The notes below the pieces were generated by a model. That model worked only from the letters and a program-made list of their open reading frames with translations. It was not told the DNA's origin and did no database searches. From assembly GCA_016868015.1 (NCBI GenBank), contig VGIF01000003.1, forward strand, positions 1-55,508: 55,508 nucleotides of DNA. The letters are read 5' to 3'. The translations under genes and the position numbers were made by a program. Shown in pieces: positions 1 to 55,508 of the stretch. Within the stretch, counting starts at the first letter, position 1. Each line of letters starts with the position of its first letter. Origin of the DNA: Betaproteobacteria bacterium (GTDB lineage Bacteria > Pseudomonadota > Gammaproteobacteria > Burkholderiales > SG8-41).

Positions 1-121
1 GCCCGCGCCCGGCGACGGCAAACACGCGCACTAATTTTACGCGTGGCGGCCGCGCGCAGCTCGCGTGGGTGTGCGCCGCACCCGCTTGCGGCGCTCGCTT
101 TCGTTTCCCGTATGGACTATG

Positions 122-148
122 TATCTAGCTGATTTTATTGATCTTTTT
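122..148 (-). repeat. 27-bp AT-rich IHF-like dispersed motif, copy 1 (degenerate)
   Basis: Minus strand reads AAAAAGATCAATAAAATCAGCTAGATA; 22/27 identical to copy 2. Confidence 0.65.
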
Positions 149-215
149 AAATCAGTGGTACCGTTTGAGTTTCTGCGCAATAATGGCGCCGCGAAAATAA
201 CGGGAGGCCCGCTAC

Positions 216-971
216 ATGAACCCTCGCGCGGTAAATGCTGGCAACGGCATGCAGTGGATCGCGGACGGCTTTAACCTATTCGCCAAAAACGCGGTGATGT
301 GGCTGGTGCTGACAGTGTTGCTGTTGATCGCCGTGGTGATCGTGGCGATGATTCCGCTGATCGGCGCTATCGCCTTGTGGGTGTTGTGGCCGGTGTTGGT
401 GGGCGGCCTCATGCTGGGCTGCCGCGCGCTCGACAACGGCGAGACGCTCGAACTGCAACACTTGTGGGCGGGGTTTGAATCGGGTGACCGATTAACGCAA
501 TTAATCATCGTCGGCGCGGCCTATCTGATCGCGATGGCGGTGATCATCGGCCTCGCCTTCGCGGCGATTGGCTTGCCAGCACTGCAAAGCATCCGCGGCG
601 ATGGCGCAATGTCCTTCGCCGGTATCATCTCGCTGATCGGCAGCATGATGATCGGCGTGCTGCTCGCCATGGCCTTGATGGTGCCGTTGATGATGGCGGT
701 GTGGTTCGCGCCGCCGCTGATTTTGTTCAACCACCTCAACGCGGTGGATGCGATGAAGCTTTCTTTCGGCGCGTGCCTGCGCAATATTGTGCCGTTTTTG
801 ATTTACGGCGTGATCGTGTTTGCCTTGAACTTTGTCGCCGCGATCCCTTTTGGCCTGGGATATCTGGTGTGGATACCCGTGCTAATGGGTTCGCTTTACA
901 TGGGCTACAAGGATATTTTCGCGGTGGCCGAGCCCGCCGCCAAGGCGGCGGGAAACCCGTTGCTGCGTTAG
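216..971 (+). CDS. BPSS1780-family integral membrane protein
   Basis: 251 aa, multiple TM segments, N-terminal 'PRAVNAGNGMQWIADGFNLF' and 'WFAPPL...AMKLSF.AC..N..PF' typical of this family; GGGAGG SD upstream. Confidence 0.75.
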   Translation: MNPRAVNAGNGMQWIADGFNLFAKNAVMWLVLTVLLLIAVVIVAMIPLIGAIALWVLWPVLVGGLMLGCRALDNGETLELQHLWAGFESGDRLTQLIIVGAAYLIAMAVIIGLAFAAIGLPALQSIRGDGAMSFAGIISLIGSMMIGVLLAMALMVPLMMAVWFAPPLILFNHLNAVDAMKLSFGACLRNIVPFLIYGVIVFALNFVAAIPFGLGYLVWIPVLMGSLYMGYKDIFAVAEPAAKAAGNPLLR

Positions 972-1004
972 TGAAAACCGAATACACGATAACCACGACT
1001 CGCG

Positions 1005-1808
1005 ATGATCACCCTGAAAACCCCACTGAAGCTGTTCGCCGCCTGGCTCGCGCTGCTTCTGGCCCACGCCGGCGTGGTGGACGCGGCCGCACCCGCGGTC
1101 AAACAACCGCAGGTCGACACCCCCCGGCAGGTGTTGTTCGTCGGCAACAGCTATTTGTATTACAACGACAGCCTGCACAATCACGTGCGCCGCCTGGCGC
1201 TCGCCGCCGACCCCGCGCTCGCCAAGCAACTGCAATATAAATCGGCAACCATCGGCGGCGCGCCGCTATGGCATCACAATATCCAGCATCTGCTCACACC
1301 GGGCAACCTGGGCATGAAAGCGCCCTTCGATCTGGTCATTCTGCAAGGCGCCAGCACCGACGCCTTGACGCAGGCGCGGCAAGCACGCTTTCACCAGGAC
1401 GTGCTCGACTTTAGCGGCGAAATCGCCAAGCGCGGCGGCAAAACCGCGCTCTATATGACCCACGCGCACGTGCCGCCGAGCAAGTTCGCCGGCGCCGACA
1501 TGATGCGCCAGGTCGAAGCCATGTACATCGCCACGGGCAACGCCGCCGGCGCGCTGGTGATCCCCGTGGGACTCGCGTTCGAGGAAGCCTACCGCCGCCG
1601 CCCCGGCATCAAGCTGCACAAGGAGTACGACGGCTCGCACCCCGATCTGCTCGGCACCTATCTCGCCGCGTGCACGGTGTATGCCGCGGTCTACGGCAAA
1701 TCGGCGCTGGGCAACAGCTACGATTACTTCGGCCGCGTGGATAAAGACAGCGCCGCCTTCCTGCAGCAAGTGGCGGACGATACCGTGAAAAAGTTTTTCG
1801 GCCGGTAG
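1005..1808 (+). CDS. Secreted SGNH/GDSL-like hydrolase (DUF4886-like)
   Basis: Signal peptide, 'VLFVGNSY' block I and 'DGSHP' block V. Confidence 0.7.
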   Translation: MITLKTPLKLFAAWLALLLAHAGVVDAAAPAVKQPQVDTPRQVLFVGNSYLYYNDSLHNHVRRLALAADPALAKQLQYKSATIGGAPLWHHNIQHLLTPGNLGMKAPFDLVILQGASTDALTQARQARFHQDVLDFSGEIAKRGGKTALYMTHAHVPPSKFAGADMMRQVEAMYIATGNAAGALVIPVGLAFEEAYRRRPGIKLHKEYDGSHPDLLGTYLAACTVYAAVYGKSALGNSYDYFGRVDKDSAAFLQQVADDTVKKFFGR

Positions 1809-1813
1809 CGCGC

Positions 1814-2377
1814 TTGCGCAAGCAACGCCAACGCCTTTACGCCGCAGCCATCGGGCTGGGCATGCTTACGGTCGTGGCGGCAGCGCAAAACACGGTGCCC
1901 GTCACCGTGGAAATAACATTGACTGAGATGCTAGACGAGCCACGCGGATTGTGCATCGACATCGTCGGCTGGCAAACGCGGGCAAATCCTGCGCAAGGCT
2001 TGCAGGCCCACACCTGTTACAGCTATCAGGGCACGATCGCGGCCGATCAAGGTTTCGATGCCTCGCGCCTGGCACGCGGCGAGTTTCGCCTGCCCGCGTT
2101 TGACGTGTGCATGACCCACCGCGATCACCACCCCGGTGCGCAGCTCACCCTGGCTGCCTGCGACGAGAGCACGCCACAGATGTTCGAGCTTCGGCCCGAT
2201 GGCCGTATCGCCACCCGCCAGGCGAGCGCGCTGTGCCTCACGGTAAGCGACTCGCCGAGCCGGCCCGGCGGCGGCGGCCAACCGCCGCACCTGATACGGC
2301 CGCTCATCCTGGAGCCCTGTGCCGACGAGCGCTTGCGATTTCAGCGCTGGCAGTTGCGGCCCGGGCTTGCGCGTTAA
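1814..2377 (+). CDS. Secreted ricin-type beta-trefoil lectin domain protein
   Basis: Signal peptide, 'GLCIDI', repeated Cys pairs, 'QMF' and 'QRW' QxW-like repeats; TTG start uncertain. Confidence 0.65.
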   Translation: MRKQRQRLYAAAIGLGMLTVVAAAQNTVPVTVEITLTEMLDEPRGLCIDIVGWQTRANPAQGLQAHTCYSYQGTIAADQGFDASRLARGEFRLPAFDVCMTHRDHHPGAQLTLAACDESTPQMFELRPDGRIATRQASALCLTVSDSPSRPGGGGQPPHLIRPLILEPCADERLRFQRWQLRPGLAR

Positions 2378-2382
2378 CGCCA

Positions 2383-2808
2383 TCACGGTTCACCCGCCAG
2401 ATGCAGGACCACCTCGCGCGTGTGTGCCCGGGTGCGATGTTCGTAAAGATAAATCCCCTGCCAGGTGCCGAGCGCGAGTGCGCCATCAACGAGCGGGATC
2501 GACACCTGCGTTTGCGTGAGCGCGGCGCGCACATGCGCTGGCATGTCGTCCGCGCCTTCGCTGGCGTGCTCGAACAGCGGATCGCCGTCGCGCACCAATC
2601 GCGCGAAAAAACGTTCCAGGTCGCGCGGCACCGCGGGATCGGCGTTTTCCTGAATCAACAAACTCGCCGAGGTGTGGCGGATAAACACCGTGAGCAAACC
2701 GGTTTTCATCGCCGCGTGCCCAACCCACGCGACGATCTCGCGCGTCATCTCGGTTAAGCCACGTCCGCGCGTGCTTAGCCGCAAGATGTGCGTGAGCTGG
2801 CGCGTCAC
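2383..2808 (-). CDS. yjbQ: YjbQ/UPF0047 family protein
   Basis: 'HTSASLLIQENADP', 'EGADDMPAHVR', 'LGTWQGIYLYEHR' signature motifs. Confidence 0.92.
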   Translation of the reverse strand: MTRQLTHILRLSTRGRGLTEMTREIVAWVGHAAMKTGLLTVFIRHTSASLLIQENADPAVPRDLERFFARLVRDGDPLFEHASEGADDMPAHVRAALTQTQVSIPLVDGALALGTWQGIYLYEHRTRAHTREVVLHLAGEP

Positions 2809-3068
2809 CTCAAACCCTGGCGTTTGACGACTGTTCGCAGGTGCGCGTGAGCATCGAGCGCGAATTTGGCATCGCCTTCACTCGACATGTCGTTGACTTC
2901 CAGTTCGACGCAGCCGGGCGGTTTGAGGCAGTCGGGGTCATCCACTGCTCGAACCCTGCTGGCAGGCTGCCGGCGGCTATCATGATTGTCGATCCCCACG
3001 GTGAGCGATGCCAAAAATGCTAAGGACGCTAAACAGGCCAACCACGCTAAAGACGCCAACAATGTCAA
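2805..3068 (-). CDS. Possible small hypothetical protein (uncertain)
   Basis: Stop overlaps yjbQ start (GTGA coupling); hydrophobic N-terminus is produced by a 9-bp periodic repeat; no recognisable family. Confidence 0.25.
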   Translation of the reverse strand: MTLLASLAWLACLASLAFLASLTVGIDNHDSRRQPASRVRAVDDPDCLKPPGCVELEVNDMSSEGDAKFALDAHAHLRTVVKRQGLR

Positions 3069-3069
3069 A
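3007..3069. repeat. Degenerate 9-bp tandem array (7 units)
   Basis: GATGCCAAA AATGCTAAG GACGCTAAA CAGGCCAAC CACGCTAAA GACGCCAAC AATGTCAAA. Confidence 0.7.
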
Positions 3070-3221
3070 GCATATCAGGGGCGCGAACCCACTGTAGCGT
3101 CAGCCGCGCCCCGCGGTCAATCCCGGTCTCACACGCGCGCGTACAAGGCGCTGTCGCGCATGCGCTCCATCGCGGTACGGTATGGGCCGCTGCCGTGGCC
3201 AGCACCCACGCCGGCGCGCGC

Positions 3222-4178
3222 TCACGCCCCGCGCACCAGCGAGGTAATTTGCTTGAGATCGAGATGGGCCGCGCGTTCGCGGATTTGCGGCAGGTATTGC
3301 GCTTGCAGCGCTCGCGCCGGGCCGAGCAGATTCTTGAATGTGTCGTTAAGCAGCGCGGTGTTCATTTGCCGTCCGCCCGCGTAATAACGTTTCGCGACCT
3401 GGCCCAGCGCGTAGGTCGTGGCGAACGAAAACGCGGCGCCCGCCGCGGCCTTGCCCAGGCCCCTGCCCAAGCCGCCGGCCACCGCGCCCAACAAGCCGCC
3501 CAGCAGCTTGCGTCCGAATTGCTCCAGATATTGCGAGGTCATGCCGATGCCAAGTGTGGCCAGCAGTTCGCGGATATGGCCTTGGTCGAGCTCATAGCCG
3601 TGGGCTTTGCCGATGCCGTAAACCATTTTGATTTGCAGCGGGATGATCGCCATCGACGCCCACGATTGCGGCAACAATTCCAGCGCGCCGTTCAGAATCG
3701 AGTGGTTCAGTATCGAACGCTCGATCACCGCGTCGTCGGGCTTGGCGGGCGAGGCCGCCGCCGCAACCGCGGGCACCTGCGCCGGCGCCGCGGCCTCGGT
3801 CAACGCAGCGAGCGCATCGGCCTCGCGATCGAGCGGCTCGGTGATGCCGGCATCGAGCGCCAGCGCCTGCGCGAGTTGCTCCAAAAAGCGCCGTTCCGCA
3901 GCGCCGGTGCGGCCATCGGCATCACATACGCTCACCGCCATTTCATAGGCGAGTTGGCGATGGCCGGGCTCGCTCAATGCGGCCGCGGCCTGGGTCAAAT
4001 CGACGCGCTTTAGCAGCACATCGGTATACAGGCCCGCCAGATCCGCCGCGCCGGTTTCGGCGCTTAGCGAATGCGCCAGGCGGCGCAAGGCTTCGCGCTC
4101 GCGCTCGTCCTTGGCGCCATCGGCAAACGCCGCCAGCAGCGCGATGGTCAGCAGCGCTTTTTGCTGTTCGGCATTGAT
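3222..4178 (-). CDS. TerB-like (DUF533) plus DUF697/YcjF domain protein; non-canonical or mutated ATC start
   Basis: Frame of the 3222..4088 ORF extends upstream as (I)NAEQQKALLTIALLAAFADGAKDERERE; TerB-like 'AYEMAVSVCDADG...E..FL..L'; DUF697-like 'ELLPQSWASMAIIPLQIKMVY'. Confidence 0.75.
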   Translation of the reverse strand: MNAEQQKALLTIALLAAFADGAKDEREREALRRLAHSLSAETGAADLAGLYTDVLLKRVDLTQAAAALSEPGHRQLAYEMAVSVCDADGRTGAAERRFLEQLAQALALDAGITEPLDREADALAALTEAAAPAQVPAVAAAASPAKPDDAVIERSILNHSILNGALELLPQSWASMAIIPLQIKMVYGIGKAHGYELDQGHIRELLATLGIGMTSQYLEQFGRKLLGGLLGAVAGGLGRGLGKAAAGAAFSFATTYALGQVAKRYYAGGRQMNTALLNDTFKNLLGPARALQAQYLPQIRERAAHLDLKQITSLVRGA

Positions 4179-4200
4179 GCGTTGCGTGCGCCGCTGCGCA

Positions 4201-5430
4201 TCAAATCACCTGCCGCTCGCGAAACCCGGCGATCTGCGCCGCGCTGTAGCCAAGCTCGGCCAACACCGCGTCGTTGTGTTCGCCGAGCTTGGGCGCGCGG
4301 CCGATGCGCGCCGGCGTTTCGGAAAATTGCCACGGCGTGCCATGCACCTTGAGTTTTTTGTTGTAGTCGGGGTACTCGACTTCGGTGACGTAGCCGTTGG
4401 CGAGCACATCCGGGTCGTTCGACGCTTCCAGCAGCGTGTTGATCGGCGCGGACACGATATCCGCCTTGCGCAAAATGTCCACCCATTTGTCGCGCGGGCC
4501 GGTGGCGAAGAGCTTATCGAGGGTGGCGAGCAGGGTTTTCCTCTGGTCTTCCGATTGCGTCACCACGCCCAAGTTGGCAAAACCGGCCTGCGACAGCGCA
4601 TCGTAAAAACCCAGCGCGGTCATGGCGTTTTTCCACTTGGCCTCGCCGTTTAACTGAAACACCAGCGGCTTGCCATTGATGTCGTTAAAGCTCGCGCTCA
4701 TGCCGGGGCGTTTTTCGGTGCCGGTGATGCGCGCCTGCCCCGTCACCGGGTTTTTATCGCGCCACATCGCGGTGGTGAGCGTCCAGCCCATCAGGCGGAT
4801 TTGCCCGCCCAGCAGCGAGCACTCGACTTTTTGCCCGACGCCATGGGTACGCGCGCATTGCAGCGCGGCCAGAGCGCCGCCAAAGGCGAGGATCGCGCAG
4901 GTTTCATCGGCCACCGACACCACCCCCGTGCGCAGCGGCTGCCCCGGCGTGGAATACGCCTCGGCAATACCGCCCAGCGCCTGCGCCATGGAGTCGGTGC
5001 CGGGCAGCTTCGAATTCGGCCCCTTGGGGCCGTAACCGGAAATCGACATGTAGACAAGTTTGGGATTGACCTTTTTCAGGTCTTCATAACCAAAGCCGTT
5101 TTTTTCCGCGGCGCCAGGGCGGAAATTCTGGCCGAAAATATCCGCGCGCTTCACCAGCCGGTGCAAAATCTCGCGCGACTCCGCGCTTTTCATGTTGAGC
5201 GTGAAGCTCTTGACGCCGCGATTGTTGGTTTCAAAATAAATGCTCGGCAGCCCCGGAAAAATACTCGAGCCGCGCGAGTTATCCCCCACGCCCGGCACTT
5301 CGATTTTGATCACCTCCGCGCCCAGATCCGCCATCAGCATATACGGCACGGTGCCGGCTTGCGCGGTGGAACATGCCACTACTCTTACGCCATCGAGCGG
5401 GCCTTTCAGTTGGTGCATGGGTTGGCTCAT
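4201..5430 (-). CDS. Family III CoA-transferase (CaiB/BaiF)
   Basis: 'GPLDGVRV', 'MADLGAEVIKIE.P', 'NRGVKS', 'NFRPG', catalytic Asp in 'VADE', 'APKLGEHN'; GGAGGA SD favours ATG at 5430. Confidence 0.92.
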   Translation of the reverse strand: MSQPMHQLKGPLDGVRVVACSTAQAGTVPYMLMADLGAEVIKIEVPGVGDNSRGSSIFPGLPSIYFETNNRGVKSFTLNMKSAESREILHRLVKRADIFGQNFRPGAAEKNGFGYEDLKKVNPKLVYMSISGYGPKGPNSKLPGTDSMAQALGGIAEAYSTPGQPLRTGVVSVADETCAILAFGGALAALQCARTHGVGQKVECSLLGGQIRLMGWTLTTAMWRDKNPVTGQARITGTEKRPGMSASFNDINGKPLVFQLNGEAKWKNAMTALGFYDALSQAGFANLGVVTQSEDQRKTLLATLDKLFATGPRDKWVDILRKADIVSAPINTLLEASNDPDVLANGYVTEVEYPDYNKKLKVHGTPWQFSETPARIGRAPKLGEHNDAVLAELGYSAAQIAGFRERQVI

Positions 5431-5501
5431 GAGCATTCCTCCGTCGTGTTTTGCAGGGAAGGCCAGTTTAAGTGATTTTGGGCGGGGCCGGCTAAGGCCG
5501 C

Positions 5502-6851
5502 TTACACGGCGCGCGCCGCGTCGAGCAACTCGCGCACGTTATCCACGCGCTCCAGCGTATCAACCAGGGTGACGATGCGCCGCGCCGCCGCTTCAGGAAT
5601 CACCCCGCGCGCCGCCGTGTTGAGCTTGGCGACGATTTCGGCGCGGCTTAGCGGATCGGCCGCATCGCCCTTGGCCACCGGGCGATTGTCGGTGTGCGTA
5701 ACACCAGCCGTGGTTTTGATCTCGACGATGGTAGCCGTGCCCTGCACCGCGGCATCGGCGCGCACCTTGACTTTGCCGCGCGCGAACGCGTCCACCGCTT
5801 TGTCGGCAATGCGCGCGGGCTCGAACTGATCGAGCCAACAGGCGCGGTCGTGCAGCACGATCGAGGTGATGTACGGCATTGACAGCAGCGCCTTGAATTT
5901 GTCATCCCACGCCAGCGTGCCGTGCATGTCGTAGACGCCGGGCGAGAGCGCCACCCGCACCTCGGCGATGTCGGCGGGCCTCAGGTTGTGTTTTTCGGCG
6001 AGCGCGAAAAGCGCGGTGATCACCGATTGCACCGAGCTTGCCGCTGGCCACAAGCGCAGCGAAATTTGTTCGAGCTGCCATTGTTGACCGAGGCCGCCGG
6101 TCAACAACTCCGGCTTGCCGCCGTCGGAATAGGCGTTGTAGATGCCGCCGTCTTTGTGCACGAGAATTTCGCTGGAGGCGAGAAACCCGGTCTGCGCCAG
6201 CAAGCCCGCCATCAAGCCCGACAACGCGCCGCGGCATTGATGAAACTTGATCGTCGGCGTGCCCCAATGCGCAAACGTGCCCGCCGATTGCGACCCGGCA
6301 AGCCCGAACGCCATCAACTGCTTGCCGGCGTCAAAGCCGCACAACTTGCCCACCGCCGCGGCGCCACCAAACGGCCCCACCACGCCCGGCGAATGCCAGC
6401 CGCGCGCGCGAAACGCGCTGTAGTGCGTGCCGTTGGCCACGCGCACCGAGGTCTCCAGGCCGGCCGCCACCGCGGTGAGTAATGCCTTGCCGCTCGCGCC
6501 ATCGCGCTCGGCCAGCGCCAACGCACCGGGAATCACTTGCGGCGTGGTGTGATAAAGCGTGGGCCGATGCACGTCACACACGGTCACCGCGGTAACGAGA
6601 TAACCGTTCAACAACGTCGCGCCGGCGAGCGAGAGTTTGTCGCCGCCGATGATGCTCGCCTCGCGCGATGCGCCCAGCGCGCCCGCCAGCGCGCGTATCT
6701 GCTTCACCTCCTCGCCGCGCGTGCCGGCGAGCGCGCTGGCAATCGCATCGAGCATGATGTCCTTGACGCGCTCGCGCACCGCGGCGGGAATTTGTTCGTA
6801 GTGCAAGCCGGCGATGAAGGCGGCTAATTCGGCAGTGGGGGTGTTTGACAT
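5502..6851 (-). CDS. MmgE/PrpD family protein
   Basis: 'LAAFIAGLHYEQIP', 'RGWHSPG..G.FG', C-terminal 'KGD..DPLS..E...K'. Confidence 0.88.
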   Translation of the reverse strand: MSNTPTAELAAFIAGLHYEQIPAAVRERVKDIMLDAIASALAGTRGEEVKQIRALAGALGASREASIIGGDKLSLAGATLLNGYLVTAVTVCDVHRPTLYHTTPQVIPGALALAERDGASGKALLTAVAAGLETSVRVANGTHYSAFRARGWHSPGVVGPFGGAAAVGKLCGFDAGKQLMAFGLAGSQSAGTFAHWGTPTIKFHQCRGALSGLMAGLLAQTGFLASSEILVHKDGGIYNAYSDGGKPELLTGGLGQQWQLEQISLRLWPAASSVQSVITALFALAEKHNLRPADIAEVRVALSPGVYDMHGTLAWDDKFKALLSMPYITSIVLHDRACWLDQFEPARIADKAVDAFARGKVKVRADAAVQGTATIVEIKTTAGVTHTDNRPVAKGDAADPLSRAEIVAKLNTAARGVIPEAAARRIVTLVDTLERVDNVRELLDAARAV

Positions 6852-6877
6852 AAGTATTTGATTTTATTGATATTTTT
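6851..6877 (-). repeat. 27-bp motif copy 2; last A is the A of the PrpD ATG
   Basis: AAAAATATCAATAAAATCAAATACTTA followed by TG. Confidence 0.9.
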
Positions 6878-6900
6878 TAAATGGCTCAAGGCGGCCGATG

Positions 6901-6925
6901 CAACGTTCAACGTTCAGCGTTCAGC
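6901..6925. repeat. Heptamer tandem repeat
   Basis: CAACGTT CAACGTT CAGCGTT CAGC. Confidence 0.6.
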
Positions 6926-7019
6926 GCCGCGCCATCCATCGCCATCAACTTGCGCGCGGCGCGCGCGCTTTCGGCATTTTAGCGCGTCACCCGGCGCCCA
7001 CCGCGGACTTACGCTTGCG

Positions 7020-9707
7020 CTAAGCGGGCGGCGCGGCGTCTTGCAACTTCAGACGTAACGCCACCACGCCCGGTTCGTCACCCGCTTGCAGCGCAAAGCC
7101 ACACTCGCGCGCCAGCGCCAGCATGCCATCATTGTTGCGCAGTGTGATCGCGGTTAACGCGCCGGTGCCGCGAGCGCGGCTATAGGCGATGATTTTTTGC
7201 ATCAGCCGCGTGCCCAGGCCGCGGCCCTTGAGATCGGAGCGCACCAATATCGCGAACTCGGCTTCGGTGTTATCCGGGTTGGCGATGGTGCGCACCACGC
7301 CTAGGGTTTGCGCGTGGGGCGTGCCGTCATCGGCGCTGGCGATAAACGCCATTTCGCGGTCGTAGTCGATCTGGGTAAAGCGCGCGAGCTGCGTGCCGGT
7401 AATGGTGCGCACCGCGTGAAAAAAACGCATTTGCAAATCCTGCGCGTCGACCTGGTCGAGAAAGCGCGCGTGCGCGGGTGCGTCTTCCGGGCGGATCGGG
7501 CGCAGCACAAGGTCGCGCCCGGCAATGTTGACGCGTTCGCCAAGCTCGTTGGGATAAGGCCGTATCGCCAAACGATCGCTGCCGCGTTGCGCGGCGGGCG
7601 TGACGCGGATGCGCGCATCGAGCGCGATCACGCCCTTCTCATCGGCGAGCAGCGGGTTGATGTCGATCTCGGCGATGTCGGCGATATCCACCATCAACTG
7701 CGACAGTTGCACCAATGCGAGTTCGACCGCTCCACGTTTCACCGGCGGGCGATCGCGATAACCCTGAAGCAGTTTGGACACCCGCGTGCGCGAAATCAAA
7801 TCCGCGGCCAGCGTCAGATTCAACGGCGGCAACGCCATCGCGCGGTCCGCCACTACCTCCACCGCCACGCCGCCCTGGCCGAACAGCATCACCGGGCCGA
7901 ACACCGAATCGACGGCGGCGCCGGCGATGGTTTCCACCGCGTTGGGGCGCACGATCATTTCCTGCACGGTGAAACCGGCGAGCGTGGCGTGCGGCGCGCG
8001 TTCGGTAAGCCGCCGCGCCATCGCTTGTGCGGCGTGGCGCACTTCCTCGGCATTGGCGAGATTTAACGCTACACCGCCGACATCGGATTTGTGCGTGACT
8101 TGCGGCGAATCGATCTTCAAAGCCACCGGAAAACCGATTTGCGCCGCGACGTTCACCGCGTCGTCCACGTTCGCCGCGCTTTGCGTACGCACGACGGGAA
8201 TACGATACGCCGCCAGCACGCGCCGCGCTTCGCGTTCGCTTAACCACGCGCGGCCCGCGGCGAGCGCCTCGGTCACCGCCGCGCGCGCGGCCGCGACATC
8301 GGACGTGAAATCAGCCGACATCGACGGCGGAATTTCCATCAACAACTGCTGGTTGCGTTGGTAATTGGCGAGCTGCAAAAACGCCGCCACCGCTTGCTCC
8401 GGCGTGTCGTAACAGGGGATGCCCGCCGCCTCGAAAAAGCGCCGCGCGTGCGCCACCGCGTCCACGCCCAGCCAGCACGCCAGCACGCGCTTGCCCTTGG
8501 CGAGCGGCGCGCACGCGCGCGCGATCTCCTGCGCCACGGTGATCGCGGTGGGTACATAAATGAACAGCACCGCGTCGCAGGCGTCATCGTCGAGCAACGC
8601 CGACAGCGCCGCGACATAACGCGGGGTTGACGCGTCACCAACGATATCCACCGGGTTGCCGTGCGACCAGGTCACCGGCAACGCGGCATCGAGCCGCGCG
8701 ATGGTTTGCGGGCTTAGCGCCGCCAGCGTACCGCCGGCGAGCGACAGGGCATCAGCCGCCATCACCGCCGGGCCGCCGCCGTTGGTCATGATCGCCAGGC
8801 ATTTGCCCGCCACCGGTTGCGCGCGCGCCAGCGTTTGCACCGTGTCAAAGAGCTCCTGGATGGTGTTCACGCGCAGCATGCCGGCGCGTCTTAATGCCGC
8901 ATCGTAAACGTCGTCCGCACCCGCCAGCGCGCCGGTGTGCGAGGCCGCGGCGCGCGCGCCTTCCGGGGCGCGGCCCGCTTTCACCACCAGCACCGGTTTG
9001 TTGCGCGCGGCGGCGCGCGAAGCCGACATGAATTTGCGCGCGGCGCCAATCGATTCGGCGTAGAGCAAAATCGCGCGGGTTTGGGGGTCGCTCGCCAAAT
9101 AATCGATGACATCGCCGAAGTCGACATCGGCCGCATCCCCCAGCGAAATAAAATGCGAAAAGCCGATGCCACGCAACTTCGCGCTATCGAGCACCGCGGT
9201 GGTGAGCCCGCCCGATTGCGAGACGAACGCAATGCCGCCCGCGTCGGCGGTGGTATGCGCGAAACTCGCATTCAAACCGATGCCCGGCACCAGCAGCCCC
9301 ACGCAGTTCGGCCCGAGAATGCGCAACAGATAAGGCCGCGCCGCATCGCGCATCGCTTGCACGATGCTGTTGCCCTGATCGTCACGCGCGCGCGCCACGC
9401 CGCCGGTGATCACCACCGCCGCGCGCGTACCGCGTTCACCCAGGGCGCGGATCAATCCCGGCAAGGTCGGCGGCGGCGTGGCGATCACCGCGAGATCGGG
9501 CGTTTGCGGCAACTGCGCCACATCGGCGTAGGCGCGCTCGCCCATCACCGTGCGATGACGCCGGTTTAGCGCGTAGATGGGGCCGCTAAAACCGCCCTCG
9601 CGCATGTTGCGAAACACCGTCGCCCCGACGCTGCCCGAGCGGTCAGACGCACCGATCACCGCCACCGATCGCGGCGCGAACATCAAATGCAGATTGCGAA
9701 TACTCAT
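7020..9707 (-). CDS. Bifunctional acyl-CoA synthetase (NDP-forming)-like / GNAT protein lysine acetyltransferase (Pat/Pka/YfiQ type)
   Basis: 895 aa; 'PRSVAVIGAS', 'GPNCVG', 'SQSG', 'SHTGALAG', ATP-grasp 'HKSDVGGV', C-terminal GNAT 'QIDYDREMAF...AEFAILVRSDLKGRGLG'. Confidence 0.92.
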   Translation of the reverse strand: MSIRNLHLMFAPRSVAVIGASDRSGSVGATVFRNMREGGFSGPIYALNRRHRTVMGERAYADVAQLPQTPDLAVIATPPPTLPGLIRALGERGTRAAVVITGGVARARDDQGNSIVQAMRDAARPYLLRILGPNCVGLLVPGIGLNASFAHTTADAGGIAFVSQSGGLTTAVLDSAKLRGIGFSHFISLGDAADVDFGDVIDYLASDPQTRAILLYAESIGAARKFMSASRAAARNKPVLVVKAGRAPEGARAAASHTGALAGADDVYDAALRRAGMLRVNTIQELFDTVQTLARAQPVAGKCLAIMTNGGGPAVMAADALSLAGGTLAALSPQTIARLDAALPVTWSHGNPVDIVGDASTPRYVAALSALLDDDACDAVLFIYVPTAITVAQEIARACAPLAKGKRVLACWLGVDAVAHARRFFEAAGIPCYDTPEQAVAAFLQLANYQRNQQLLMEIPPSMSADFTSDVAAARAAVTEALAAGRAWLSEREARRVLAAYRIPVVRTQSAANVDDAVNVAAQIGFPVALKIDSPQVTHKSDVGGVALNLANAEEVRHAAQAMARRLTERAPHATLAGFTVQEMIVRPNAVETIAGAAVDSVFGPVMLFGQGGVAVEVVADRAMALPPLNLTLAADLISRTRVSKLLQGYRDRPPVKRGAVELALVQLSQLMVDIADIAEIDINPLLADEKGVIALDARIRVTPAAQRGSDRLAIRPYPNELGERVNIAGRDLVLRPIRPEDAPAHARFLDQVDAQDLQMRFFHAVRTITGTQLARFTQIDYDREMAFIASADDGTPHAQTLGVVRTIANPDNTEAEFAILVRSDLKGRGLGTRLMQKIIAYSRARGTGALTAITLRNNDGMLALARECGFALQAGDEPGVVALRLKLQDAAPPA

Positions 9708-9774
9708 CGGAATGTCACTACACTTTCGCTTAAAGATTACGCCGCGACAATGACAGACGTACGGCTGTTGGCCG

Positions 9775-9788
9775 TTGATTCATGTCAA
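9775..9788. promoter_or_regulatory. FNR/ANR-type box upstream of the Pat-like gene
   Basis: TTGAT-TCAT-GTCAA, one mismatch to TTGAT-N4-ATCAA; centre about 75 bp upstream of ATG 9707. Confidence 0.6.
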
Positions 9789-9791
9789 AAT

Positions 9792-9818
9792 AAAATATTC
9801 AATTAAATCAAATACTTA
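9792..9818 (+). repeat. 27-bp motif copy 3
   Basis: AAAATATTCAATTAAATCAAATACTTA in a divergent intergenic region, 3 bp from the FNR-like box. Confidence 0.9.
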
Positions 9819-9860
9819 AGTATAACCACCGTTTCGGCGCCGCGCGGCTAAAATTCACCC

Positions 9861-10565
9861 ATGATTCCCTGGCTCGATCAGAACTCACCGTTTCCGCCGC
9901 TCGCGCGCGCGTTGCAGGAGCCCAACGGTTTGCTCGCCGCCGGCGGCGATTTATCCGCCGCGCGTTTGATCGAGGCCTACAAACACGGCATCTTCCCATG
10001 GTATAGCGACCATCAGCCGCTTTTGTGGTGGAGCCCCGATCCGCGCATGGTGTTGGTGCCGGCGCAACTCAAAGTATCGCGCTCGCTCGGCAAACGCCTG
10101 CGCCGAAACGATTTTGAAATCCGCGTCGACACGCAGTTTGCCACGGTGATGCACGCCTGCGCCGCGCCGCGCATGAGTCAATCAGGCACGTGGATCACCG
10201 ATGACATGGTGGCGGCGTACCGTGAACTGAATCAACGCGGTCTTGCGCATTCGGTGGAAACCTGGATCGGCGGCGAACTCGCGGGCGGTTTGTACGGCGT
10301 GGCGATAGGCCGCATGTTCTACGGCGAATCGATGTTCACGCGCGTGCCCGACGCCTCGAAAATCGCGCTGGTGGCGCTGGCCCAACAGCTGCAACGCTGG
10401 GATTTCGGCCTGATCGACTGCCAGATGAAAACCGCGCATCTCGCCTCGCTCGGCGCGCGCGAAATCCCGCGCGCGGATTTTGTGCGCCGTCTCCAAGTCT
10501 TGGTAAACTGTGAGCCACCGCGACACTGGCGATTCGATGACGATGTGTTAAGGGCGTTTGTATAA
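9861..10565 (+). CDS. aat: Leucyl/phenylalanyl-tRNA--protein transferase
   Basis: '[11 protein letters not shown]', 'GIFPWY', 'WWSPDPR', 'AHSVE.W', 'FYGESMF', 'DASKIA', 'IDCQ'. Confidence 0.97.
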
Positions 10566-10571
10566 CCGAAC

Positions 10572-11297
10572 ATGACTTATTTGACCGAGTTCCCGCTCTC
10601 GGTGCTGCAGTTTTATGCCACCGCGCCGTATCCGTGCAGTTATTTGCCGGAGCGCCTGGCACGCTCGCAAGTCGCGACACCCAGCCACCTGATCGACAGC
10701 GCCGTTTACAGCGAATTGATGCGCGCGGGTTTTCGCAGGAGCGGCGCGTTTACCTATCGGCCGCACTGCGATCATTGCCAGGCGTGCGTGCCGGTGCGCA
10801 TCGTCGTTGATGAATTTTCGCCCGGCCGCACCCAGCGCCGCTACGCCAGGCGCCACGGCGCGCTCGCCACGCACATGCTGGATCTCACCTACCGCGCCGA
10901 ACACTATGCGCTGTATTTGCGCTACCAATCCAGCCGCCACAGCGGCGGCGGCATGGATCAGGATAGCCGCGAGCAGTACCGGCATTTTTTGTTGCAAAGC
11001 AATTTGAAGTCGCGCTTGATCGAATTTCGCGATCAAGGCCGGCTGCGCATGGTGAGCATCCTTGACCAATTGGCCGACGGCATTTCTTCGGTTTATACGT
11101 TTTTCGATCCCGATGTGGCGGGGGCGAGTTTCGGCACCTATAACATCCTGTGGCAAATCGAATTGTGCCGCAAACTGGGCTTGCCGTATTTGTATCTGGG
11201 CTACTGGATCAAACAAAGCCGCAAGATGGCCTACAAGATTCAGTTTCAGCCGATCGAGGGGCTGGTGGATAACCGGTGGCAAGCGCTTAAAGCGTAG
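10572..11297 (+). CDS. bpt: Aspartate/glutamate leucyltransferase (Bpt; ATE family)
   Basis: 'YPCSYL', 'GFRRSG..YRPHC..C.AC.PVRI', 'SSVYTFFDP', 'YLGYWI..S.KM.YK..F.P'. Confidence 0.93.
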
Positions 11298-11298
11298 A

Positions 11299-11387
11299 AG
11301 GATGGGTGGAGGGCGCAGGCCGTAACCCATCGCGACGGGTGCTAAAAATGAAGGACGTGATGGGTTACGCTTCGCTCCACCCATCCT
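11299..11387. repeat. GTAG-type REP doublet (degenerate)
   Basis: AGGATGGGTGGAG..CGTAACCCATC ... GATGGGTTACG..CTCCACCCATCCT inverted pair between bpt and ald. Confidence 0.75.
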
Positions 11388-11400
11388 GCAGGGGCCTCTC

Positions 11401-12513
11401 ATGAAAATCGGCGTTCCCAAGGAAATCAAAAACCACGAATACCGCGTCGGCGTCACGCCCGACGGCGCGCGCGCGCTGGCCGCGGCGGGCCATGCGGTGC
11501 TGGTGCAAACCGGGGCCGGCGCGCGCGTGGGTTTCGCCGATGCGCAATACGCCGCCGCGGGCGCGCACATCGTGGCCACGCCGCACGAGGTTTACGCCTG
11601 CGACATGGTGATCAAGGTCAAGGAATTGCAGCGCGCCGAATTTGCGCTGCAGCGGCCGGGGCTTATTTTGTATTGCTACCAGCACTTCGCGCCGGATCGC
11701 GAATTGCTCGATGCGGCGTTGGGTAGCGGCGTCACCGGCATTGCGTATGAAACGGTGAGCGCGCCCGATGGCAGTTTGCCGCTGCTAACGCCGATGTCGG
11801 CGATCGCCGGACGCCTTGCGCCACAAGTCGGTGCGTGGGCCTTGCAAATGGCGAACGGGGGCAGCGGCGTGCTGTTGGGCGGCGTACCGGGCGTGCTGCC
11901 CGCGCGCGTGTTGATCGTCGGCGGCGGCATCGTCGGCGGCAACGCCGCGCGCATCGCGCTGGGCATGGGCGCGGAGGTGACGCTGATCGACCGCAGCGCG
12001 GCCAGGCTTGCGCATCTCGAAGACGTGTTCGGCGCACGTTTAAAAACCGCGATTTCCGACGCGCCCACGATCGAAGCGCTGGCGGCCGCGGCCGACCTCA
12101 TTATCGGCGCGGTACTGCTGCCGGGCAAACTTGCGCCGCGGTTGATCCGCCGCGCCGATCTAAAACGCATGCGGCCGGGCTCGGTGATCGTCGATGTCGC
12201 CATCGACCAGGGCGGCATTTGTGAAACCTCGCGCCCGACCTCGCACAGCGAGCCGCTCTACGTCGAGGAAGGCATCGTGCACTACTGCGTGCCCAACATG
12301 CCCTCGGCGGTGGCGCGTACGGCCACGCTGGCGTTAACCCAGGCAACGCTGCCGCTCGCACTTGACATCGCCAACCGCGGGCTAAACGCCGCGCTCGCCG
12401 CCAACCCGGGCCTGCGCCCCGGTGTGCAAACGTATCAAGGCAAAGTCACCCATGCCGATCTCGCGCAGGATAGCGGGCGCGCGTATACCGCGCTCGATAC
12501 ATTGTTATCGTAA
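11401..12513 (+). CDS. ald: Alanine dehydrogenase
   Basis: '[17 protein letters not shown]', 'IAYETV', '[12 protein letters not shown]', 'GGVPGV', '[11 protein letters not shown]', 'HYCVPNMP'. Confidence 0.96.
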
Positions 12514-13169
12514 TGCCGCGCACTGGTGAAATCGACGTTAGCGACGTTAGCGACGCTAGCGACACGATCGACGCGATCGACGCGCTGCTGCCGCAGACGC
12601 AATGCGGCCAGTGCGGCTACGCCGGTTGCCGGCCGTATGCGCGGGCGCTCGCCGCGGGCGCGGCGCACATCAATCGTTGTCCGCCCGGCGGCGATGACGT
12701 GATCAACGATCTCGCACGCTTACTCAACGTCGCGGTGAAGCCGCTTGATACCTCATGCGGCATGCCCAAGCCGCCGGCGCTCGCCTTCATCGACGAAGCC
12801 TGGTGCATCGGTTGCACGCTGTGCATTCAAGCCTGCCCGGTGGACGCCATCGCCGGCGCGGCGAAGTTGATGCACACGGTGATCGCGGCTGAATGCACCG
12901 GCTGCGAGTTGTGCATAGCGCCGTGTCCGGTGGATTGCATTCAGATGGTCGCGGACGAACGCGCACAAGATCGCGAGGCGCGGCTCGCGCGCGCTAACCA
13001 CTGGCGCGCCCGCCATCAGGCGCGGCAATCACGCTTGGGCGTGGCAGGCGCGCCGCCCGCCACTCCCCCAGCGCAAGCGCCCACTGCCACCGGTCCCAAA
13101 CAGGCAGCCATCGCACGCGCCCTGGCGCGCGCTCAAGCCCGTATTACGAAAAAACAAAAATCTCAATAA
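12513..13169 (+). CDS. rsxB: RnfB/RsxB-like ferredoxin (no N-terminal TM anchor)
   Basis: '[17 protein letters not shown]...NRCPPGG' FeS domain plus two [4Fe-4S] motifs [12 protein letters not shown] / [12 protein letters not shown]. Confidence 0.9.
12531..12584 (+). repeat. In-frame 9-bp tandem array (6 units) at the RsxB N-terminus
   Basis: ATCGACGTT AGCGACGTT AGCGACGCT AGCGACACG ATCGACGCG ATCGACGCG = [18 protein letters not shown]. Confidence 0.75.
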
Positions 13170-13181
13170 AACAAATACTTA
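13156..13181 (+). repeat. 27-bp motif copy 4 (1-nt deletion), contains the rsxB stop
   Basis: AAAAATCTCAATAAAA-CAAATACTTA. Confidence 0.8.
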
Positions 13182-13201
13182 CAAAAACATACTGTCTGTT
13201 T

Positions 13202-13846
13202 ATGAATGCCACCAAGCGCCGCGCCATCTTCGAACGTTTTCAGCAAGCGAATCCCGAGCCGCGCGGCGAGTTGCATTACCAAACACCGTTCGAATTGTTG
13301 GTGGCGGTGATCTTGTCGGCGCAGGCCACCGACAAAAGTGTCAACGCCGCCACCGACAGGCTCTACCCGGTGGCGAACACGCCGCGCGCGATTTTGAAAC
13401 TCGGGCAAAAGGGGCTGGAGCAGTACATCAAAACCATCGGGCTATATCGCACCAAGGCGAAAAACGTGCTCGCCACCTGCAAGATATTGTTGGATGAGCA
13501 TGGCGGCGAGGTGCCGCGTTCGCGCGAAGCGCTGCAAGCGCTGCCCGGCGTCGGGCGCAAAACCGCCAACGTGGTTTTGAATATCGCGTTTGGCGAGCCC
13601 ACCATCGCGGTCGACACGCATATCTTCAGGATCGGCAACCGCACCGGTATCGCGCCCGGCAAGACGCCGCTCGATGTCGAGCAAAAACTACTGAAGTTCG
13701 TGCCGGCGCAATTCAAGTTGCACGCGCACCACTGGCTTATACTGCACGGGCGTTATGTGTGCATGGCGCGCGCGCCGAAATGCGGGCAATGTCTGATTCG
13801 CGAATGGTGCGAATTCAAGGAGAAAACCGCGAATAGTGAAACGTGA
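13202..13846 (+). CDS. nth: Endonuclease III
   Basis: 'ELLVAVILSAQATD', HhH 'LPGVGRKTANVVLN', 'VDTHIFR', FCL 'C.ARAPKC..C.I...C'. Confidence 0.97.
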   Translation: MNATKRRAIFERFQQANPEPRGELHYQTPFELLVAVILSAQATDKSVNAATDRLYPVANTPRAILKLGQKGLEQYIKTIGLYRTKAKNVLATCKILLDEHGGEVPRSREALQALPGVGRKTANVVLNIAFGEPTIAVDTHIFRIGNRTGIAPGKTPLDVEQKLLKFVPAQFKLHAHHWLILHGRYVCMARAPKCGQCLIREWCEFKEKTANSET

Positions 13847-13896
13847 AATGAGAAACGAAAAATAGCCGTGGCATCGAGCCACGTTTTACGTTTCAC
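13829..13896. repeat. Heptamer array with inverted copies between convergent genes
   Basis: GCGAATA GTGAAAC GTGAAAT GAGAAAC GAAAAAT ... CACGTTTTACGTTTCAC. Confidence 0.55.
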
Positions 13897-13899
13897 CAA

Positions 13900-14223
13900 C
13901 TACCGAAACGTCGCCAACCCCTGTTGCCGCGAGTAAAACGCGGCAAGGTCTTCCATGTCGCGCAGCGTCAGCGGTTTGGCCATCGGCGCCATGATGGCAT
14001 TTTTGCGCGTGCCGTTTTGGTAGGCCAGTAACGCTTTCACCAGGTAGTCGGCGTGTTGGCCGGCGAGGCGCGGGGTGTCGGGGGTGTTGGGGGAATTGCC
14101 GTCGGCGCCATGACAGGCGGCACAGGTTTTGGATTTTTCCTTACCCGCCGACGGGTTGCCGGCATAAGCGGCGCCGCTCGCCAACCACGCCGCCGCGCAC
14201 ATCAAGACTATCCATTTTTTCAT
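13900..14223 (-). CDS. Monoheme cytochrome c (c553/c4-half type)
   Basis: Signal peptide MKKWIVL..AYA, CAACH, 'P.LAGQ..DY', distal Met in 'IMAPM'. Confidence 0.9.
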   Translation of the reverse strand: MKKWIVLMCAAAWLASGAAYAGNPSAGKEKSKTCAACHGADGNSPNTPDTPRLAGQHADYLVKALLAYQNGTRKNAIMAPMAKPLTLRDMEDLAAFYSRQQGLATFR

Positions 14224-14233
14224 TTTTTCACCC

Positions 14234-14587
14234 TTATTTCGCCGCGACATTGCCCGGGCCCGCGGCGTAGTAAGCGGCGAGGTCCGCCATGTCTTGATCG
14301 CTCAAGCCGGCGGCAACGCCACGCATGCTGGGGTGGTTACGCTCGCCGGAGCGATACGCTTGCAGCGACTTGGCGATGTAGGCGGCGTTTTGGCCGCCGA
14401 TTTTGGGCACGTGATACACCTCCGGGAATGCCGTCTTATAGCCGGAGAGACCGTGGCAACCCACGCACATGGAATTTTTCTGGGCGCCCGCGGCGGCATC
14501 TCCCGCTGGTGTTTGCGCCAGCGCGCCGGCGCCGGCCATGGCCGCGGCGATGCCCCACACCGCGTGCACTACGTGCAATCTCATCAT
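14234..14587 (-). CDS. Monoheme cytochrome c (c553/c554 type)
   Basis: Signal peptide, CVGCH, 'VPKIGGQ..AY', 'HPSM'. Confidence 0.9.
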   Translation of the reverse strand: MMRLHVVHAVWGIAAAMAGAGALAQTPAGDAAAGAQKNSMCVGCHGLSGYKTAFPEVYHVPKIGGQNAAYIAKSLQAYRSGERNHPSMRGVAAGLSDQDMADLAAYYAAGPGNVAAK

Positions 14588-14815
14588 CGTGTTATTCCCG
14601 CGCTATGTCCTGGAACGTGTTGAAACGTGTTGATCCGTATTGAACGTATTCTTTGGAAACCCGAAAGCCGGATTGTCTCGGAGACTAGGCAAAACCATCC
14701 GGCGCCTGAATCCTCGAGTTGCTCCTCGCGTTGTTGCTTTTTTGGCTCATTCCGAGCGGCGAAATTATACCCGAAAATCTCCCTTTCGTTGCCCCCAAGC
14801 GCCCTATCGCAGATA

Positions 14816-17041
14816 ATGGACGTGAATTTTCTCGCGGGCAGCACTGCCTTGAATCCGATTCACCCCGCCAACGCCTACCCAAGGCTCGCGCGCGTCTTTC
14901 CGTTTTTGCGCTGGTGGCCCATGGTCAGCCGCGACACCCTGCGCGCGGACGCCATCGCCGGGCTGACGGTGGCGATGATCTTGATCCCGCAGTCGATGGC
15001 CTACGCCCAACTCGCGGGCATGCCGGCGTTTTACGGCCTTTACGCGGCGTTTTTGCCGGTGTTGATCGGCGCGCTGTGGGGCTCGTCTCACCAACTGGCG
15101 ACCGGGCCGGTGGCGATGGTGGCGCTGCTCACCGGTTCGAGCCTGGCGCAATTCGCCACGCCCGGCCAAGATCAGTTCATCGCGATGGCGATCACGCTAG
15201 CGCTGATGGTGGGTGTGTTTCAATTCACGCTGGGCGTGTTTCGGCTGGGCGCGATCATCAGTTTTTTGTCGCATCCGGTGATTGTCGGTTTCACCAATGC
15301 CGCGGCAATCATCATCGCGCTCTCGCAACTAAATAAATTCATTGGCGTGCCGCTCGTGCGCACGGATCAGTTTTTGCTCGACGTGTGGGGCGTGCTAAGA
15401 CGCGCCACCGACGCCCACTGGCCCACGCTCGCCTTTGGCCTGGCGGCTTTGACGCTGATGTTGCTGCTGCGCCGTTACCGCCCGCTGTGGCCCGGCGTGC
15501 TGATCGCGGTGGCGCTGGCCACGCTGGTGAGTTGGGGGATCGAATTCGAGCGCGGCGACAGCGCGCAGGCCGCGCAGTTTGATAACGCCAATGTGCGCAC
15601 CGTGATCGAAGTCGCCCGCGCCACGCGCGATAATCTGGCCGAGGTGAATCGCGAGATCTCCGAAAAATCCAATGACATGCAGCAATTTCGGCAGCGATAC
15701 GGCGAGGATCACCCGCGCGCGCTCGCCTTGCGGCACGACATCGAGTTTTTGCGGCTGCAAATGCGCGGCATCGAGCGCGAACGCGACACGCGCCTGGCGG
15801 AATTGCACTCGCTGCGTTTCGAACGCGTGCCTAGCGTGGGCGGCGCCGCCTCGCGTTTTTATCTCGAGGGCCAACTGCCCGCCAGCGTGACCGCCGATGC
15901 CCGCCGCTGGCAAGTGGAGCGTTTGGATCAAAACGAAATCACGCTAAAAGGCGGCGGCAACGTGATCGGCGCGGTGCCCGCGGGACTGCCCAAATTCTCG
16001 TGGCCGGGCTTTAACTTCGGCACCCTGGCGACGCTGTTCGCCACCGCGCTGGTGATCACGCTGGTGGGCTTCATGGAAGCGATTTCCATCGCCAAGGCGA
16101 TGGCGACACAAACGCGGCAACGCATCGACCCCAACCAGGAATTAATCGGGCAAGGCCTGGCCAACGTCGCCGGCTCGCTCACACAATCGTTTCCGGTGAG
16201 CGGCTCGTTTTCGCGCTCGGCGGTGAATCTGAGCGCCGGCGCGCGCACCGGCATGTCCTCGGTGTTTACCGTGGGCGTGGTGCTGTTGACCTTGCTGCTG
16301 TTCACCCCCGCGCTCTACCATCTGCCGCAATCGGTGCTGGCGGCGATTATTCTGCTGGCGGTGATCAACCTGGTGAATTTCAAAGGCCTGATTCACGCCT
16401 GGCACGCGCATCACCACGACGGCATCGCCGCGTTCGTCACCTTTATCGCCACGCTCGCGTTCGCGCCGCAACTGGAAGCGGGCATTTTGGTGGGCGGCGG
16501 GCTTGCGATTTTGCTCTATTTGTACCGCACCATGCGCCCGCGCGTGGCAGTGTTAAGCCGCCACCCCGACGGGCGGCTGCGCGATGCGCAACTGCATAAT
16601 CTGCCCACCAGCGATTACGTCATCGCCATACGCTTTGACGGCTCGCTTTACTTCGCCAACGTGCCCTACTTCGAGGATTTGATCATGAACCAGGTGGCGC
16701 GCAGGCCCAAGGCGAAGTTCGTGCTGATCGTGGGCGACGCGATCAACGAACTCGATGCCTCCGGCGCCACCGCCATACGCGACCTGGTGCACCGCATGCG
16801 CGACATCGGCGTGACGCTGGTATTTAGCGGCTTGAAGCAACAAGTCGAAGTCGTCGTCGACAACACCGAGCTCGACAAGGTGATCGGCGCAGACAATATT
16901 TTCCGCAACGACGATCAAGCGATCGAATCCATCCACAGCCGCATCACCGATCCGGACTTCTCGCCCGCGCGCTGCCCGCTGCATATCGGCGAGCGCCGCG
17001 CGCCACGCGAGCCCCGCGCCCTCAACGCGCCCGATTCGTGA
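14816..17041 (+). CDS. SulP/SLC26 anion transporter with STAS domain and a large internal insertion
   Basis: 'DAIAGLTVA..LIPQSMAYAQLAG', 'NQELIGQG.AN', 'SGSFSRSAVN', STAS 'IRFDGSLYFAN'; start approximate. Confidence 0.92.
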   Translation: MDVNFLAGSTALNPIHPANAYPRLARVFPFLRWWPMVSRDTLRADAIAGLTVAMILIPQSMAYAQLAGMPAFYGLYAAFLPVLIGALWGSSHQLATGPVAMVALLTGSSLAQFATPGQDQFIAMAITLALMVGVFQFTLGVFRLGAIISFLSHPVIVGFTNAAAIIIALSQLNKFIGVPLVRTDQFLLDVWGVLRRATDAHWPTLAFGLAALTLMLLLRRYRPLWPGVLIAVALATLVSWGIEFERGDSAQAAQFDNANVRTVIEVARATRDNLAEVNREISEKSNDMQQFRQRYGEDHPRALALRHDIEFLRLQMRGIERERDTRLAELHSLRFERVPSVGGAASRFYLEGQLPASVTADARRWQVERLDQNEITLKGGGNVIGAVPAGLPKFSWPGFNFGTLATLFATALVITLVGFMEAISIAKAMATQTRQRIDPNQELIGQGLANVAGSLTQSFPVSGSFSRSAVNLSAGARTGMSSVFTVGVVLLTLLLFTPALYHLPQSVLAAIILLAVINLVNFKGLIHAWHAHHHDGIAAFVTFIATLAFAPQLEAGILVGGGLAILLYLYRTMRPRVAVLSRHPDGRLRDAQLHNLPTSDYVIAIRFDGSLYFANVPYFEDLIMNQVARRPKAKFVLIVGDAINELDASGATAIRDLVHRMRDIGVTLVFSGLKQQVEVVVDNTELDKVIGADNIFRNDDQAIESIHSRITDPDFSPARCPLHIGERRAPREPRALNAPDS

Positions 17042-17042
17042 C

Positions 17043-17603
17043 ATGGCCAACCGCTTGACGCGCATCGTTACCCGCACCGGGGACGCCGGTGAAACGGGCC
17101 TCGCCGACGGCTCGCGCGTGGCCAAGGATGCGCCGCGCATCGAAGCGCTGGGCGCCGTGGACGAATTAAACAGCGCGCTCGGCGTGTTGCTCGCCGAGCC
17201 GCTGCCCGGCACCGTGCGCACCTGTTTGGGCGACGTGCAAAACGACCTTTTCGATGTGGGCGGCGAGCTGAGCGTGCCCGGCCACGCAATATTGAGCAAT
17301 GCGCATGTCGCGCGGCTGGAACAGGCGCTTACCGCGTTAAACGCCGGCTTGCCGCCGTTGAAGGATTTTATTTTGCCCGGTGGCACGCGCGCGGCGGCGC
17401 TCGCGCATGTCGCGCGCACGGTATGCCGGCGCGCCGAGCGGCGCGTCATCACGCTCGCCCGGCACGACAGCGCGCCCGCGCTTGCCACGCCGTATCTGAA
17501 TCGCTTGTCGGATCTGCTGTTCGTGATCGCGCGCGTGCTCAATCGTCAGGGTGACAACGCGCCCGGCAACGATGTGCTGTGGCAACCGGGTAAAAACCGC
17601 TGA
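17043..17603 (+). CDS. PduO-type cob(I)alamin adenosyltransferase
   Basis: 'TRTGDAGETGL', 'G.VDELNS', 'FILPGG', 'ARTVCRRAER', 'YLNRLSDLLF'. Confidence 0.95.
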   Translation: MANRLTRIVTRTGDAGETGLADGSRVAKDAPRIEALGAVDELNSALGVLLAEPLPGTVRTCLGDVQNDLFDVGGELSVPGHAILSNAHVARLEQALTALNAGLPPLKDFILPGGTRAAALAHVARTVCRRAERRVITLARHDSAPALATPYLNRLSDLLFVIARVLNRQGDNAPGNDVLWQPGKNR

Positions 17604-17618
17604 CCGGCGGTATTTATA

Positions 17619-17645
17619 TAAATTATTGATTTTATTGATATTTTT
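17619..17645 (-). repeat. 27-bp motif copy 5, between convergent genes
   Basis: AAAAATATCAATAAAATCAATAATTTA. Confidence 0.88.
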
Positions 17646-17696
17646 AGTGGCGCGTGTTGCCCCATCGCGCTCGAACGGTGACGGCGGCGTGAACCG

Positions 17697-18053
17697 CTAC
17701 AACAATTCGGTATCCTCATGCGCATACGCAGGCGCGCACGCACACAAAATTTTCAGCGCCAGCGCGCTGGTGCAGGCGATGCAGTGCGGCGTGCCGGGGG
17801 CAATACAAACCGTATCGCCGACACCCACGTCAAACGTTTGCGCACCCAGCCGCATGCGCCCCGTGCCCTGGGTGATGTGATAAATCTCCTCCGCGACGCG
17901 ATGCCGGTGCAATTGCGTTTTCTGACCGGGCAACACCACCGCTTCGGCGAAGCTTTGTGCCCGGTTGCCCTGTTGCGCGGGATGCATCAGCTCGCGAATT
18001 TGCGAGCCATCCTTGGTGGTAAACGGTTCGATCGAGGCGTAACTTGTTTTCAT
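17697..18053 (-). CDS. Cupin_2 domain protein
   Basis: 'TKDGS.IREL', 'LHRH..AEEIYHI..G.G', 'I.PGTPH', 'PAY.H.D'. Confidence 0.88.
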   Translation of the reverse strand: MKTSYASIEPFTTKDGSQIRELMHPAQQGNRAQSFAEAVVLPGQKTQLHRHRVAEEIYHITQGTGRMRLGAQTFDVGVGDTVCIAPGTPHCIACTSALALKILCACAPAYAHEDTELL

Positions 18054-18100
18054 GACTCCGGCTCGGTAGGCTATGGCACAAGATCATTTTATGGCACAAC

Positions 18101-18808
18101 ATGGGTAAAGCACTGCGCAAACTGGGCGTACTCGGCGGCATGGGCCCGCTCGCCACCGTCGATTTTTTGCAAAAACTGATCGAGGAAACGCCCGCCACAC
18201 GCGATGAGGAGCACCTCCCCGTCATCGTTTATTCGGTACCGCAAATACCCGAACGGCCGCCGGCGATCACCGGTAACGGTCCATCGCCGTTGCCCCACAT
18301 GCTCGAAGGCATATACACCTTAAAGCGCGCCGGCGTGGATGCGGTCGCGATCGCTTGCAACACCGCACACTACTGGTATGACGATTTGCTGCGCGAGGGC
18401 GGCGTGCCGATTTTGCATATCGCCGACGCCGCTTGCCGGGCGCTCGCGAATGAGGCCACCCGCGTAGGCCTGATCGCCACCGGCGGCACCATCGCCGCCG
18501 GGTTTTATCAGCAGCGCTTTGCGGCTCTGGGCAAAACCTGCCTGCTCAACAGCACGCACGAGCAACACACGCTGGTAGGCCCCGCCATCGGGCACGTCAA
18601 GCGCGGCGAGCTTACGCAAGCGCACGCCCTGGCAACGCGCGCCGCACAGGGTTTGCTCGCGCGCGGCGCGCAAGGCATCATCCTTGGCTGCACGGAAATT
18701 CCGCTCGCCATCGAATTTGGACAGTCAGCCGTGTCCGCGCACTGTATCGATGCCACGCGCGCACTGGCACGGGGCTGTGTGCGCTGGTGGCAGGACGATC
18801 GCGATTGA
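18101..18808 (+). CDS. Aspartate/glutamate racemase family (RacX/YgeA-like)
   Basis: 'LGVLGGMGPLAT', two catalytic Cys in 'ACNTAH' and 'LGCTE'. Confidence 0.92.
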   Translation: MGKALRKLGVLGGMGPLATVDFLQKLIEETPATRDEEHLPVIVYSVPQIPERPPAITGNGPSPLPHMLEGIYTLKRAGVDAVAIACNTAHYWYDDLLREGGVPILHIADAACRALANEATRVGLIATGGTIAAGFYQQRFAALGKTCLLNSTHEQHTLVGPAIGHVKRGELTQAHALATRAAQGLLARGAQGIILGCTEIPLAIEFGQSAVSAHCIDATRALARGCVRWWQDDRD

Positions 18809-18910
18809 GCGGCCGGCCTGACGCCGCGTCTGCTCGCGTCATCGGCCGCGCGCGCCAAACGTTTATCGATTATCCAATGCGGCTTTGTGGCGCACTTCGT
18901 CATAAAAACG

Positions 18911-18937
18911 TAAGTATTTGATCTTAAATGATTTTTC
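18911..18937 (-). repeat. 27-bp motif copy 6
   Basis: GAAAAATCATTTAAGATCAAATACTTA upstream of gltI. Confidence 0.75.
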
Positions 18938-19051
18938 AATAAATGCCCGCTGGACAAGCGTGCCCACATCGGCTAGATTGACGGCTTGCGCGTAAGCGGT
19001 TCAAGCGGTTTTCCGATCAGTTCAACGGTTTTTCCTGTGGAGGAGTGTTTC

Positions 19052-19969
19052 ATGAAACGTATCACCAGCCTGTTCCTGGCCCTGTTCGCGGGCGCGGCGT
19101 TTAGCGGTGCCGCGGTTGCGCAAGAGAGCGGCACCTTGAAAAAAATCCGCGACACCGGCGTGATCAAAATCGGCCATCGCGACGCGTCGATCCCATTTTC
19201 CTATCTCGACGAAAAGCAAAGGCCCATCGGCTACGGCGTGGACATTTGCCTGAAAATCGCCGATGCGGTACAGGCGCAGTTGAAAATGCCGAATTTGAAA
19301 GTTGAATTCGTGCCGGTGACCTCGCAAACGCGCATTCCGATTTTGACCGGCGGCAACATCGATCTGGAATGCGGTTCCACCACCAACAGCATCGAGCGCC
19401 AAAAACAGGTCGCGTTCGCGCCGACTTACTTCATGACCGGCACCAAAATCATCGTCAAGAAGAACTCGGGCATCAAAGGTTATGACGATCTCAAGGGCAA
19501 GACCGTGGTGATCACCCAGGGCACCACCAACGAGCGCGCGATGAAGGCGTACAACGACGAGAAAAAACTCGGCATCAACTTTATCCCCGCCAAGGATCAC
19601 GCCGAGTCGTTCCTGGCGGTGGAAACCGGCCGCGCGGTGGCGTTCCCGATGGACGATATTCTGCTGTTCGGCTTGCGGGCCAGCGCGCGCAACCCGGACG
19701 ACTACGTGATCCTCGGTGAATTTCTCTCCGACGATCCCTACGGCATCATGATGCGCCGGGACGACGCCGAGTTCAAAAAACTCGTCGACGACACCGTGAT
19801 CGGTCTTTACAAGAGCGGCGAAATTAACAAGATCTACACCAAGTGGTTCCAGTCGAAAATTCCGCCGCGGGGGATCAACTTGAACTTCCCGATGTCAGAC
19901 GCGCTGAAACAGGCGATCAAGAACCCCAACGATACCGGCGTGGGCGCTTGCGGCAAGATGAAGTGCTAG
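19052..19969 (+). CDS. gltI: Glutamate/aspartate ABC transporter substrate-binding protein
   Basis: GGAGGA SD; signal peptide; 'GHRDASIPFSY', 'VTSQTRIP', 'DLECGSTTN', 'KDHAESF', 'MDDILL'. Confidence 0.9.
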   Translation: MKRITSLFLALFAGAAFSGAAVAQESGTLKKIRDTGVIKIGHRDASIPFSYLDEKQRPIGYGVDICLKIADAVQAQLKMPNLKVEFVPVTSQTRIPILTGGNIDLECGSTTNSIERQKQVAFAPTYFMTGTKIIVKKNSGIKGYDDLKGKTVVITQGTTNERAMKAYNDEKKLGINFIPAKDHAESFLAVETGRAVAFPMDDILLFGLRASARNPDDYVILGEFLSDDPYGIMMRRDDAEFKKLVDDTVIGLYKSGEINKIYTKWFQSKIPPRGINLNFPMSDALKQAIKNPNDTGVGACGKMKC

Positions 19970-20010
19970 GCGCGGCCTGATTCATCCAGCGCACTAATAC
20001 CGAACGCACC

Positions 20011-20043
20011 AAAATGGGGAACCCGCGGGTTCCCCGTTTTTTT
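20011..20043 (+). terminator. Intrinsic terminator or mRNA-stabilising hairpin after gltI
   Basis: GGGGAACC-CGCG-GGTTCCCC stem followed by GTTTTTTT. Confidence 0.75.
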
Positions 20044-20072
20044 GTGCCGATTTTGGGGTAGAGTTAGACGCC

Positions 20073-20804
20073 ATGGATTTCAGCTTCCTTAACCAGCCTG
20101 CCTTTTCCGGCGGCGGGGTCTATCTCGATTGGGTGATCTCCGGCGTCAAATGGACGCTGCTGGTATCCGTCCTGGGCTGGATCATCGCCTTTAGCATGGG
20201 CTCGGTGCTGGGCGTGCTGCGCACCTCACCCGTGTGGTGGCTGCGTGCGCCCGCCACGGTTTACGTCGAGATCTTTCGCAACATTCCGCTACTGGTGCAA
20301 ATGTTCATCTGGTACTTCGTGGTACCGGAAATCGTGCCGAAGTTCATGGGCGACTGGCTCAAAACCAAAATGCCCATGCCGGAATTCTGGAACGCCGTGC
20401 TGTGCCTGGGCTTTTACACCGCCTCGCGCGTGGCCGAACAGGTGCGCTCGGGCATCCAATCGATCCCGCGCGGGCAAACCAACGCCGCGCTCGCCATGGG
20501 TTTGACGCTGCCGCAAGCCTACCGCCACGTGCTGCTGCCAATGGCCTACCGCATCATCATTCCGCCGATGACCACCGAGTTTTTGACCATCTTCAAAAAC
20601 TCCTCGGTGGCGCTCACCATCGGCGTGCTCGAACTCACCGCGCAGGCGCGGCAGATTTCGGAATACACCTTCCGCACCTTCGAAATCTTCATCATCGCCA
20701 CCATTATCTATGCGCTGATCACGCTGACGGTGACCTTCTCGATGCGCTGGCTGGAACACCGGGCCCGCGTGCCCGGGTATATCGGCGGCGCGAGCGGGAA
20801 ATAG
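20073..20804 (+). CDS. gltJ: Glutamate/aspartate ABC permease
   Basis: 'YVEIFRNIPLLVQMF.WYF', 'RVAEQVRSGIQS.PRGQ', 'KNSSVA'. Confidence 0.88.
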   Translation: MDFSFLNQPAFSGGGVYLDWVISGVKWTLLVSVLGWIIAFSMGSVLGVLRTSPVWWLRAPATVYVEIFRNIPLLVQMFIWYFVVPEIVPKFMGDWLKTKMPMPEFWNAVLCLGFYTASRVAEQVRSGIQSIPRGQTNAALAMGLTLPQAYRHVLLPMAYRIIIPPMTTEFLTIFKNSSVALTIGVLELTAQARQISEYTFRTFEIFIIATIIYALITLTVTFSMRWLEHRARVPGYIGGASGK

Positions 20805-20807
20805 CGC

Positions 20808-21500
20808 ATGTTCAGCGATTTTGACTTTGAAGTCATCGTCAGCGCGCTGCCCTTCCTGTGGGAGGGCATGATGTTTTCGCTGGGCTTGACCCTGCTCGCC
20901 ATGCTTGGCGGCATTTTTCTCGGCACCCTCCTTGCGCTGATGCGCTTGTCGCCGTTCAAAATCTTGAGCTACCCGGCGGGGGCGTACGTCAACCTGATCC
21001 GTTCGATTCCGCTGATCCTGGTGATTTTCTGGTTTTATTTTTTGATCCCGATCGCGGTCAAAAACATCAGCGGCAACCCCTACGCAGCGGGCATCGGGCC
21101 GTTTTACTCGGCACTGATCGCCTTCACCATGTTCGAAGCCGCGTATTACTGCGAAATCATCCGCGCCGGCATTCAAAGCGTGCCGCGCGGGCAAGTGCAT
21201 GCGGCTTATGCGCTGGGTTTGAATTACCGCCAAGCCACCACGCTGGTGATCCTGCCGCAGGCGTTTCGCAACATGATTCCGATCCTGCTCACCACCAGCA
21301 TCATCCTGTTTCAGGACACTTCATTGGTCTACGTGGTCGGGCTCACCGATTTCATGGGCGCGGCAAGCAAAATCGCGCGCCGCGACGGCCGGCTGGTGGA
21401 ACTGTATCTGTTTGCCGCGCTGATTTACTTCATCATATGCTTCACCGCCTCGTATTTCGTGAAGCGCTTGCAGGCACGCTACAACGTCGGCAGAAACTAA
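20808..21500 (+). CDS. gltK: Glutamate/aspartate ABC permease
   Basis: 'YVNLIRSIPL', 'FEAAYY.EIIRAGIQS', 'LFQDTSLVYV'. Confidence 0.88.
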   Translation: MFSDFDFEVIVSALPFLWEGMMFSLGLTLLAMLGGIFLGTLLALMRLSPFKILSYPAGAYVNLIRSIPLILVIFWFYFLIPIAVKNISGNPYAAGIGPFYSALIAFTMFEAAYYCEIIRAGIQSVPRGQVHAAYALGLNYRQATTLVILPQAFRNMIPILLTTSIILFQDTSLVYVVGLTDFMGAASKIARRDGRLVELYLFAALIYFIICFTASYFVKRLQARYNVGRN

Positions 21501-21570
21501 TATCGGGAAATGCACATCAGGCGCTTTCCCGCAAATACTTCCCTCTCACGCCAGGCTAATAACTACCCAG

Positions 21571-21597
21571 TTCTTTACACGAAAAATCAAGCAGTTA
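21571..21597 (+). repeat. 27-bp motif copy 7 (core only)
   Basis: TTCTTTACACGAAAAATCAAGCAGTTA; perfect WATCAANNNNTTR core, 3 bp before a REP doublet. Confidence 0.55.
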
Positions 21598-21600
21598 CGA

Positions 21601-21659
21601 GTAGGGTGCGCACCGCGTACGCGTGACGATCGCTGACGCGTGCGCGATGCGCACCCTAC
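21601..21659. repeat. GTAG-type REP doublet (REPIN-like) inside the glt operon
   Basis: GTAGGGTGCGCA...TGCGCACCCTAC perfect 12-bp terminal inverted repeat. Confidence 0.85.
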
Positions 21660-21785
21660 GCCGATCAAACTCCCGTAAGCTTTTGAAACGGCGTAAGAAA
21701 ATGTGGGCAATCATCAGCCCAACGGGGCCAAGGGTGGAAGGCAGCAACGCCTGGCGCATGCACAGATAGATGAAAGGTTCGCACG

Positions 21786-22514
21786 ATGATCGAAATGAAA
21801 AACGTCAGCAAATGGTACGGCAGCTTCCAGGTGCTGAAAAACTGCAGCACACGCGTCAAGAAGGGCGAAGTGGTGGTGGTGTGCGGCCCGTCGGGCTCCG
21901 GCAAATCGACGCTGATCAAAACCGTCAACGCGCTGGAGCCATTTCAGCAAGGCGAAATCACCGTCGAGGGCATTTCGGTGGGCGCGCCGGGCACCGATTT
22001 GCCCAAACTGCGCTCGCGCATCGGCATGGTGTTCCAGAATTTCGAGTTGTTCCCGCACATGAAGGTGGTGGATAACATCAACCTTGCGCAAATCAAGGTG
22101 CTCAACCGTTCAAGCGACGAAGCCCACGCCAAATCGATGGCGCTGTTAAAGCGCGTAGGACTCGAAGCACATGCGCAAAAACATCCTGGGCAGCTCTCCG
22201 GCGGCCAGCAACAGCGCGTGGCGATCGCGCGCGGCCTGGCCATGGACCCGATCGCCATGCTGTTTGACGAACCGACTTCCGCGCTCGATCCGGAAATGAT
22301 CAACGAAGTGCTCGACGTGATGACCGAGCTTGCCCGCGAAGGCATGACCATGATGGTGGTGACGCACGAAATGGGCTTCGCCAGCCGCGTCGCGCACCGC
22401 GTGATCTTCATGGATCAAGGCGAAATCGTCGAAGACGCCAACAAAGGAGACTTCTTCGGCAAGCCGCGCGCGGAGCGCGCGCAGCAGTTTTTATCGAAAA
22501 TCCTGCACCACTGA
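21786..22514 (+). CDS. gltL: Polar amino acid ABC ATPase
   Basis: Walker A 'GPSGSGKST', '[13 protein letters not shown]', '[10 protein letters not shown]'. Confidence 0.92.
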
Positions 22515-22582
22515 CCGGGCGCGCCGGGGTTCGGCAAGCACGGCCCGGCCCGCGCGGCGCCCGCGCACACATCTGGCACGCA

Positions 22583-23587
22583 TTACCTTGCGGTGGCCAG
22601 TCCTGCGGCCTTGATCACGCCGACCCATCGCTTCGACTCTTCACGAATGAAGTTGCCCAGTTCCGCCGAGCTGCTGGATTGCGGCTCCTGGCCCTGCTCG
22701 AGAATGCGCTTGGAGAACGCCGGTTCGTTCAACATTTTCACCATGTCGCCGTTGATCTTGGCGAGTACCGCCGGCGGCATGCCGCCCGGCGCCATCAGCG
22801 CATACCAGGTGGCGCACTGAAAACCGGGTAACGATTCCGCCACCGTCGGCACGTCGGGCGCCGCGGACGAACGTTGGGTGCCGCCAAACGCCAGCGCGCG
22901 CAGCTTGCCGGCCTTGGCGAGCGGCCAAACCGCGGGCATGCTGTTGAATAAAAACTGCACCTGGCCGCCGACCAGATCAGTGATCGCGGCCGAGGCGCCC
23001 TTGTACGGCACGTGCAAAAAATCCACCTTGCCCATCACCTTGAGCATTTCGCATCCGAGATGATTGGAGGTGCCAGCGCCGGGTGAGCCGCAATTCAATT
23101 TGCCGGGCTGGGCGCGGGCGAGCGCCAACAGCTCGTTGACGTTCTTTGCCGCCACCGAGGGGTGGCTCACCAGCATTTGCGGGCTCACCACCACCAGCGA
23201 CACCGGCGTCAAGTCGCGCAGGGTGTCGTACGGCACCTTGTTCATCAGCGGCACGATGACCAGCGCGGCGGACGTGCCCATCATCAGGGTGTAACCGTCA
23301 GGGGTGGCGCGCGCCGTGAGTTCGGTGCCGATGACGCCGCTCGCCCCGGCGCGGTTGTCGACCACCACTTGCTGCCCCCACATTTCAGTGAAGCGATGCG
23401 CGACCATGCGCGCCACCACGTCGGTTGCGCTGCCCGCCAGATTCGGCACCACCATGCGCACCGGGCGCTGCGGGAAACTCCCTGCGGTTTGCGCCTGCGC
23501 TGCGCTCGCAAAAAACACACCCGCCGCGGCCGCAATCAGCGCCGCGCGCCCCGTTTGCCTGCCCGTGTACCCAAGAACGTTACGCAT
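22583..23587 (-). CDS. Bug/TctC tripartite tricarboxylate transporter receptor
   Basis: 'FPQRPVRMVVP', 'NRAGASG', 'PDGYTL', 'HVPYKG'; GGGAGG SD before ATG 23587. Confidence 0.92.
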   Translation of the reverse strand: MRNVLGYTGRQTGRAALIAAAAGVFFASAAQAQTAGSFPQRPVRMVVPNLAGSATDVVARMVAHRFTEMWGQQVVVDNRAGASGVIGTELTARATPDGYTLMMGTSAALVIVPLMNKVPYDTLRDLTPVSLVVVSPQMLVSHPSVAAKNVNELLALARAQPGKLNCGSPGAGTSNHLGCEMLKVMGKVDFLHVPYKGASAAITDLVGGQVQFLFNSMPAVWPLAKAGKLRALAFGGTQRSSAAPDVPTVAESLPGFQCATWYALMAPGGMPPAVLAKINGDMVKMLNEPAFSKRILEQGQEPQSSSSAELGNFIREESKRWVGVIKAAGLATAR

Positions 23588-23720
23588 ATCGTCCCAGCCT
23601 CCCCGATTTGTCGTGTTGATCCATCCTGTTGGTGGTGGCGGCGCGTGCGCCGCGCAAATGCCTGGCGCATCGTAGCACGCTCGCGACGCGCCAGGCGCAA
23701 TCCCCGCCGCGGGCAGCCGG

Positions 23721-25181
23721 CTACGATCGCGGTGACGCGCCGGCACGGGTCAGCAGCGTGCCCGGACGCGCGCCGCTGGGCTTGCCATGCGCCCACACCG
23801 GCTCGCCGTTCACCAGCACGGTGTGGATGCCCTTTGCCGGCGCGGTCGAATGCTGGAAGTCGGCGGCATCGATGATGGTATGGAGATCAAACAGCGTCAC
23901 GTCCGCGTGCGCGCCGGCTTGCAACACGCCGCGTCCCGCCAGACCAAACTTGCGCGCCGGCAAACCGGTCATTTTGTAGACCGCGGTTTCCAGCGAAAAA
24001 AGCTTTAAATCGCGCGCATAGTGGCCGAGCACGCGCGGGAACGTGCCCCACAGCCTCGGATGCGGCACGGCGTCGTGCGGCAAGCCGTCGGAGCCGATCA
24101 TGGTTTCATCGAAGCTCAAAATACGTTGTACGTCTTGTTCGTCGAGCATGAAATAAATCGCACCCGCGGGTTTGATTTTCGCCACCGCGGCATCCTTGGA
24201 CACGCCCAACCGCCGCGCCACCTCATCAAGATCCATGCCGTTAAACTCCGGATGGGGCTTGGACCAGGTGACGATGATGCGCGTGGATTGCGCAAGCCGG
24301 TCATCCCGCAGCACGGTGCTCGATGCGATATACGGATAACAATCGAGGCACACCGGCTGCTCGCGCATTTTTTGCCCGATCAGCGCCAGCGTCTCGGTGG
24401 AGCGGCCGTGATTGCGAACGCCCACCGTTTTGTGATGCGAAATCACCACCGGCACCTCAAGCGCGCGGCCGATGGCGCAGGTTTCCTCGATGGAATCGAG
24501 CACGCCCGCGTCTTCGTTGCGCATGTGCGTGACGTAGAGGCCGTTAAATTCGGTGAGCGGACGGCACACTTCGATGATTTCCTCGGCCGGCGCGCTCGCC
24601 GCGGGTGCATACGCGGTGCCGGTGGATACGCCAATCGCGCCGCCTGCCATCGACTCGCGCGCCAGTTCACGCATCCTCGCGATCTGGGCCGATGTGGCGG
24701 GACGATCGAGTCGATCCATCACCGCCACGCGAAACGTGGTGTGCCCCACCAGACATGCCGCGTTGAGCGCCGCGGGCCTGGCCGCGAGTTCCTCGCGATA
24801 CGCCGCGAACGTCGGAAAACGAAACCAGCCGCCGTCCCCGTCGAGCAAGTCCAGCGGCGGCGTTTGCGCGGCATGCGCGGGCGCATGCGCAAGGCTGATG
24901 CCGCAGTTGCCGGCGATCACCGTGGTCACGCCCTGGCTCACCTTGGGCGTCATCGCCGGGTCGGAAAACAACAGCCGGTCGTCGTGCGTGTGCACATCGA
25001 TGAAGCCGGGCGCGGCAATGAGCCCAGTAGCATCGATCTCGCGCTCGGCGCCAGCGCCTTTGAGTTCGCCGATGGCCGCGATTTTGCCGGCGCGTACGCC
25101 GATGTCGGCCGCGAAGCGCGGCGCGCGTGTGCCATCGATGATGCTGGCATTGCGGATCAGCAGGTCGTAGTGTTGGCTCAT
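23721..25181 (-). CDS. N-acyl-D-amino-acid deacylase (D-aminoacylase)
   Basis: 'PGFIDVHTHDD', 'QGVTTV.AGNCG.S', 'THMR.E', 'SHHK', 'GSDGLPHD..PHPRLWGTFPRVLG'. Confidence 0.93.
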   Translation of the reverse strand: MSQHYDLLIRNASIIDGTRAPRFAADIGVRAGKIAAIGELKGAGAEREIDATGLIAAPGFIDVHTHDDRLLFSDPAMTPKVSQGVTTVIAGNCGISLAHAPAHAAQTPPLDLLDGDGGWFRFPTFAAYREELAARPAALNAACLVGHTTFRVAVMDRLDRPATSAQIARMRELARESMAGGAIGVSTGTAYAPAASAPAEEIIEVCRPLTEFNGLYVTHMRNEDAGVLDSIEETCAIGRALEVPVVISHHKTVGVRNHGRSTETLALIGQKMREQPVCLDCYPYIASSTVLRDDRLAQSTRIIVTWSKPHPEFNGMDLDEVARRLGVSKDAAVAKIKPAGAIYFMLDEQDVQRILSFDETMIGSDGLPHDAVPHPRLWGTFPRVLGHYARDLKLFSLETAVYKMTGLPARKFGLAGRGVLQAGAHADVTLFDLHTIIDAADFQHSTAPAKGIHTVLVNGEPVWAHGKPSGARPGTLLTRAGASPRS

Positions 25182-25301
25182 CTTGTGGGGTGGTGCGGGT
25201 CGCGGCTTAACCGTCCTGGCAAACAGCGCTTGTCACACCGGCGCGCCGTTGCCGTTGCAGGGGCACACCGGAGGTTAATCGGTGTTCGCGCTGGATGATC
25301 A

Positions 25302-25328
25302 TAAGTATTTGATTTTATTTAATATTTT
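25302..25328 (-). repeat. 27-bp motif copy 8, overlapping the argE stop
   Basis: AAAATATTAAATAAAATCAAATACTTA. Confidence 0.9.
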
Positions 25329-26499
25329 ATTTTTCACAGCAGCGCGCCATGAGCCCGCGCAAAAACGCTTCGCTGGCCGCGATTTGTTCCAGCGCTACAA
25401 ACTCATTAGGTTTGTGCGCCTGCTCGATCGAGCCCGGCCCGCAGATCACCGTGGGTATGCCGGCGCGCTGAAATTGCGAGCCCTCGGTGCCGTAGGACAC
25501 CTTGCCGATATCGTGATGGCCCGACAGCGCCTGCGCCAGCGCCACCACCTCGGTCTCCGCGCGGTTATCGAGCGCGGGTATCTCGGACATCAGCCTGATG
25601 TCAAAGCCCGCGTCCTTGTACACCGCGCGCATTTCCGGTTCCAGCGTTTGCTTGACGTAGGCATTGAACTCGGCAAAGAGTTTTGCCGGATCGTCGCCCG
25701 GCAGATGGCGAAACTCGAAATCGAACGTGCACTCGTGCGGCACGATGTTCAACGCCGTGCCGCCGTGAAACACGCCGGTGTGCACCGTGGTGTGAGCCAC
25801 GTCAAAGGCGCGGTCGTACGGCCCACCGTCACGATGGCGGCGCGCGAGACGTTTCAAAAACGCCACCGCTTCGGCGGCGGCCTCCACCGCGTTGACACCG
25901 CTGGGCGCGTACGCCGAGTGCGAGGCAAGCCCCTTCACCGTAGCGCGGTAACTTTTCTTGCCCTTGTGCGCGATCACCGGATGCATCAGCGTCGGCTCGC
26001 CGACAATGCACGATTGCGGTTTGATGCCGGCGGCGGTGAGATCGTCGATCATGCGCCCCACGCCGATGCAGCCCACCTCCTCGTCGTACGAAAACGCCAT
26101 ATGCAAGGGCGTGCTCAAGCCGCGCCCGACAAACTCCGGCAGCAACGCCAGCACCACCGCGATAAACCCCTTCATGTCCGAGGTGCCGCGGCCGTAGAGC
26201 TTGCCGTCGCGCTCGATCAGCGTGAACGGGTCGGTCTCCCACGCCTGGCCCTGCACCGGCACCACGTCGGTGTGGCCGGAGAGCACGATACCGCCTTGCC
26301 GGCGCGGCCCCAGCGTGGCAAACAGATTGGCCTTGCGTTTGTCCTCGTCGAAGGTCAAGCGCACATCGGCGTCTAACGGTTTCAAATACTCGCGCACGAA
26401 TTCGATCAGCGCCAGATTCGAATCGCGGCTCACCGTCGGGAAGCTTACCAGCTTGCGGATCATCTCCACGCTGGCGGGGTAACTCGTGGGGGCATTCAT
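25327..26499 (-). CDS. argE: Acetylornithine deacetylase (M20)
   Basis: 'SGHTDVVP', 'GRGTSDMKG', 'SYDEEVGC', 'GEPT', 'GPGSIEQAHKPNE'. Confidence 0.92.
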   Translation of the reverse strand: MNAPTSYPASVEMIRKLVSFPTVSRDSNLALIEFVREYLKPLDADVRLTFDEDKRKANLFATLGPRRQGGIVLSGHTDVVPVQGQAWETDPFTLIERDGKLYGRGTSDMKGFIAVVLALLPEFVGRGLSTPLHMAFSYDEEVGCIGVGRMIDDLTAAGIKPQSCIVGEPTLMHPVIAHKGKKSYRATVKGLASHSAYAPSGVNAVEAAAEAVAFLKRLARRHRDGGPYDRAFDVAHTTVHTGVFHGGTALNIVPHECTFDFEFRHLPGDDPAKLFAEFNAYVKQTLEPEMRAVYKDAGFDIRLMSEIPALDNRAETEVVALAQALSGHHDIGKVSYGTEGSQFQRAGIPTVICGPGSIEQAHKPNEFVALEQIAASEAFLRGLMARCCEK

Positions 26500-26601
26500 G
26501 CTACGGTTCTCACTGCCAAAAAATCAGCATAGGAGTCCGCCCGCGCCCTGTCAATCCGTGGAAATTCCGGTATGCTTTACGTTCATCGCCAAGGGGAACC
26601 C

Positions 26602-28209
26602 ATGAACAAGACGATTGTCGCCGCGTTCGCCGCCGCCGCGCTGGCGCAGCTCACGCCGCTCGCGCTGATGGTCGCGGCGCCGGCCGCCCGCGCCGCCGAA
26701 ATCAGTATCGCACTGGGCGCGGATGTCACCTCGATCGACCCGCACTTTCACAATCTCACGCCCAACAATAACGTGGCGGAACATATCTTTGAAACGCTGG
26801 TCACCAAGGACGCGCGCTCGCGCTTAAGGCCCGCGCTCGCCGAATCGTGGCGCGCCATTGACGATCTCACCTGGGAGTTCCGCTTGCGCAAGGGGGTGAA
26901 GTTTCACGACGGCGCCGACTTCACCGCGCAGGATGTGGTGTTCACGCTCGAGCGCGTGCCCGCGGTGCCCAACAGCCCTTCGTCGTTCGCCACCTACAGC
27001 AAACAAATCGTCGAGAAAATCATCGTCGACCCTCACACCATACGGTTCAAAACCGCCACGCCCTACCCGCTGATGCCCACCGACATGAGCACGATTTTTA
27101 TCGTCTCCTCGCGCGCGGCCAAGGGCGCCACCGCCGCCGGCGCCAGCACCGAGGATTTCAATAGCGGCAAAGCCGCCATCGGCACCGGCCCCTTTAAATT
27201 CGTGCGCTACGCCAAGGGCGACCGGCTTGAACTCGCGCGCCACGATGCCTATTGGGGCGTGAAGCCGGCATGGGAAAAGGTGACGTTTCGCCTGATCACC
27301 GCCGACCCGACGCGGGTGGCGGCGCTGCTGGCGGGCGATGTGCGCGCGATTGAAAACGTGCCCACGTCCGACATCGCGCGCATCGCCAAATCGAAGGACT
27401 TCACGCTCTATCGCACGGTGTCGCACCGCCTGATGTACCTGCACCTGGACAGCAATCGAGACCGCTCGCCCTTCGTCACGGACAAAGCGGGCAAGCCGCT
27501 CGACAAAAACCCGTTAAAGGATGTTCGCGTGCGCCGCGCGATCAGCAAGGCGATCAACCGCCAGGCGCTGGTCGAGCGCGTGATGGAGGGCGCGGCCGTC
27601 GCCACCGGGCAATTGATGCCCGAAGGGATGTTCGGCCACACGCCCGCGCTTAAGCCCGAAGCCCATGATGTCGAAGGTGCGCGCAAGCTGCTGGCCGAGG
27701 CGGGCTACCCCGATGGCTTCGCAATCACGCTGCATGCGCCGAATAACCGCTACGTCAATGACGAACAAATAGCGCAGGCGATCGCGCAATTGCTCACGCG
27801 CGCGGGCATCGCCACCAAGGTGGACGCGATGCCGGCGAGCGTGTTTTTCTCACGCGGCAGTAAGCTCGATTTCAGCTTCCTGCTGGCGGGTTGGGGCGCC
27901 GACACCGCCGAAGCGTCCTCGCCGTTAAAAGCCCTGCTCGCCACCTTCGACACCGCCAAGGGCATGGGCACGGCCAACCGCGGCCGCTATTCCAATCCTA
28001 AAATGGACGCCGTGCTCACCCAGGCGCTCTCCACGGTGGACGACGTGAAACGCGAACGCCTGTTGCAACAAGCCACCGAAATCGCGGTCGGCGATCTGGG
28101 CATCATCCCGCTCTACCATCAGCACAATCTGTGGGCGGCGCGCAGGGGCGTCACCTATACCGCGCGCACGGATGAACGGACGTTGGCGCATGAATTTAAA
28201 TTCCAGTGA
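26602..28209 (+). CDS. ABC substrate-binding protein, family 5 (DppA/OppA-like)
   Basis: Signal peptide; 'LAESW....TWEFRLRKGVKFHDG', 'GTGPFKF', 'ARKLLAEAGYPDGF'. Confidence 0.92.
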   Translation: MNKTIVAAFAAAALAQLTPLALMVAAPAARAAEISIALGADVTSIDPHFHNLTPNNNVAEHIFETLVTKDARSRLRPALAESWRAIDDLTWEFRLRKGVKFHDGADFTAQDVVFTLERVPAVPNSPSSFATYSKQIVEKIIVDPHTIRFKTATPYPLMPTDMSTIFIVSSRAAKGATAAGASTEDFNSGKAAIGTGPFKFVRYAKGDRLELARHDAYWGVKPAWEKVTFRLITADPTRVAALLAGDVRAIENVPTSDIARIAKSKDFTLYRTVSHRLMYLHLDSNRDRSPFVTDKAGKPLDKNPLKDVRVRRAISKAINRQALVERVMEGAAVATGQLMPEGMFGHTPALKPEAHDVEGARKLLAEAGYPDGFAITLHAPNNRYVNDEQIAQAIAQLLTRAGIATKVDAMPASVFFSRGSKLDFSFLLAGWGADTAEASSPLKALLATFDTAKGMGTANRGRYSNPKMDAVLTQALSTVDDVKRERLLQQATEIAVGDLGIIPLYHQHNLWAARRGVTYTARTDERTLAHEFKFQ

Positions 28210-28230
28210 AAGCGTAAGAGGTGTAACGAC

Positions 28231-29775
28231 ATGTTAGGACGATTTTTCGCCGCGGCGCTTGCGATTGCCTGTACGCTGACCCACGCCGCCGACCTGCGCA
28301 TCGGGCTTTCCGCCGACGTCACCACGGTTGATCCGCACCATTTGCCCTCGCAGCCGAATCTCACCATCGCTTACCATGTGTTCGATGCGTTGACGCATGT
28401 CGATGAGAGGGCGCGCATCATTCCGGGGCTGGCGGTGTCGTGGCGCACGCTCGATCCGACCACTTGGGAGTTCAAGCTGCGCCCGGGCGTGAAGTTTCAC
28501 GACGGCTCTGAACTCACCGCCGAAGACGTGGTGTTTTCCCTGGACCGTCCGCCCACGGTCAAGGGCGGCGGCTTTGGCTCGTACGTGGCAATGATTCAAT
28601 CCAAGGAGATCGTCGACAAGCTGACGATCCGCATCCGCACGCGCGCGCCCTACGGTGCGCTGCCGCAAGAGATCAACTCGGTCGCCATCGTCTCAAAAAA
28701 ACACGCCGCCAATGCCGCCGGCGAGGACTTCGATTCGGGCAAGGCCACCATCGGCACCGGGCCCTATAAGTTCGTGCGCTTTGCGCGCGGCGACCGCGTC
28801 GAGTATGTGCGCAACGACGATTATTGGGGCGGGCGCCCGGCATGGGAGCGGGTGACGTTACGCATCATGCCCAACGATCCGGTGCGCACGGCCGCTCTGC
28901 TCGCCGGCGAGCTCGACGTCATCGAGCATGTGCCGCCGGCGGATCGGCCGCGGCTTGCGAAGCATCCGAAGCTGCGCATCGACCAAGCCACCTCCTGGCG
29001 CACGCTGTTCTTGCACCTTGACCAGTTTCGCACCACCCCGCTTTATGTGACCGACAACGCCGGCAAGCCGTTGGCCAAAAATCCCTTCATGGATATTCGC
29101 GTGCGCCGCGCGATGTCGATGGCGATCAACCGGCAAGCCATCACCGAGCGTGTGATGGAACAACTCGCGGTGCCGGCGGCCAATGTCGTCTCGCCCGGCG
29201 TGTTCGGCCACAATCCGCAGCTCAAACCCGAGCCCTACAATCCCGACGGCGCGAAAAAATTACTCGCCGAGGCCGGCTACCCCGATGGCTTCGGCATCAC
29301 GCTGTCGGGCACCAACAACCGTTACATTAACGACCAGCAAATTCTGCAGGCCGTGGCACAGATGTTCACGCGCGTGGGCATCCAGACCAAAGTGGAAGCG
29401 CTGCCGCTGGCAGTCTATTTCCCCAAGGCGCGCAAGGACGATACCAGCGTCGCGTTGCTCGGCTGGGGTTCGTTTTCGGGCGACCTTGCGCTGCGTTCGC
29501 TGCTCGCCACACCCGATGCCACGCGCGGCTGGGGCTCGTGGAACTGGGGCAAATCCTCCAACGCCAAGCTCGATCAATTGCTGACCCAGGCGTTTGCCAC
29601 CACCGAGGTAAAGGCGCGCGAAGCGCTGGTGCGCGAAGCGATGGCCGCCGCCATGGCCGAAGTGCCGGTGATACCGCTGCACCATCAAATCGTCACCTGG
29701 GCGATGCGTAGCGACATCACCTACACGCCGCGCACGGACGAATTTACCTTCGCGCATTTGTTCAGGCCGCGCTGA
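28231..29775 (+). CDS. ABC substrate-binding protein, family 5 (tandem paralogue)
   Basis: Same motifs as the upstream gene; shared 'DxAGKPLxKNP..D.RVRRA' segment. Confidence 0.92.
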   Translation: MLGRFFAAALAIACTLTHAADLRIGLSADVTTVDPHHLPSQPNLTIAYHVFDALTHVDERARIIPGLAVSWRTLDPTTWEFKLRPGVKFHDGSELTAEDVVFSLDRPPTVKGGGFGSYVAMIQSKEIVDKLTIRIRTRAPYGALPQEINSVAIVSKKHAANAAGEDFDSGKATIGTGPYKFVRFARGDRVEYVRNDDYWGGRPAWERVTLRIMPNDPVRTAALLAGELDVIEHVPPADRPRLAKHPKLRIDQATSWRTLFLHLDQFRTTPLYVTDNAGKPLAKNPFMDIRVRRAMSMAINRQAITERVMEQLAVPAANVVSPGVFGHNPQLKPEPYNPDGAKKLLAEAGYPDGFGITLSGTNNRYINDQQILQAVAQMFTRVGIQTKVEALPLAVYFPKARKDDTSVALLGWGSFSGDLALRSLLATPDATRGWGSWNWGKSSNAKLDQLLTQAFATTEVKAREALVREAMAAAMAEVPVIPLHHQIVTWAMRSDITYTPRTDEFTFAHLFRPR

Positions 29776-29796
29776 CAATCGCGCGGCACCACTGCG

Positions 29797-29819
29797 GCGT
29801 TCCCGCGCGGGAGCGACAG
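29797..29819. repeat. Collapsed remnant of the GTCGTTCCCGC REP family
   Basis: GCGTTCCCGCGCGGGAGCGACAG joins the left start and right end of the doublet. Confidence 0.45.
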
Positions 29820-29881
29820 GGAAAGTCTGTCGGGTTATACCAGGGCTCAGTAGGTGACACTCGGTCCCCAAAATAATCGAT

Positions 29882-30823
29882 ATGAAACCTGAAATCGTTT
29901 TCCTGCGCGCCTTCTACGAGCCCGCCATGGCCGCGCTCGAAGGCGAGTTCACCGTGCATAATGCGTATGCGGCTGCCAACCCGCTCGCTTACATTCAACA
30001 GCACTGCGCCAACGCGCGCGCGGTCATTTCAACCACCACCACCGAAGTCACCCGCGCGCATTTCGAAGCCTTGCCCAAGCTGGAACTTCTCGCGTGTTAC
30101 GGCCCGTACGTTACCCTGATCGATTTCAAAGCAGCCAAAGACCACAACGTCACAGTGACCCACACCCCCGACGCCACCGCCGAGCCGGTGGCCGATCTCA
30201 CCTTAGGCCTGATCGTCGCGGTGATGCGGCGCATTTGCGAAGCGGACCGTTTTGTGCGCGCGGGGCTGTGGCCGAAACAAGTGTTCCCCGCCGGCGTGCA
30301 AATGCGCGATAAAACTTGCGGCATCGTCGGCATGGGCCGCATCGGGCGCGAGATCGCGCTGCGCGCGGCGGGCTTTGGCATGCACATCGCTTATTGCGGG
30401 CCCCGGCGTAAAGATGATTTGCCGTATCGCTATTTCGATAACCTCGAACAACTGGCGCGTGAAAGCGCTTGTCTGGTCGTCACCTGCGCGCTCACGCCGG
30501 AAACCTGCAATCTCATCAACGCACGCGTGATCACGGCGCTCGGCAGCGACGGCTATTTGATCAACGTCGCGCGCGGCGCGATAGTGGATGAGCCCGCTTT
30601 GATCGACGCACTCGTTAATAAAAAAATCGCCGGCGCCGCGCTCGATGTGTTCGCCAATGAACCGCACGTGCCGCAAGCGCTGCTCACCCTGGACAACGTG
30701 GTGCTCGCGCCGCACATGGGCACCTCCACGCGCGAGGTTCGCGATGGCCGCATGGAGAAATTACTGCACGATGTGCGAGCGCATTTTGCCGGCGAACCGC
30801 TGCGTTATGCGATTTCAGCGTGA
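29882..30823 (+). CDS. D-2-hydroxyacid dehydrogenase family
   Basis: 'GIVGMGRIG', 'INVARGAIVDE', 'LDVF.NEP', 'LAPHMGT'. Confidence 0.92.
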   Translation: MKPEIVFLRAFYEPAMAALEGEFTVHNAYAAANPLAYIQQHCANARAVISTTTTEVTRAHFEALPKLELLACYGPYVTLIDFKAAKDHNVTVTHTPDATAEPVADLTLGLIVAVMRRICEADRFVRAGLWPKQVFPAGVQMRDKTCGIVGMGRIGREIALRAAGFGMHIAYCGPRRKDDLPYRYFDNLEQLARESACLVVTCALTPETCNLINARVITALGSDGYLINVARGAIVDEPALIDALVNKKIAGAALDVFANEPHVPQALLTLDNVVLAPHMGTSTREVRDGRMEKLLHDVRAHFAGEPLRYAISA

Positions 30824-30828
30824 TATCG

Positions 30829-30855
30829 TAAATATCTGATTTTATTTAATATTTT
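30829..30855 (-). repeat. 27-bp motif copy 9
   Basis: AAAATATTAAATAAAATCAGATATTTA, 5 bp after a stop codon and about 30 bp before a REP. Confidence 0.85.
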
Positions 30856-30884
30856 AAAAACTTGCGGCCACTGAAAGCTATCAC

Positions 30885-30965
30885 TGTCGTTCCCGCGCAG
30901 GCGCGAACCCATGACACAGGCGCCACCGGCAACGCCCTATCGATTCCCGCCTGCGCGGGAGTGGC
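30885..30965. repeat. GTCGTTCCCGC-family REP doublet (degenerate)
   Basis: TGTCGTTCCCGCGCAGGCGCGAACCCAT ... ATCGATTCCCGCCTGCGCGGGAGTGGC. Confidence 0.8.
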
Positions 30966-30994
30966 CCGTGAACATTGACGACACGAGGAAACAC

Positions 30995-31975
30995 ATGGCT
31001 CAAGACAACATGAAGCGCACCGGCTCCATCGACGCCCACGCCCACTGGTCGCCCATGCCCTACATTGAGTACGCGACGCAACAAGGCGGCAAGATCACCA
31101 GCGGCGCGCCGCACCCGCTAAGCTACGATCTCGCCGCGCGCGTGGAATGGATGGACTCGCGCAACGTGAAGACGCACGTGCTGTCACTCTCCGGCGGCAT
31201 GCCCTGGCAATGGGCCTCGCCCGACGCCGCCGACAAACTCGCGCGCCTGGTCAACGATGCCGCGGTGCAGGCGCATCAAGCCTACCCTGATCGTTTTGTC
31301 GCCGCGGTGGCGATCCCCATGCGCGACCCCAAAGCGGCGCTGCGCGAAATGGATCGCATGGCCGGCAAACCCGGCATCCGCGCCATGCACTTGCCCAACT
31401 CGGTCGAAGGCATCGACTACTTGTTCACGCCGCAATACGAGCCCCTGGTCGCGCGCTGCGAGGAACTCGGCTACCCGCTGCTGTTTCACCCGCTCGACGG
31501 CGAGCCCAATCACTATGGCGGCCCGGAGCGGCTCGGCGGCCACAACTTCATATACAACACGCTGGGTTTCCCGTTCGAAACCGCCACCACCGCGGTGAAA
31601 TTCATCTACAGCGGGTATCTGGACAAATACCCCAAGCTCGACATCGTGCTGCCGCACGCCGGCGGCTGCTTTCCGTACATCGCCGGGCGCGTGGAACACA
31701 GCATCAAAAAAGGCGCGGTTGAAGTCGCCTCAAAGTTGAAAGGCTCGATCCGCGATTACATCCGTCGCTTCCACTACGACTCGCTTGCTTACTACCCAGA
31801 GACGCTGCGCTTTATGATCGACTTGATCGGCGCCGACCGCATCGTCATCGGCACCGACAACTACGCGCGGATGGATGTGGAACATCCAAACGCGCTGGTG
31901 GAGTCGCTTAATTTGCCGGCTGCGGATTTGCAGAAGATATTGTTTGGGAATGCGGCGCGGTTGATGAAGTTGTAA
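30995..31975 (+). CDS. Amidohydrolase_2 family (ACMSD/LigW-like decarboxylase/hydrolase)
   Basis: 'IDAHAH', 'LFHP', 'PHAGG.FPY..GR', 'IGTD', 'I..GNAARL'; GAGGA SD. Confidence 0.88.
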   Translation: MAQDNMKRTGSIDAHAHWSPMPYIEYATQQGGKITSGAPHPLSYDLAARVEWMDSRNVKTHVLSLSGGMPWQWASPDAADKLARLVNDAAVQAHQAYPDRFVAAVAIPMRDPKAALREMDRMAGKPGIRAMHLPNSVEGIDYLFTPQYEPLVARCEELGYPLLFHPLDGEPNHYGGPERLGGHNFIYNTLGFPFETATTAVKFIYSGYLDKYPKLDIVLPHAGGCFPYIAGRVEHSIKKGAVEVASKLKGSIRDYIRRFHYDSLAYYPETLRFMIDLIGADRIVIGTDNYARMDVEHPNALVESLNLPAADLQKILFGNAARLMKL

Positions 31976-31993
31976 GGCGCGCGACGCTTAAAA

Positions 31994-32016
31994 TGTACTC
32001 ACAATTGGCGTACAAT
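31994..32016 (+). promoter_or_regulatory. Putative RHH operator and -10 box of the DUF1778/GNAT operon
   Basis: TGTAC-N11-GTACA inverted repeat overlapping TACAAT. Confidence 0.6.
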
Positions 32017-32041
32017 GCCGCCTGTAATGAATAACCCGCCC

Positions 32042-32323
32042 ATGGACACGACTGCCACCAAGGAAAGCCGGCTCAACATTCGCTGCAACAGCCGCGCGCG
32101 AAAATTACTCGATAAGGCAGCGACCTATTCGCAGGTGAGCGTGTCGGAGTTTGTACTCACGCACGCGCTAGCCTCCGCCGAAAAAGTCGTGCAAGAAAAC
32201 GAAAATATCACCCTGAAGCCGGACGACTTTCGCGCGTTTCTCGCGGCACTCGACAAACCCGTGAAGCCCAACGCCGCGCTAAAAAAAGCCTTTAAACGCC
32301 ACGCGGCGCAGGTTGCGCGCTGA
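32042..32323 (+). CDS. DUF1778 (TacA-type RHH) antitoxin
   Basis: 'KESRLNIR......LLDKAA...VSVSEFVL..A...AE.V......L...DF.AF..ALD.P..PN.AL'; alternative starts at 32015 or 32027. Confidence 0.9.
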   Translation: MDTTATKESRLNIRCNSRARKLLDKAATYSQVSVSEFVLTHALASAEKVVQENENITLKPDDFRAFLAALDKPVKPNAALKKAFKRHAAQVAR

Positions 32324-32820
32324 ACCTGTTCAGAATACGCGCCCTCGATCGCGAGGCCGATACGGCGGTTTTTCGCTGCGGGCAAGCGCCGCTCGACGAC
32401 TATATTCGCCGCTATGCATCACAAGACATTCGTCGCAACGTCGCGCGCGTGTTTATCGCCACGCCGACAGACGCCCCACGCCGCCTCGCGGGATTTTTCA
32501 CACTGAGTGCGGGCAGCGTCAGTTGCACCGCCCCGCCGGAAGCCCTGACGAAAAAGTTGCCGCGTTACCCCATCCCCGTGGCGCTCATCGGACGCCTCGC
32601 GGTCGAAACGGACTTTAAAGGTAAGGGCTTGGGCTCCATACGCCTCGCAGACGCTTGCCAGAAAGTGGCCCTGGCGGGCGCCGTGCTGGCGGTAGCAGGC
32701 ATAATTGTCGATGCGAAGGACGACGCCGCAATTGCGTTCTATCGGCACTTTGGATTTCTGGATTTGCCTGGCGGGACAAATCGATTGCTGTTGCCGGCGG
32801 CGGCGTTTCCTTCACGGTGA
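32320..32820 (+). CDS. GNAT acetyltransferase toxin (TacT/AtaT-type) with CTG at the start position; possibly attenuated or a pseudogene
   Basis: Frame reads (L)NLFRIRALDREADTAVFRCGQAPLDDYIRRYASQD...LPRYPIPVALIGRLAV...GKGLGS...VDAKDDAAIAFYRHFGF; C-TGA overlap with the antitoxin stop. Confidence 0.8.
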   Translation: MNLFRIRALDREADTAVFRCGQAPLDDYIRRYASQDIRRNVARVFIATPTDAPRRLAGFFTLSAGSVSCTAPPEALTKKLPRYPIPVALIGRLAVETDFKGKGLGSIRLADACQKVALAGAVLAVAGIIVDAKDDAAIAFYRHFGFLDLPGGTNRLLLPAAAFPSR

Positions 32821-32844
32821 ATATCAACGCCCGCCAGGAAGGAA

Positions 32845-32900
32845 CGTAGCGGATCCGGGGCAATGAACCCCGGGTTACACTTCGTTTTACCCGGGCTACG
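32845..32900. repeat. Degenerate GTAG-type REP between convergent toxin genes
   Basis: CGTAGC...CCCGGGTTACACTTCGTTTTACCCGGGCTACG. Confidence 0.6.
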
Positions 32901-32940
32901 CTCGCTGCCGTCCCTCGCGGTTCTCGCGAAACCGCGCAAG

Positions 32941-33375
32941 TTACTTGGCCGCCAACGGATTCTCCCACCGCAACCCGGAAAACCGCGCAAAATCCCCATC
33001 AGCCGAACACAGTATCAACCCGTGCTCAATGGCAATCGCCGCAAGATGCGCATCGGGTACCAAATTTGCATGCACACCCGGCGCCTCCAGTAACGCACCC
33101 AAAATTTCGCGATGCCGTTCTTCCGGCTGCGGTGTCCACACCGGCTCACAGTCGAGCCACGCCTGAACCTGCGCCCAAGCATCGGCCATGGTGACGGGCC
33201 TATCGAACACGCGCGGGTTGGTGATGATGCGCAAAAACGACAATAGGCTCGCCCAAGGCAGCCCCACCGGCGCCGCACCGTTTAACTTGTCATCGAGCCA
33301 GGCGCGTGCGCGTGCGTGTTGGGGTAAAACGTCGACGCTAGCGTAAATGAGGAGGTTCGCGTCGATCAATATCAC
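32941..33375 (-). CDS. vapC: VapC PIN-domain toxin
   Basis: 'MILIDANLLIYA', 'FLRI.TNPRVF..P', 'LVPDAHLAA.AIEHG..L.S.D.DFARF.GL.W.NPL'. Confidence 0.92.
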   Translation of the reverse strand: MILIDANLLIYASVDVLPQHARARAWLDDKLNGAAPVGLPWASLLSFLRIITNPRVFDRPVTMADAWAQVQAWLDCEPVWTPQPEERHREILGALLEAPGVHANLVPDAHLAAIAIEHGLILCSADGDFARFSGLRWENPLAAK

Positions 33376-33623
33376 TTGAAGCGCTCGCCTTCCGCGACGG
33401 CAAGCACTTCTGCAACGTTGTCGAGGTTACCGAGTAGCGAGCGCCCCACGGGCAGCACGCGGGTTTGGAAACGCTCGCGCGGCACGGGGCGGCGATCGGC
33501 CATGCGCGTGAGGCCCTGCCGCAGCGCTTCATTGACGACGGATTTCATGCTCGCCTTGCGCGTGCGGCATACTTTCTCCAACGCAGCGGCTACATCTTTA
33601 TCGAGGCTCAAGGTTGTTCTCAT
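33372..33623 (-). CDS. vapB: VapB antitoxin (CopG/RHH-like)
   Basis: 'MRTTLSLDKDVAAAL......K.VVNEALRQGL'; 4-nt overlap with vapC. Confidence 0.88.
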   Translation of the reverse strand: MRTTLSLDKDVAAALEKVCRTRKASMKSVVNEALRQGLTRMADRRPVPRERFQTRVLPVGRSLLGNLDNVAEVLAVAEGERFK

Positions 33624-33660
33624 GCATCAAAGCATATATGATTTGATGTCTTGATGTCAA
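33624..33660 (-). promoter_or_regulatory. sigma70 promoter and operator of vapBC, probably leaderless
   Basis: TTGACA-18 nt-TATGCT-7 nt-ATG; CATCAAA-N10-TTTGATG inverted repeat; TTGATGTC direct repeat x2. Confidence 0.7.
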
Positions 33661-33697
33661 AATAATTAGCAACAAGCTCAAAGCAACTTTCTGAATT

Positions 33698-33724
33698 AAA
33701 ATATTCAATTAAATCAAATATTTA
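33698..33724 (+). repeat. 27-bp motif copy 10
   Basis: AAAATATTCAATTAAATCAAATATTTA. Confidence 0.9.
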
Positions 33725-33748
33725 TACAAATTCCATGAAAGGTATTCC

Positions 33749-34834
33749 ATGCACGCCGACGTTTCGCTCCCTACCCAGCAAACCCGCGACTGGGTGCAAA
33801 ACCTCTTCCGCACCGCCGGCAGCAGCGATGAAGAAGCGCAACTCACCGCCGACCACTTAATCGGCGCCAATCTCGCCGGCCACGATTCGCACGGCGTGGG
33901 CATGGTGTTGCCGTACACGCGCTCGCTGCACGCGAACGAGCTGCAGTTGAATCAAAAAATTTCCATCGTCACCGACAGCGACACGCTGCTGGTCGTCGAC
34001 GGCAATCGCGGCATCGGCCAGTCGATGATGTATCAAACGATGAATCTCGCCATTGAGCGCGCGCGCAAGAACGGCGTGGTGATCGTGGGTCTTAAGAACA
34101 CACATCACATCGGTCGCGTGGGCCATTGGGCGGAGATGGCGATTGCCGCGAACTTGGCCTCGATTCATTTCACCAACGTGGTGAGCCGCGCGATTGTCGC
34201 GCCGCACGGCGGGCGGCAAAGCCGCTTCGGCACCAACCCGTTGACGGTGGGGCTGCCGCGCAAGAGTGGCCCGCCGATCCTGCTCGATTTCGCCACCAGC
34301 GCGGTGGCGGTGGGCAAAATCCGCGTGGCGTATAACCGCAAGGGGCCGGCGCCCGCGGGCACGCTGATCGACCACGAGGGTATCGCCACCAACAATCCGG
34401 CAGTGATGTACGAACCGCCGCTGGGCGCGCTACTCACCGCCGCGGGCCACAAGGGTTACGCGCTGGCGATGGTGTGCGATTTGCTCGGCAGCGCGCTGTT
34501 TGGCGGCGCAACGCCGATGCCGCACCGGCTGCGAGTGCCCGGCGCATACAACAACACGCTGGCCATTGTGTTCGACCCCGCCCGCTTTGGCGCGGGCGAA
34601 CATTTCGAGCACGAAGCACAAGGGTTTATCGAGTATGTGCAGTCGGCGACACGCACCGATCCGAACACGCCGATTGAAATCCCCGGTGACGCCGAACGGC
34701 GTTATCGGCGTGAGCGCGCACAAGCGATTCCGGTCGATACCGGCACGCTGCAAACCATGGATGAGGCGGCGCAGATCATCAACGCGATACGGGGGGCTAC
34801 CCTGCCGCCGGCATCCGCGCTGGTTAAGGGATGA
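33749..34834 (+). CDS. Ldh_2 family malate/lactate/ureidoglycolate dehydrogenase (YbiC/HcxB-like)
   Basis: 'ANLAGHDSHG', 'HHIGRVGHWAE', 'FGTNP', 'LDFATS', 'GHKGYALA'. Confidence 0.92.
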   Translation: MHADVSLPTQQTRDWVQNLFRTAGSSDEEAQLTADHLIGANLAGHDSHGVGMVLPYTRSLHANELQLNQKISIVTDSDTLLVVDGNRGIGQSMMYQTMNLAIERARKNGVVIVGLKNTHHIGRVGHWAEMAIAANLASIHFTNVVSRAIVAPHGGRQSRFGTNPLTVGLPRKSGPPILLDFATSAVAVGKIRVAYNRKGPAPAGTLIDHEGIATNNPAVMYEPPLGALLTAAGHKGYALAMVCDLLGSALFGGATPMPHRLRVPGAYNNTLAIVFDPARFGAGEHFEHEAQGFIEYVQSATRTDPNTPIEIPGDAERRYRRERAQAIPVDTGTLQTMDEAAQIINAIRGATLPPASALVKG

Positions 34835-34860
34835 CGGTTGCCAACCTTAAGCGGGGCCGC

Positions 34861-34906
34861 CCCTTCGAGATGCTCATGCCAGACGTAGCCCGGCGCGGTG
34901 CGAGCG
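34861..34906. repeat. Degenerate REP remnants (CCCTTCGA-type and CGTAGCCCG-type)
   Basis: CCCTTCGAGATGCTCA followed by CGTAGCCCGG, between convergent genes. Confidence 0.4.
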
Positions 34907-34923
34907 GTTGTACCTTGAAACGA

Positions 34924-35886
34924 TCAATCGAGTTTCACCCCTGCCGCCTTCACCACCGCGCCCCACTTGGCGTGATCCGCCTTTAATTGCGCCGCAATTT
35001 GCTCGGGCGTGCCCGGCGTGGGGTCGGCGCCACGCGCGCTAAGACGCTCGCGCAGCTCCTTGTCGGCAAGCGCTTTGTGGATGCCGGTGTTCAGTTTGTC
35101 GATGATGTCGCGCGCTGTTTTGCCGGGCAGGAAAAGGCCGTACCAGTTCATCGCTTCGACCTTGGGCATGCCCGCTTCGGGCGCCGAGGGCACATCGGGC
35201 AGCAGCGGCGAGCGCTGCGCAACGGTGGTCGCCAGGGCGCGCAGCTTGCCGCTTTGCACATGCGGCAGCAGCACCGGCAAATCGGCGATCAGCATTTGCG
35301 CGTGGCCGCCCAGGGTGCTGGTCACCGCAGGGGCGGCGCCGCCGTAGGGCACGTGCACGATATGGGTGGCGGTTTCCGATTTAAACAGCTCGATCACCAG
35401 GTGCGGCAAACCGCCGTTGCCGGTGGAGGCTGCGTTGAGTTGCCCCGGCCGCGCCTTGGCGAGCGCGATCAACGCCTTCACGCTTTTCACCGGCAGCGAG
35501 GGGTGCACCGTCAATAATTCCGGCGTGGTGGTGAGGATCGAAACTGGCGCCAGATCGCGAAACGCATCAAACGGCAACTTCAGATACACATGCGGATAAA
35601 TTGCAAGCGACGTGCTGGAGAGCACCATGGTATAGCCGTCGGGCGCGGCTTTGGCCACATGATCGACACCGATGGTGCCGCCCGCGCCGCCACGGTTTTC
35701 GATGATCACCGATTGGCCCATCGCCTCGGCGAGCTTCGGCGACACCATGCGCGCCACGATGTCGATCGGCCCGGCAGGCGGGAAACCGATAACGATGCGC
35801 AAGGGTTTGCTGGGGTAGGTTTGGGCGGCGGCGGTTAGCGGCAAAACGCCAAGCACCGCGGCAATACAACGCACGCTCGGATGCAT
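34924..35886 (-). CDS. Bug/TctC receptor
   Basis: 'YPSKPLRIV..FP', 'ENRGGAGG', 'PDGYT', 'HVPY.G'; GGGAG SD. Confidence 0.92.
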   Translation of the reverse strand: MHPSVRCIAAVLGVLPLTAAAQTYPSKPLRIVIGFPPAGPIDIVARMVSPKLAEAMGQSVIIENRGGAGGTIGVDHVAKAAPDGYTMVLSSTSLAIYPHVYLKLPFDAFRDLAPVSILTTTPELLTVHPSLPVKSVKALIALAKARPGQLNAASTGNGGLPHLVIELFKSETATHIVHVPYGGAAPAVTSTLGGHAQMLIADLPVLLPHVQSGKLRALATTVAQRSPLLPDVPSAPEAGMPKVEAMNWYGLFLPGKTARDIIDKLNTGIHKALADKELRERLSARGADPTPGTPEQIAAQLKADHAKWGAVVKAAGVKLD

Positions 35887-36231
35887 GTGAATCTCCCACG
35901 CGTTGGTGATGCTCCGATTGTGGAACAAGCGTGCGCGAAAAACAAACCGCGGTTGAGGGTGTATGCCTCGGCTGATAACATGCGGCTACTCGCCGCTTGC
36001 GCAACCACCGTTCTTCATTTCCGCCATGTACGTAGATGTTGCGATTATGCTGTTCCCGCCATCGGCAAAGGTAACGCCGCGTTGTGTGCCGTCCTCGCGG
36101 TGCACGGGCACGGCGTGAAAAACGGCCCGCTACCAGACACCGCAAAGGCCAGCACCGGCACTCGCCACAAGCGGTGCGCCACCTGCCGCTTGCGCCTTGC
36201 TGCGCTCGGGGCCGATTTCAGGAATGTAACG

Positions 36232-36258
36232 TATGTATTTGTTTTAATTGATATTTTT
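36232..36258 (-). repeat. 27-bp motif copy 11
   Basis: AAAAATATCAATTAAAACAAATACATA. Confidence 0.8.
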
Positions 36259-36269
36259 TGGAGCCTCTA

Positions 36270-37670
36270 TTGAGCCACGAAGCCTCCCAGGACAACCCCT
36301 ACACGCGCGGCATTGCGCAATTTGTAGCGGGCCTCACGTACGACGCGATTCCCAACGAAGTCAAGACGCGCATCAAATTGCTGATGCTCGATTCGCTGGG
36401 CTGCGCGCTTTACGGCGCCGATCTCGAATGGAGCAAGATGCTGCAAACCACGTTAACGCGCGTGGATACCTCGCGCGCGTGCAACGTGTGGGGCACGAAT
36501 CTTAAACTCTCGGCGCCGCACGCGGCATTGATCAACGGCACGCAAGTGCAAGGCTTTGAGTTGGACGACGTGCATCGCGCGGGCGTGTTGCACGTGGGCG
36601 CGGTGGTGCTGCCCTCGCTCATTTCGATCACCGAAATGCGGCCGGGCATGAGCGGCAAGGCATTCATCACCGCCGCGGTCGCGGGCTACGAAATCGGCCC
36701 GCGCGTGGGCTTGTGCATGCGGCCCGATCACATCGCGCAGGGCTGGCATTCGGGCGCCACACTCGGCGTGTTCTCCTCGGCGGCGGGCGCCGCGCGCGCG
36801 TTAAACCTCGATGCCGATAAAACCGTGCACGCGCTCGGCATCGCCGGCACGCAATCGGCGGGCTTGATGGCGGCGCAATACGGCGCGATGGTCAAACGCA
36901 TGCACGCCGGCCGCGCCTCGCAGTCCGGGTTGTACGGTGCGCTCATTGCCGAGAGCGGCTTCACCGGCATCGTCAACGTGCTGGAGAGCGAATACGGCGG
37001 TTTTTGCTCCACCTTCTCGCGCTCGCACGACCGTTACGATTTGAAGGAACTCACCGCGGGCCTTGGCAGCGTGTGGCAAACCATGGGGGTAGCGCTGAAA
37101 TTTTATTCGTGCGTGGGCAGCAACCACACCACGCTCGATGCCATCCGCGACATGCAAGCCGAAAAACCCTTCAGCGCGAAAGACGTAAAACGCATCGATG
37201 TCCACGGCTCGCAAGTCACCATGGATCACGTCGGCTGGAAATACCAGCCGCAGGGTCTCGCCTCCGCGCAGATGAACCTGCCGTATTGCATCGCGACCTG
37301 GCTGCTGGATGGCGATTGCTTTGTCGATCAGTTCACCGACGCCATGGTCGCCGATCCCGCGCGCATGAAGCTCTCGGAAATCGTGCACGTGCACCACGAC
37401 GACGCCATCACCCGGTTGGGCGCCAAAATGCGCCACAAGGTGCGCGTGCAAGTGGAATTAAACGACGGCACGCGCATGGAACGCACGGTGGAATCCGCGC
37501 GCGGCAGCGAATACAAATTTGCCAGCGAGTCTGATATTGTCGAGAAGTTTGAAAAGCTTGCAGTGAAGGCGCTGCCCAAGGCACAGGTCGAGCAATTGCG
37601 CGATGCGATGTTGGGGTTGGATAAGGTGGATGATGCGACTAAGGTGGCGCAGTTGTTGGGTAAGCGTTAG
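36270..37670 (+). CDS. MmgE/PrpD family protein
   Basis: GGAG SD then TTG; 'GFELDDVH....H', 'GWHSG', 'KRMHAG', 'KFYSC...NH'. Confidence 0.9.
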   Translation: MSHEASQDNPYTRGIAQFVAGLTYDAIPNEVKTRIKLLMLDSLGCALYGADLEWSKMLQTTLTRVDTSRACNVWGTNLKLSAPHAALINGTQVQGFELDDVHRAGVLHVGAVVLPSLISITEMRPGMSGKAFITAAVAGYEIGPRVGLCMRPDHIAQGWHSGATLGVFSSAAGAARALNLDADKTVHALGIAGTQSAGLMAAQYGAMVKRMHAGRASQSGLYGALIAESGFTGIVNVLESEYGGFCSTFSRSHDRYDLKELTAGLGSVWQTMGVALKFYSCVGSNHTTLDAIRDMQAEKPFSAKDVKRIDVHGSQVTMDHVGWKYQPQGLASAQMNLPYCIATWLLDGDCFVDQFTDAMVADPARMKLSEIVHVHHDDAITRLGAKMRHKVRVQVELNDGTRMERTVESARGSEYKFASESDIVEKFEKLAVKALPKAQVEQLRDAMLGLDKVDDATKVAQLLGKR

Positions 37671-37715
37671 CGCACAAAGCAACCGCGTATAACAATTAAG
37701 CTCGCCAAACCAGCT

Positions 37716-37943
37716 GTGTCGTTCCCGCGCAGGCGGGAACCCATAGGGCGTCTCTTGTGGCGACGGAGTTATGGGTTCCCGCCTGCGAGGCTGTTACGAA
37801 ACTCAGAAAAGTTGGGGTACTCAAAAATTTCGACCTCTCAGATCGCGCCAGGATCGACGATTGGCACCTCGGCAATGGTCTGACGACCCCAAAATCAAAC
37901 TTCAAAATGAGTTTCGTAACAGCCTCCTGCGCGGGAACGACAC
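37716..37943. repeat. GTCGTTCCCGC-family REP doublet interrupted by a MITE
   Basis: GTGTCGTTCCCGCGCAGGCGGGAACCCATA ... TATGGGTTCCCGC-CTGC[MITE]CTGC-GCGGGAACGACAC. Confidence 0.9.
37787..37926. mobile_element. 140-bp MITE, IS1182/IS5-like ends
   Basis: Perfect 19-bp TIR GAGGCTGTTACGAAACTCA / TGAGTTTCGTAACAGCCTC; 4-bp target duplication CTGC (37783-37786, 37927-37930). Confidence 0.9.
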
Positions 37944-37996
37944 GATGGTGTTGATACGAAGGCACTACCACTCAATTTCTCATAAGGGCCGTAGTC

Positions 37997-38722
37997 ATGA
38001 ACCCACCCTCCAAATCCGCCATCACCGAACTCGCCTCCACCGGCAAACTGCGCGCGGCGCTTAACATGAGTAACTTCCTGCTCACCGCCAAAGACGCCGC
38101 CGGCGCGCCGATCGGTGTCGCAGCCGACTTGGGCCGCGAACTCGCCCATCGCTTAAGCGTGGCAATCGAACTTGTGCCCTACGCCAGCCCCGGTCTGATT
38201 GCCGACGACGCCGGCAAAAACAAATGGGACGTGGCGTTTATCGGCGCCGAGGCGCAGCGCGCCAACGCAATCGATTTCACGCCGGCGTATGTCGAAATCG
38301 AAGCCACTTATCTCGTGCCGCCGGGCTCGAATCTGCAAACGCCCGCGCAGGTCGATGCCAAAGGTTTACGCATCGCCGTGCCGGAACGCAGCGCGTACGA
38401 GCTGTGGCTCACCCGCAATATCAAAAACGCCGAGCTGGTGCGTTTCAAAGGCGCAGATGCCACGTTCGCCGCGTTTCGCGATCAAAAAATGGATGCGCTC
38501 GCGGGCTTGCGCCCCGGCCTGATTACGAGCCAGGCCAACTACCCCGGCTCGCGCATTATTAACGGCAACTTCACCGCCGTGCAGCAAGCCGCGGGCACGC
38601 CGAAAAATCGGCCCAATGGCTTCGCCTATCTGCTCGAATTCATTGCGGAAATCAAAGCATCGGGCTTGGTGGCGGCGACAATCAAGAAAAACAATGTGGT
38701 GGGGTTGACGGTGGCGGCGTAG
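37997..38722 (+). CDS. SBP_bac_3-like binding protein (no signal peptide visible)
   Basis: 'LASTGKLRAALN..N', 'WDVAF', 'FTPAYVEIEATYLV', 'SAY.L.L.R', 'F.AVQQA'. Confidence 0.82.
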   Translation: MNPPSKSAITELASTGKLRAALNMSNFLLTAKDAAGAPIGVAADLGRELAHRLSVAIELVPYASPGLIADDAGKNKWDVAFIGAEAQRANAIDFTPAYVEIEATYLVPPGSNLQTPAQVDAKGLRIAVPERSAYELWLTRNIKNAELVRFKGADATFAAFRDQKMDALAGLRPGLITSQANYPGSRIINGNFTAVQQAAGTPKNRPNGFAYLLEFIAEIKASGLVAATIKKNNVVGLTVAA

Positions 38723-38737
38723 CGGCGCTTGCGCGCC

Positions 38738-38817
38738 GAGTGTTGAGTGTTGAGTGTTGAGTGACCAACGCTTCCTGTTAACTCAACACCCCCCCTCACG
38801 CCTCACGCCTCACGCCT
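38738..38817. repeat. Opposed heptamer arrays between convergent genes
   Basis: (GAGTGTT)3 GAGTG ... ACTCAACAC ... (CCTCACG)3 CCT. Confidence 0.8.
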
Positions 38818-39807
38818 TCAAAGACCCTTAATCCCCGCCGTCTTAACCACCCGCGTCCACAGCTCGCTCTCGGCTTTGATATGCGCCGCAAACTCGGCGG
38901 GTGAACTGCGCACGGGTTCCGAGCCTTCGGCCAGCAAGCTCTTCGCCATGTCGGGCGCGAGCATGGCTTTGGTGGCTTCGCTCGCCAGGCGATTGACGAT
39001 CGCGGCAGGCGTTTTGGCGGGCGCGATCAAGCCGTACCAATTGACCACCACCACGCCCTTGACGCCCGCTTCAGCAAACGTCGGTGTATTGGGAAGCGCG
39101 GGCACGCGTTTGGCCGGCGTCACCGCAAGCGGGCGCAGCCGCCCGCTGTTGATATGCGCGATCGACGAAATGATCGTCGGGAACGACGATTGCACCTGCC
39201 CGCCGATAAGATCAGTGTACGCCGCGCCCATGCCTTTGTACGGCACATGGGTCATCTGCGTACCCGTGGCGATTTTGAATAACTCGCCGCTCATGTGTAT
39301 GAGGCTGCCAATGCCCGACGAACTGAAATTCACCTTGTCCGGGTTCGCCTTGAGATGTTGCACGAACTCGGCCACCGATTTCGCCGGAATCGACGGGTGC
39401 ACCACCAGCACATAACCTTGCGAAGTCACTTGCGCGATCGGCGCAAAATCGCGCACGATGTCAAAGCGTGATTTGTAGAGCAGCGGGTGCACCACCGTGG
39501 TGGCGCTCAACATCATCAGCGTATGGCCGTCGGGCGCGGCATTGGCCATGATCTCCAGCGCTATTTGACTGCCCGCGCCGGGGCGATTGTCCACCACAAA
39601 ACTTTGGCTGAACGCGTCGGATAATTTCAGCGACAACCCACGCGTCACCGTGTCCATGCCGCCGCCCGCGGCAAGCGGCACCAAGGTGCGCACCGGCCGC
39701 GCCGGGTATTGCTGCGCCTGCGCGCTGCCGATCGCGCTCAGTGCCACAATCAGTGCTGCAATCGGCGATATTACATAAGCATTTGATTTAATTGAATATT
39801 TTTTCAT
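38818..39807 (-). CDS. Bug/TctC receptor
   Basis: 'YPARPVR..VP..AGG..D', 'DNRPGAG', 'HVPYKG'; N-terminus KYSIKSNAY is encoded by the 27-bp motif. Confidence 0.9.
   Translation of the reverse strand: MKKYSIKSNAYVISPIAALIVALSAIGSAQAQQYPARPVRTLVPLAAGGGMDTVTRGLSLKLSDAFSQSFVVDNRPGAGSQIALEIMANAAPDGHTLMMLSATTVVHPLLYKSRFDIVRDFAPIAQVTSQGYVLVVHPSIPAKSVAEFVQHLKANPDKVNFSSSGIGSLIHMSGELFKIATGTQMTHVPYKGMGAAYTDLIGGQVQSSFPTIISSIAHINSGRLRPLAVTPAKRVPALPNTPTFAEAGVKGVVVVNWYGLIAPAKTPAAIVNRLASEATKAMLAPDMAKSLLAEGSEPVRSSPAEFAAHIKAESELWTRVVKTAGIKGL
39776..39802 (-). repeat. 27-bp motif copy 12, inside the first codons of a Bug gene
   Basis: AAAATATTCAATTAAATCAAATGCTTA. Confidence 0.9.
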
Positions 39808-39847
39808 AGTTATCCAGCGCCTCAAAAAAACGAGGCCGCAGGATAAC

Positions 39848-41020
39848 CTAAATCGCGAGATCGAACTTGTTGTAATCGCGAATCACGCGCTCGAAGGTCG
39901 CATCGTTGAAGCGAAACTCGCCTTCGCGCCCCGCGAACGGTTTGTAGTTGAACGGCTTTTCATTCGGAAAATGTTGCCGGCGCGCATCGATCGCGACTTG
40001 GATCACTTGCGCGCGCCGCTCGATGCGCGCTTCGTCGTAGTGCACGCCTTCCTCGCGCACGCTCAACGCGGTGTGCGAGCCCAGCACCGAACGGCGGCGA
40101 TGGAAACCAAAGGTGATCGAAATACGCAAATCGGGCGAGGTGTTGGCGAACGAGCCGTGCAGCGTTTGGCGATTGACGATGGTGACGTCACCCGGCTTGC
40201 AAATCAGCGGCAGCGCGCCCGGCAGTTGTTCGCTGCCGTCGTTGGCTTGCACCATACCCTTGATGTCGGCCTTACCTTTTTTGTGCGTGCCGGGTATCAC
40301 CCACAGCGCGTTGCCCACCGTGGTCGGATAGATTTGCACCTGGTAATTAAAGCCGTGCGTGCCTTCGTCCCACGCCGGCGAATTCCAGTGCGTAACACCA
40401 TCCTGATGCCACGATACCGAGCCGCCGAGCCCCGGCTGCTTGACAAAGATCACGTCGTTAAACGGCACAAAGTCCTCGCCATTCACCGACGCGGCGATGC
40501 CTAACAGCGTCGGATGGCCATACACGCGTAATCCCGCCGGCATGTGCATGCACATGCGCCGCATGCGATACACCACATACGCCGGCGCGTCCGAGTCGGG
40601 TGTGGGCTCCGCCATTTTGCTCGGATGACGGCCGCCGAAAATGCCGCTGCCGCCGGATGGGTCGGACAGCGGTTTGATGATGGTGAAGGTCTCGCGCAAG
40701 CCATCCTTGCCGATCGCGGGCCGGCCTTTGGCATCGACTTCGGCACCCGGCGCCACCGGCGCGCGCTCTAGCATGTTGGCGGCGTCGCGGCGCAGTTCTT
40801 CCACTTCTTCCGGCGACACCACATTTTCGAAAATGTAGTAGCCGTGCTTCCAGTACGCATCAAGGATGTCTTGATGCAGTTTGCCGCTGGCATCGAAACG
40901 CGCGGGGCCGCGGCTGTTGATCTCGTTGGCGAGGTTCAAACCGGCCGCTTGATACGCCGCCATGCCTTGCGCGTGCTGCGCGCGGGTGAGTGTGCTGTTG
41001 GGTTCGAGGACGGTGCTCAT
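39848..41020 (-). CDS. Phytanoyl-CoA dioxygenase (PhyH) family Fe(II)/2OG enzyme
   Basis: 'K.PG.GG.V.WHQDG', 'LWVIPGTH', 'HGSFAN.S...R'; GGAGG SD before ATG 41020. Confidence 0.88.
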   Translation of the reverse strand: MSTVLEPNSTLTRAQHAQGMAAYQAAGLNLANEINSRGPARFDASGKLHQDILDAYWKHGYYIFENVVSPEEVEELRRDAANMLERAPVAPGAEVDAKGRPAIGKDGLRETFTIIKPLSDPSGGSGIFGGRHPSKMAEPTPDSDAPAYVVYRMRRMCMHMPAGLRVYGHPTLLGIAASVNGEDFVPFNDVIFVKQPGLGGSVSWHQDGVTHWNSPAWDEGTHGFNYQVQIYPTTVGNALWVIPGTHKKGKADIKGMVQANDGSEQLPGALPLICKPGDVTIVNRQTLHGSFANTSPDLRISITFGFHRRRSVLGSHTALSVREEGVHYDEARIERRAQVIQVAIDARRQHFPNEKPFNYKPFAGREGEFRFNDATFERVIRDYNKFDLAI

Positions 41021-41126
41021 GCTGGGCCTCCAAGGGATGTCGATAACGCATCGTAGAACAAAGTTTGCACCATGGCAAAAGTTGCTACCATTCGTGTGGC
41101 GACTTTCACAACCACGGAGGCCCAAC

Positions 41127-42086
41127 ATGCGTCGAACACTGGTCATCGCCCTAGCTTGCAGCGTATTGCCCGTGTCCGCGCTGGCACAATCGTATCCGAC
41201 AAAGCCGCCGCGCCTGCTGGTATCCGACTCTCCCGGCGGGCTCGCCGACACCATCGCGCGCATCATCGCCAATGGCTGGAGCGAGGTCATCGGCCAGCGT
41301 GTGATCATCGAAAATCGCGCCGGCGCGGCGAGCAATATCGGCGCGCTGGTCGCGGCGAAATCTGCGCCCGACGGCTACACCATTTATCAAATACCGCAAA
41401 CATTGGCGGTCAACGCCACGCTCTACACCAATTTGCAATACGACATATTCCGCGATTTTTTGCCGATCATGCGCACCGGCAGTTCACCCGCGATGGTGGT
41501 GGTACACCCGTCGCTGCCGGCGAAAAACATTCCCGAACTGGTGAAACTCGCCAAAGCACGGCCGGGCGAACTGCGTTTCGCGTCTGCCGGCACCGGCGCG
41601 CCGACGTTCATGGCGGGTGAACTCTTCAAGAAAATCGCGGGCGTGAACCTGCAGCACGTACCGTACCGCGGCGGCGGCGAAGCGATCACCGCGGTGATGA
41701 CGGGTGAAACGCCGGTTTATTTCGCGCCGCTGCCTGTGGCCAAAGCGCATGTCGAATCGGGCCGCTTGCGGGCAATCGGCGTCAGCAGTCTTGCGCGCGT
41801 GTCGAGCATGCCAGGGTTGGCCAAGGTGGCCGAGCAAGGTTATCCCACTTACGAAACCGGTTTTTGGTACGGCCTAGTGGTGCCGGCGAAAACGCCGCGC
41901 GAGGTGATCATGAGCATCAACGCCGCCGTGAAAAAAACGCTGGTCTTGCCCGATGTGGCCCGGCGTTTGAGCGAGGTGTCGTTCACCACCGTGGGCGATC
42001 AGCCCGAAGACTTCGCCGCGTTTCTGCGCGGGGAAGTCGATAAGTGGGGCAAAATCGTGAAGGAACTTGGGCTCAAAGCGAATTAA
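41127..42086 (+). CDS. Bug/TctC receptor
   Basis: GGAGG SD; 'YPTKP', 'ENRAGA', 'PDGYT', 'HVPYRG'. Confidence 0.92.
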   Translation: MRRTLVIALACSVLPVSALAQSYPTKPPRLLVSDSPGGLADTIARIIANGWSEVIGQRVIIENRAGAASNIGALVAAKSAPDGYTIYQIPQTLAVNATLYTNLQYDIFRDFLPIMRTGSSPAMVVVHPSLPAKNIPELVKLAKARPGELRFASAGTGAPTFMAGELFKKIAGVNLQHVPYRGGGEAITAVMTGETPVYFAPLPVAKAHVESGRLRAIGVSSLARVSSMPGLAKVAEQGYPTYETGFWYGLVVPAKTPREVIMSINAAVKKTLVLPDVARRLSEVSFTTVGDQPEDFAAFLRGEVDKWGKIVKELGLKAN

Positions 42087-42111
42087 ACGGATTCATCACT
42101 GGAGAAAAGCC

Positions 42112-42591
42112 ATGCACAAAGACATCAAAAAAATCAAACCTACCATGCGCATCGTCAACCGCAACAAGGTGAAAGACACACCGGGCATCATCAAGCACCA
42201 AACCGTGCGCCCGCTGTGCGGCACCAAGCAGTTTCCGAGCGAACGCATCCGCGTCGGGGTGGCGCAGTTCAAGCCCGACATCCACGAGCATTTGCACTGG
42301 CACCCGATCGAGGTTTTCTATTACGTGCTAAAAGGCAGCGCCACCGTGTTCGATTTGCACGGCAAACAATACAAAGTTTCCGCCGGCGATTCGCTTTACG
42401 CGCCGGCGGGGCTTGCCGGTTCGCACGAATGGAAAATCGGGCCGAATGGCCTGGAGCTGCTATCGATCCGCGCCACCAACGCGGGACATCGCCGCATGCA
42501 GTTCACGGTGAATCGCGACAGCGGGGAGTCGGTGATCGATATGCATGAACTGGGGCGGATGGATGCGATTGCGTTTGAATCGCATTACTAA
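42112..42591 (+). CDS. Cupin domain protein
   Basis: 'HEHLHWHPIEVFYYVLKG', 'GDSLYAPAG..GSH'; GGAG SD. Confidence 0.85.
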   Translation: MHKDIKKIKPTMRIVNRNKVKDTPGIIKHQTVRPLCGTKQFPSERIRVGVAQFKPDIHEHLHWHPIEVFYYVLKGSATVFDLHGKQYKVSAGDSLYAPAGLAGSHEWKIGPNGLELLSIRATNAGHRRMQFTVNRDSGESVIDMHELGRMDAIAFESHY

Positions 42592-42620
42592 CGTAGAACG
42601 CCAGCAACGGATACATCTCT

Positions 42621-42703
42621 CTGTCGTTCCCGCGAAGGCGGGAACCCATAACGCAGCAGCACTTGAGACACCCCATGGGTTCCCGCCTTCGCGGGAACGA
42701 CAG
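42621..42703. repeat. Intact GTCGTTCCCGC-family REP doublet
   Basis: CTGTCGTTCCCGCGAAGGCGGGAACCCAT ... ATGGGTTCCCGCCTTCGCGGGAACGACAG, perfect 29-bp inverted pair. Confidence 0.92.
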
Positions 42704-42741
42704 CGATATTTTTTCGTTTTACCGAGCACCGCTCGAAGCAA

Positions 42742-43479
42742 TCAATCCCGCGGCGGCCGCGGCCAAGGCGCCACATACCCCTGCGGCGCCGTTCCCGGCG
42801 GCGGCCCGTCCTCGCCGGAGATGCCCAACGCCGGTTGGCTCCAACCCTCGCGCGCGCGCCAGCCGGGATATTTGGTGACGATGTTGCGCCAGCGTCCACC
42901 CGTGTCGTAGCCCAAAGGCTTGTCGGAATATTTTTTCGCCCAACGCTCGCGCAAACCCACGCCGGTTTGGTACCGCCCCACCCGAAAAATCCAGCCATAC
43001 AAAGTTTGCCCGCGCCAGCCGGCATCCTTGATGCGCGGCCAATGTTCGTCGGCGGCTTTGATGTTGTCGCGGTAATCGAGCTTCCACAACTCGCGGCCGA
43101 GAATGTCGCCGAAGATGAACAAGCGCCCATCGACGATTTCAAACTCCGTCGGGTCGGAGCCGAGCTTTAACGCATACGGCGCGCCGTTGGAGCAAAAGCC
43201 GCCGTACTGCGGCTCGTATTTCGCCGGCGCTTCGCGGAACATCGCGCGGTGTTTTTCGTTTAAGAAGTAGTAGGTCTTGCCCTCAAACGTTTCGGCCATC
43301 TCTGGAAAACCGCGCATGGGTTTGCCCATGGTGTGATAGGCCACCGGGTCGTGGCCCAGCAGCATGAGGTCGCGGCCGGATTTGTCTTTCACCGTCGCGT
43401 TGGGGGTGCCGCAGCCTTGGAGGAGTGCGGCACTTAACAACAAGGTCAGCAGGTAGAGGAAGCGTATCGGGAAAGTCAC
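42742..43479 (-). CDS. YHS-domain lipoprotein (Cys form)
   Basis: Lipobox 'LQGC'; 'GHDPVAY', 'YYF.....R.MF...P.KYEPQYGGFC'. Confidence 0.85.
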   Translation of the reverse strand: MTFPIRFLYLLTLLLSAALLQGCGTPNATVKDKSGRDLMLLGHDPVAYHTMGKPMRGFPEMAETFEGKTYYFLNEKHRAMFREAPAKYEPQYGGFCSNGAPYALKLGSDPTEFEIVDGRLFIFGDILGRELWKLDYRDNIKAADEHWPRIKDAGWRGQTLYGWIFRVGRYQTGVGLRERWAKKYSDKPLGYDTGGRWRNIVTKYPGWRAREGWSQPALGISGEDGPPPGTAPQGYVAPWPRPPRD

Positions 43480-43510
43480 AAAAGCTCTTTTGACTTCGAA
43501 CGCGCGTTAG

Positions 43511-43612
43511 CTCTCCCCTACCCCTCTCCCGCTCGCGGGAGAGGGGGGCCTTGCCACGACGCACGCCGTATTCTCCCCTCGCCCCCTTGCGGGAGAGAGG
43601 CGGGGAAGAGGG
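43511..43612. repeat. CCCTCTCCC/GGGAGAGGG palindromic repeat doublet
   Basis: CCCCTCTCCCGCTCGCGGGAGAGGGG ... CCCCTCGCCCCCTTGCGGGAGAGAGG. Confidence 0.8.
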
Positions 43613-43635
43613 AACAACTGCGCTCAGCGTTGCCA

Positions 43636-44616
43636 CTAAACCTGCAACGCAAACTTCTGAAACGTGTGGCAATCCTCCGGCGCGCGGCCGCGGCTTACCG
43701 CGAACGTCCACGTCACTTCGCTCACGTAAATGTCGTTCTTGGAATCCAGCGCCAGGCCATGCGGCGCGGCAAAACTCCCTGGCGCGGTGCAAACCGGCGT
43801 GCCCCAGCGCGCAAGCAGCTTGCCCTTCGGGTCGAAAATCGAAAAGCGCGCGTGGCGCATCTTGGTAACGGGCGCACCGAGGCTGAACGAGTAGTCTCCC
43901 TCGTGCCACGCGAGTTCGGTCACATAGACATTGCCTTGGGCATCGAAGGTCAAATGCGTCGGGCGTTGGGTGTCGGTCCACTGCTCTAAAAATTCGCCAT
44001 CGGGGCTGAAAATTTGGATGCGGTCGATTTCGCGGTCGCACACCCACACGCGGCCGTCGGCCGAACACGCGATGCCGTGCGGCAAACGGAATTGCCCTGG
44101 GCCATTGCCGGGCTCGCCCCACGAGCGCACCAGTTGCCCCGTCGGCGAAAAAATATGCACGCGCGCGTTGCCGTAACCGTCAGTGATGTAAATTTGGCCT
44201 TTCGCGCCGATCGCGACGTTGGTCGGGCGATTAAACGGCGGGCCGCCACGCTTGATCGAGCCGGTGGTTTTGCCGTCGTAGCCGGTGTCCGACGGCGTAT
44301 TCAGCGTGCCCATGGTCATCAGCAGTTTGCCTTCGGGCGTGAACTGGCGCACGGTGTGGTTGCCGTCGTCGGTGGCGAAGATGGTGCCGTTGGGCGCGAC
44401 GTAAATGCCATGCGTGCGCATCGTAAACTCGCCCTTGCCCCAGGTGCCTTTGTAGTTGCCCTGGCGGTCGTAAATGATCACCGGCGCTTCGCCGCGGCAC
44501 ATCAAATACACGCGGTCTTCCTGATCGCACGCGACACCCGCCACGTCGCGATGCGCAAAACCCTTGGGCAGTTGTTCCCAGCCTTCGACGACTTTGTACT
44601 GGATTTGATCGGCCAT
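43636..44616 (-). CDS. NHL-repeat beta-propeller (peptidyl-alpha-hydroxyglycine lyase-like)
   Basis: 'HGI', 'FNRPTNVA', 'DGYGNARV..F', 'GPGQF.LPHGI', 'DRE..RIQIF'. Confidence 0.88.
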   Translation of the reverse strand: MADQIQYKVVEGWEQLPKGFAHRDVAGVACDQEDRVYLMCRGEAPVIIYDRQGNYKGTWGKGEFTMRTHGIYVAPNGTIFATDDGNHTVRQFTPEGKLLMTMGTLNTPSDTGYDGKTTGSIKRGGPPFNRPTNVAIGAKGQIYITDGYGNARVHIFSPTGQLVRSWGEPGNGPGQFRLPHGIACSADGRVWVCDREIDRIQIFSPDGEFLEQWTDTQRPTHLTFDAQGNVYVTELAWHEGDYSFSLGAPVTKMRHARFSIFDPKGKLLARWGTPVCTAPGSFAAPHGLALDSKNDIYVSEVTWTFAVSRGRAPEDCHTFQKFALQV

Positions 44617-44640
44617 GACGGTCTCCTGATGATGGAAGGT

Positions 44641-45051
44641 TCAGCGGTTATTCACAGCATAACGCCCCGGCCCGATCAGCGCGACCACCAGTCCGCATAT
44701 CAGAAAAAACGCTTGCAGTTCGAGCGCCCAGCCGCCGGTTTTAGTGAGATCGAGAAATTGTTTGGAATGCGCGAGCGCAACGGCGAACACCATGTTGATC
44801 GCGATGATCACGCCGCCCACGCGCGCATACCAGCCCAACAGCAACAACAACGGCGCCAGCACCTCGCCGATGTAAACGCCATAGGCCAGCCACGCCGGCA
44901 AGCCCGCGCCGGTGAGCATGCCTTCGATGCCGCTAACCCCGTTGCGGATTTTGGCGTAGCCGTGAAACAGCATCAGCAGCGCCAGTGTCACGCGCAACAT
45001 CAGCTTGCCGGCGTCGTCAGCGGCGCTGCCGCCTCTTCTGGATTGAGCCAT
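44641..45051 (-). CDS. DoxX family membrane protein
   Basis: 'LRV.L.LLMLFHG..K', 'GEV.AP', 'GGWALELQ', 'GPGRY'. Confidence 0.9.
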   Translation of the reverse strand: MAQSRRGGSAADDAGKLMLRVTLALLMLFHGYAKIRNGVSGIEGMLTGAGLPAWLAYGVYIGEVLAPLLLLLGWYARVGGVIIAINMVFAVALAHSKQFLDLTKTGGWALELQAFFLICGLVVALIGPGRYAVNNR

Positions 45052-45062
45052 TCGGCTAATCC

Positions 45063-45695
45063 CTATTTACGCGCCTCGGCCAGCAGCGCCATGCCGCGCT
45101 GCACCGCGGGCCGCGCGAGTATGCCTTCGTACCAGCGCTGCATATGCGGATACAACGCCATATCGACGCCGCGCCGCTCCGGGTTGGCGACCCACGGCCA
45201 GGTGGCGATGTCGGCAATGGTGTAACGCTCGCCCACCAGATACTCGCTTTGCGCAAGGCGCTGGTTCAACACCTTGTGCAAGCGATTCACTTCGTTGGTA
45301 AAGCGCTCGATCGCGTAGGGACTTTTTTCCTTGGCGGCGTTGCGAAAGTGCCCTGCTTGGCCGAACATCGGCCCCACCGCGCTCATCTGGAACATCAGCC
45401 ATTGCAGCGTGGTGTATTTCGCCGATGGTTCGTACGGCAAAAACTTGCCGGATTTTTCCGCGAGATAAATCAAAATCGCGCCCGACTCGAACAATGCAAA
45501 CGGCTTGTCGCCCGGCCCGTTGCGATCCACGATCGCCGGGATCTTGCCGTTGGGATTGATCTTCAAAAACTCCGGCTGCAACTGATCGCCCACCTGCGTG
45601 TTCACCGCATGCACGGTATAGGGCAAGCCGGTTTCTTCCAGCATGATGTTGACTTTGCGTCCGTTGGGGGTGGGCCAAGTGTAGAGGTCTATCAT
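45063..45695 (-). CDS. Glutathione S-transferase (YfcG/nu-class-like)
   Basis: 'MIDLYTWPTPNG', 'INPNGKIPAIVD', 'FESGAILIYLA', 'YTIADIATWPW'. Confidence 0.93.
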   Translation of the reverse strand: MIDLYTWPTPNGRKVNIMLEETGLPYTVHAVNTQVGDQLQPEFLKINPNGKIPAIVDRNGPGDKPFALFESGAILIYLAEKSGKFLPYEPSAKYTTLQWLMFQMSAVGPMFGQAGHFRNAAKEKSPYAIERFTNEVNRLHKVLNQRLAQSEYLVGERYTIADIATWPWVANPERRGVDMALYPHMQRWYEGILARPAVQRGMALLAEARK

Positions 45696-45722
45696 AAAAT
45701 ATTTAATAAAATCATATAGTTA
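45696..45722 (+). repeat. 27-bp motif copy 13, abutting the GST start codon on the opposite strand
   Basis: AAAATATTTAATAAAATCATATAGTTA; REP half 8 bp downstream. Confidence 0.8.
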
Positions 45723-45730
45723 TATTACTT

Positions 45731-45755
45731 CCGTTCGCCCTGAGCTTGTCGAAGG
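45731..45755 (+). repeat. REP half CCGTTCGCCCTGAGCTTGTCGAAGG
   Basis: Exact 25-bp reverse complement of 49047-49071. Confidence 0.88.
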
Positions 45756-45772
45756 AAGAACGCAGATTGGTG

Positions 45773-46936
45773 TTACTTCACTCGATACCGCGCCACCTGC
45801 GCCTCATCCACCTCAACCCCACTGCCCGCACCCGTCGGCCGCGCAATCATGCCATCGACGATGCGCATCGGCTGTTTCACAATGTCATCGACAAGATAGT
45901 GATTGGTGATCGACACGCCCCAATTGACGTTGGGCGCGACGCAGCCCAGGTGCGTAATCGTCGCCGCGCCCACGCTGGTCTCCGCCACTTTGCACGCGAG
46001 ATTGATGTTAAGCCCCAGCGCAGCGCACACCGACATCGCATGCACCGTGGCCGATACACCGCCGAGTTTGATGGTTTTAAGATTCGCGCCCTTGATCGAG
46101 CCCGCGCGCGCCATTTGGATGATGATCGCCACGTTCGCCAGCGATTCATCGCCGTTTAACGGGATCGGCGACACCCGCGCGAGTTCCGCCATGCCGTCGT
46201 AATCGTCTTCGCGCAGCGGCTGTTCGAGGAACAGCAAATCGGCTTCACGCGAGCGCTCGACAAAAATGCGTGCATTACGAAAATCCATGCCCATGTTGGC
46301 ATCCGCGCACAACACCACCTCGCGGCCCACCGCCTTTCTGATTTGCAGCGCGGCGTCGGCTTCATCGAAGGCGTTTTTGATGCCGACCTTGAGTTTGAAA
46401 AACTTGTAGCCCTCTTTGATTTTTTTGTGCGTCTCGGCGATGTCATCCTCGATTTTCGGGTTGCCGAGCAAATACATGGCCGTCAATGAATCGCGCAGCG
46501 CGCCGCCGTACAGGTCGGACAGCGATACGTTCAAATGCCGCCCGGCAAGATCGGCAATCGCCGCGTCCAGCGCGCATTTGGCGCCGCCGTTGTGCACCAT
46601 CGCGTGCGTGGCGAGGTGCGCGAGCTCGGCGCGCCTTAACGCATCCTTGCCGGTGACCAGGGGCGCTAGCGTTCCGTTAACCGCCGCCACCATGCCAGGC
46701 AGCGTGTCGCCGGTCATGGTCGGCGCGACCGAGGCCTCGCCCCAGCCCACCAGGCCATTGGCGGCTTCGACGCGCACCAGCAGGTCATACGAGACTTCGA
46801 TACGCACGCCGGCCATATTGACGGGCTTCACCAGCGGAATCGCGATGGGGATCGCGTCCACGCGTTTGATGGTGAGGGGTTTGGCGTCCGTGCCGAGGTT
46901 GCGCGACGCGGATTGTGATGCGGTGTCGGGAACCAT
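45773..46936 (-). CDS. Enolase superfamily, muconate cycloisomerase (MLE) subgroup
   Basis: 'GWGEA', 'FKLKVG', 'DAN', 'LEQP', 'DES', 'NLK..KLGG'. Confidence 0.9.
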   Translation of the reverse strand: MVPDTASQSASRNLGTDAKPLTIKRVDAIPIAIPLVKPVNMAGVRIEVSYDLLVRVEAANGLVGWGEASVAPTMTGDTLPGMVAAVNGTLAPLVTGKDALRRAELAHLATHAMVHNGGAKCALDAAIADLAGRHLNVSLSDLYGGALRDSLTAMYLLGNPKIEDDIAETHKKIKEGYKFFKLKVGIKNAFDEADAALQIRKAVGREVVLCADANMGMDFRNARIFVERSREADLLFLEQPLREDDYDGMAELARVSPIPLNGDESLANVAIIIQMARAGSIKGANLKTIKLGGVSATVHAMSVCAALGLNINLACKVAETSVGAATITHLGCVAPNVNWGVSITNHYLVDDIVKQPMRIVDGMIARPTGAGSGVEVDEAQVARYRVK

Positions 46937-46979
46937 GCGTTTGCTCCGAAATATCTCTTGTTTTGATGCATGCGGCTTT

Positions 46980-47028
46980 CCCTCTCCCCCACCCCCTCTC
47001 CCGCAAGCGGGAGAGGGGCGAGGGAGGG
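46980..47028. repeat. CCCTCTCCC/GGGAGAGGG palindromic repeat
   Basis: CCCTCTCCCCCACCCCCTCTCCCGCAAGCGGGAGAGGGG. Confidence 0.8.
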
Positions 47029-47052
47029 CAGTCGCTTAATAACGAAGCGCGA

Positions 47053-48957
47053 TTATAGCCCGTTGAGCTTCGGCAAAAACCGAATCGCCGTGATCGGCAA
47101 CACCGGTAGCACCACATGCGAAGCCCGCGCGCGATCCACATACACCGTGTTGGTCGCCATCCGCCGCGTGCGCGCGAGGCCTTCGGGCTCGCCGGTATTC
47201 CAGTTGATGTCGTAGCGCGGGAAATTGCTCGACGAGATGTCGAGCCGTATGCGATGCCCCGCTTTGAACACGTTGCAGGTGGCAAACGGCTCGATGGTGA
47301 TTTCATACACCGCGCCCGGCGTCATCATCTCGGGCTTTTCCCAGGAATTGCGATATCGGCAGCGCAAAATGCCGTCGCAAAGATTCAACGCGTAGCCGCG
47401 CGGAAAATCTTCATTCGGCGGATAGACATCGATCAGTTTGGCGGTGAAATCGGTATCGATACAGTTCGACGATACAAAGAGTTTCACCATGATCGGCCCG
47501 GCAATCGCCAAGTCTTCGGCGAGCGGCGGCGTTTGGAACACGTTCACATCCGACCGCGCCGAGAGCGGCATGCCGAAATTTTTGCAGCCGAAAAACTGCG
47601 GCGCTTCGCGTTGATCGTAACCGCCGCCCTCGAACACCGGCTTGCCGGAAGTGAGCGGCCCGCCAATGGTCGGCACCGGATCGGAAGGGTCGTAGTCGTA
47701 GGCAATCGGCGTGGCGTTGGCCGCGGGCGCTTCTTTCGACAACGCGCCATCGGTGTGCAAATAAAACGGTGTGGGTTGCAGCGCCGGCAGCGGCCAATCG
47801 TCACCCACGATCCAGCACCCGCCATGATCCATGCGCCCCGAGGCGATCTTGCGCCCGCTGCCGCCGCCCATTAAAAACAAACGCACGGTGGGTTCTTTTT
47901 CGACGCCGTTGGCCACGCCGCGCACCCAGTGGTCGAACCAGCGCTTGCGCAGATCGATCCAGTTTTGCGCGAGATTGCCGTCGATGGTGCTGGCCGCGCC
48001 GAAATCGACATCGCCCGACCACGACTTCGAGCGGTCGCCATGGGTCCACGGCCCCATGATCAGGCGCACCGGCCCGCGTTTGCGTTTTTTGAGTCCGATG
48101 TAGTTGTCGGTCGCGGTGCGCACGTACGCGTCGTACCAACTGGACATGTGGATTTGCGGCACGTCAGCGTATTGCTCGTACCAGCCTTCGGTGTAAATGC
48201 CCAGTTGCTTCCAGTAATCGGAAAACTCGCCGTGCGTCCATTGCTCGAATAAATAATCCTCGTACTCCGGCGCCCAGGTCACCGGCGAGTGGCCTTTTTT
48301 CCACGGCATGTGTTTAAACCACTCGATCAAATCTTCCGCCGCCAACGCCTCGCGCACGCGCGCGTCGGTTTTGGCCAGCGGGCTTTCCTTCGCCTGGTTA
48401 AACGCCCACGTCACCTGCTTCATTTCAAACGCGCCGCCGCTGCGGATCGCGGACAGCCACGCGTTGGAAAAGCCGCCGCAATCCACCACCATCGCGGCCA
48501 GCGACTTGGGCGCGAGGCACGCCAGCGCCACTTGCGTGTGCGCCGCGTACGACAAACCGATGGTGCAAACCTTGCCGTTACACCACGGCTGCTGTTCGAT
48601 CCACTGCACCGTGTCGTAGCCGTCTTCGCCGTCGCTCAAATATTTGACGAATTCGCCCTCGGAGCCGTGGCGGCCGCGGCAATCCTGATACACCACGATG
48701 TAACCGTCACGCACGAAGCGCGCCGCGACTTCGGCACGCGGGCGAGGTTTGCTTTCGCCGCGATCGACTTCCGAGCGCGAGGCGTTGTGTTTGCCGTAGG
48801 GCGTGCGCTCGAGGATCACCGGGAATTTGCCCTCGAGCGCCTGGCCGTTGCGCGCGGGGCGATAAATATCGGTGGCGAGTTTGACGCCGTCGCGCGCGGC
48901 GATCATCACGTTGCGTTCGACGGTGACGTCGTAGGTTTCGGTTGGGGGGTTGGGCAT
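47053..48957 (-). CDS. CocE/NonD family hydrolase (peptidase S15)
   Basis: 'RDGV.LATDIYRP', 'RTPY', 'QD.RGR..SEG', 'GLSY', 'WYD', 'GPWTH', 'GHRIRLDISSSNFP'. Confidence 0.93.
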   Translation of the reverse strand: MPNPPTETYDVTVERNVMIAARDGVKLATDIYRPARNGQALEGKFPVILERTPYGKHNASRSEVDRGESKPRPRAEVAARFVRDGYIVVYQDCRGRHGSEGEFVKYLSDGEDGYDTVQWIEQQPWCNGKVCTIGLSYAAHTQVALACLAPKSLAAMVVDCGGFSNAWLSAIRSGGAFEMKQVTWAFNQAKESPLAKTDARVREALAAEDLIEWFKHMPWKKGHSPVTWAPEYEDYLFEQWTHGEFSDYWKQLGIYTEGWYEQYADVPQIHMSSWYDAYVRTATDNYIGLKKRKRGPVRLIMGPWTHGDRSKSWSGDVDFGAASTIDGNLAQNWIDLRKRWFDHWVRGVANGVEKEPTVRLFLMGGGSGRKIASGRMDHGGCWIVGDDWPLPALQPTPFYLHTDGALSKEAPAANATPIAYDYDPSDPVPTIGGPLTSGKPVFEGGGYDQREAPQFFGCKNFGMPLSARSDVNVFQTPPLAEDLAIAGPIMVKLFVSSNCIDTDFTAKLIDVYPPNEDFPRGYALNLCDGILRCRYRNSWEKPEMMTPGAVYEITIEPFATCNVFKAGHRIRLDISSSNFPRYDINWNTGEPEGLARTRRMATNTVYVDRARASHVVLPVLPITAIRFLPKLNGL

Positions 48958-49046
48958 GGTGGTGTTCTTATTGAGGCGAGCGAATATTTTACCGCTACGC
49001 CGTTACCGCCTCACGCACAAGAGCGTCTCACAAAACAAATAATCGC

Positions 49047-49071
49047 CCTTCGACAAGCTCAGGGCGAACGG
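49047..49071 (-). repeat. REP half CCTTCGACAAGCTCAGGGCGAACGG
   Basis: Exact reverse complement of 45731-45755. Confidence 0.88.
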
Positions 49072-49102
49072 TGGTTCTAATGACGTGCACGATAACGCTA
49101 CG

Positions 49103-49981
49103 CTACTTGAACCGCACATTAATCTGCGGCTCCCCCGGCAGCCCCACGTAGCGCACATTGAGCCGCATTTCGCTATACGGCGCAATCGGCATCGAATACG
49201 CGCCGAGCGAGAGCTTGTCGCCCACGCGCAGCCGCCCGCCGCTGTTGCGGATATCTTCCACCAGCCACAACACTGCGTTTAACGGATGCCCCAAAATCGC
49301 CGCGCCGTCGGCATTCGCCAACTCGTTGCCCTTTTCGTCAGTGGTGATCACGCGCATGTCGCGCAGCGCATCGGCGAAGCGCTGCGTCGGTTCCACCAAA
49401 ATGCCTTGGCCGAACACGCCGCCGCGCGCGCCGGCGTTGATCGCGGTGATCACCGCGGCATTGAGCGGCTCACCCTCGGCCACCACCAGATCGGCCAACT
49501 CGATAAACGGCATCACGCGCGACAAACCGCGCAGCGCTTGCAATGGCGTGCGCGCATCGTTGATCGATTCATCGCCCACTTCCACCAACAGGTCAGCCTC
49601 CACCACCGGGCGCGCGCCGAATTTCACTGCCACCGGCATGGCGCTTTCCACCACCAGCATGCGCGTTAACAACGTGCCGCGCAGCGGGCCGCTCGCGCCG
49701 AACTTTTTTTGCAGCGCCGGGTTGCTCAACGCCACTTTGTAGCCCGCCACCGGCCCCAAGCTTACCCGCAGCGCGCCCACCAAACGCTCGCGCACGCACG
49801 CGGCAGCTTTAATGCTCAGCGCGGGCGGCAATCCACTAAATGGCTGTTTGTCGCGCCATGCCCGCGCAAGCGTGGCGCTGGGATCGGGCTCGGGGCACTG
49901 CGCGGCCGCGGCCGGAATCAGCACGAACACGCCAAATACCAACGCGATCAACCGCCTAAACGAGCAACATCGTTCTGTCAT
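49103..49981 (-). CDS. 2-keto-4-pentenoate hydratase-like (FAH superfamily) with apparent signal peptide
   Basis: 'GYKVALSN...Q..FG...P..G.L', 'EADL', 'PFIEL.D', 'LGHPLNAV.WL'; GAGG SD. Confidence 0.82.
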   Translation of the reverse strand: MTERCCSFRRLIALVFGVFVLIPAAAAQCPEPDPSATLARAWRDKQPFSGLPPALSIKAAACVRERLVGALRVSLGPVAGYKVALSNPALQKKFGASGPLRGTLLTRMLVVESAMPVAVKFGARPVVEADLLVEVGDESINDARTPLQALRGLSRVMPFIELADLVVAEGEPLNAAVITAINAGARGGVFGQGILVEPTQRFADALRDMRVITTDEKGNELANADGAAILGHPLNAVLWLVEDIRNSGGRLRVGDKLSLGAYSMPIAPYSEMRLNVRYVGLPGEPQINVRFK

Positions 49982-49994
49982 GACCAACCTCTAG

Positions 49995-50155
49995 CAGCCT
50001 GTCGGACTTAACTTGTCGAAGCGAAAAATGAGAGGTGCGAGGACAGATTTTCACGGTTTTCAAGCGAATAGTTCGTACTATTTGCGCAGGAAACCGGGGA
50101 AATATGGACCGCATCCGCTCATTTTGCAGCCGGCAGGGTTAAGCCCTACAGGCTG
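49995..50155. mobile_element. 161-bp hairpin-forming MITE
   Basis: TIR CAGCCTGTCGGACTTAAC / GTTAAGCCCTACAGGCTG (2 mismatches in 18), flanked by CTAG and CCAG; interior is a long imperfect palindrome. Confidence 0.78.
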
Positions 50156-50236
50156 CCAGGCGTAAAATGCCGCGCGGTGCTTGTCGGCGCACGGCGCGCC
50201 TTGCGCGTTACACCGTTAGCCTTGCCGCACTATAAA

Positions 50237-50263
50237 AAATTTCCCTTTAAAATCAAATATTTA
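50237..50263 (+). repeat. 27-bp motif copy 14, 2 bp before an ATG
   Basis: AAATTTCCCTTTAAAATCAAATATTTA. Confidence 0.72.
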
Positions 50264-50265
50264 AG

Positions 50266-52318
50266 ATGATAATTCTGTACGCGCTTACGATTTTCGCCAG
50301 CGCCTTTTTGCTGTTCCTGGTGCAGCCGATCATGGCCAAGCAAATTTTGCCGTGGTTCGGCGGCTCCGCCGCGGTGTGGAGCACGTGCCTGGTGTTTTTC
50401 CAGTTTTTGCTGCTCTTCGGCTACGCCTACACCGATTTCACCACGCGCCGGATGAAGCCGCGCGCGCAACTCATTTTGCACGCCACGTTGCTCATTGTGA
50501 GCCTCGCCTGGCTGCCCATCATACCCGATGCGTCGTGGAAGCCCGCGGGCGATGAAGACCCTACTTACCGCATTCTCGGCCTGCTGGTGTTCACCATCGG
50601 GCTGCCGTATTTTTTGCTTTCCACCACCGGGCCGCTGGTGCAGGCGTGGTTTGCGCGCGCGCATTTCACCGATAAGGTGTACCGCTTGTTCGCGTTGTCG
50701 AACTTCGCCTCGCTGCTGGCGCTGATTTCGTATCCCGTTCGCGGTCGAGCCGTGGGTGACCACGCGCGTGCAGTCGTTCGGCTGGAGCGCGGGTTACGCG
50801 TTTTTCGTGCTGGTGTGTATCACCGCGGGCATCTACAGCCTTCGCACGCACACCGCGGCGCAAGCCAATCCGGTGGCGATACCCAGCGCCAACGACGGCC
50901 CGCGGCCCGCCTTCGCGCATTATTTTTTGTGGCTGCTGCTCTCCGCCATGGGCTCGTTCATGCTGCTGGCGGTCACCAATCACATCACGCACGATGTCGC
51001 CTCGGTGCCGTTTTTGTGGCTGCTGCCGCTGACGATTTATTTGATCACCTTCATCCTGTGTTTCGAGGGCCGCGGCTGGTATAAGCGCGCCTACTTTATC
51101 GGCCCGCTGATCGTGGTGGTATGCGCGCTGGCGTGGTTTTTGCACGAGGAAGACGGCATCATGGAATTCAAAGTCGCGGTGCCGCTGTTTAGCGCCGGGC
51201 TATTCGTGATGTGCATGTTCTTTCACGGCGAGCTGGCGGCGATGAAGCCCAATCCGCGTTACCTCACCACGTTTTACCTGATGGTGTCGCTGGGCGGCGC
51301 GTTGGGCGGCGTGGTGGTCGGCTTTATCGCGCCCAAGTTCTTCAACACCTATTACGAGTTCGGCATCGGCCTGGTGATCACGCTGCTCATCGCCGCGTGG
51401 CTCACCATCGGCCCCACCACACTGCAGCGCCTGGCGCCGATGGCGCTGCTGATGGCCGCGGGCTTCACCGGCTTTCACATCTATTACTACATCAATTCGC
51501 TGTCGAACAACGCGCATGTGATGACACGCAATTTTTACGGCACGCTGCGCGTGAAAGACTCCGGCCCCGAAACCAGCGAAACCGCGATGCGCCGCCTAAT
51601 GCACGGCGTGATCATGCACGGCGAGCAGTATTTGCACCAGGACAAACGCAATCGCATCACCAGTTATTACACCGAATCGAGCGGTGTCGGCATGGCGATC
51701 AAGTATTTTCAAGCGCATAACGGCGCGGGCCCGGTGCGCCTGGGCGTCGTCGGCCTGGGGGCGGGCACCATGGCCGCTTACGGGCGCAACGGCGATGTGA
51801 TCCGCTTTTATGAAATTAATCCGCAGGTGATCGACATCGCGCGGCAGGATTTTAAGTACATCGCCGACGCGCAGCGCATCGGCGTGACCGTCGCCACCGA
51901 GCTTGGCGATGCGCGCCTGACGCTGGAGCGCGAAGCGCCGCAGCGCTACCACGTGCTCGCCATCGATGCGTTTTCCAGCGATGCGATTCCGGTGCACTTG
52001 ATCACGCGCGAAGCAATGGGCATATACCTCAAACACATCGCGGAGGATGGCGTGATAGCGTTTCACGTCACCAACCGCTTTCTGAAACTCGCGCCGGTGG
52101 TCAAACAAATCGCCGACACCTACGGGCTGCACAGCGCGTTGATCACGGACGACGAAGGCGAGGGTGACGCTTCGCGCACCGATTGGGTGCTGGTCACCAA
52201 GAACAAACGGTTCCTCGAGCACCCGGTAATCGAAAACAACACGAGCGCGATTAACGAGATTCCCCGCTTGCGTTTGTGGACCGATGACTTCAACAATCTG
52301 CTGCGGATTTTGAAGTAG
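50266..52318 (+). pseudogene. Fused MFS-like / spermidine-synthase-like membrane methyltransferase, frameshifted near 50735
   Basis: N-part 'SAFLLFLVQP...LPWFGGSAAVW' continues in another frame as 'FAVEPW...'; C-part 'RNFYG', 'HG..MHG.Q', 'GLGAG', 'EINP', 'GDAR', 'DAFSSD.IP.HL', 'WTDD'; one extra C in TATCCCGTTC. Confidence 0.85.
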
Positions 52319-52360
52319 GCGCGCGCATCCGCGTGTGTGGCGCACGCGTAACCGCAAGCG

Positions 52361-52480
52361 ACCGTCGTTCCAGCGCAAGCTGGAACCCAGGTTGTAAACT
52401 ACGCCGAAGGCGCAAGAATGCGGTGCTGCGCACCACGAATTTACCACCTGGATCCCAGCTTGCGCTGGGATGACGACGGT
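52361..52480. repeat. CGTC-type REP doublet
   Basis: ACCGTCGTTCCAGCGCAAGCTGGAACCCAGG ... CCTGGATCCCAGCTTGCGCTGGGATGACGACGGT. Confidence 0.85.
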
Positions 52481-52502
52481 GGCGCCGATCTCATTGCCGC
52501 AC

Positions 52503-52529
52503 AATTTTTTGAATAAAATCAAATACTTA
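52503..52529 (+). repeat. 27-bp motif copy 15; last A is the A of the protease ATG
   Basis: AATTTTTTGAATAAAATCAAATACTTA followed by TG. Confidence 0.85.
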
Positions 52530-53881
52530 TGATGAAACGCTTTTTACTTCAACTATTCGGGTTAGTTACCGCGGTCACAGCGCTAATACATCACACCCAC
52601 GCCGCCGAAATCCGCGGCATGCCCACGCTGGCGCCGCTGGTCAACGAGGTCACCCCCGCGGTGGTCAATATCTCGGTGGTCACGCGCTCGCCGATGGAAA
52701 ACAACCCGCTGTTTCGCGATCCGTTTTTCCGGCGCTTTTTTGGCATCCCCGAGCAACAACAGCGCGAACAAGCCGCGGGCTCCGGCGTCATCGTTGACGC
52801 AGCGCAAGGCTTGGTGCTCACCAACAACCACGTGATCAAGGATGCCGAGCGCGCCATCGTCACGTTAAAAGACCGGCGGCAATTTAACGCCAAACTGGTC
52901 GGCACCGACCCCGGCACCGACATCGCGGTGCTTAAAATAGAAGCCGCGGGTTTGACCGCGTTAAAACTCGGCGACTCCGACAGCCTGCAAGTAGGGGACT
53001 ATGTGCTCGCCATCGGCAACCCGTTCGGCATCGGGCAAACGGTGACCTCCGGCATCATCAGCGCGCTGGGCAGAAGCGGGCTTAACATCGAAGGCTATGA
53101 AGATTTCATCCAGACCGACGCCTCGATCAACCCCGGCAACTCCGGCGGCGCGCTGGTCAATCTGCGCGGCGAGTTGATCGGCATCAACACCGCGATCATC
53201 GGCCCCGCCGGCGGCAACGTCGGCATCGGCTTTGCCGTGCCCGCCAACATGGCGCGCGCGGTGATGATCCAGATCGTCAAATTCGGCGAAGTGCGCCGCG
53301 GCCGGCTCGGCATCGAGATGGCCGACCTTACGCAGGCGTTGGCTCAGAAGCTCGGCGTGAAAACGCTAGACGGCGTGATCATGGCGGTGGTGCAGCCGGG
53401 CTCCCCCGCGGACAAAGCCGGCTTGCGCGAAGGCGACGTCGTCATCGCCATGAACGGCCGCGCGGTGCGCAACGCGGCGGAACTGCGCGCGCGCCTGGGG
53501 TTAACCCCGATCGGCGAAGAGGTCGAACTACGCGTCATTCGCGGCGGCGCCCAACGCGGCGTCAAGGCGCGCATCGCCGCGCCCGAAACCACCGGCGGCG
53601 AAGGCACCGCCATCGCGCAACTGCCGGGCATGCGCGTGATCGAAATTCAGCGCGGCAGCCCGTTATTCAAACGCCTGCAAGGCGGCGGCCTGGTCGTATC
53701 CGCAGTCGATCAAACCAGCGCCGCGTGGACAGCAGGCTTCAGGCCCGGCGACATCATCTACGCCGTCAATCGCCGGCGCGTGCAAAGCGCGGCGGAACTG
53801 CAAAAATCGCTAAGCGGCGCGCAATCGTATGCCATCGCGTTGATACGCGGGGATTTTAGCTTGACGATCATGTTGCGGTAG
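52529..53881 (+). CDS. Do/DegQ-family periplasmic serine endoprotease
   Basis: Signal peptide; triad 'TNNHV', 'TDIAV', 'GNSGG'; two PDZ domains. Confidence 0.95.
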   Translation: MMKRFLLQLFGLVTAVTALIHHTHAAEIRGMPTLAPLVNEVTPAVVNISVVTRSPMENNPLFRDPFFRRFFGIPEQQQREQAAGSGVIVDAAQGLVLTNNHVIKDAERAIVTLKDRRQFNAKLVGTDPGTDIAVLKIEAAGLTALKLGDSDSLQVGDYVLAIGNPFGIGQTVTSGIISALGRSGLNIEGYEDFIQTDASINPGNSGGALVNLRGELIGINTAIIGPAGGNVGIGFAVPANMARAVMIQIVKFGEVRRGRLGIEMADLTQALAQKLGVKTLDGVIMAVVQPGSPADKAGLREGDVVIAMNGRAVRNAAELRARLGLTPIGEEVELRVIRGGAQRGVKARIAAPETTGGEGTAIAQLPGMRVIEIQRGSPLFKRLQGGGLVVSAVDQTSAAWTAGFRPGDIIYAVNRRRVQSAAELQKSLSGAQSYAIALIRGDFSLTIMLR

Positions 53882-54050
53882 TGCGCGAGGCATACGCTGC
53901 GTTTCGGTAGCGTTTCAATAGCGGTTGGGCAGAGGATTTCGTGCAACACACACGCGCAGAATGCCCCTCGAGCGTCAGCATCGTTTTCTGACTGGCAGGG
54001 GGCTGAGGTCGCCGCTAAACCGAAGTTCGCGAATCCAGAAAGTGGCGATT

Positions 54051-54123
54051 CGTAGCCCGCAAGGAGCGCGGCGTATTGCGGGAACACAGGTCCCGTATTT
54101 CGCTGCGCTGCATACGGGCTACG
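54051..54123. repeat. GTAG-type REP doublet
   Basis: CGTAGCCCG...GCGGGA / TCCCGT...CGGGCTACG. Confidence 0.8.
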
Positions 54124-54156
54124 CTGGCTCACGAATCAAGTGTTAACAGGCCCTAG

Positions 54157-54227
54157 TCAATCCGCCCAACCATTACCAACGCGCGGATCAATCCGCCCAA
54201 CTGTTACCAACGCGCGGATCAATCCGC
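54157..54227. repeat. 31-bp tandem duplication x2 plus partial copy; includes the Bug gene 3' end
   Basis: TCAATCCGCCCAACCATTACCAACGCGCGGA / TCAATCCGCCCAACTGTTACCAACGCGCGGA / TCAATCCGC. Confidence 0.85.
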
Positions 54228-55193
54228 GCGTATGCCCGTCTCCTTAATCAGCTTGGCCATGCGCTCGATTTCCGACTGGATCAGCGCCGCGAGTTCCGCC
54301 GGCGTGCTGGGCGTGACATCGATACCCAGATCGGTGAAACGCTCTTTCACATCCGGCAGTTGCAGCAGGCGGCGCAGCTCGCCCGCCAGTGTGTTGACGA
54401 TGGGCGCCGGCACGGCGGCATTGGTGAGCATGCCCCACCACGAGTCGAACACGTAACCTGGCACCCCCGCCTCGGCCATGGTCGGCAGCTTGGGCGCCAT
54501 CGGCGTGCGCGCGGCGCCGGTGACGGCGAGCGCGCGCAAGCGGCCGGTTTTCATGTGCGCGATCGCCACCGGCATGCTCGCGAACACCAGTTGAAGCTGC
54601 CCCGCGATCAGATCGGTGACCGACTGCCCGGTGCCCTTGTACGGCACATGCGTGATATTCACCTTGGCCAGCAGGCGAAACATCTCGCCGCTCAAGTGCG
54701 CGGGCGTACCACTGCCGCCGGAGCCGTAATTTAGCTCGCCGGGGCGCGCCTGCGCGAGCTTGATCAACTCGCGCACATTGGTCACCGGCACCGACGGATG
54801 CACCACCAGCGCCACCGGGCCAACCGCGATCTTGCCGATGGGCGCAAAATCCTTGACCAAGTCATAACCCGGATTACGGTAGAGCGCGCGATTGATGGTC
54901 GTCGTCACGCTCGCAACCACCATGGTGTAACCATCCGGCGCGACGCGTGCCGCGGCCGTCATGCCCAGATTGCTCGCCGCACCGGGGCGGTTATCGACCA
55001 GCACTGTCTGCGAGAGCCCTTCCGACATTCTTTCCGCCAAAATGCGTGCAATCAAATCGCTCGAACCGCCCGGCGGAAACGGCGCGATCATACGCACCGG
55101 CTTCACCGGAAAATTTTGTGCGTATAACGGCGCCCCACACGCCAACAACACAGCGCACAACAGCGCGCCGCCACAGCATTTGCACTCACTCAC
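54219..55193 (-). CDS. Bug/TctC receptor
   Basis: 'FPVKPVR...FPPGG..D', 'DNRPGA', 'PDGYT', 'HVPYKG'; AGGAGG SD with GTG start. Confidence 0.92.
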   Translation of the reverse strand: MSECKCCGGALLCAVLLACGAPLYAQNFPVKPVRMIAPFPPGGSSDLIARILAERMSEGLSQTVLVDNRPGAASNLGMTAAARVAPDGYTMVVASVTTTINRALYRNPGYDLVKDFAPIGKIAVGPVALVVHPSVPVTNVRELIKLAQARPGELNYGSGGSGTPAHLSGEMFRLLAKVNITHVPYKGTGQSVTDLIAGQLQLVFASMPVAIAHMKTGRLRALAVTGAARTPMAPKLPTMAEAGVPGYVFDSWWGMLTNAAVPAPIVNTLAGELRRLLQLPDVKERFTDLGIDVTPSTPAELAALIQSEIERMAKLIKETGIRAD

Positions 55194-55232
55194 GATGCCC
55201 CTCCTGATTTTTATGGCCTTACCAGCCTTAAC

Positions 55233-55259
55233 AAAACTATCAATTAAATCAAATACTTA
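55233..55259 (+). repeat. 27-bp motif copy 16
   Basis: AAAACTATCAATTAAATCAAATACTTA in a divergent intergenic region. Confidence 0.9.
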
Positions 55260-55326
55260 CGTAACACCTCTGTAGTGGCGCACGCGCCCTATAGTAACCT
55301 AACGCAAACCACAACGAGGCGCCCCC

Positions 55327-55508
55327 ATGAAAGCACGAACCAACGGCATCGACATCCACTACGACATCGCGGGCGAAGTTACGAGCAAGCGGCCCTGGCT
55401 CACGTTAAGCCACTCGCTCGCCTGCAACCTGCACATGTGGGACGACCAAATGGCCGAACTCACCCAAAAATTCAAAGTGCTGCGCTTTGACTCACGCGGC
55501 CACGGGCA
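55327..55508 (+). CDS. 3-oxoadipate enol-lactonase-like alpha/beta hydrolase (5' part, truncated by the window edge)
   Basis: Not in the ORF track; reads MKARTNGIDIHYDIAG...WLTLSHSLACNLHMWDDQ...VLRFDSRGHG; GAGG SD. Confidence 0.85.
   Translation, partial: MKARTNGIDIHYDIAGEVTSKRPWLTLSHSLACNLHMWDDQMAELTQKFKVLRFDSRGHG

Follow-up and report, generated by a model that had tools for sequence, protein, structure and literature searches.

The window, that is, the whole 55,508-nucleotide stretch of contig VGIF01000003.1 analyzed here, carries copies of an AT-rich element that behaves like a selected protein-binding site rather than a mobile repeat. On balance, we favor with moderate confidence the view that these copies belong to a vertically inherited, selected family of approximately 1,000 sites per genome for a DNA-bending nucleoid protein, most likely IHF alpha/beta. 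We infer IHF as the reader, the bending of DNA at the sites, and an architectural role. The motif was not found described in the literature searched.

Anatomy and abundance of the element

We scored sequences with a matrix derived from the window's own copies and defined family membership by a threshold of at least 30 bits. The 4.55-Mb genome contained 961 copies (211 per Mb), 480 on the + strand and 481 on the - strand, and 1166 matches (256 per Mb) at a threshold of at least 20 bits; because the matrix was made from window copies, these counts tilt towards the genome's own dialect. The preliminary description of this DNA had forecast roughly 250–300 copies per Mb.

The site is an asymmetric block of approximately 35 bp, (WW)AAAAWATTCAATAAAATCAAATACTTACGWA, with a conserved part of 27–35 bp. 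Its 3' half is an IHF core, and its 5' half is an A/T tract approximately one helical turn upstream; positions 1–4 of the element, 14 to 11 bases before the W of the core, are A in 91–97% of copies. The exact consensus WATCAANNNNTTR occurs in 708 of the 961 family copies, which account for 708 of its 949 matches in the genome, whereas the reversed pattern, used as a control, gave 24 matches. A/T content in the flanks oscillates from 0.30 to 0.56, the best-fitting period on both sides being 10–10.5 bp, and phased A/T-rich positions extend approximately 45 bp to each side of the element, which is consistent with bending.

Copies in the window and at orthologous junctions

All 16 stretches named in the preliminary description were located, eight on each strand as it had counted. 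Fifteen are solid family members at about 33–50 bits; the matrix recovered these and no further window copies at 30 bits or more. The remaining one, 21571..21597 (+), is marginal, as it scores 15.8 bits, under the 30-bit threshold, and has the core AATCAAGCAGTTA without the 5' half. The A+T fraction per copy is 0.70–0.93, and the G+C content of the window is 58–65%. The two main variants had 4 and 5 matches at no more than 3 mismatches compared with 0 in 100 shuffles, indicating that the motif is more frequent than in shuffled DNA. The earlier counts within the core were reproduced: WATCAANNNNTTR is matched exactly by 10 of the 16 copies, and its NNNN reads ATAT in 3 copies and ATAC in 7, or 8 once the copy at 13156 is shifted.

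We compared the window's junctions with those of relatives in which both flanking genes were syntenic (genomes G006, G002, G005 or G009). Where the window junction has an element, 17 of 22 comparisons showed it kept, with unchanged orientation in 16; where the window junction has none (gap of at least 40 bp), an element was present in 1 of 30 comparisons. The genes of the species compared are only approximately 72–83% identical; because the relatives are so distant, intergenic gaps are not alignable between them.

Two copies have orthologous copies in all four relatives, namely 25302..25328 (-; 49.7 bits), in a tandem gap of - genes and in the genes' orientation, and 45696..45722 (+; 44.2 bits), in a similar gap with the opposite orientation, which is identical in all relatives. 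The copy at 13155..13181 (+; 32.7 bits; core AAAACAAATACTTA, without the T) fits better there than at 13156, one base to the right; it takes up the whole of a 32-bp tandem gap and extends over the stop of gene 12513-13169, and its orthologous junction is occupied in G006, G002 and G005. Two copies end on the A of a first ATG: 6851..6877 (-; 49.0 bits), of ORF 5502-6851 (-), adjoins the ATG in G006 and G002 too, and 52503..52529 (+; 41.7 bits), of ORF 52529-53881 (+), has orthologous copies in G002, G005 and G009, each ending TTATG. The copy at 18911..18937 (-; 34.5 bits), oriented against the genes of a tandem + gap, has orthologous counterparts in two relatives, G002 and G009, while G014 retains a 16-bit remnant. 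Three further copies lie in divergent gaps: 36232..36258 (-; 43.5 bits; core AAACAAATACATA) has orthologous copies in G006 and G005 and none in G009; 50237..50263 (+; 36.7 bits), with a 5' half of the CTTTA type, has one in G002; and the junction of 9792..9818 (+; 50.0 bits; gap 9707/9861) is, among the relatives compared, occupied only in G006.

Copies also turn over. Two are present only in this genome: 30829..30855 (-; 46.3 bits), oriented against the genes of a tandem + gap, whose junction gave a weak best match of 10.8 bits among five relatives compared, and 33698..33724 (+; 49.5 bits), in a divergent gap, with no element at the junction in G006 or G002; in four metagenome relatives, the region upstream of the gene likewise gave none. 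Conversely, junctions J22, J33, J43 and J46 carry the element only in a relative. Five copies were found in contigs of four other sequencing runs without any presence/absence difference, which is a weak test because all four runs contain the same strain; the sites at 30829 and 33698 are each bridged by contigs from two other runs, and a contig from one other run bridges 39776..39802 (-; 46.2 bits), which lies between two - genes where a crude gene call overruns the element.

The other copies are 122..148 (-; 35.4 bits), which has the degenerate core AATCAGCTAGATA and lies 68 bp ahead of the + gene that begins at 216, oriented away from that gene; 17619..17645 (-; 41.8 bits), placed by crude gene calls in a convergent gap (17603/17697) as previously described; and 55233..55259 (+; 45.8 bits), near the contig end and 40 bp past the start of the - gene 54219-55193.

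Placement among genes and spacing

By crude gene calls, whose starts are unreliable and which miss small genes, 91 of the 961 copies are intragenic. Copies occur in every gap type without orientation bias, which upholds the earlier view that a simple promoter or operator would not explain the element: 265 copies in tandem gaps share the genes' orientation and 250 oppose it, and 120 lie in convergent gaps, where occupancy resembles that of other gap types. A single copy is found in 761 gaps and two copies in 11. Occupancy is 0.20–0.44 at any gap length from 20 bp up, and overall approximately one in four to one in three gaps of at least 20 bp hold a copy, including 70 of 326 gaps of 20–40 bp. 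In the window, most copies have a gene start no more than 100 bp away. The genes flanking copies have no common function.

Copies are more evenly spaced than chance predicts. In comparison with 500 permutations matched for gap length, the coefficient of variation of inter-copy spacing was 0.60 (expected 0.84 ± 0.03), and the fraction of inter-copy distances below 1.5 kb was 0.085 (expected 0.24 ± 0.017). Long distances are cut off because the genome is in 366 contigs.

Fit to IHF and association with sigma-54 promoters

The A-tract of the element extends from 14 to 9–11 bases before the W of the core, which is the register of the A6 tract of lambda H' in the lambda record. The lambda core AATCAACTACTTA, which we take to be H1, since the labels H', H1 and H2 are absent from the record, differs from the element core at 1 of 13 positions. 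Classical IHF sites (H', H1 and H2 of lambda attP) share with the element the asymmetric core WATCAANNNNTTR, the A-tract register of H', a block of approximately 35 bp, and a position between the binding sites of activators and sigma-54 promoters. However, classical sites are individually diverse with NNNN free, whereas approximately 1,000 copies here share nearly all of 27–35 bp, occupy approximately one in four to one in three gaps between genes, have species dialects, and read AACAA in most of the genus.

The genome encodes ihfA and ihfB as NCBIfam equivalogs (NF001401, 163 bits, and NF001222, 154.9 bits, respectively) in the gene contexts pheT-ihfA and rpsA-ihfB. No further PF00216 genes were found in the genome, leaving IHF alpha/beta as the only DNABII protein found. 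The expansion of ihfA or ihfB paralogues for which the preliminary description had proposed a search was not observed.

Placement relative to sigma-54-like sites also agrees with a bend. Of 94 intergenic sigma-54-like sites, 21 have an element whose centre is 20–80 bp upstream of the -12 element, and of 50 controls with the reversed pattern, 1 does (Fisher p = 0.001). The distances show only marginal helical phasing, with R = 0.50 at a period of 10.5 bp and p approximately 0.04 by permutation. The genes downstream of 10 sigma-54-like sites with an element include those for allophanate hydrolase, asparaginase, an assimilatory nitrate-reductase-like protein and an NMT1-type binding protein.

Several observations count against IHF as the reader. 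No elements lie within approximately 1.5 kb of ihfA or ihfB, and no IHF residue was found that separates element-bearing from element-free genomes in both genera. The information content of the element far exceeds the level usually deemed enough for IHF, and such an excess is the signature of repeats under a copying or drive process. IHF is not known to read the NNNN positions base by base.

Taxonomic range and dialects

The host is a freshwater bacterium of a genus in family f1. In this genus, 20 of 21 genomes carry the element, each with its own dialect; in the remaining one, G014, 375 consensus matches have a variable NNNN, and 2 of 150 scored gave profile matches. The element also occurs in one genus of another family, g12 of family f8, whose dialect is nearly identical to that of this genome. 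Among 100 other genomes of the order, 95 had no profile match, 3 had a single match, and only the two g12 genomes had many. The element is absent from four other f1 genera, which have 24–70 consensus matches compared with 949 in this genome. The preliminary description had allowed for an ordinary IHF landscape, and these counts argue against it.

The core in most of the genus is the AACAA form AAAAACAAATACTTA, which breaks the T of WATCAA and counts against IHF. The exact WATCAA is therefore peculiar to this genome and a small number of its relatives, and the claim of an IHF-consensus core holds here but not for the genus at large. The T and A forms had exact counts of 242 and 10 in this genome, 0 and 205 in G005, and 9 and 365 in G008. 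Orthologous copies follow the dialect of their genome, NNNN included, as in G009 with CAATTAGTT at three junctions, which likewise counts against IHF.

These dialects would be expected if some other sequence-specific system read the sites, with uniformity arising from genome-wide drive and the IHF likeness being partial or secondary. We consider this explanation unlikely; candidates would be a DNA-uptake receptor, as for the uptake sequences of Neisseriaceae (DUS) and Pasteurellaceae (USS), or an uncharacterized nucleoid protein common to both genera. Uptake sequences are evenly spaced, and their cores are approximately 9–12 bp long and common inside genes. The element resembles them in its many copies with exactly balanced strands (DUS and USS occur in hundreds to thousands of copies, equally on both strands) and in its spacing, which is evener than chance. 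Also in favor of such a system are the concerted change at orthologous sites, NNNN included, the abandonment of WATCAA by most of the genus, the patchy range of one f1 genus plus g12 without four other f1 genera, and the near equality of the g12 dialect to that of this genome. Lineage dialects are recorded for uptake sequences (PMC3630211, for Neisseriaceae, and PMC2817400). Unlike DUS and USS, however, the element is a much longer, information-rich block of 27–35 bp, AT-rich in a GC-rich genome and nearly all intergenic. Its IHF-site geometry with phased flanks and its enrichment at the bend position of sigma-54 promoters also argue against uptake or drive, and the analysis brought up no candidate reader.

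Comparison with mobile repeats

The preliminary description had left the choice between a repeat family and a lattice of sites; placement in all gap types in either orientation, one copy per gap, spacing, unique flanks, covariation without subfamily linkage, orthologous retention and the sigma-54 position favor the lattice. A selfish or formerly mobile mini-repeat with an IHF site, Correia-like, would have spread by copying in an ancestor of most of the genus, and in g12 separately or by transfer, and would now be largely fixed with some copies co-opted. This origin appears quite improbable to us. Nevertheless, an extended sequence near-identical at approximately 1,000 loci is rarely produced by binding selection alone, the absence from G014 and sister genera suggests a bounded time of origin, and copies turn over at 30829 and 33698 and at the four J junctions. 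There are also precedents for repeats with IHF sites, as IHF binds in vitro to the Correia element, which is 155 bp long (PMC2229807).

The structure of the element speaks against such a repeat. Four copies folded as single-stranded DNA gave -0.1 to -2.6 kcal/mol (z -0.33 to +1.07), indicating no hairpin, and the consensus is not self-complementary in the manner of a REP/BIME-type palindrome. Its termini agree at 4 of 12 positions, that is, without a terminal inverted repeat, and the best direct-repeat excess, a 3-mer in 24 of 957 copies, indicates no target duplication. The element is accordingly non-palindromic and free of such termini and duplications, as initially described. There were 703 distinct 27-mers among 957 copies, and covariation in the alignment was limited to adjacent columns, without subfamily linkage. 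Flanks are unique, with a non-self BLAST match in just 126 and 130 of 937, and they contain the phased A/T, which an inserted block would not be expected to bring. The single copy per gap at any length, the mutual avoidance of copies, their long same-orientation retention at orthologous junctions and, as a weak test within one strain, the five copies unchanged across other runs also argue against a mini-repeat.

RIP/RIB elements number on the order of 100 copies. Both RIP/RIB (BIME-1) of E. coli and the 155-bp Correia/NEMIS of Neisseria are, like the element, dispersed intergenic repeats with an IHF site. However, they are built on palindromes or terminal inverted repeats with the IHF site as a passenger, whereas the present element consists entirely of the IHF-type site, has no palindrome and approximately ten times more copies than RIP/RIB. 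REP/BIME elements have been described as sites to which several proteins bind (PMC2817692).

A promoter part (UP element or alternative-sigma promoter) or a global regulator's operator is highly improbable, because, although most window copies lie close to a gene start and UP elements are similarly AT-rich, convergent gaps are occupied as others are, orientation in tandem gaps is balanced, gaps of 20–40 bp leave no room for a promoter, and flanking genes lack a common function.

A possible architectural role

The distribution of the sites looks like a chromosome-folding pattern encoded in DNA. If the copies are selected sites for a bending protein, their main role would be architectural: at intervals of a few kilobases, the DNA would bend sharply at a set position, where supercoil loops could be pinned or the limits of domains marked. 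The sites occur once per gap, are indifferent to gene orientation and avoid one another within approximately 1.5 kb. Through the phased flanks, the U-turn that the protein induces would continue as a segment of approximately 130 bp of curved or wrapped DNA. Single sites may also serve locally, bending DNA between an activator and the sigma-54 promoter of nitrogen-assimilation genes.

More tentatively, the lineage may encode its chromosome architecture in approximately 1,000 maximal-strength bend sites, a single one in each gap chosen, approximately every 4 kb, and each in approximately 130 bp of phased curved DNA. In this extended proposal, which is possible but doubtful, the reader and the sites would co-evolve, and therefore whole genomes would change dialect, the core T becoming A and the 'free' positions going from ATAC to TTAG. 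The occurrence in a second genus would then reflect convergence on an optimum for a conserved protein or transfer of the reader. If true, this system would be the nucleoid-protein counterpart of uptake-sequence dialects.

HIP1 of cyanobacteria is hyper-abundant and has an unassigned role. Like the element, it is a short motif far above chance that is selected and may have a structural role (PMC5861425); HIP1 is an 8-bp palindrome inside genes, whereas the element is long, asymmetric and intergenic, with a likely known reader.

A family of conserved AT-rich elements in the window and the genome

All 16 of the 27-bp stretches named in the preliminary description were found where it had placed them, divided as it said into eight on each strand. 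Fifteen are good copies, whereas the one at 21571 is the 13-bp core alone (15.8 bits on a matrix built from the window copies) and the copy assigned to 13156 fits better when begun one base earlier, at 13155, and is missing the T in ATCAA. The two variants singled out there had 4 and 5 matches with at most three mismatches, against 0 in 100 shuffles, and an exact match to the IHF consensus, WATCAANNNNTTR, was again present in 10 of the 16 copies. The A+T content, put at close to 90% for the two main variants, varied from 0.70 to 0.93 per copy in a window of 58–65% G+C. The element had been called non-palindromic and free of terminal inverted repeats and target duplications; we looked for a fold, a terminal inverted repeat and a target duplication and found none of them. 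Rfam gave 0 matches within the window.

The copies at 30829, 33698 and 39776 were bridged by contigs from other public runs with 0–2 differences; therefore, they are not assembly artefacts. The listed public runs that contain window 30000–39999 number 24. Their labels are lake-water or freshwater metagenome throughout, none is an RNA run, and 11 have at least half of the words of this stretch. Four public runs that we compared represent the same strain at low depth, with 0–2 differences per contig, and no joints or insertions/deletions were listed in them at five element positions.

The window is contig C3 of a fragmented assembly (4.55 Mb, 366 contigs, 60.8% G+C). Using the window matrix, and thus this genome's own dialect, we counted 961 copies without overlap that score at least 30 bits, of which 480 are on the plus and 481 on the minus strand. 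The conserved block extends from about 2 bases before the originally assigned start to about base 35 and reads (WW)AAAAWATTCAATAAAATCAAATACTTACGWA, with a tight 3' half, AAATCARATACTTAYR, and a looser, W-rich 5' half. There were 703 distinct 27-mers among 957 copies; covariation in this set was restricted to neighbouring columns (10-11, 6-7 and 21-22), and the analysis revealed no linked subfamilies of variants. The flanks are unique, as other BLAST hits were obtained for just 126 and 130 of 937, mostly to a different palindromic repeat. Contig ends were not enriched (54 copies within 300 bp versus 46 expected).

A second, unrelated repeat lies at window 11291–11400. It is a GC-rich palindrome of about 90 bp (folding at -56.5 kcal/mol) that looks like a REP- or MITE-type element. 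BLAST gave 35 hits to it here and many, in both orientations, in G006, another genome of the genus. Most of the similarity seen between flanks of the AT-rich elements comes from this repeat.

Placement and spacing of the element

Gene calls were home-made and crude, consisting of long ORFs in which third codon positions are rich in G+C (3763 genes, 82% of the genome). In tandem gaps, 265 of the 961 copies had the orientation of the genes and 250 the opposite one, and 120 copies lay in convergent gaps, which agrees with the earlier view that the element is not simply a promoter. The remaining copies were in divergent gaps (159), inside called genes (91) or at contig edges (76). One copy was present in 761 gaps and two in 11. 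Occupancy was 0.20–0.44 in every gap-length class from 20–40 bp up, and many short occupied gaps are barely longer than the element itself. The copies were spaced too evenly for chance: the coefficient of variation was 0.60 versus 0.84 ± 0.03, and the share of spacings below 1.5 kb was 0.085 versus 0.24 ± 0.017, the null being 500 permutations in which occupancy was reassigned among gaps of the same length class, with the contigs unchanged. A site required about once per few kilobases would have these properties; a promoter, a terminator or an element that inserts at random would not. A search for DnaA-box clusters beside an element gave no pointer to an origin of replication: the best cluster (contig C83) is upstream of xseA, not dnaA.

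Inheritance at orthologous junctions

We compared syntenic regions junction by junction with five genomes of the genus (G006, G002, G005, G009 and G014), in which the genes are 64–85% identical; a metagenome scan for closer relatives reached a best protein identity of 79% over the full length and 88% over a partial one. When both flanking genes were adjacent in the relative, the element was kept in 17 of 22 comparisons, 16 of them in the same orientation, whereas for element-less window gaps of at least 40 bp the relative had an element in 1 of 30. With one-sided matches added, these values were 21 of 39 and 5 of 61. G014 gave one weak match in nine junction comparisons. The junctions matching window 17603–18101 in G002 (locus L109, contig C90) are an N stretch, and the comparison for the copy at 17619 leaves out this genome.

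Site-specific variants were kept, TCCTTTAAAA at the 45696 junction being common to G006, G002 and G005. Orthologous copies also followed the dialect of the genome they are in: three junctions of G009 have AAAAACAATTAGTT, and at three of five in G005 an A replaces this genome's T. Turnover was seen at the copies at 30829 and 33698, for which the relatives examined offered no clear counterpart (nothing better than a weak match of 10.8 bits in G006), and at four junctions with an element in a relative only. Identity at orthologous junctions was 0.67 for the element versus 0.34 for the flanks, but the pairing was loose and two arbitrary members of the family show about the same similarity, so this comparison was set aside.

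Range and dialects

The core occurs in two main forms, of the ATCAA (T form) and AACAA (A form) type. Exact counts of the T form, AAAATCAAATACTTA, and the A form, AAAAACAAATACTTA, were 242 and 10 in this genome, 313 and 201 in G006, 0 and 205 in G005, 9 and 365 in G008, and 0–41 and 21–209 in the other species of the genus, with none in G014. The T-form share across the genus was 0 to 0.96. Positions 8–17 of the element bear an apparent likeness to the high-affinity motif of H-NS, one that is absent in the other dialects.

We built a sequence profile from 32 copies of five genomes and applied it to relatives sampled at one genome per species, scoring only the best 65–150 candidates of each. 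With 150 candidates scored per genome, the profile matched 62–150 in each of 20 among the 21 genomes of the genus but 2 in G014. No scored candidate matched in four other genera of the same family. Among 100 other genomes of the order, matches were found just in two genomes of g12, a genus of another family, where 17 and 46 out of 65 scored candidates matched, besides a single match in each of three further genomes of the order-wide sample; the g12 copies read AAAATATTCAATAAAATCAAATAGTTA, nearly the dialect of this genome. The IHF consensus was matched 24–70 times in the other genera of the family versus 949 times here, which counts against the ordinary IHF landscape that the preliminary description had named as a refuting outcome. 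The landscape of G014 is ordinary and fuzzy, with 375 consensus matches and variable NNNN positions; a private dialect was rejected, as a variant from one of its junctions gave 12 matches versus 10 for controls. Most of the genus thus has the 'crystallised' form as a derived trait.

Likeness to IHF sites and position at sigma-54 promoters

The IHF consensus was matched by 708 of the 961 copies. The whole genome has 949 such matches, 708 of which are therefore copies of the element; read backwards as a control, the consensus gave 24. The lambda attP region in the public record has three consensus matches, presumably H1, H2 and H', although unlabelled there. The A6 tract of H' lies 14 to 9 bases before W, which is the register of the A-tract of the element, and the core of the presumed H1 differs from the element core by one base. 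In the unique flanks, A/T content swings between about 0.30 and 0.56 with a best period of 10–10.5 bp on both sides; this periodicity is locked to the element and fades across four to five turns.

The region upstream of sigma-54 promoters is a classical place for IHF (cf. PMC7962754, in part). A scan of intergenic DNA for TGGCAC-N5-TTGC, with one mismatch allowed and GG and GC fixed, yielded 94 sites. The element centre was 20–80 bp upstream of the -12 element at 21 of these versus 1 of 50 reversed-pattern controls (Fisher p = 0.001), and in the mirror position downstream at just one. Both orientations occurred, and the distances cluster near -36, -47 and -59, with marginal helical phasing (p ~0.04). 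Downstream of ten sigma-54-like sites with an upstream element, the genes include those for an allophanate hydrolase, an assimilatory nitrate-reductase-like protein, an asparaginase and an NMT1-type binding protein (contigs C107, C226, C235 and C120; loci L202, L203, L207 and L210). These genes fit a nitrogen regulon, likely one under NtrC.

IHF proteins and the dialects

The IHF alpha gene follows pheT (ihfA, L121:1468-1800, minus strand) and the IHF beta gene follows rpsA (ihfB, L122:1501-1785, plus strand); both products match PF00216 and are NCBIfam equivalogs. An expansion of ihfA/ihfB paralogues, proposed in the preliminary description as something to look for, was not found, as this genome has no other DNABII protein by PF00216, and no HU gene. 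PF00216 matched ihfA and ihfB alone in 19 genomes out of the 21 of the genus, and a single gene each in G008 and G015. In G014, a third match is a divergent IHF-beta-like paralogue of 96 aa (L126:279-569, contig C113). Other families of the order mostly have 3–5 matches. Loss of HU as the cause was rejected: the element-free genomes G021 and G024 also have two matches and the element-bearing g12 genome G091 has three, i.e., absence of HU is not tied to presence of the element. Regarding autoregulation, no element of 15 bits or more was present within the loci around ihfA and ihfB. In G091, an element (C61:8303-8335) precedes a PF00216 (DNABII) gene (8345-8614) at a distance of 10 bp.

We compared the arms of IHF alpha and beta from 21–23 genomes (loci L121–L141 and L162–L188). 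The alpha arm-base residue (LR-x-KPQRPGRNP) is I in all eight genomes with a T-form share of at least 0.09 and in G020 (share 0); L, Q or M where the share is at most 0.07; and V in G014 and G031. Two genera without the element have D or E there. This residue is hydrophobic (I, L, V or M) or Q in every element-bearing genome, the V being shared with the family-less G014. For the beta arm, all ten genomes whose T-form share is at least 0.05 have R-V/I-GRNP, with T changed to V or I in one clade. This pattern is suggestive of arm residues co-evolving with the dialects, but it follows clades, i.e., is confounded by descent, and fails for g12.

Interpretation

The best account of the element is a family of selected, putative IHF-type bend sites that would have an architectural role and would partly have been co-opted at sigma-54 promoters. 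It accounts poorly for three features: the whole block is nearly identical among copies, dialects shift in concert, and the core of most species is AACAA. They could reflect a drive-like process or a different reader behind the family, or an origin by copying; the sites could both have arisen by copying and serve IHF today.

As a rule, IHF sites are weak, vary among themselves and are difficult to predict. Here, about 1,000 strong candidate bend sites, evenly spaced and kept across species, can be read straight from the sequence, which bears on how far nucleoid proteins make bacterial chromosomes adopt a fold encoded in their sequence. They allow one to ask whether fixed bends pin supercoil loops or domain boundaries, and whether neighbouring transcription units are insulated by them. 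In addition, the genus supplies natural intermediates, with T-form shares from 0 to 0.96, of a joint specificity change in a DNA-binding protein and a thousand sites, and in this uncultured group of freshwater bacteria the element may help to predict which sigma-54 promoters depend on IHF. Modelling indicates that IHF pins plectonemes and can split DNA into topological domains (PMC9519438, in part). We found no description of the motif or of a stand-alone IHF-site repeat family in the literature covered (full texts, with few subscription journals and without supplements); strings from the motif occur in two papers on phage P22. The nearest elements described are repeats in which a palindromic or inverted-repeat element encloses an IHF site (PMC2229807, in part).

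Elements adjoining start codons

At window 6851 and 52529, the last base of the element is the A of the first ATG of two long ORFs (…ACTTATG), and no Shine-Dalgarno sequence precedes these ATGs. Either these ORFs start from an A/U-rich leader without a Shine-Dalgarno sequence, or their true starts are further downstream. TTATG is retained at the same place in orthologues from G006, G002, G005 and G009.
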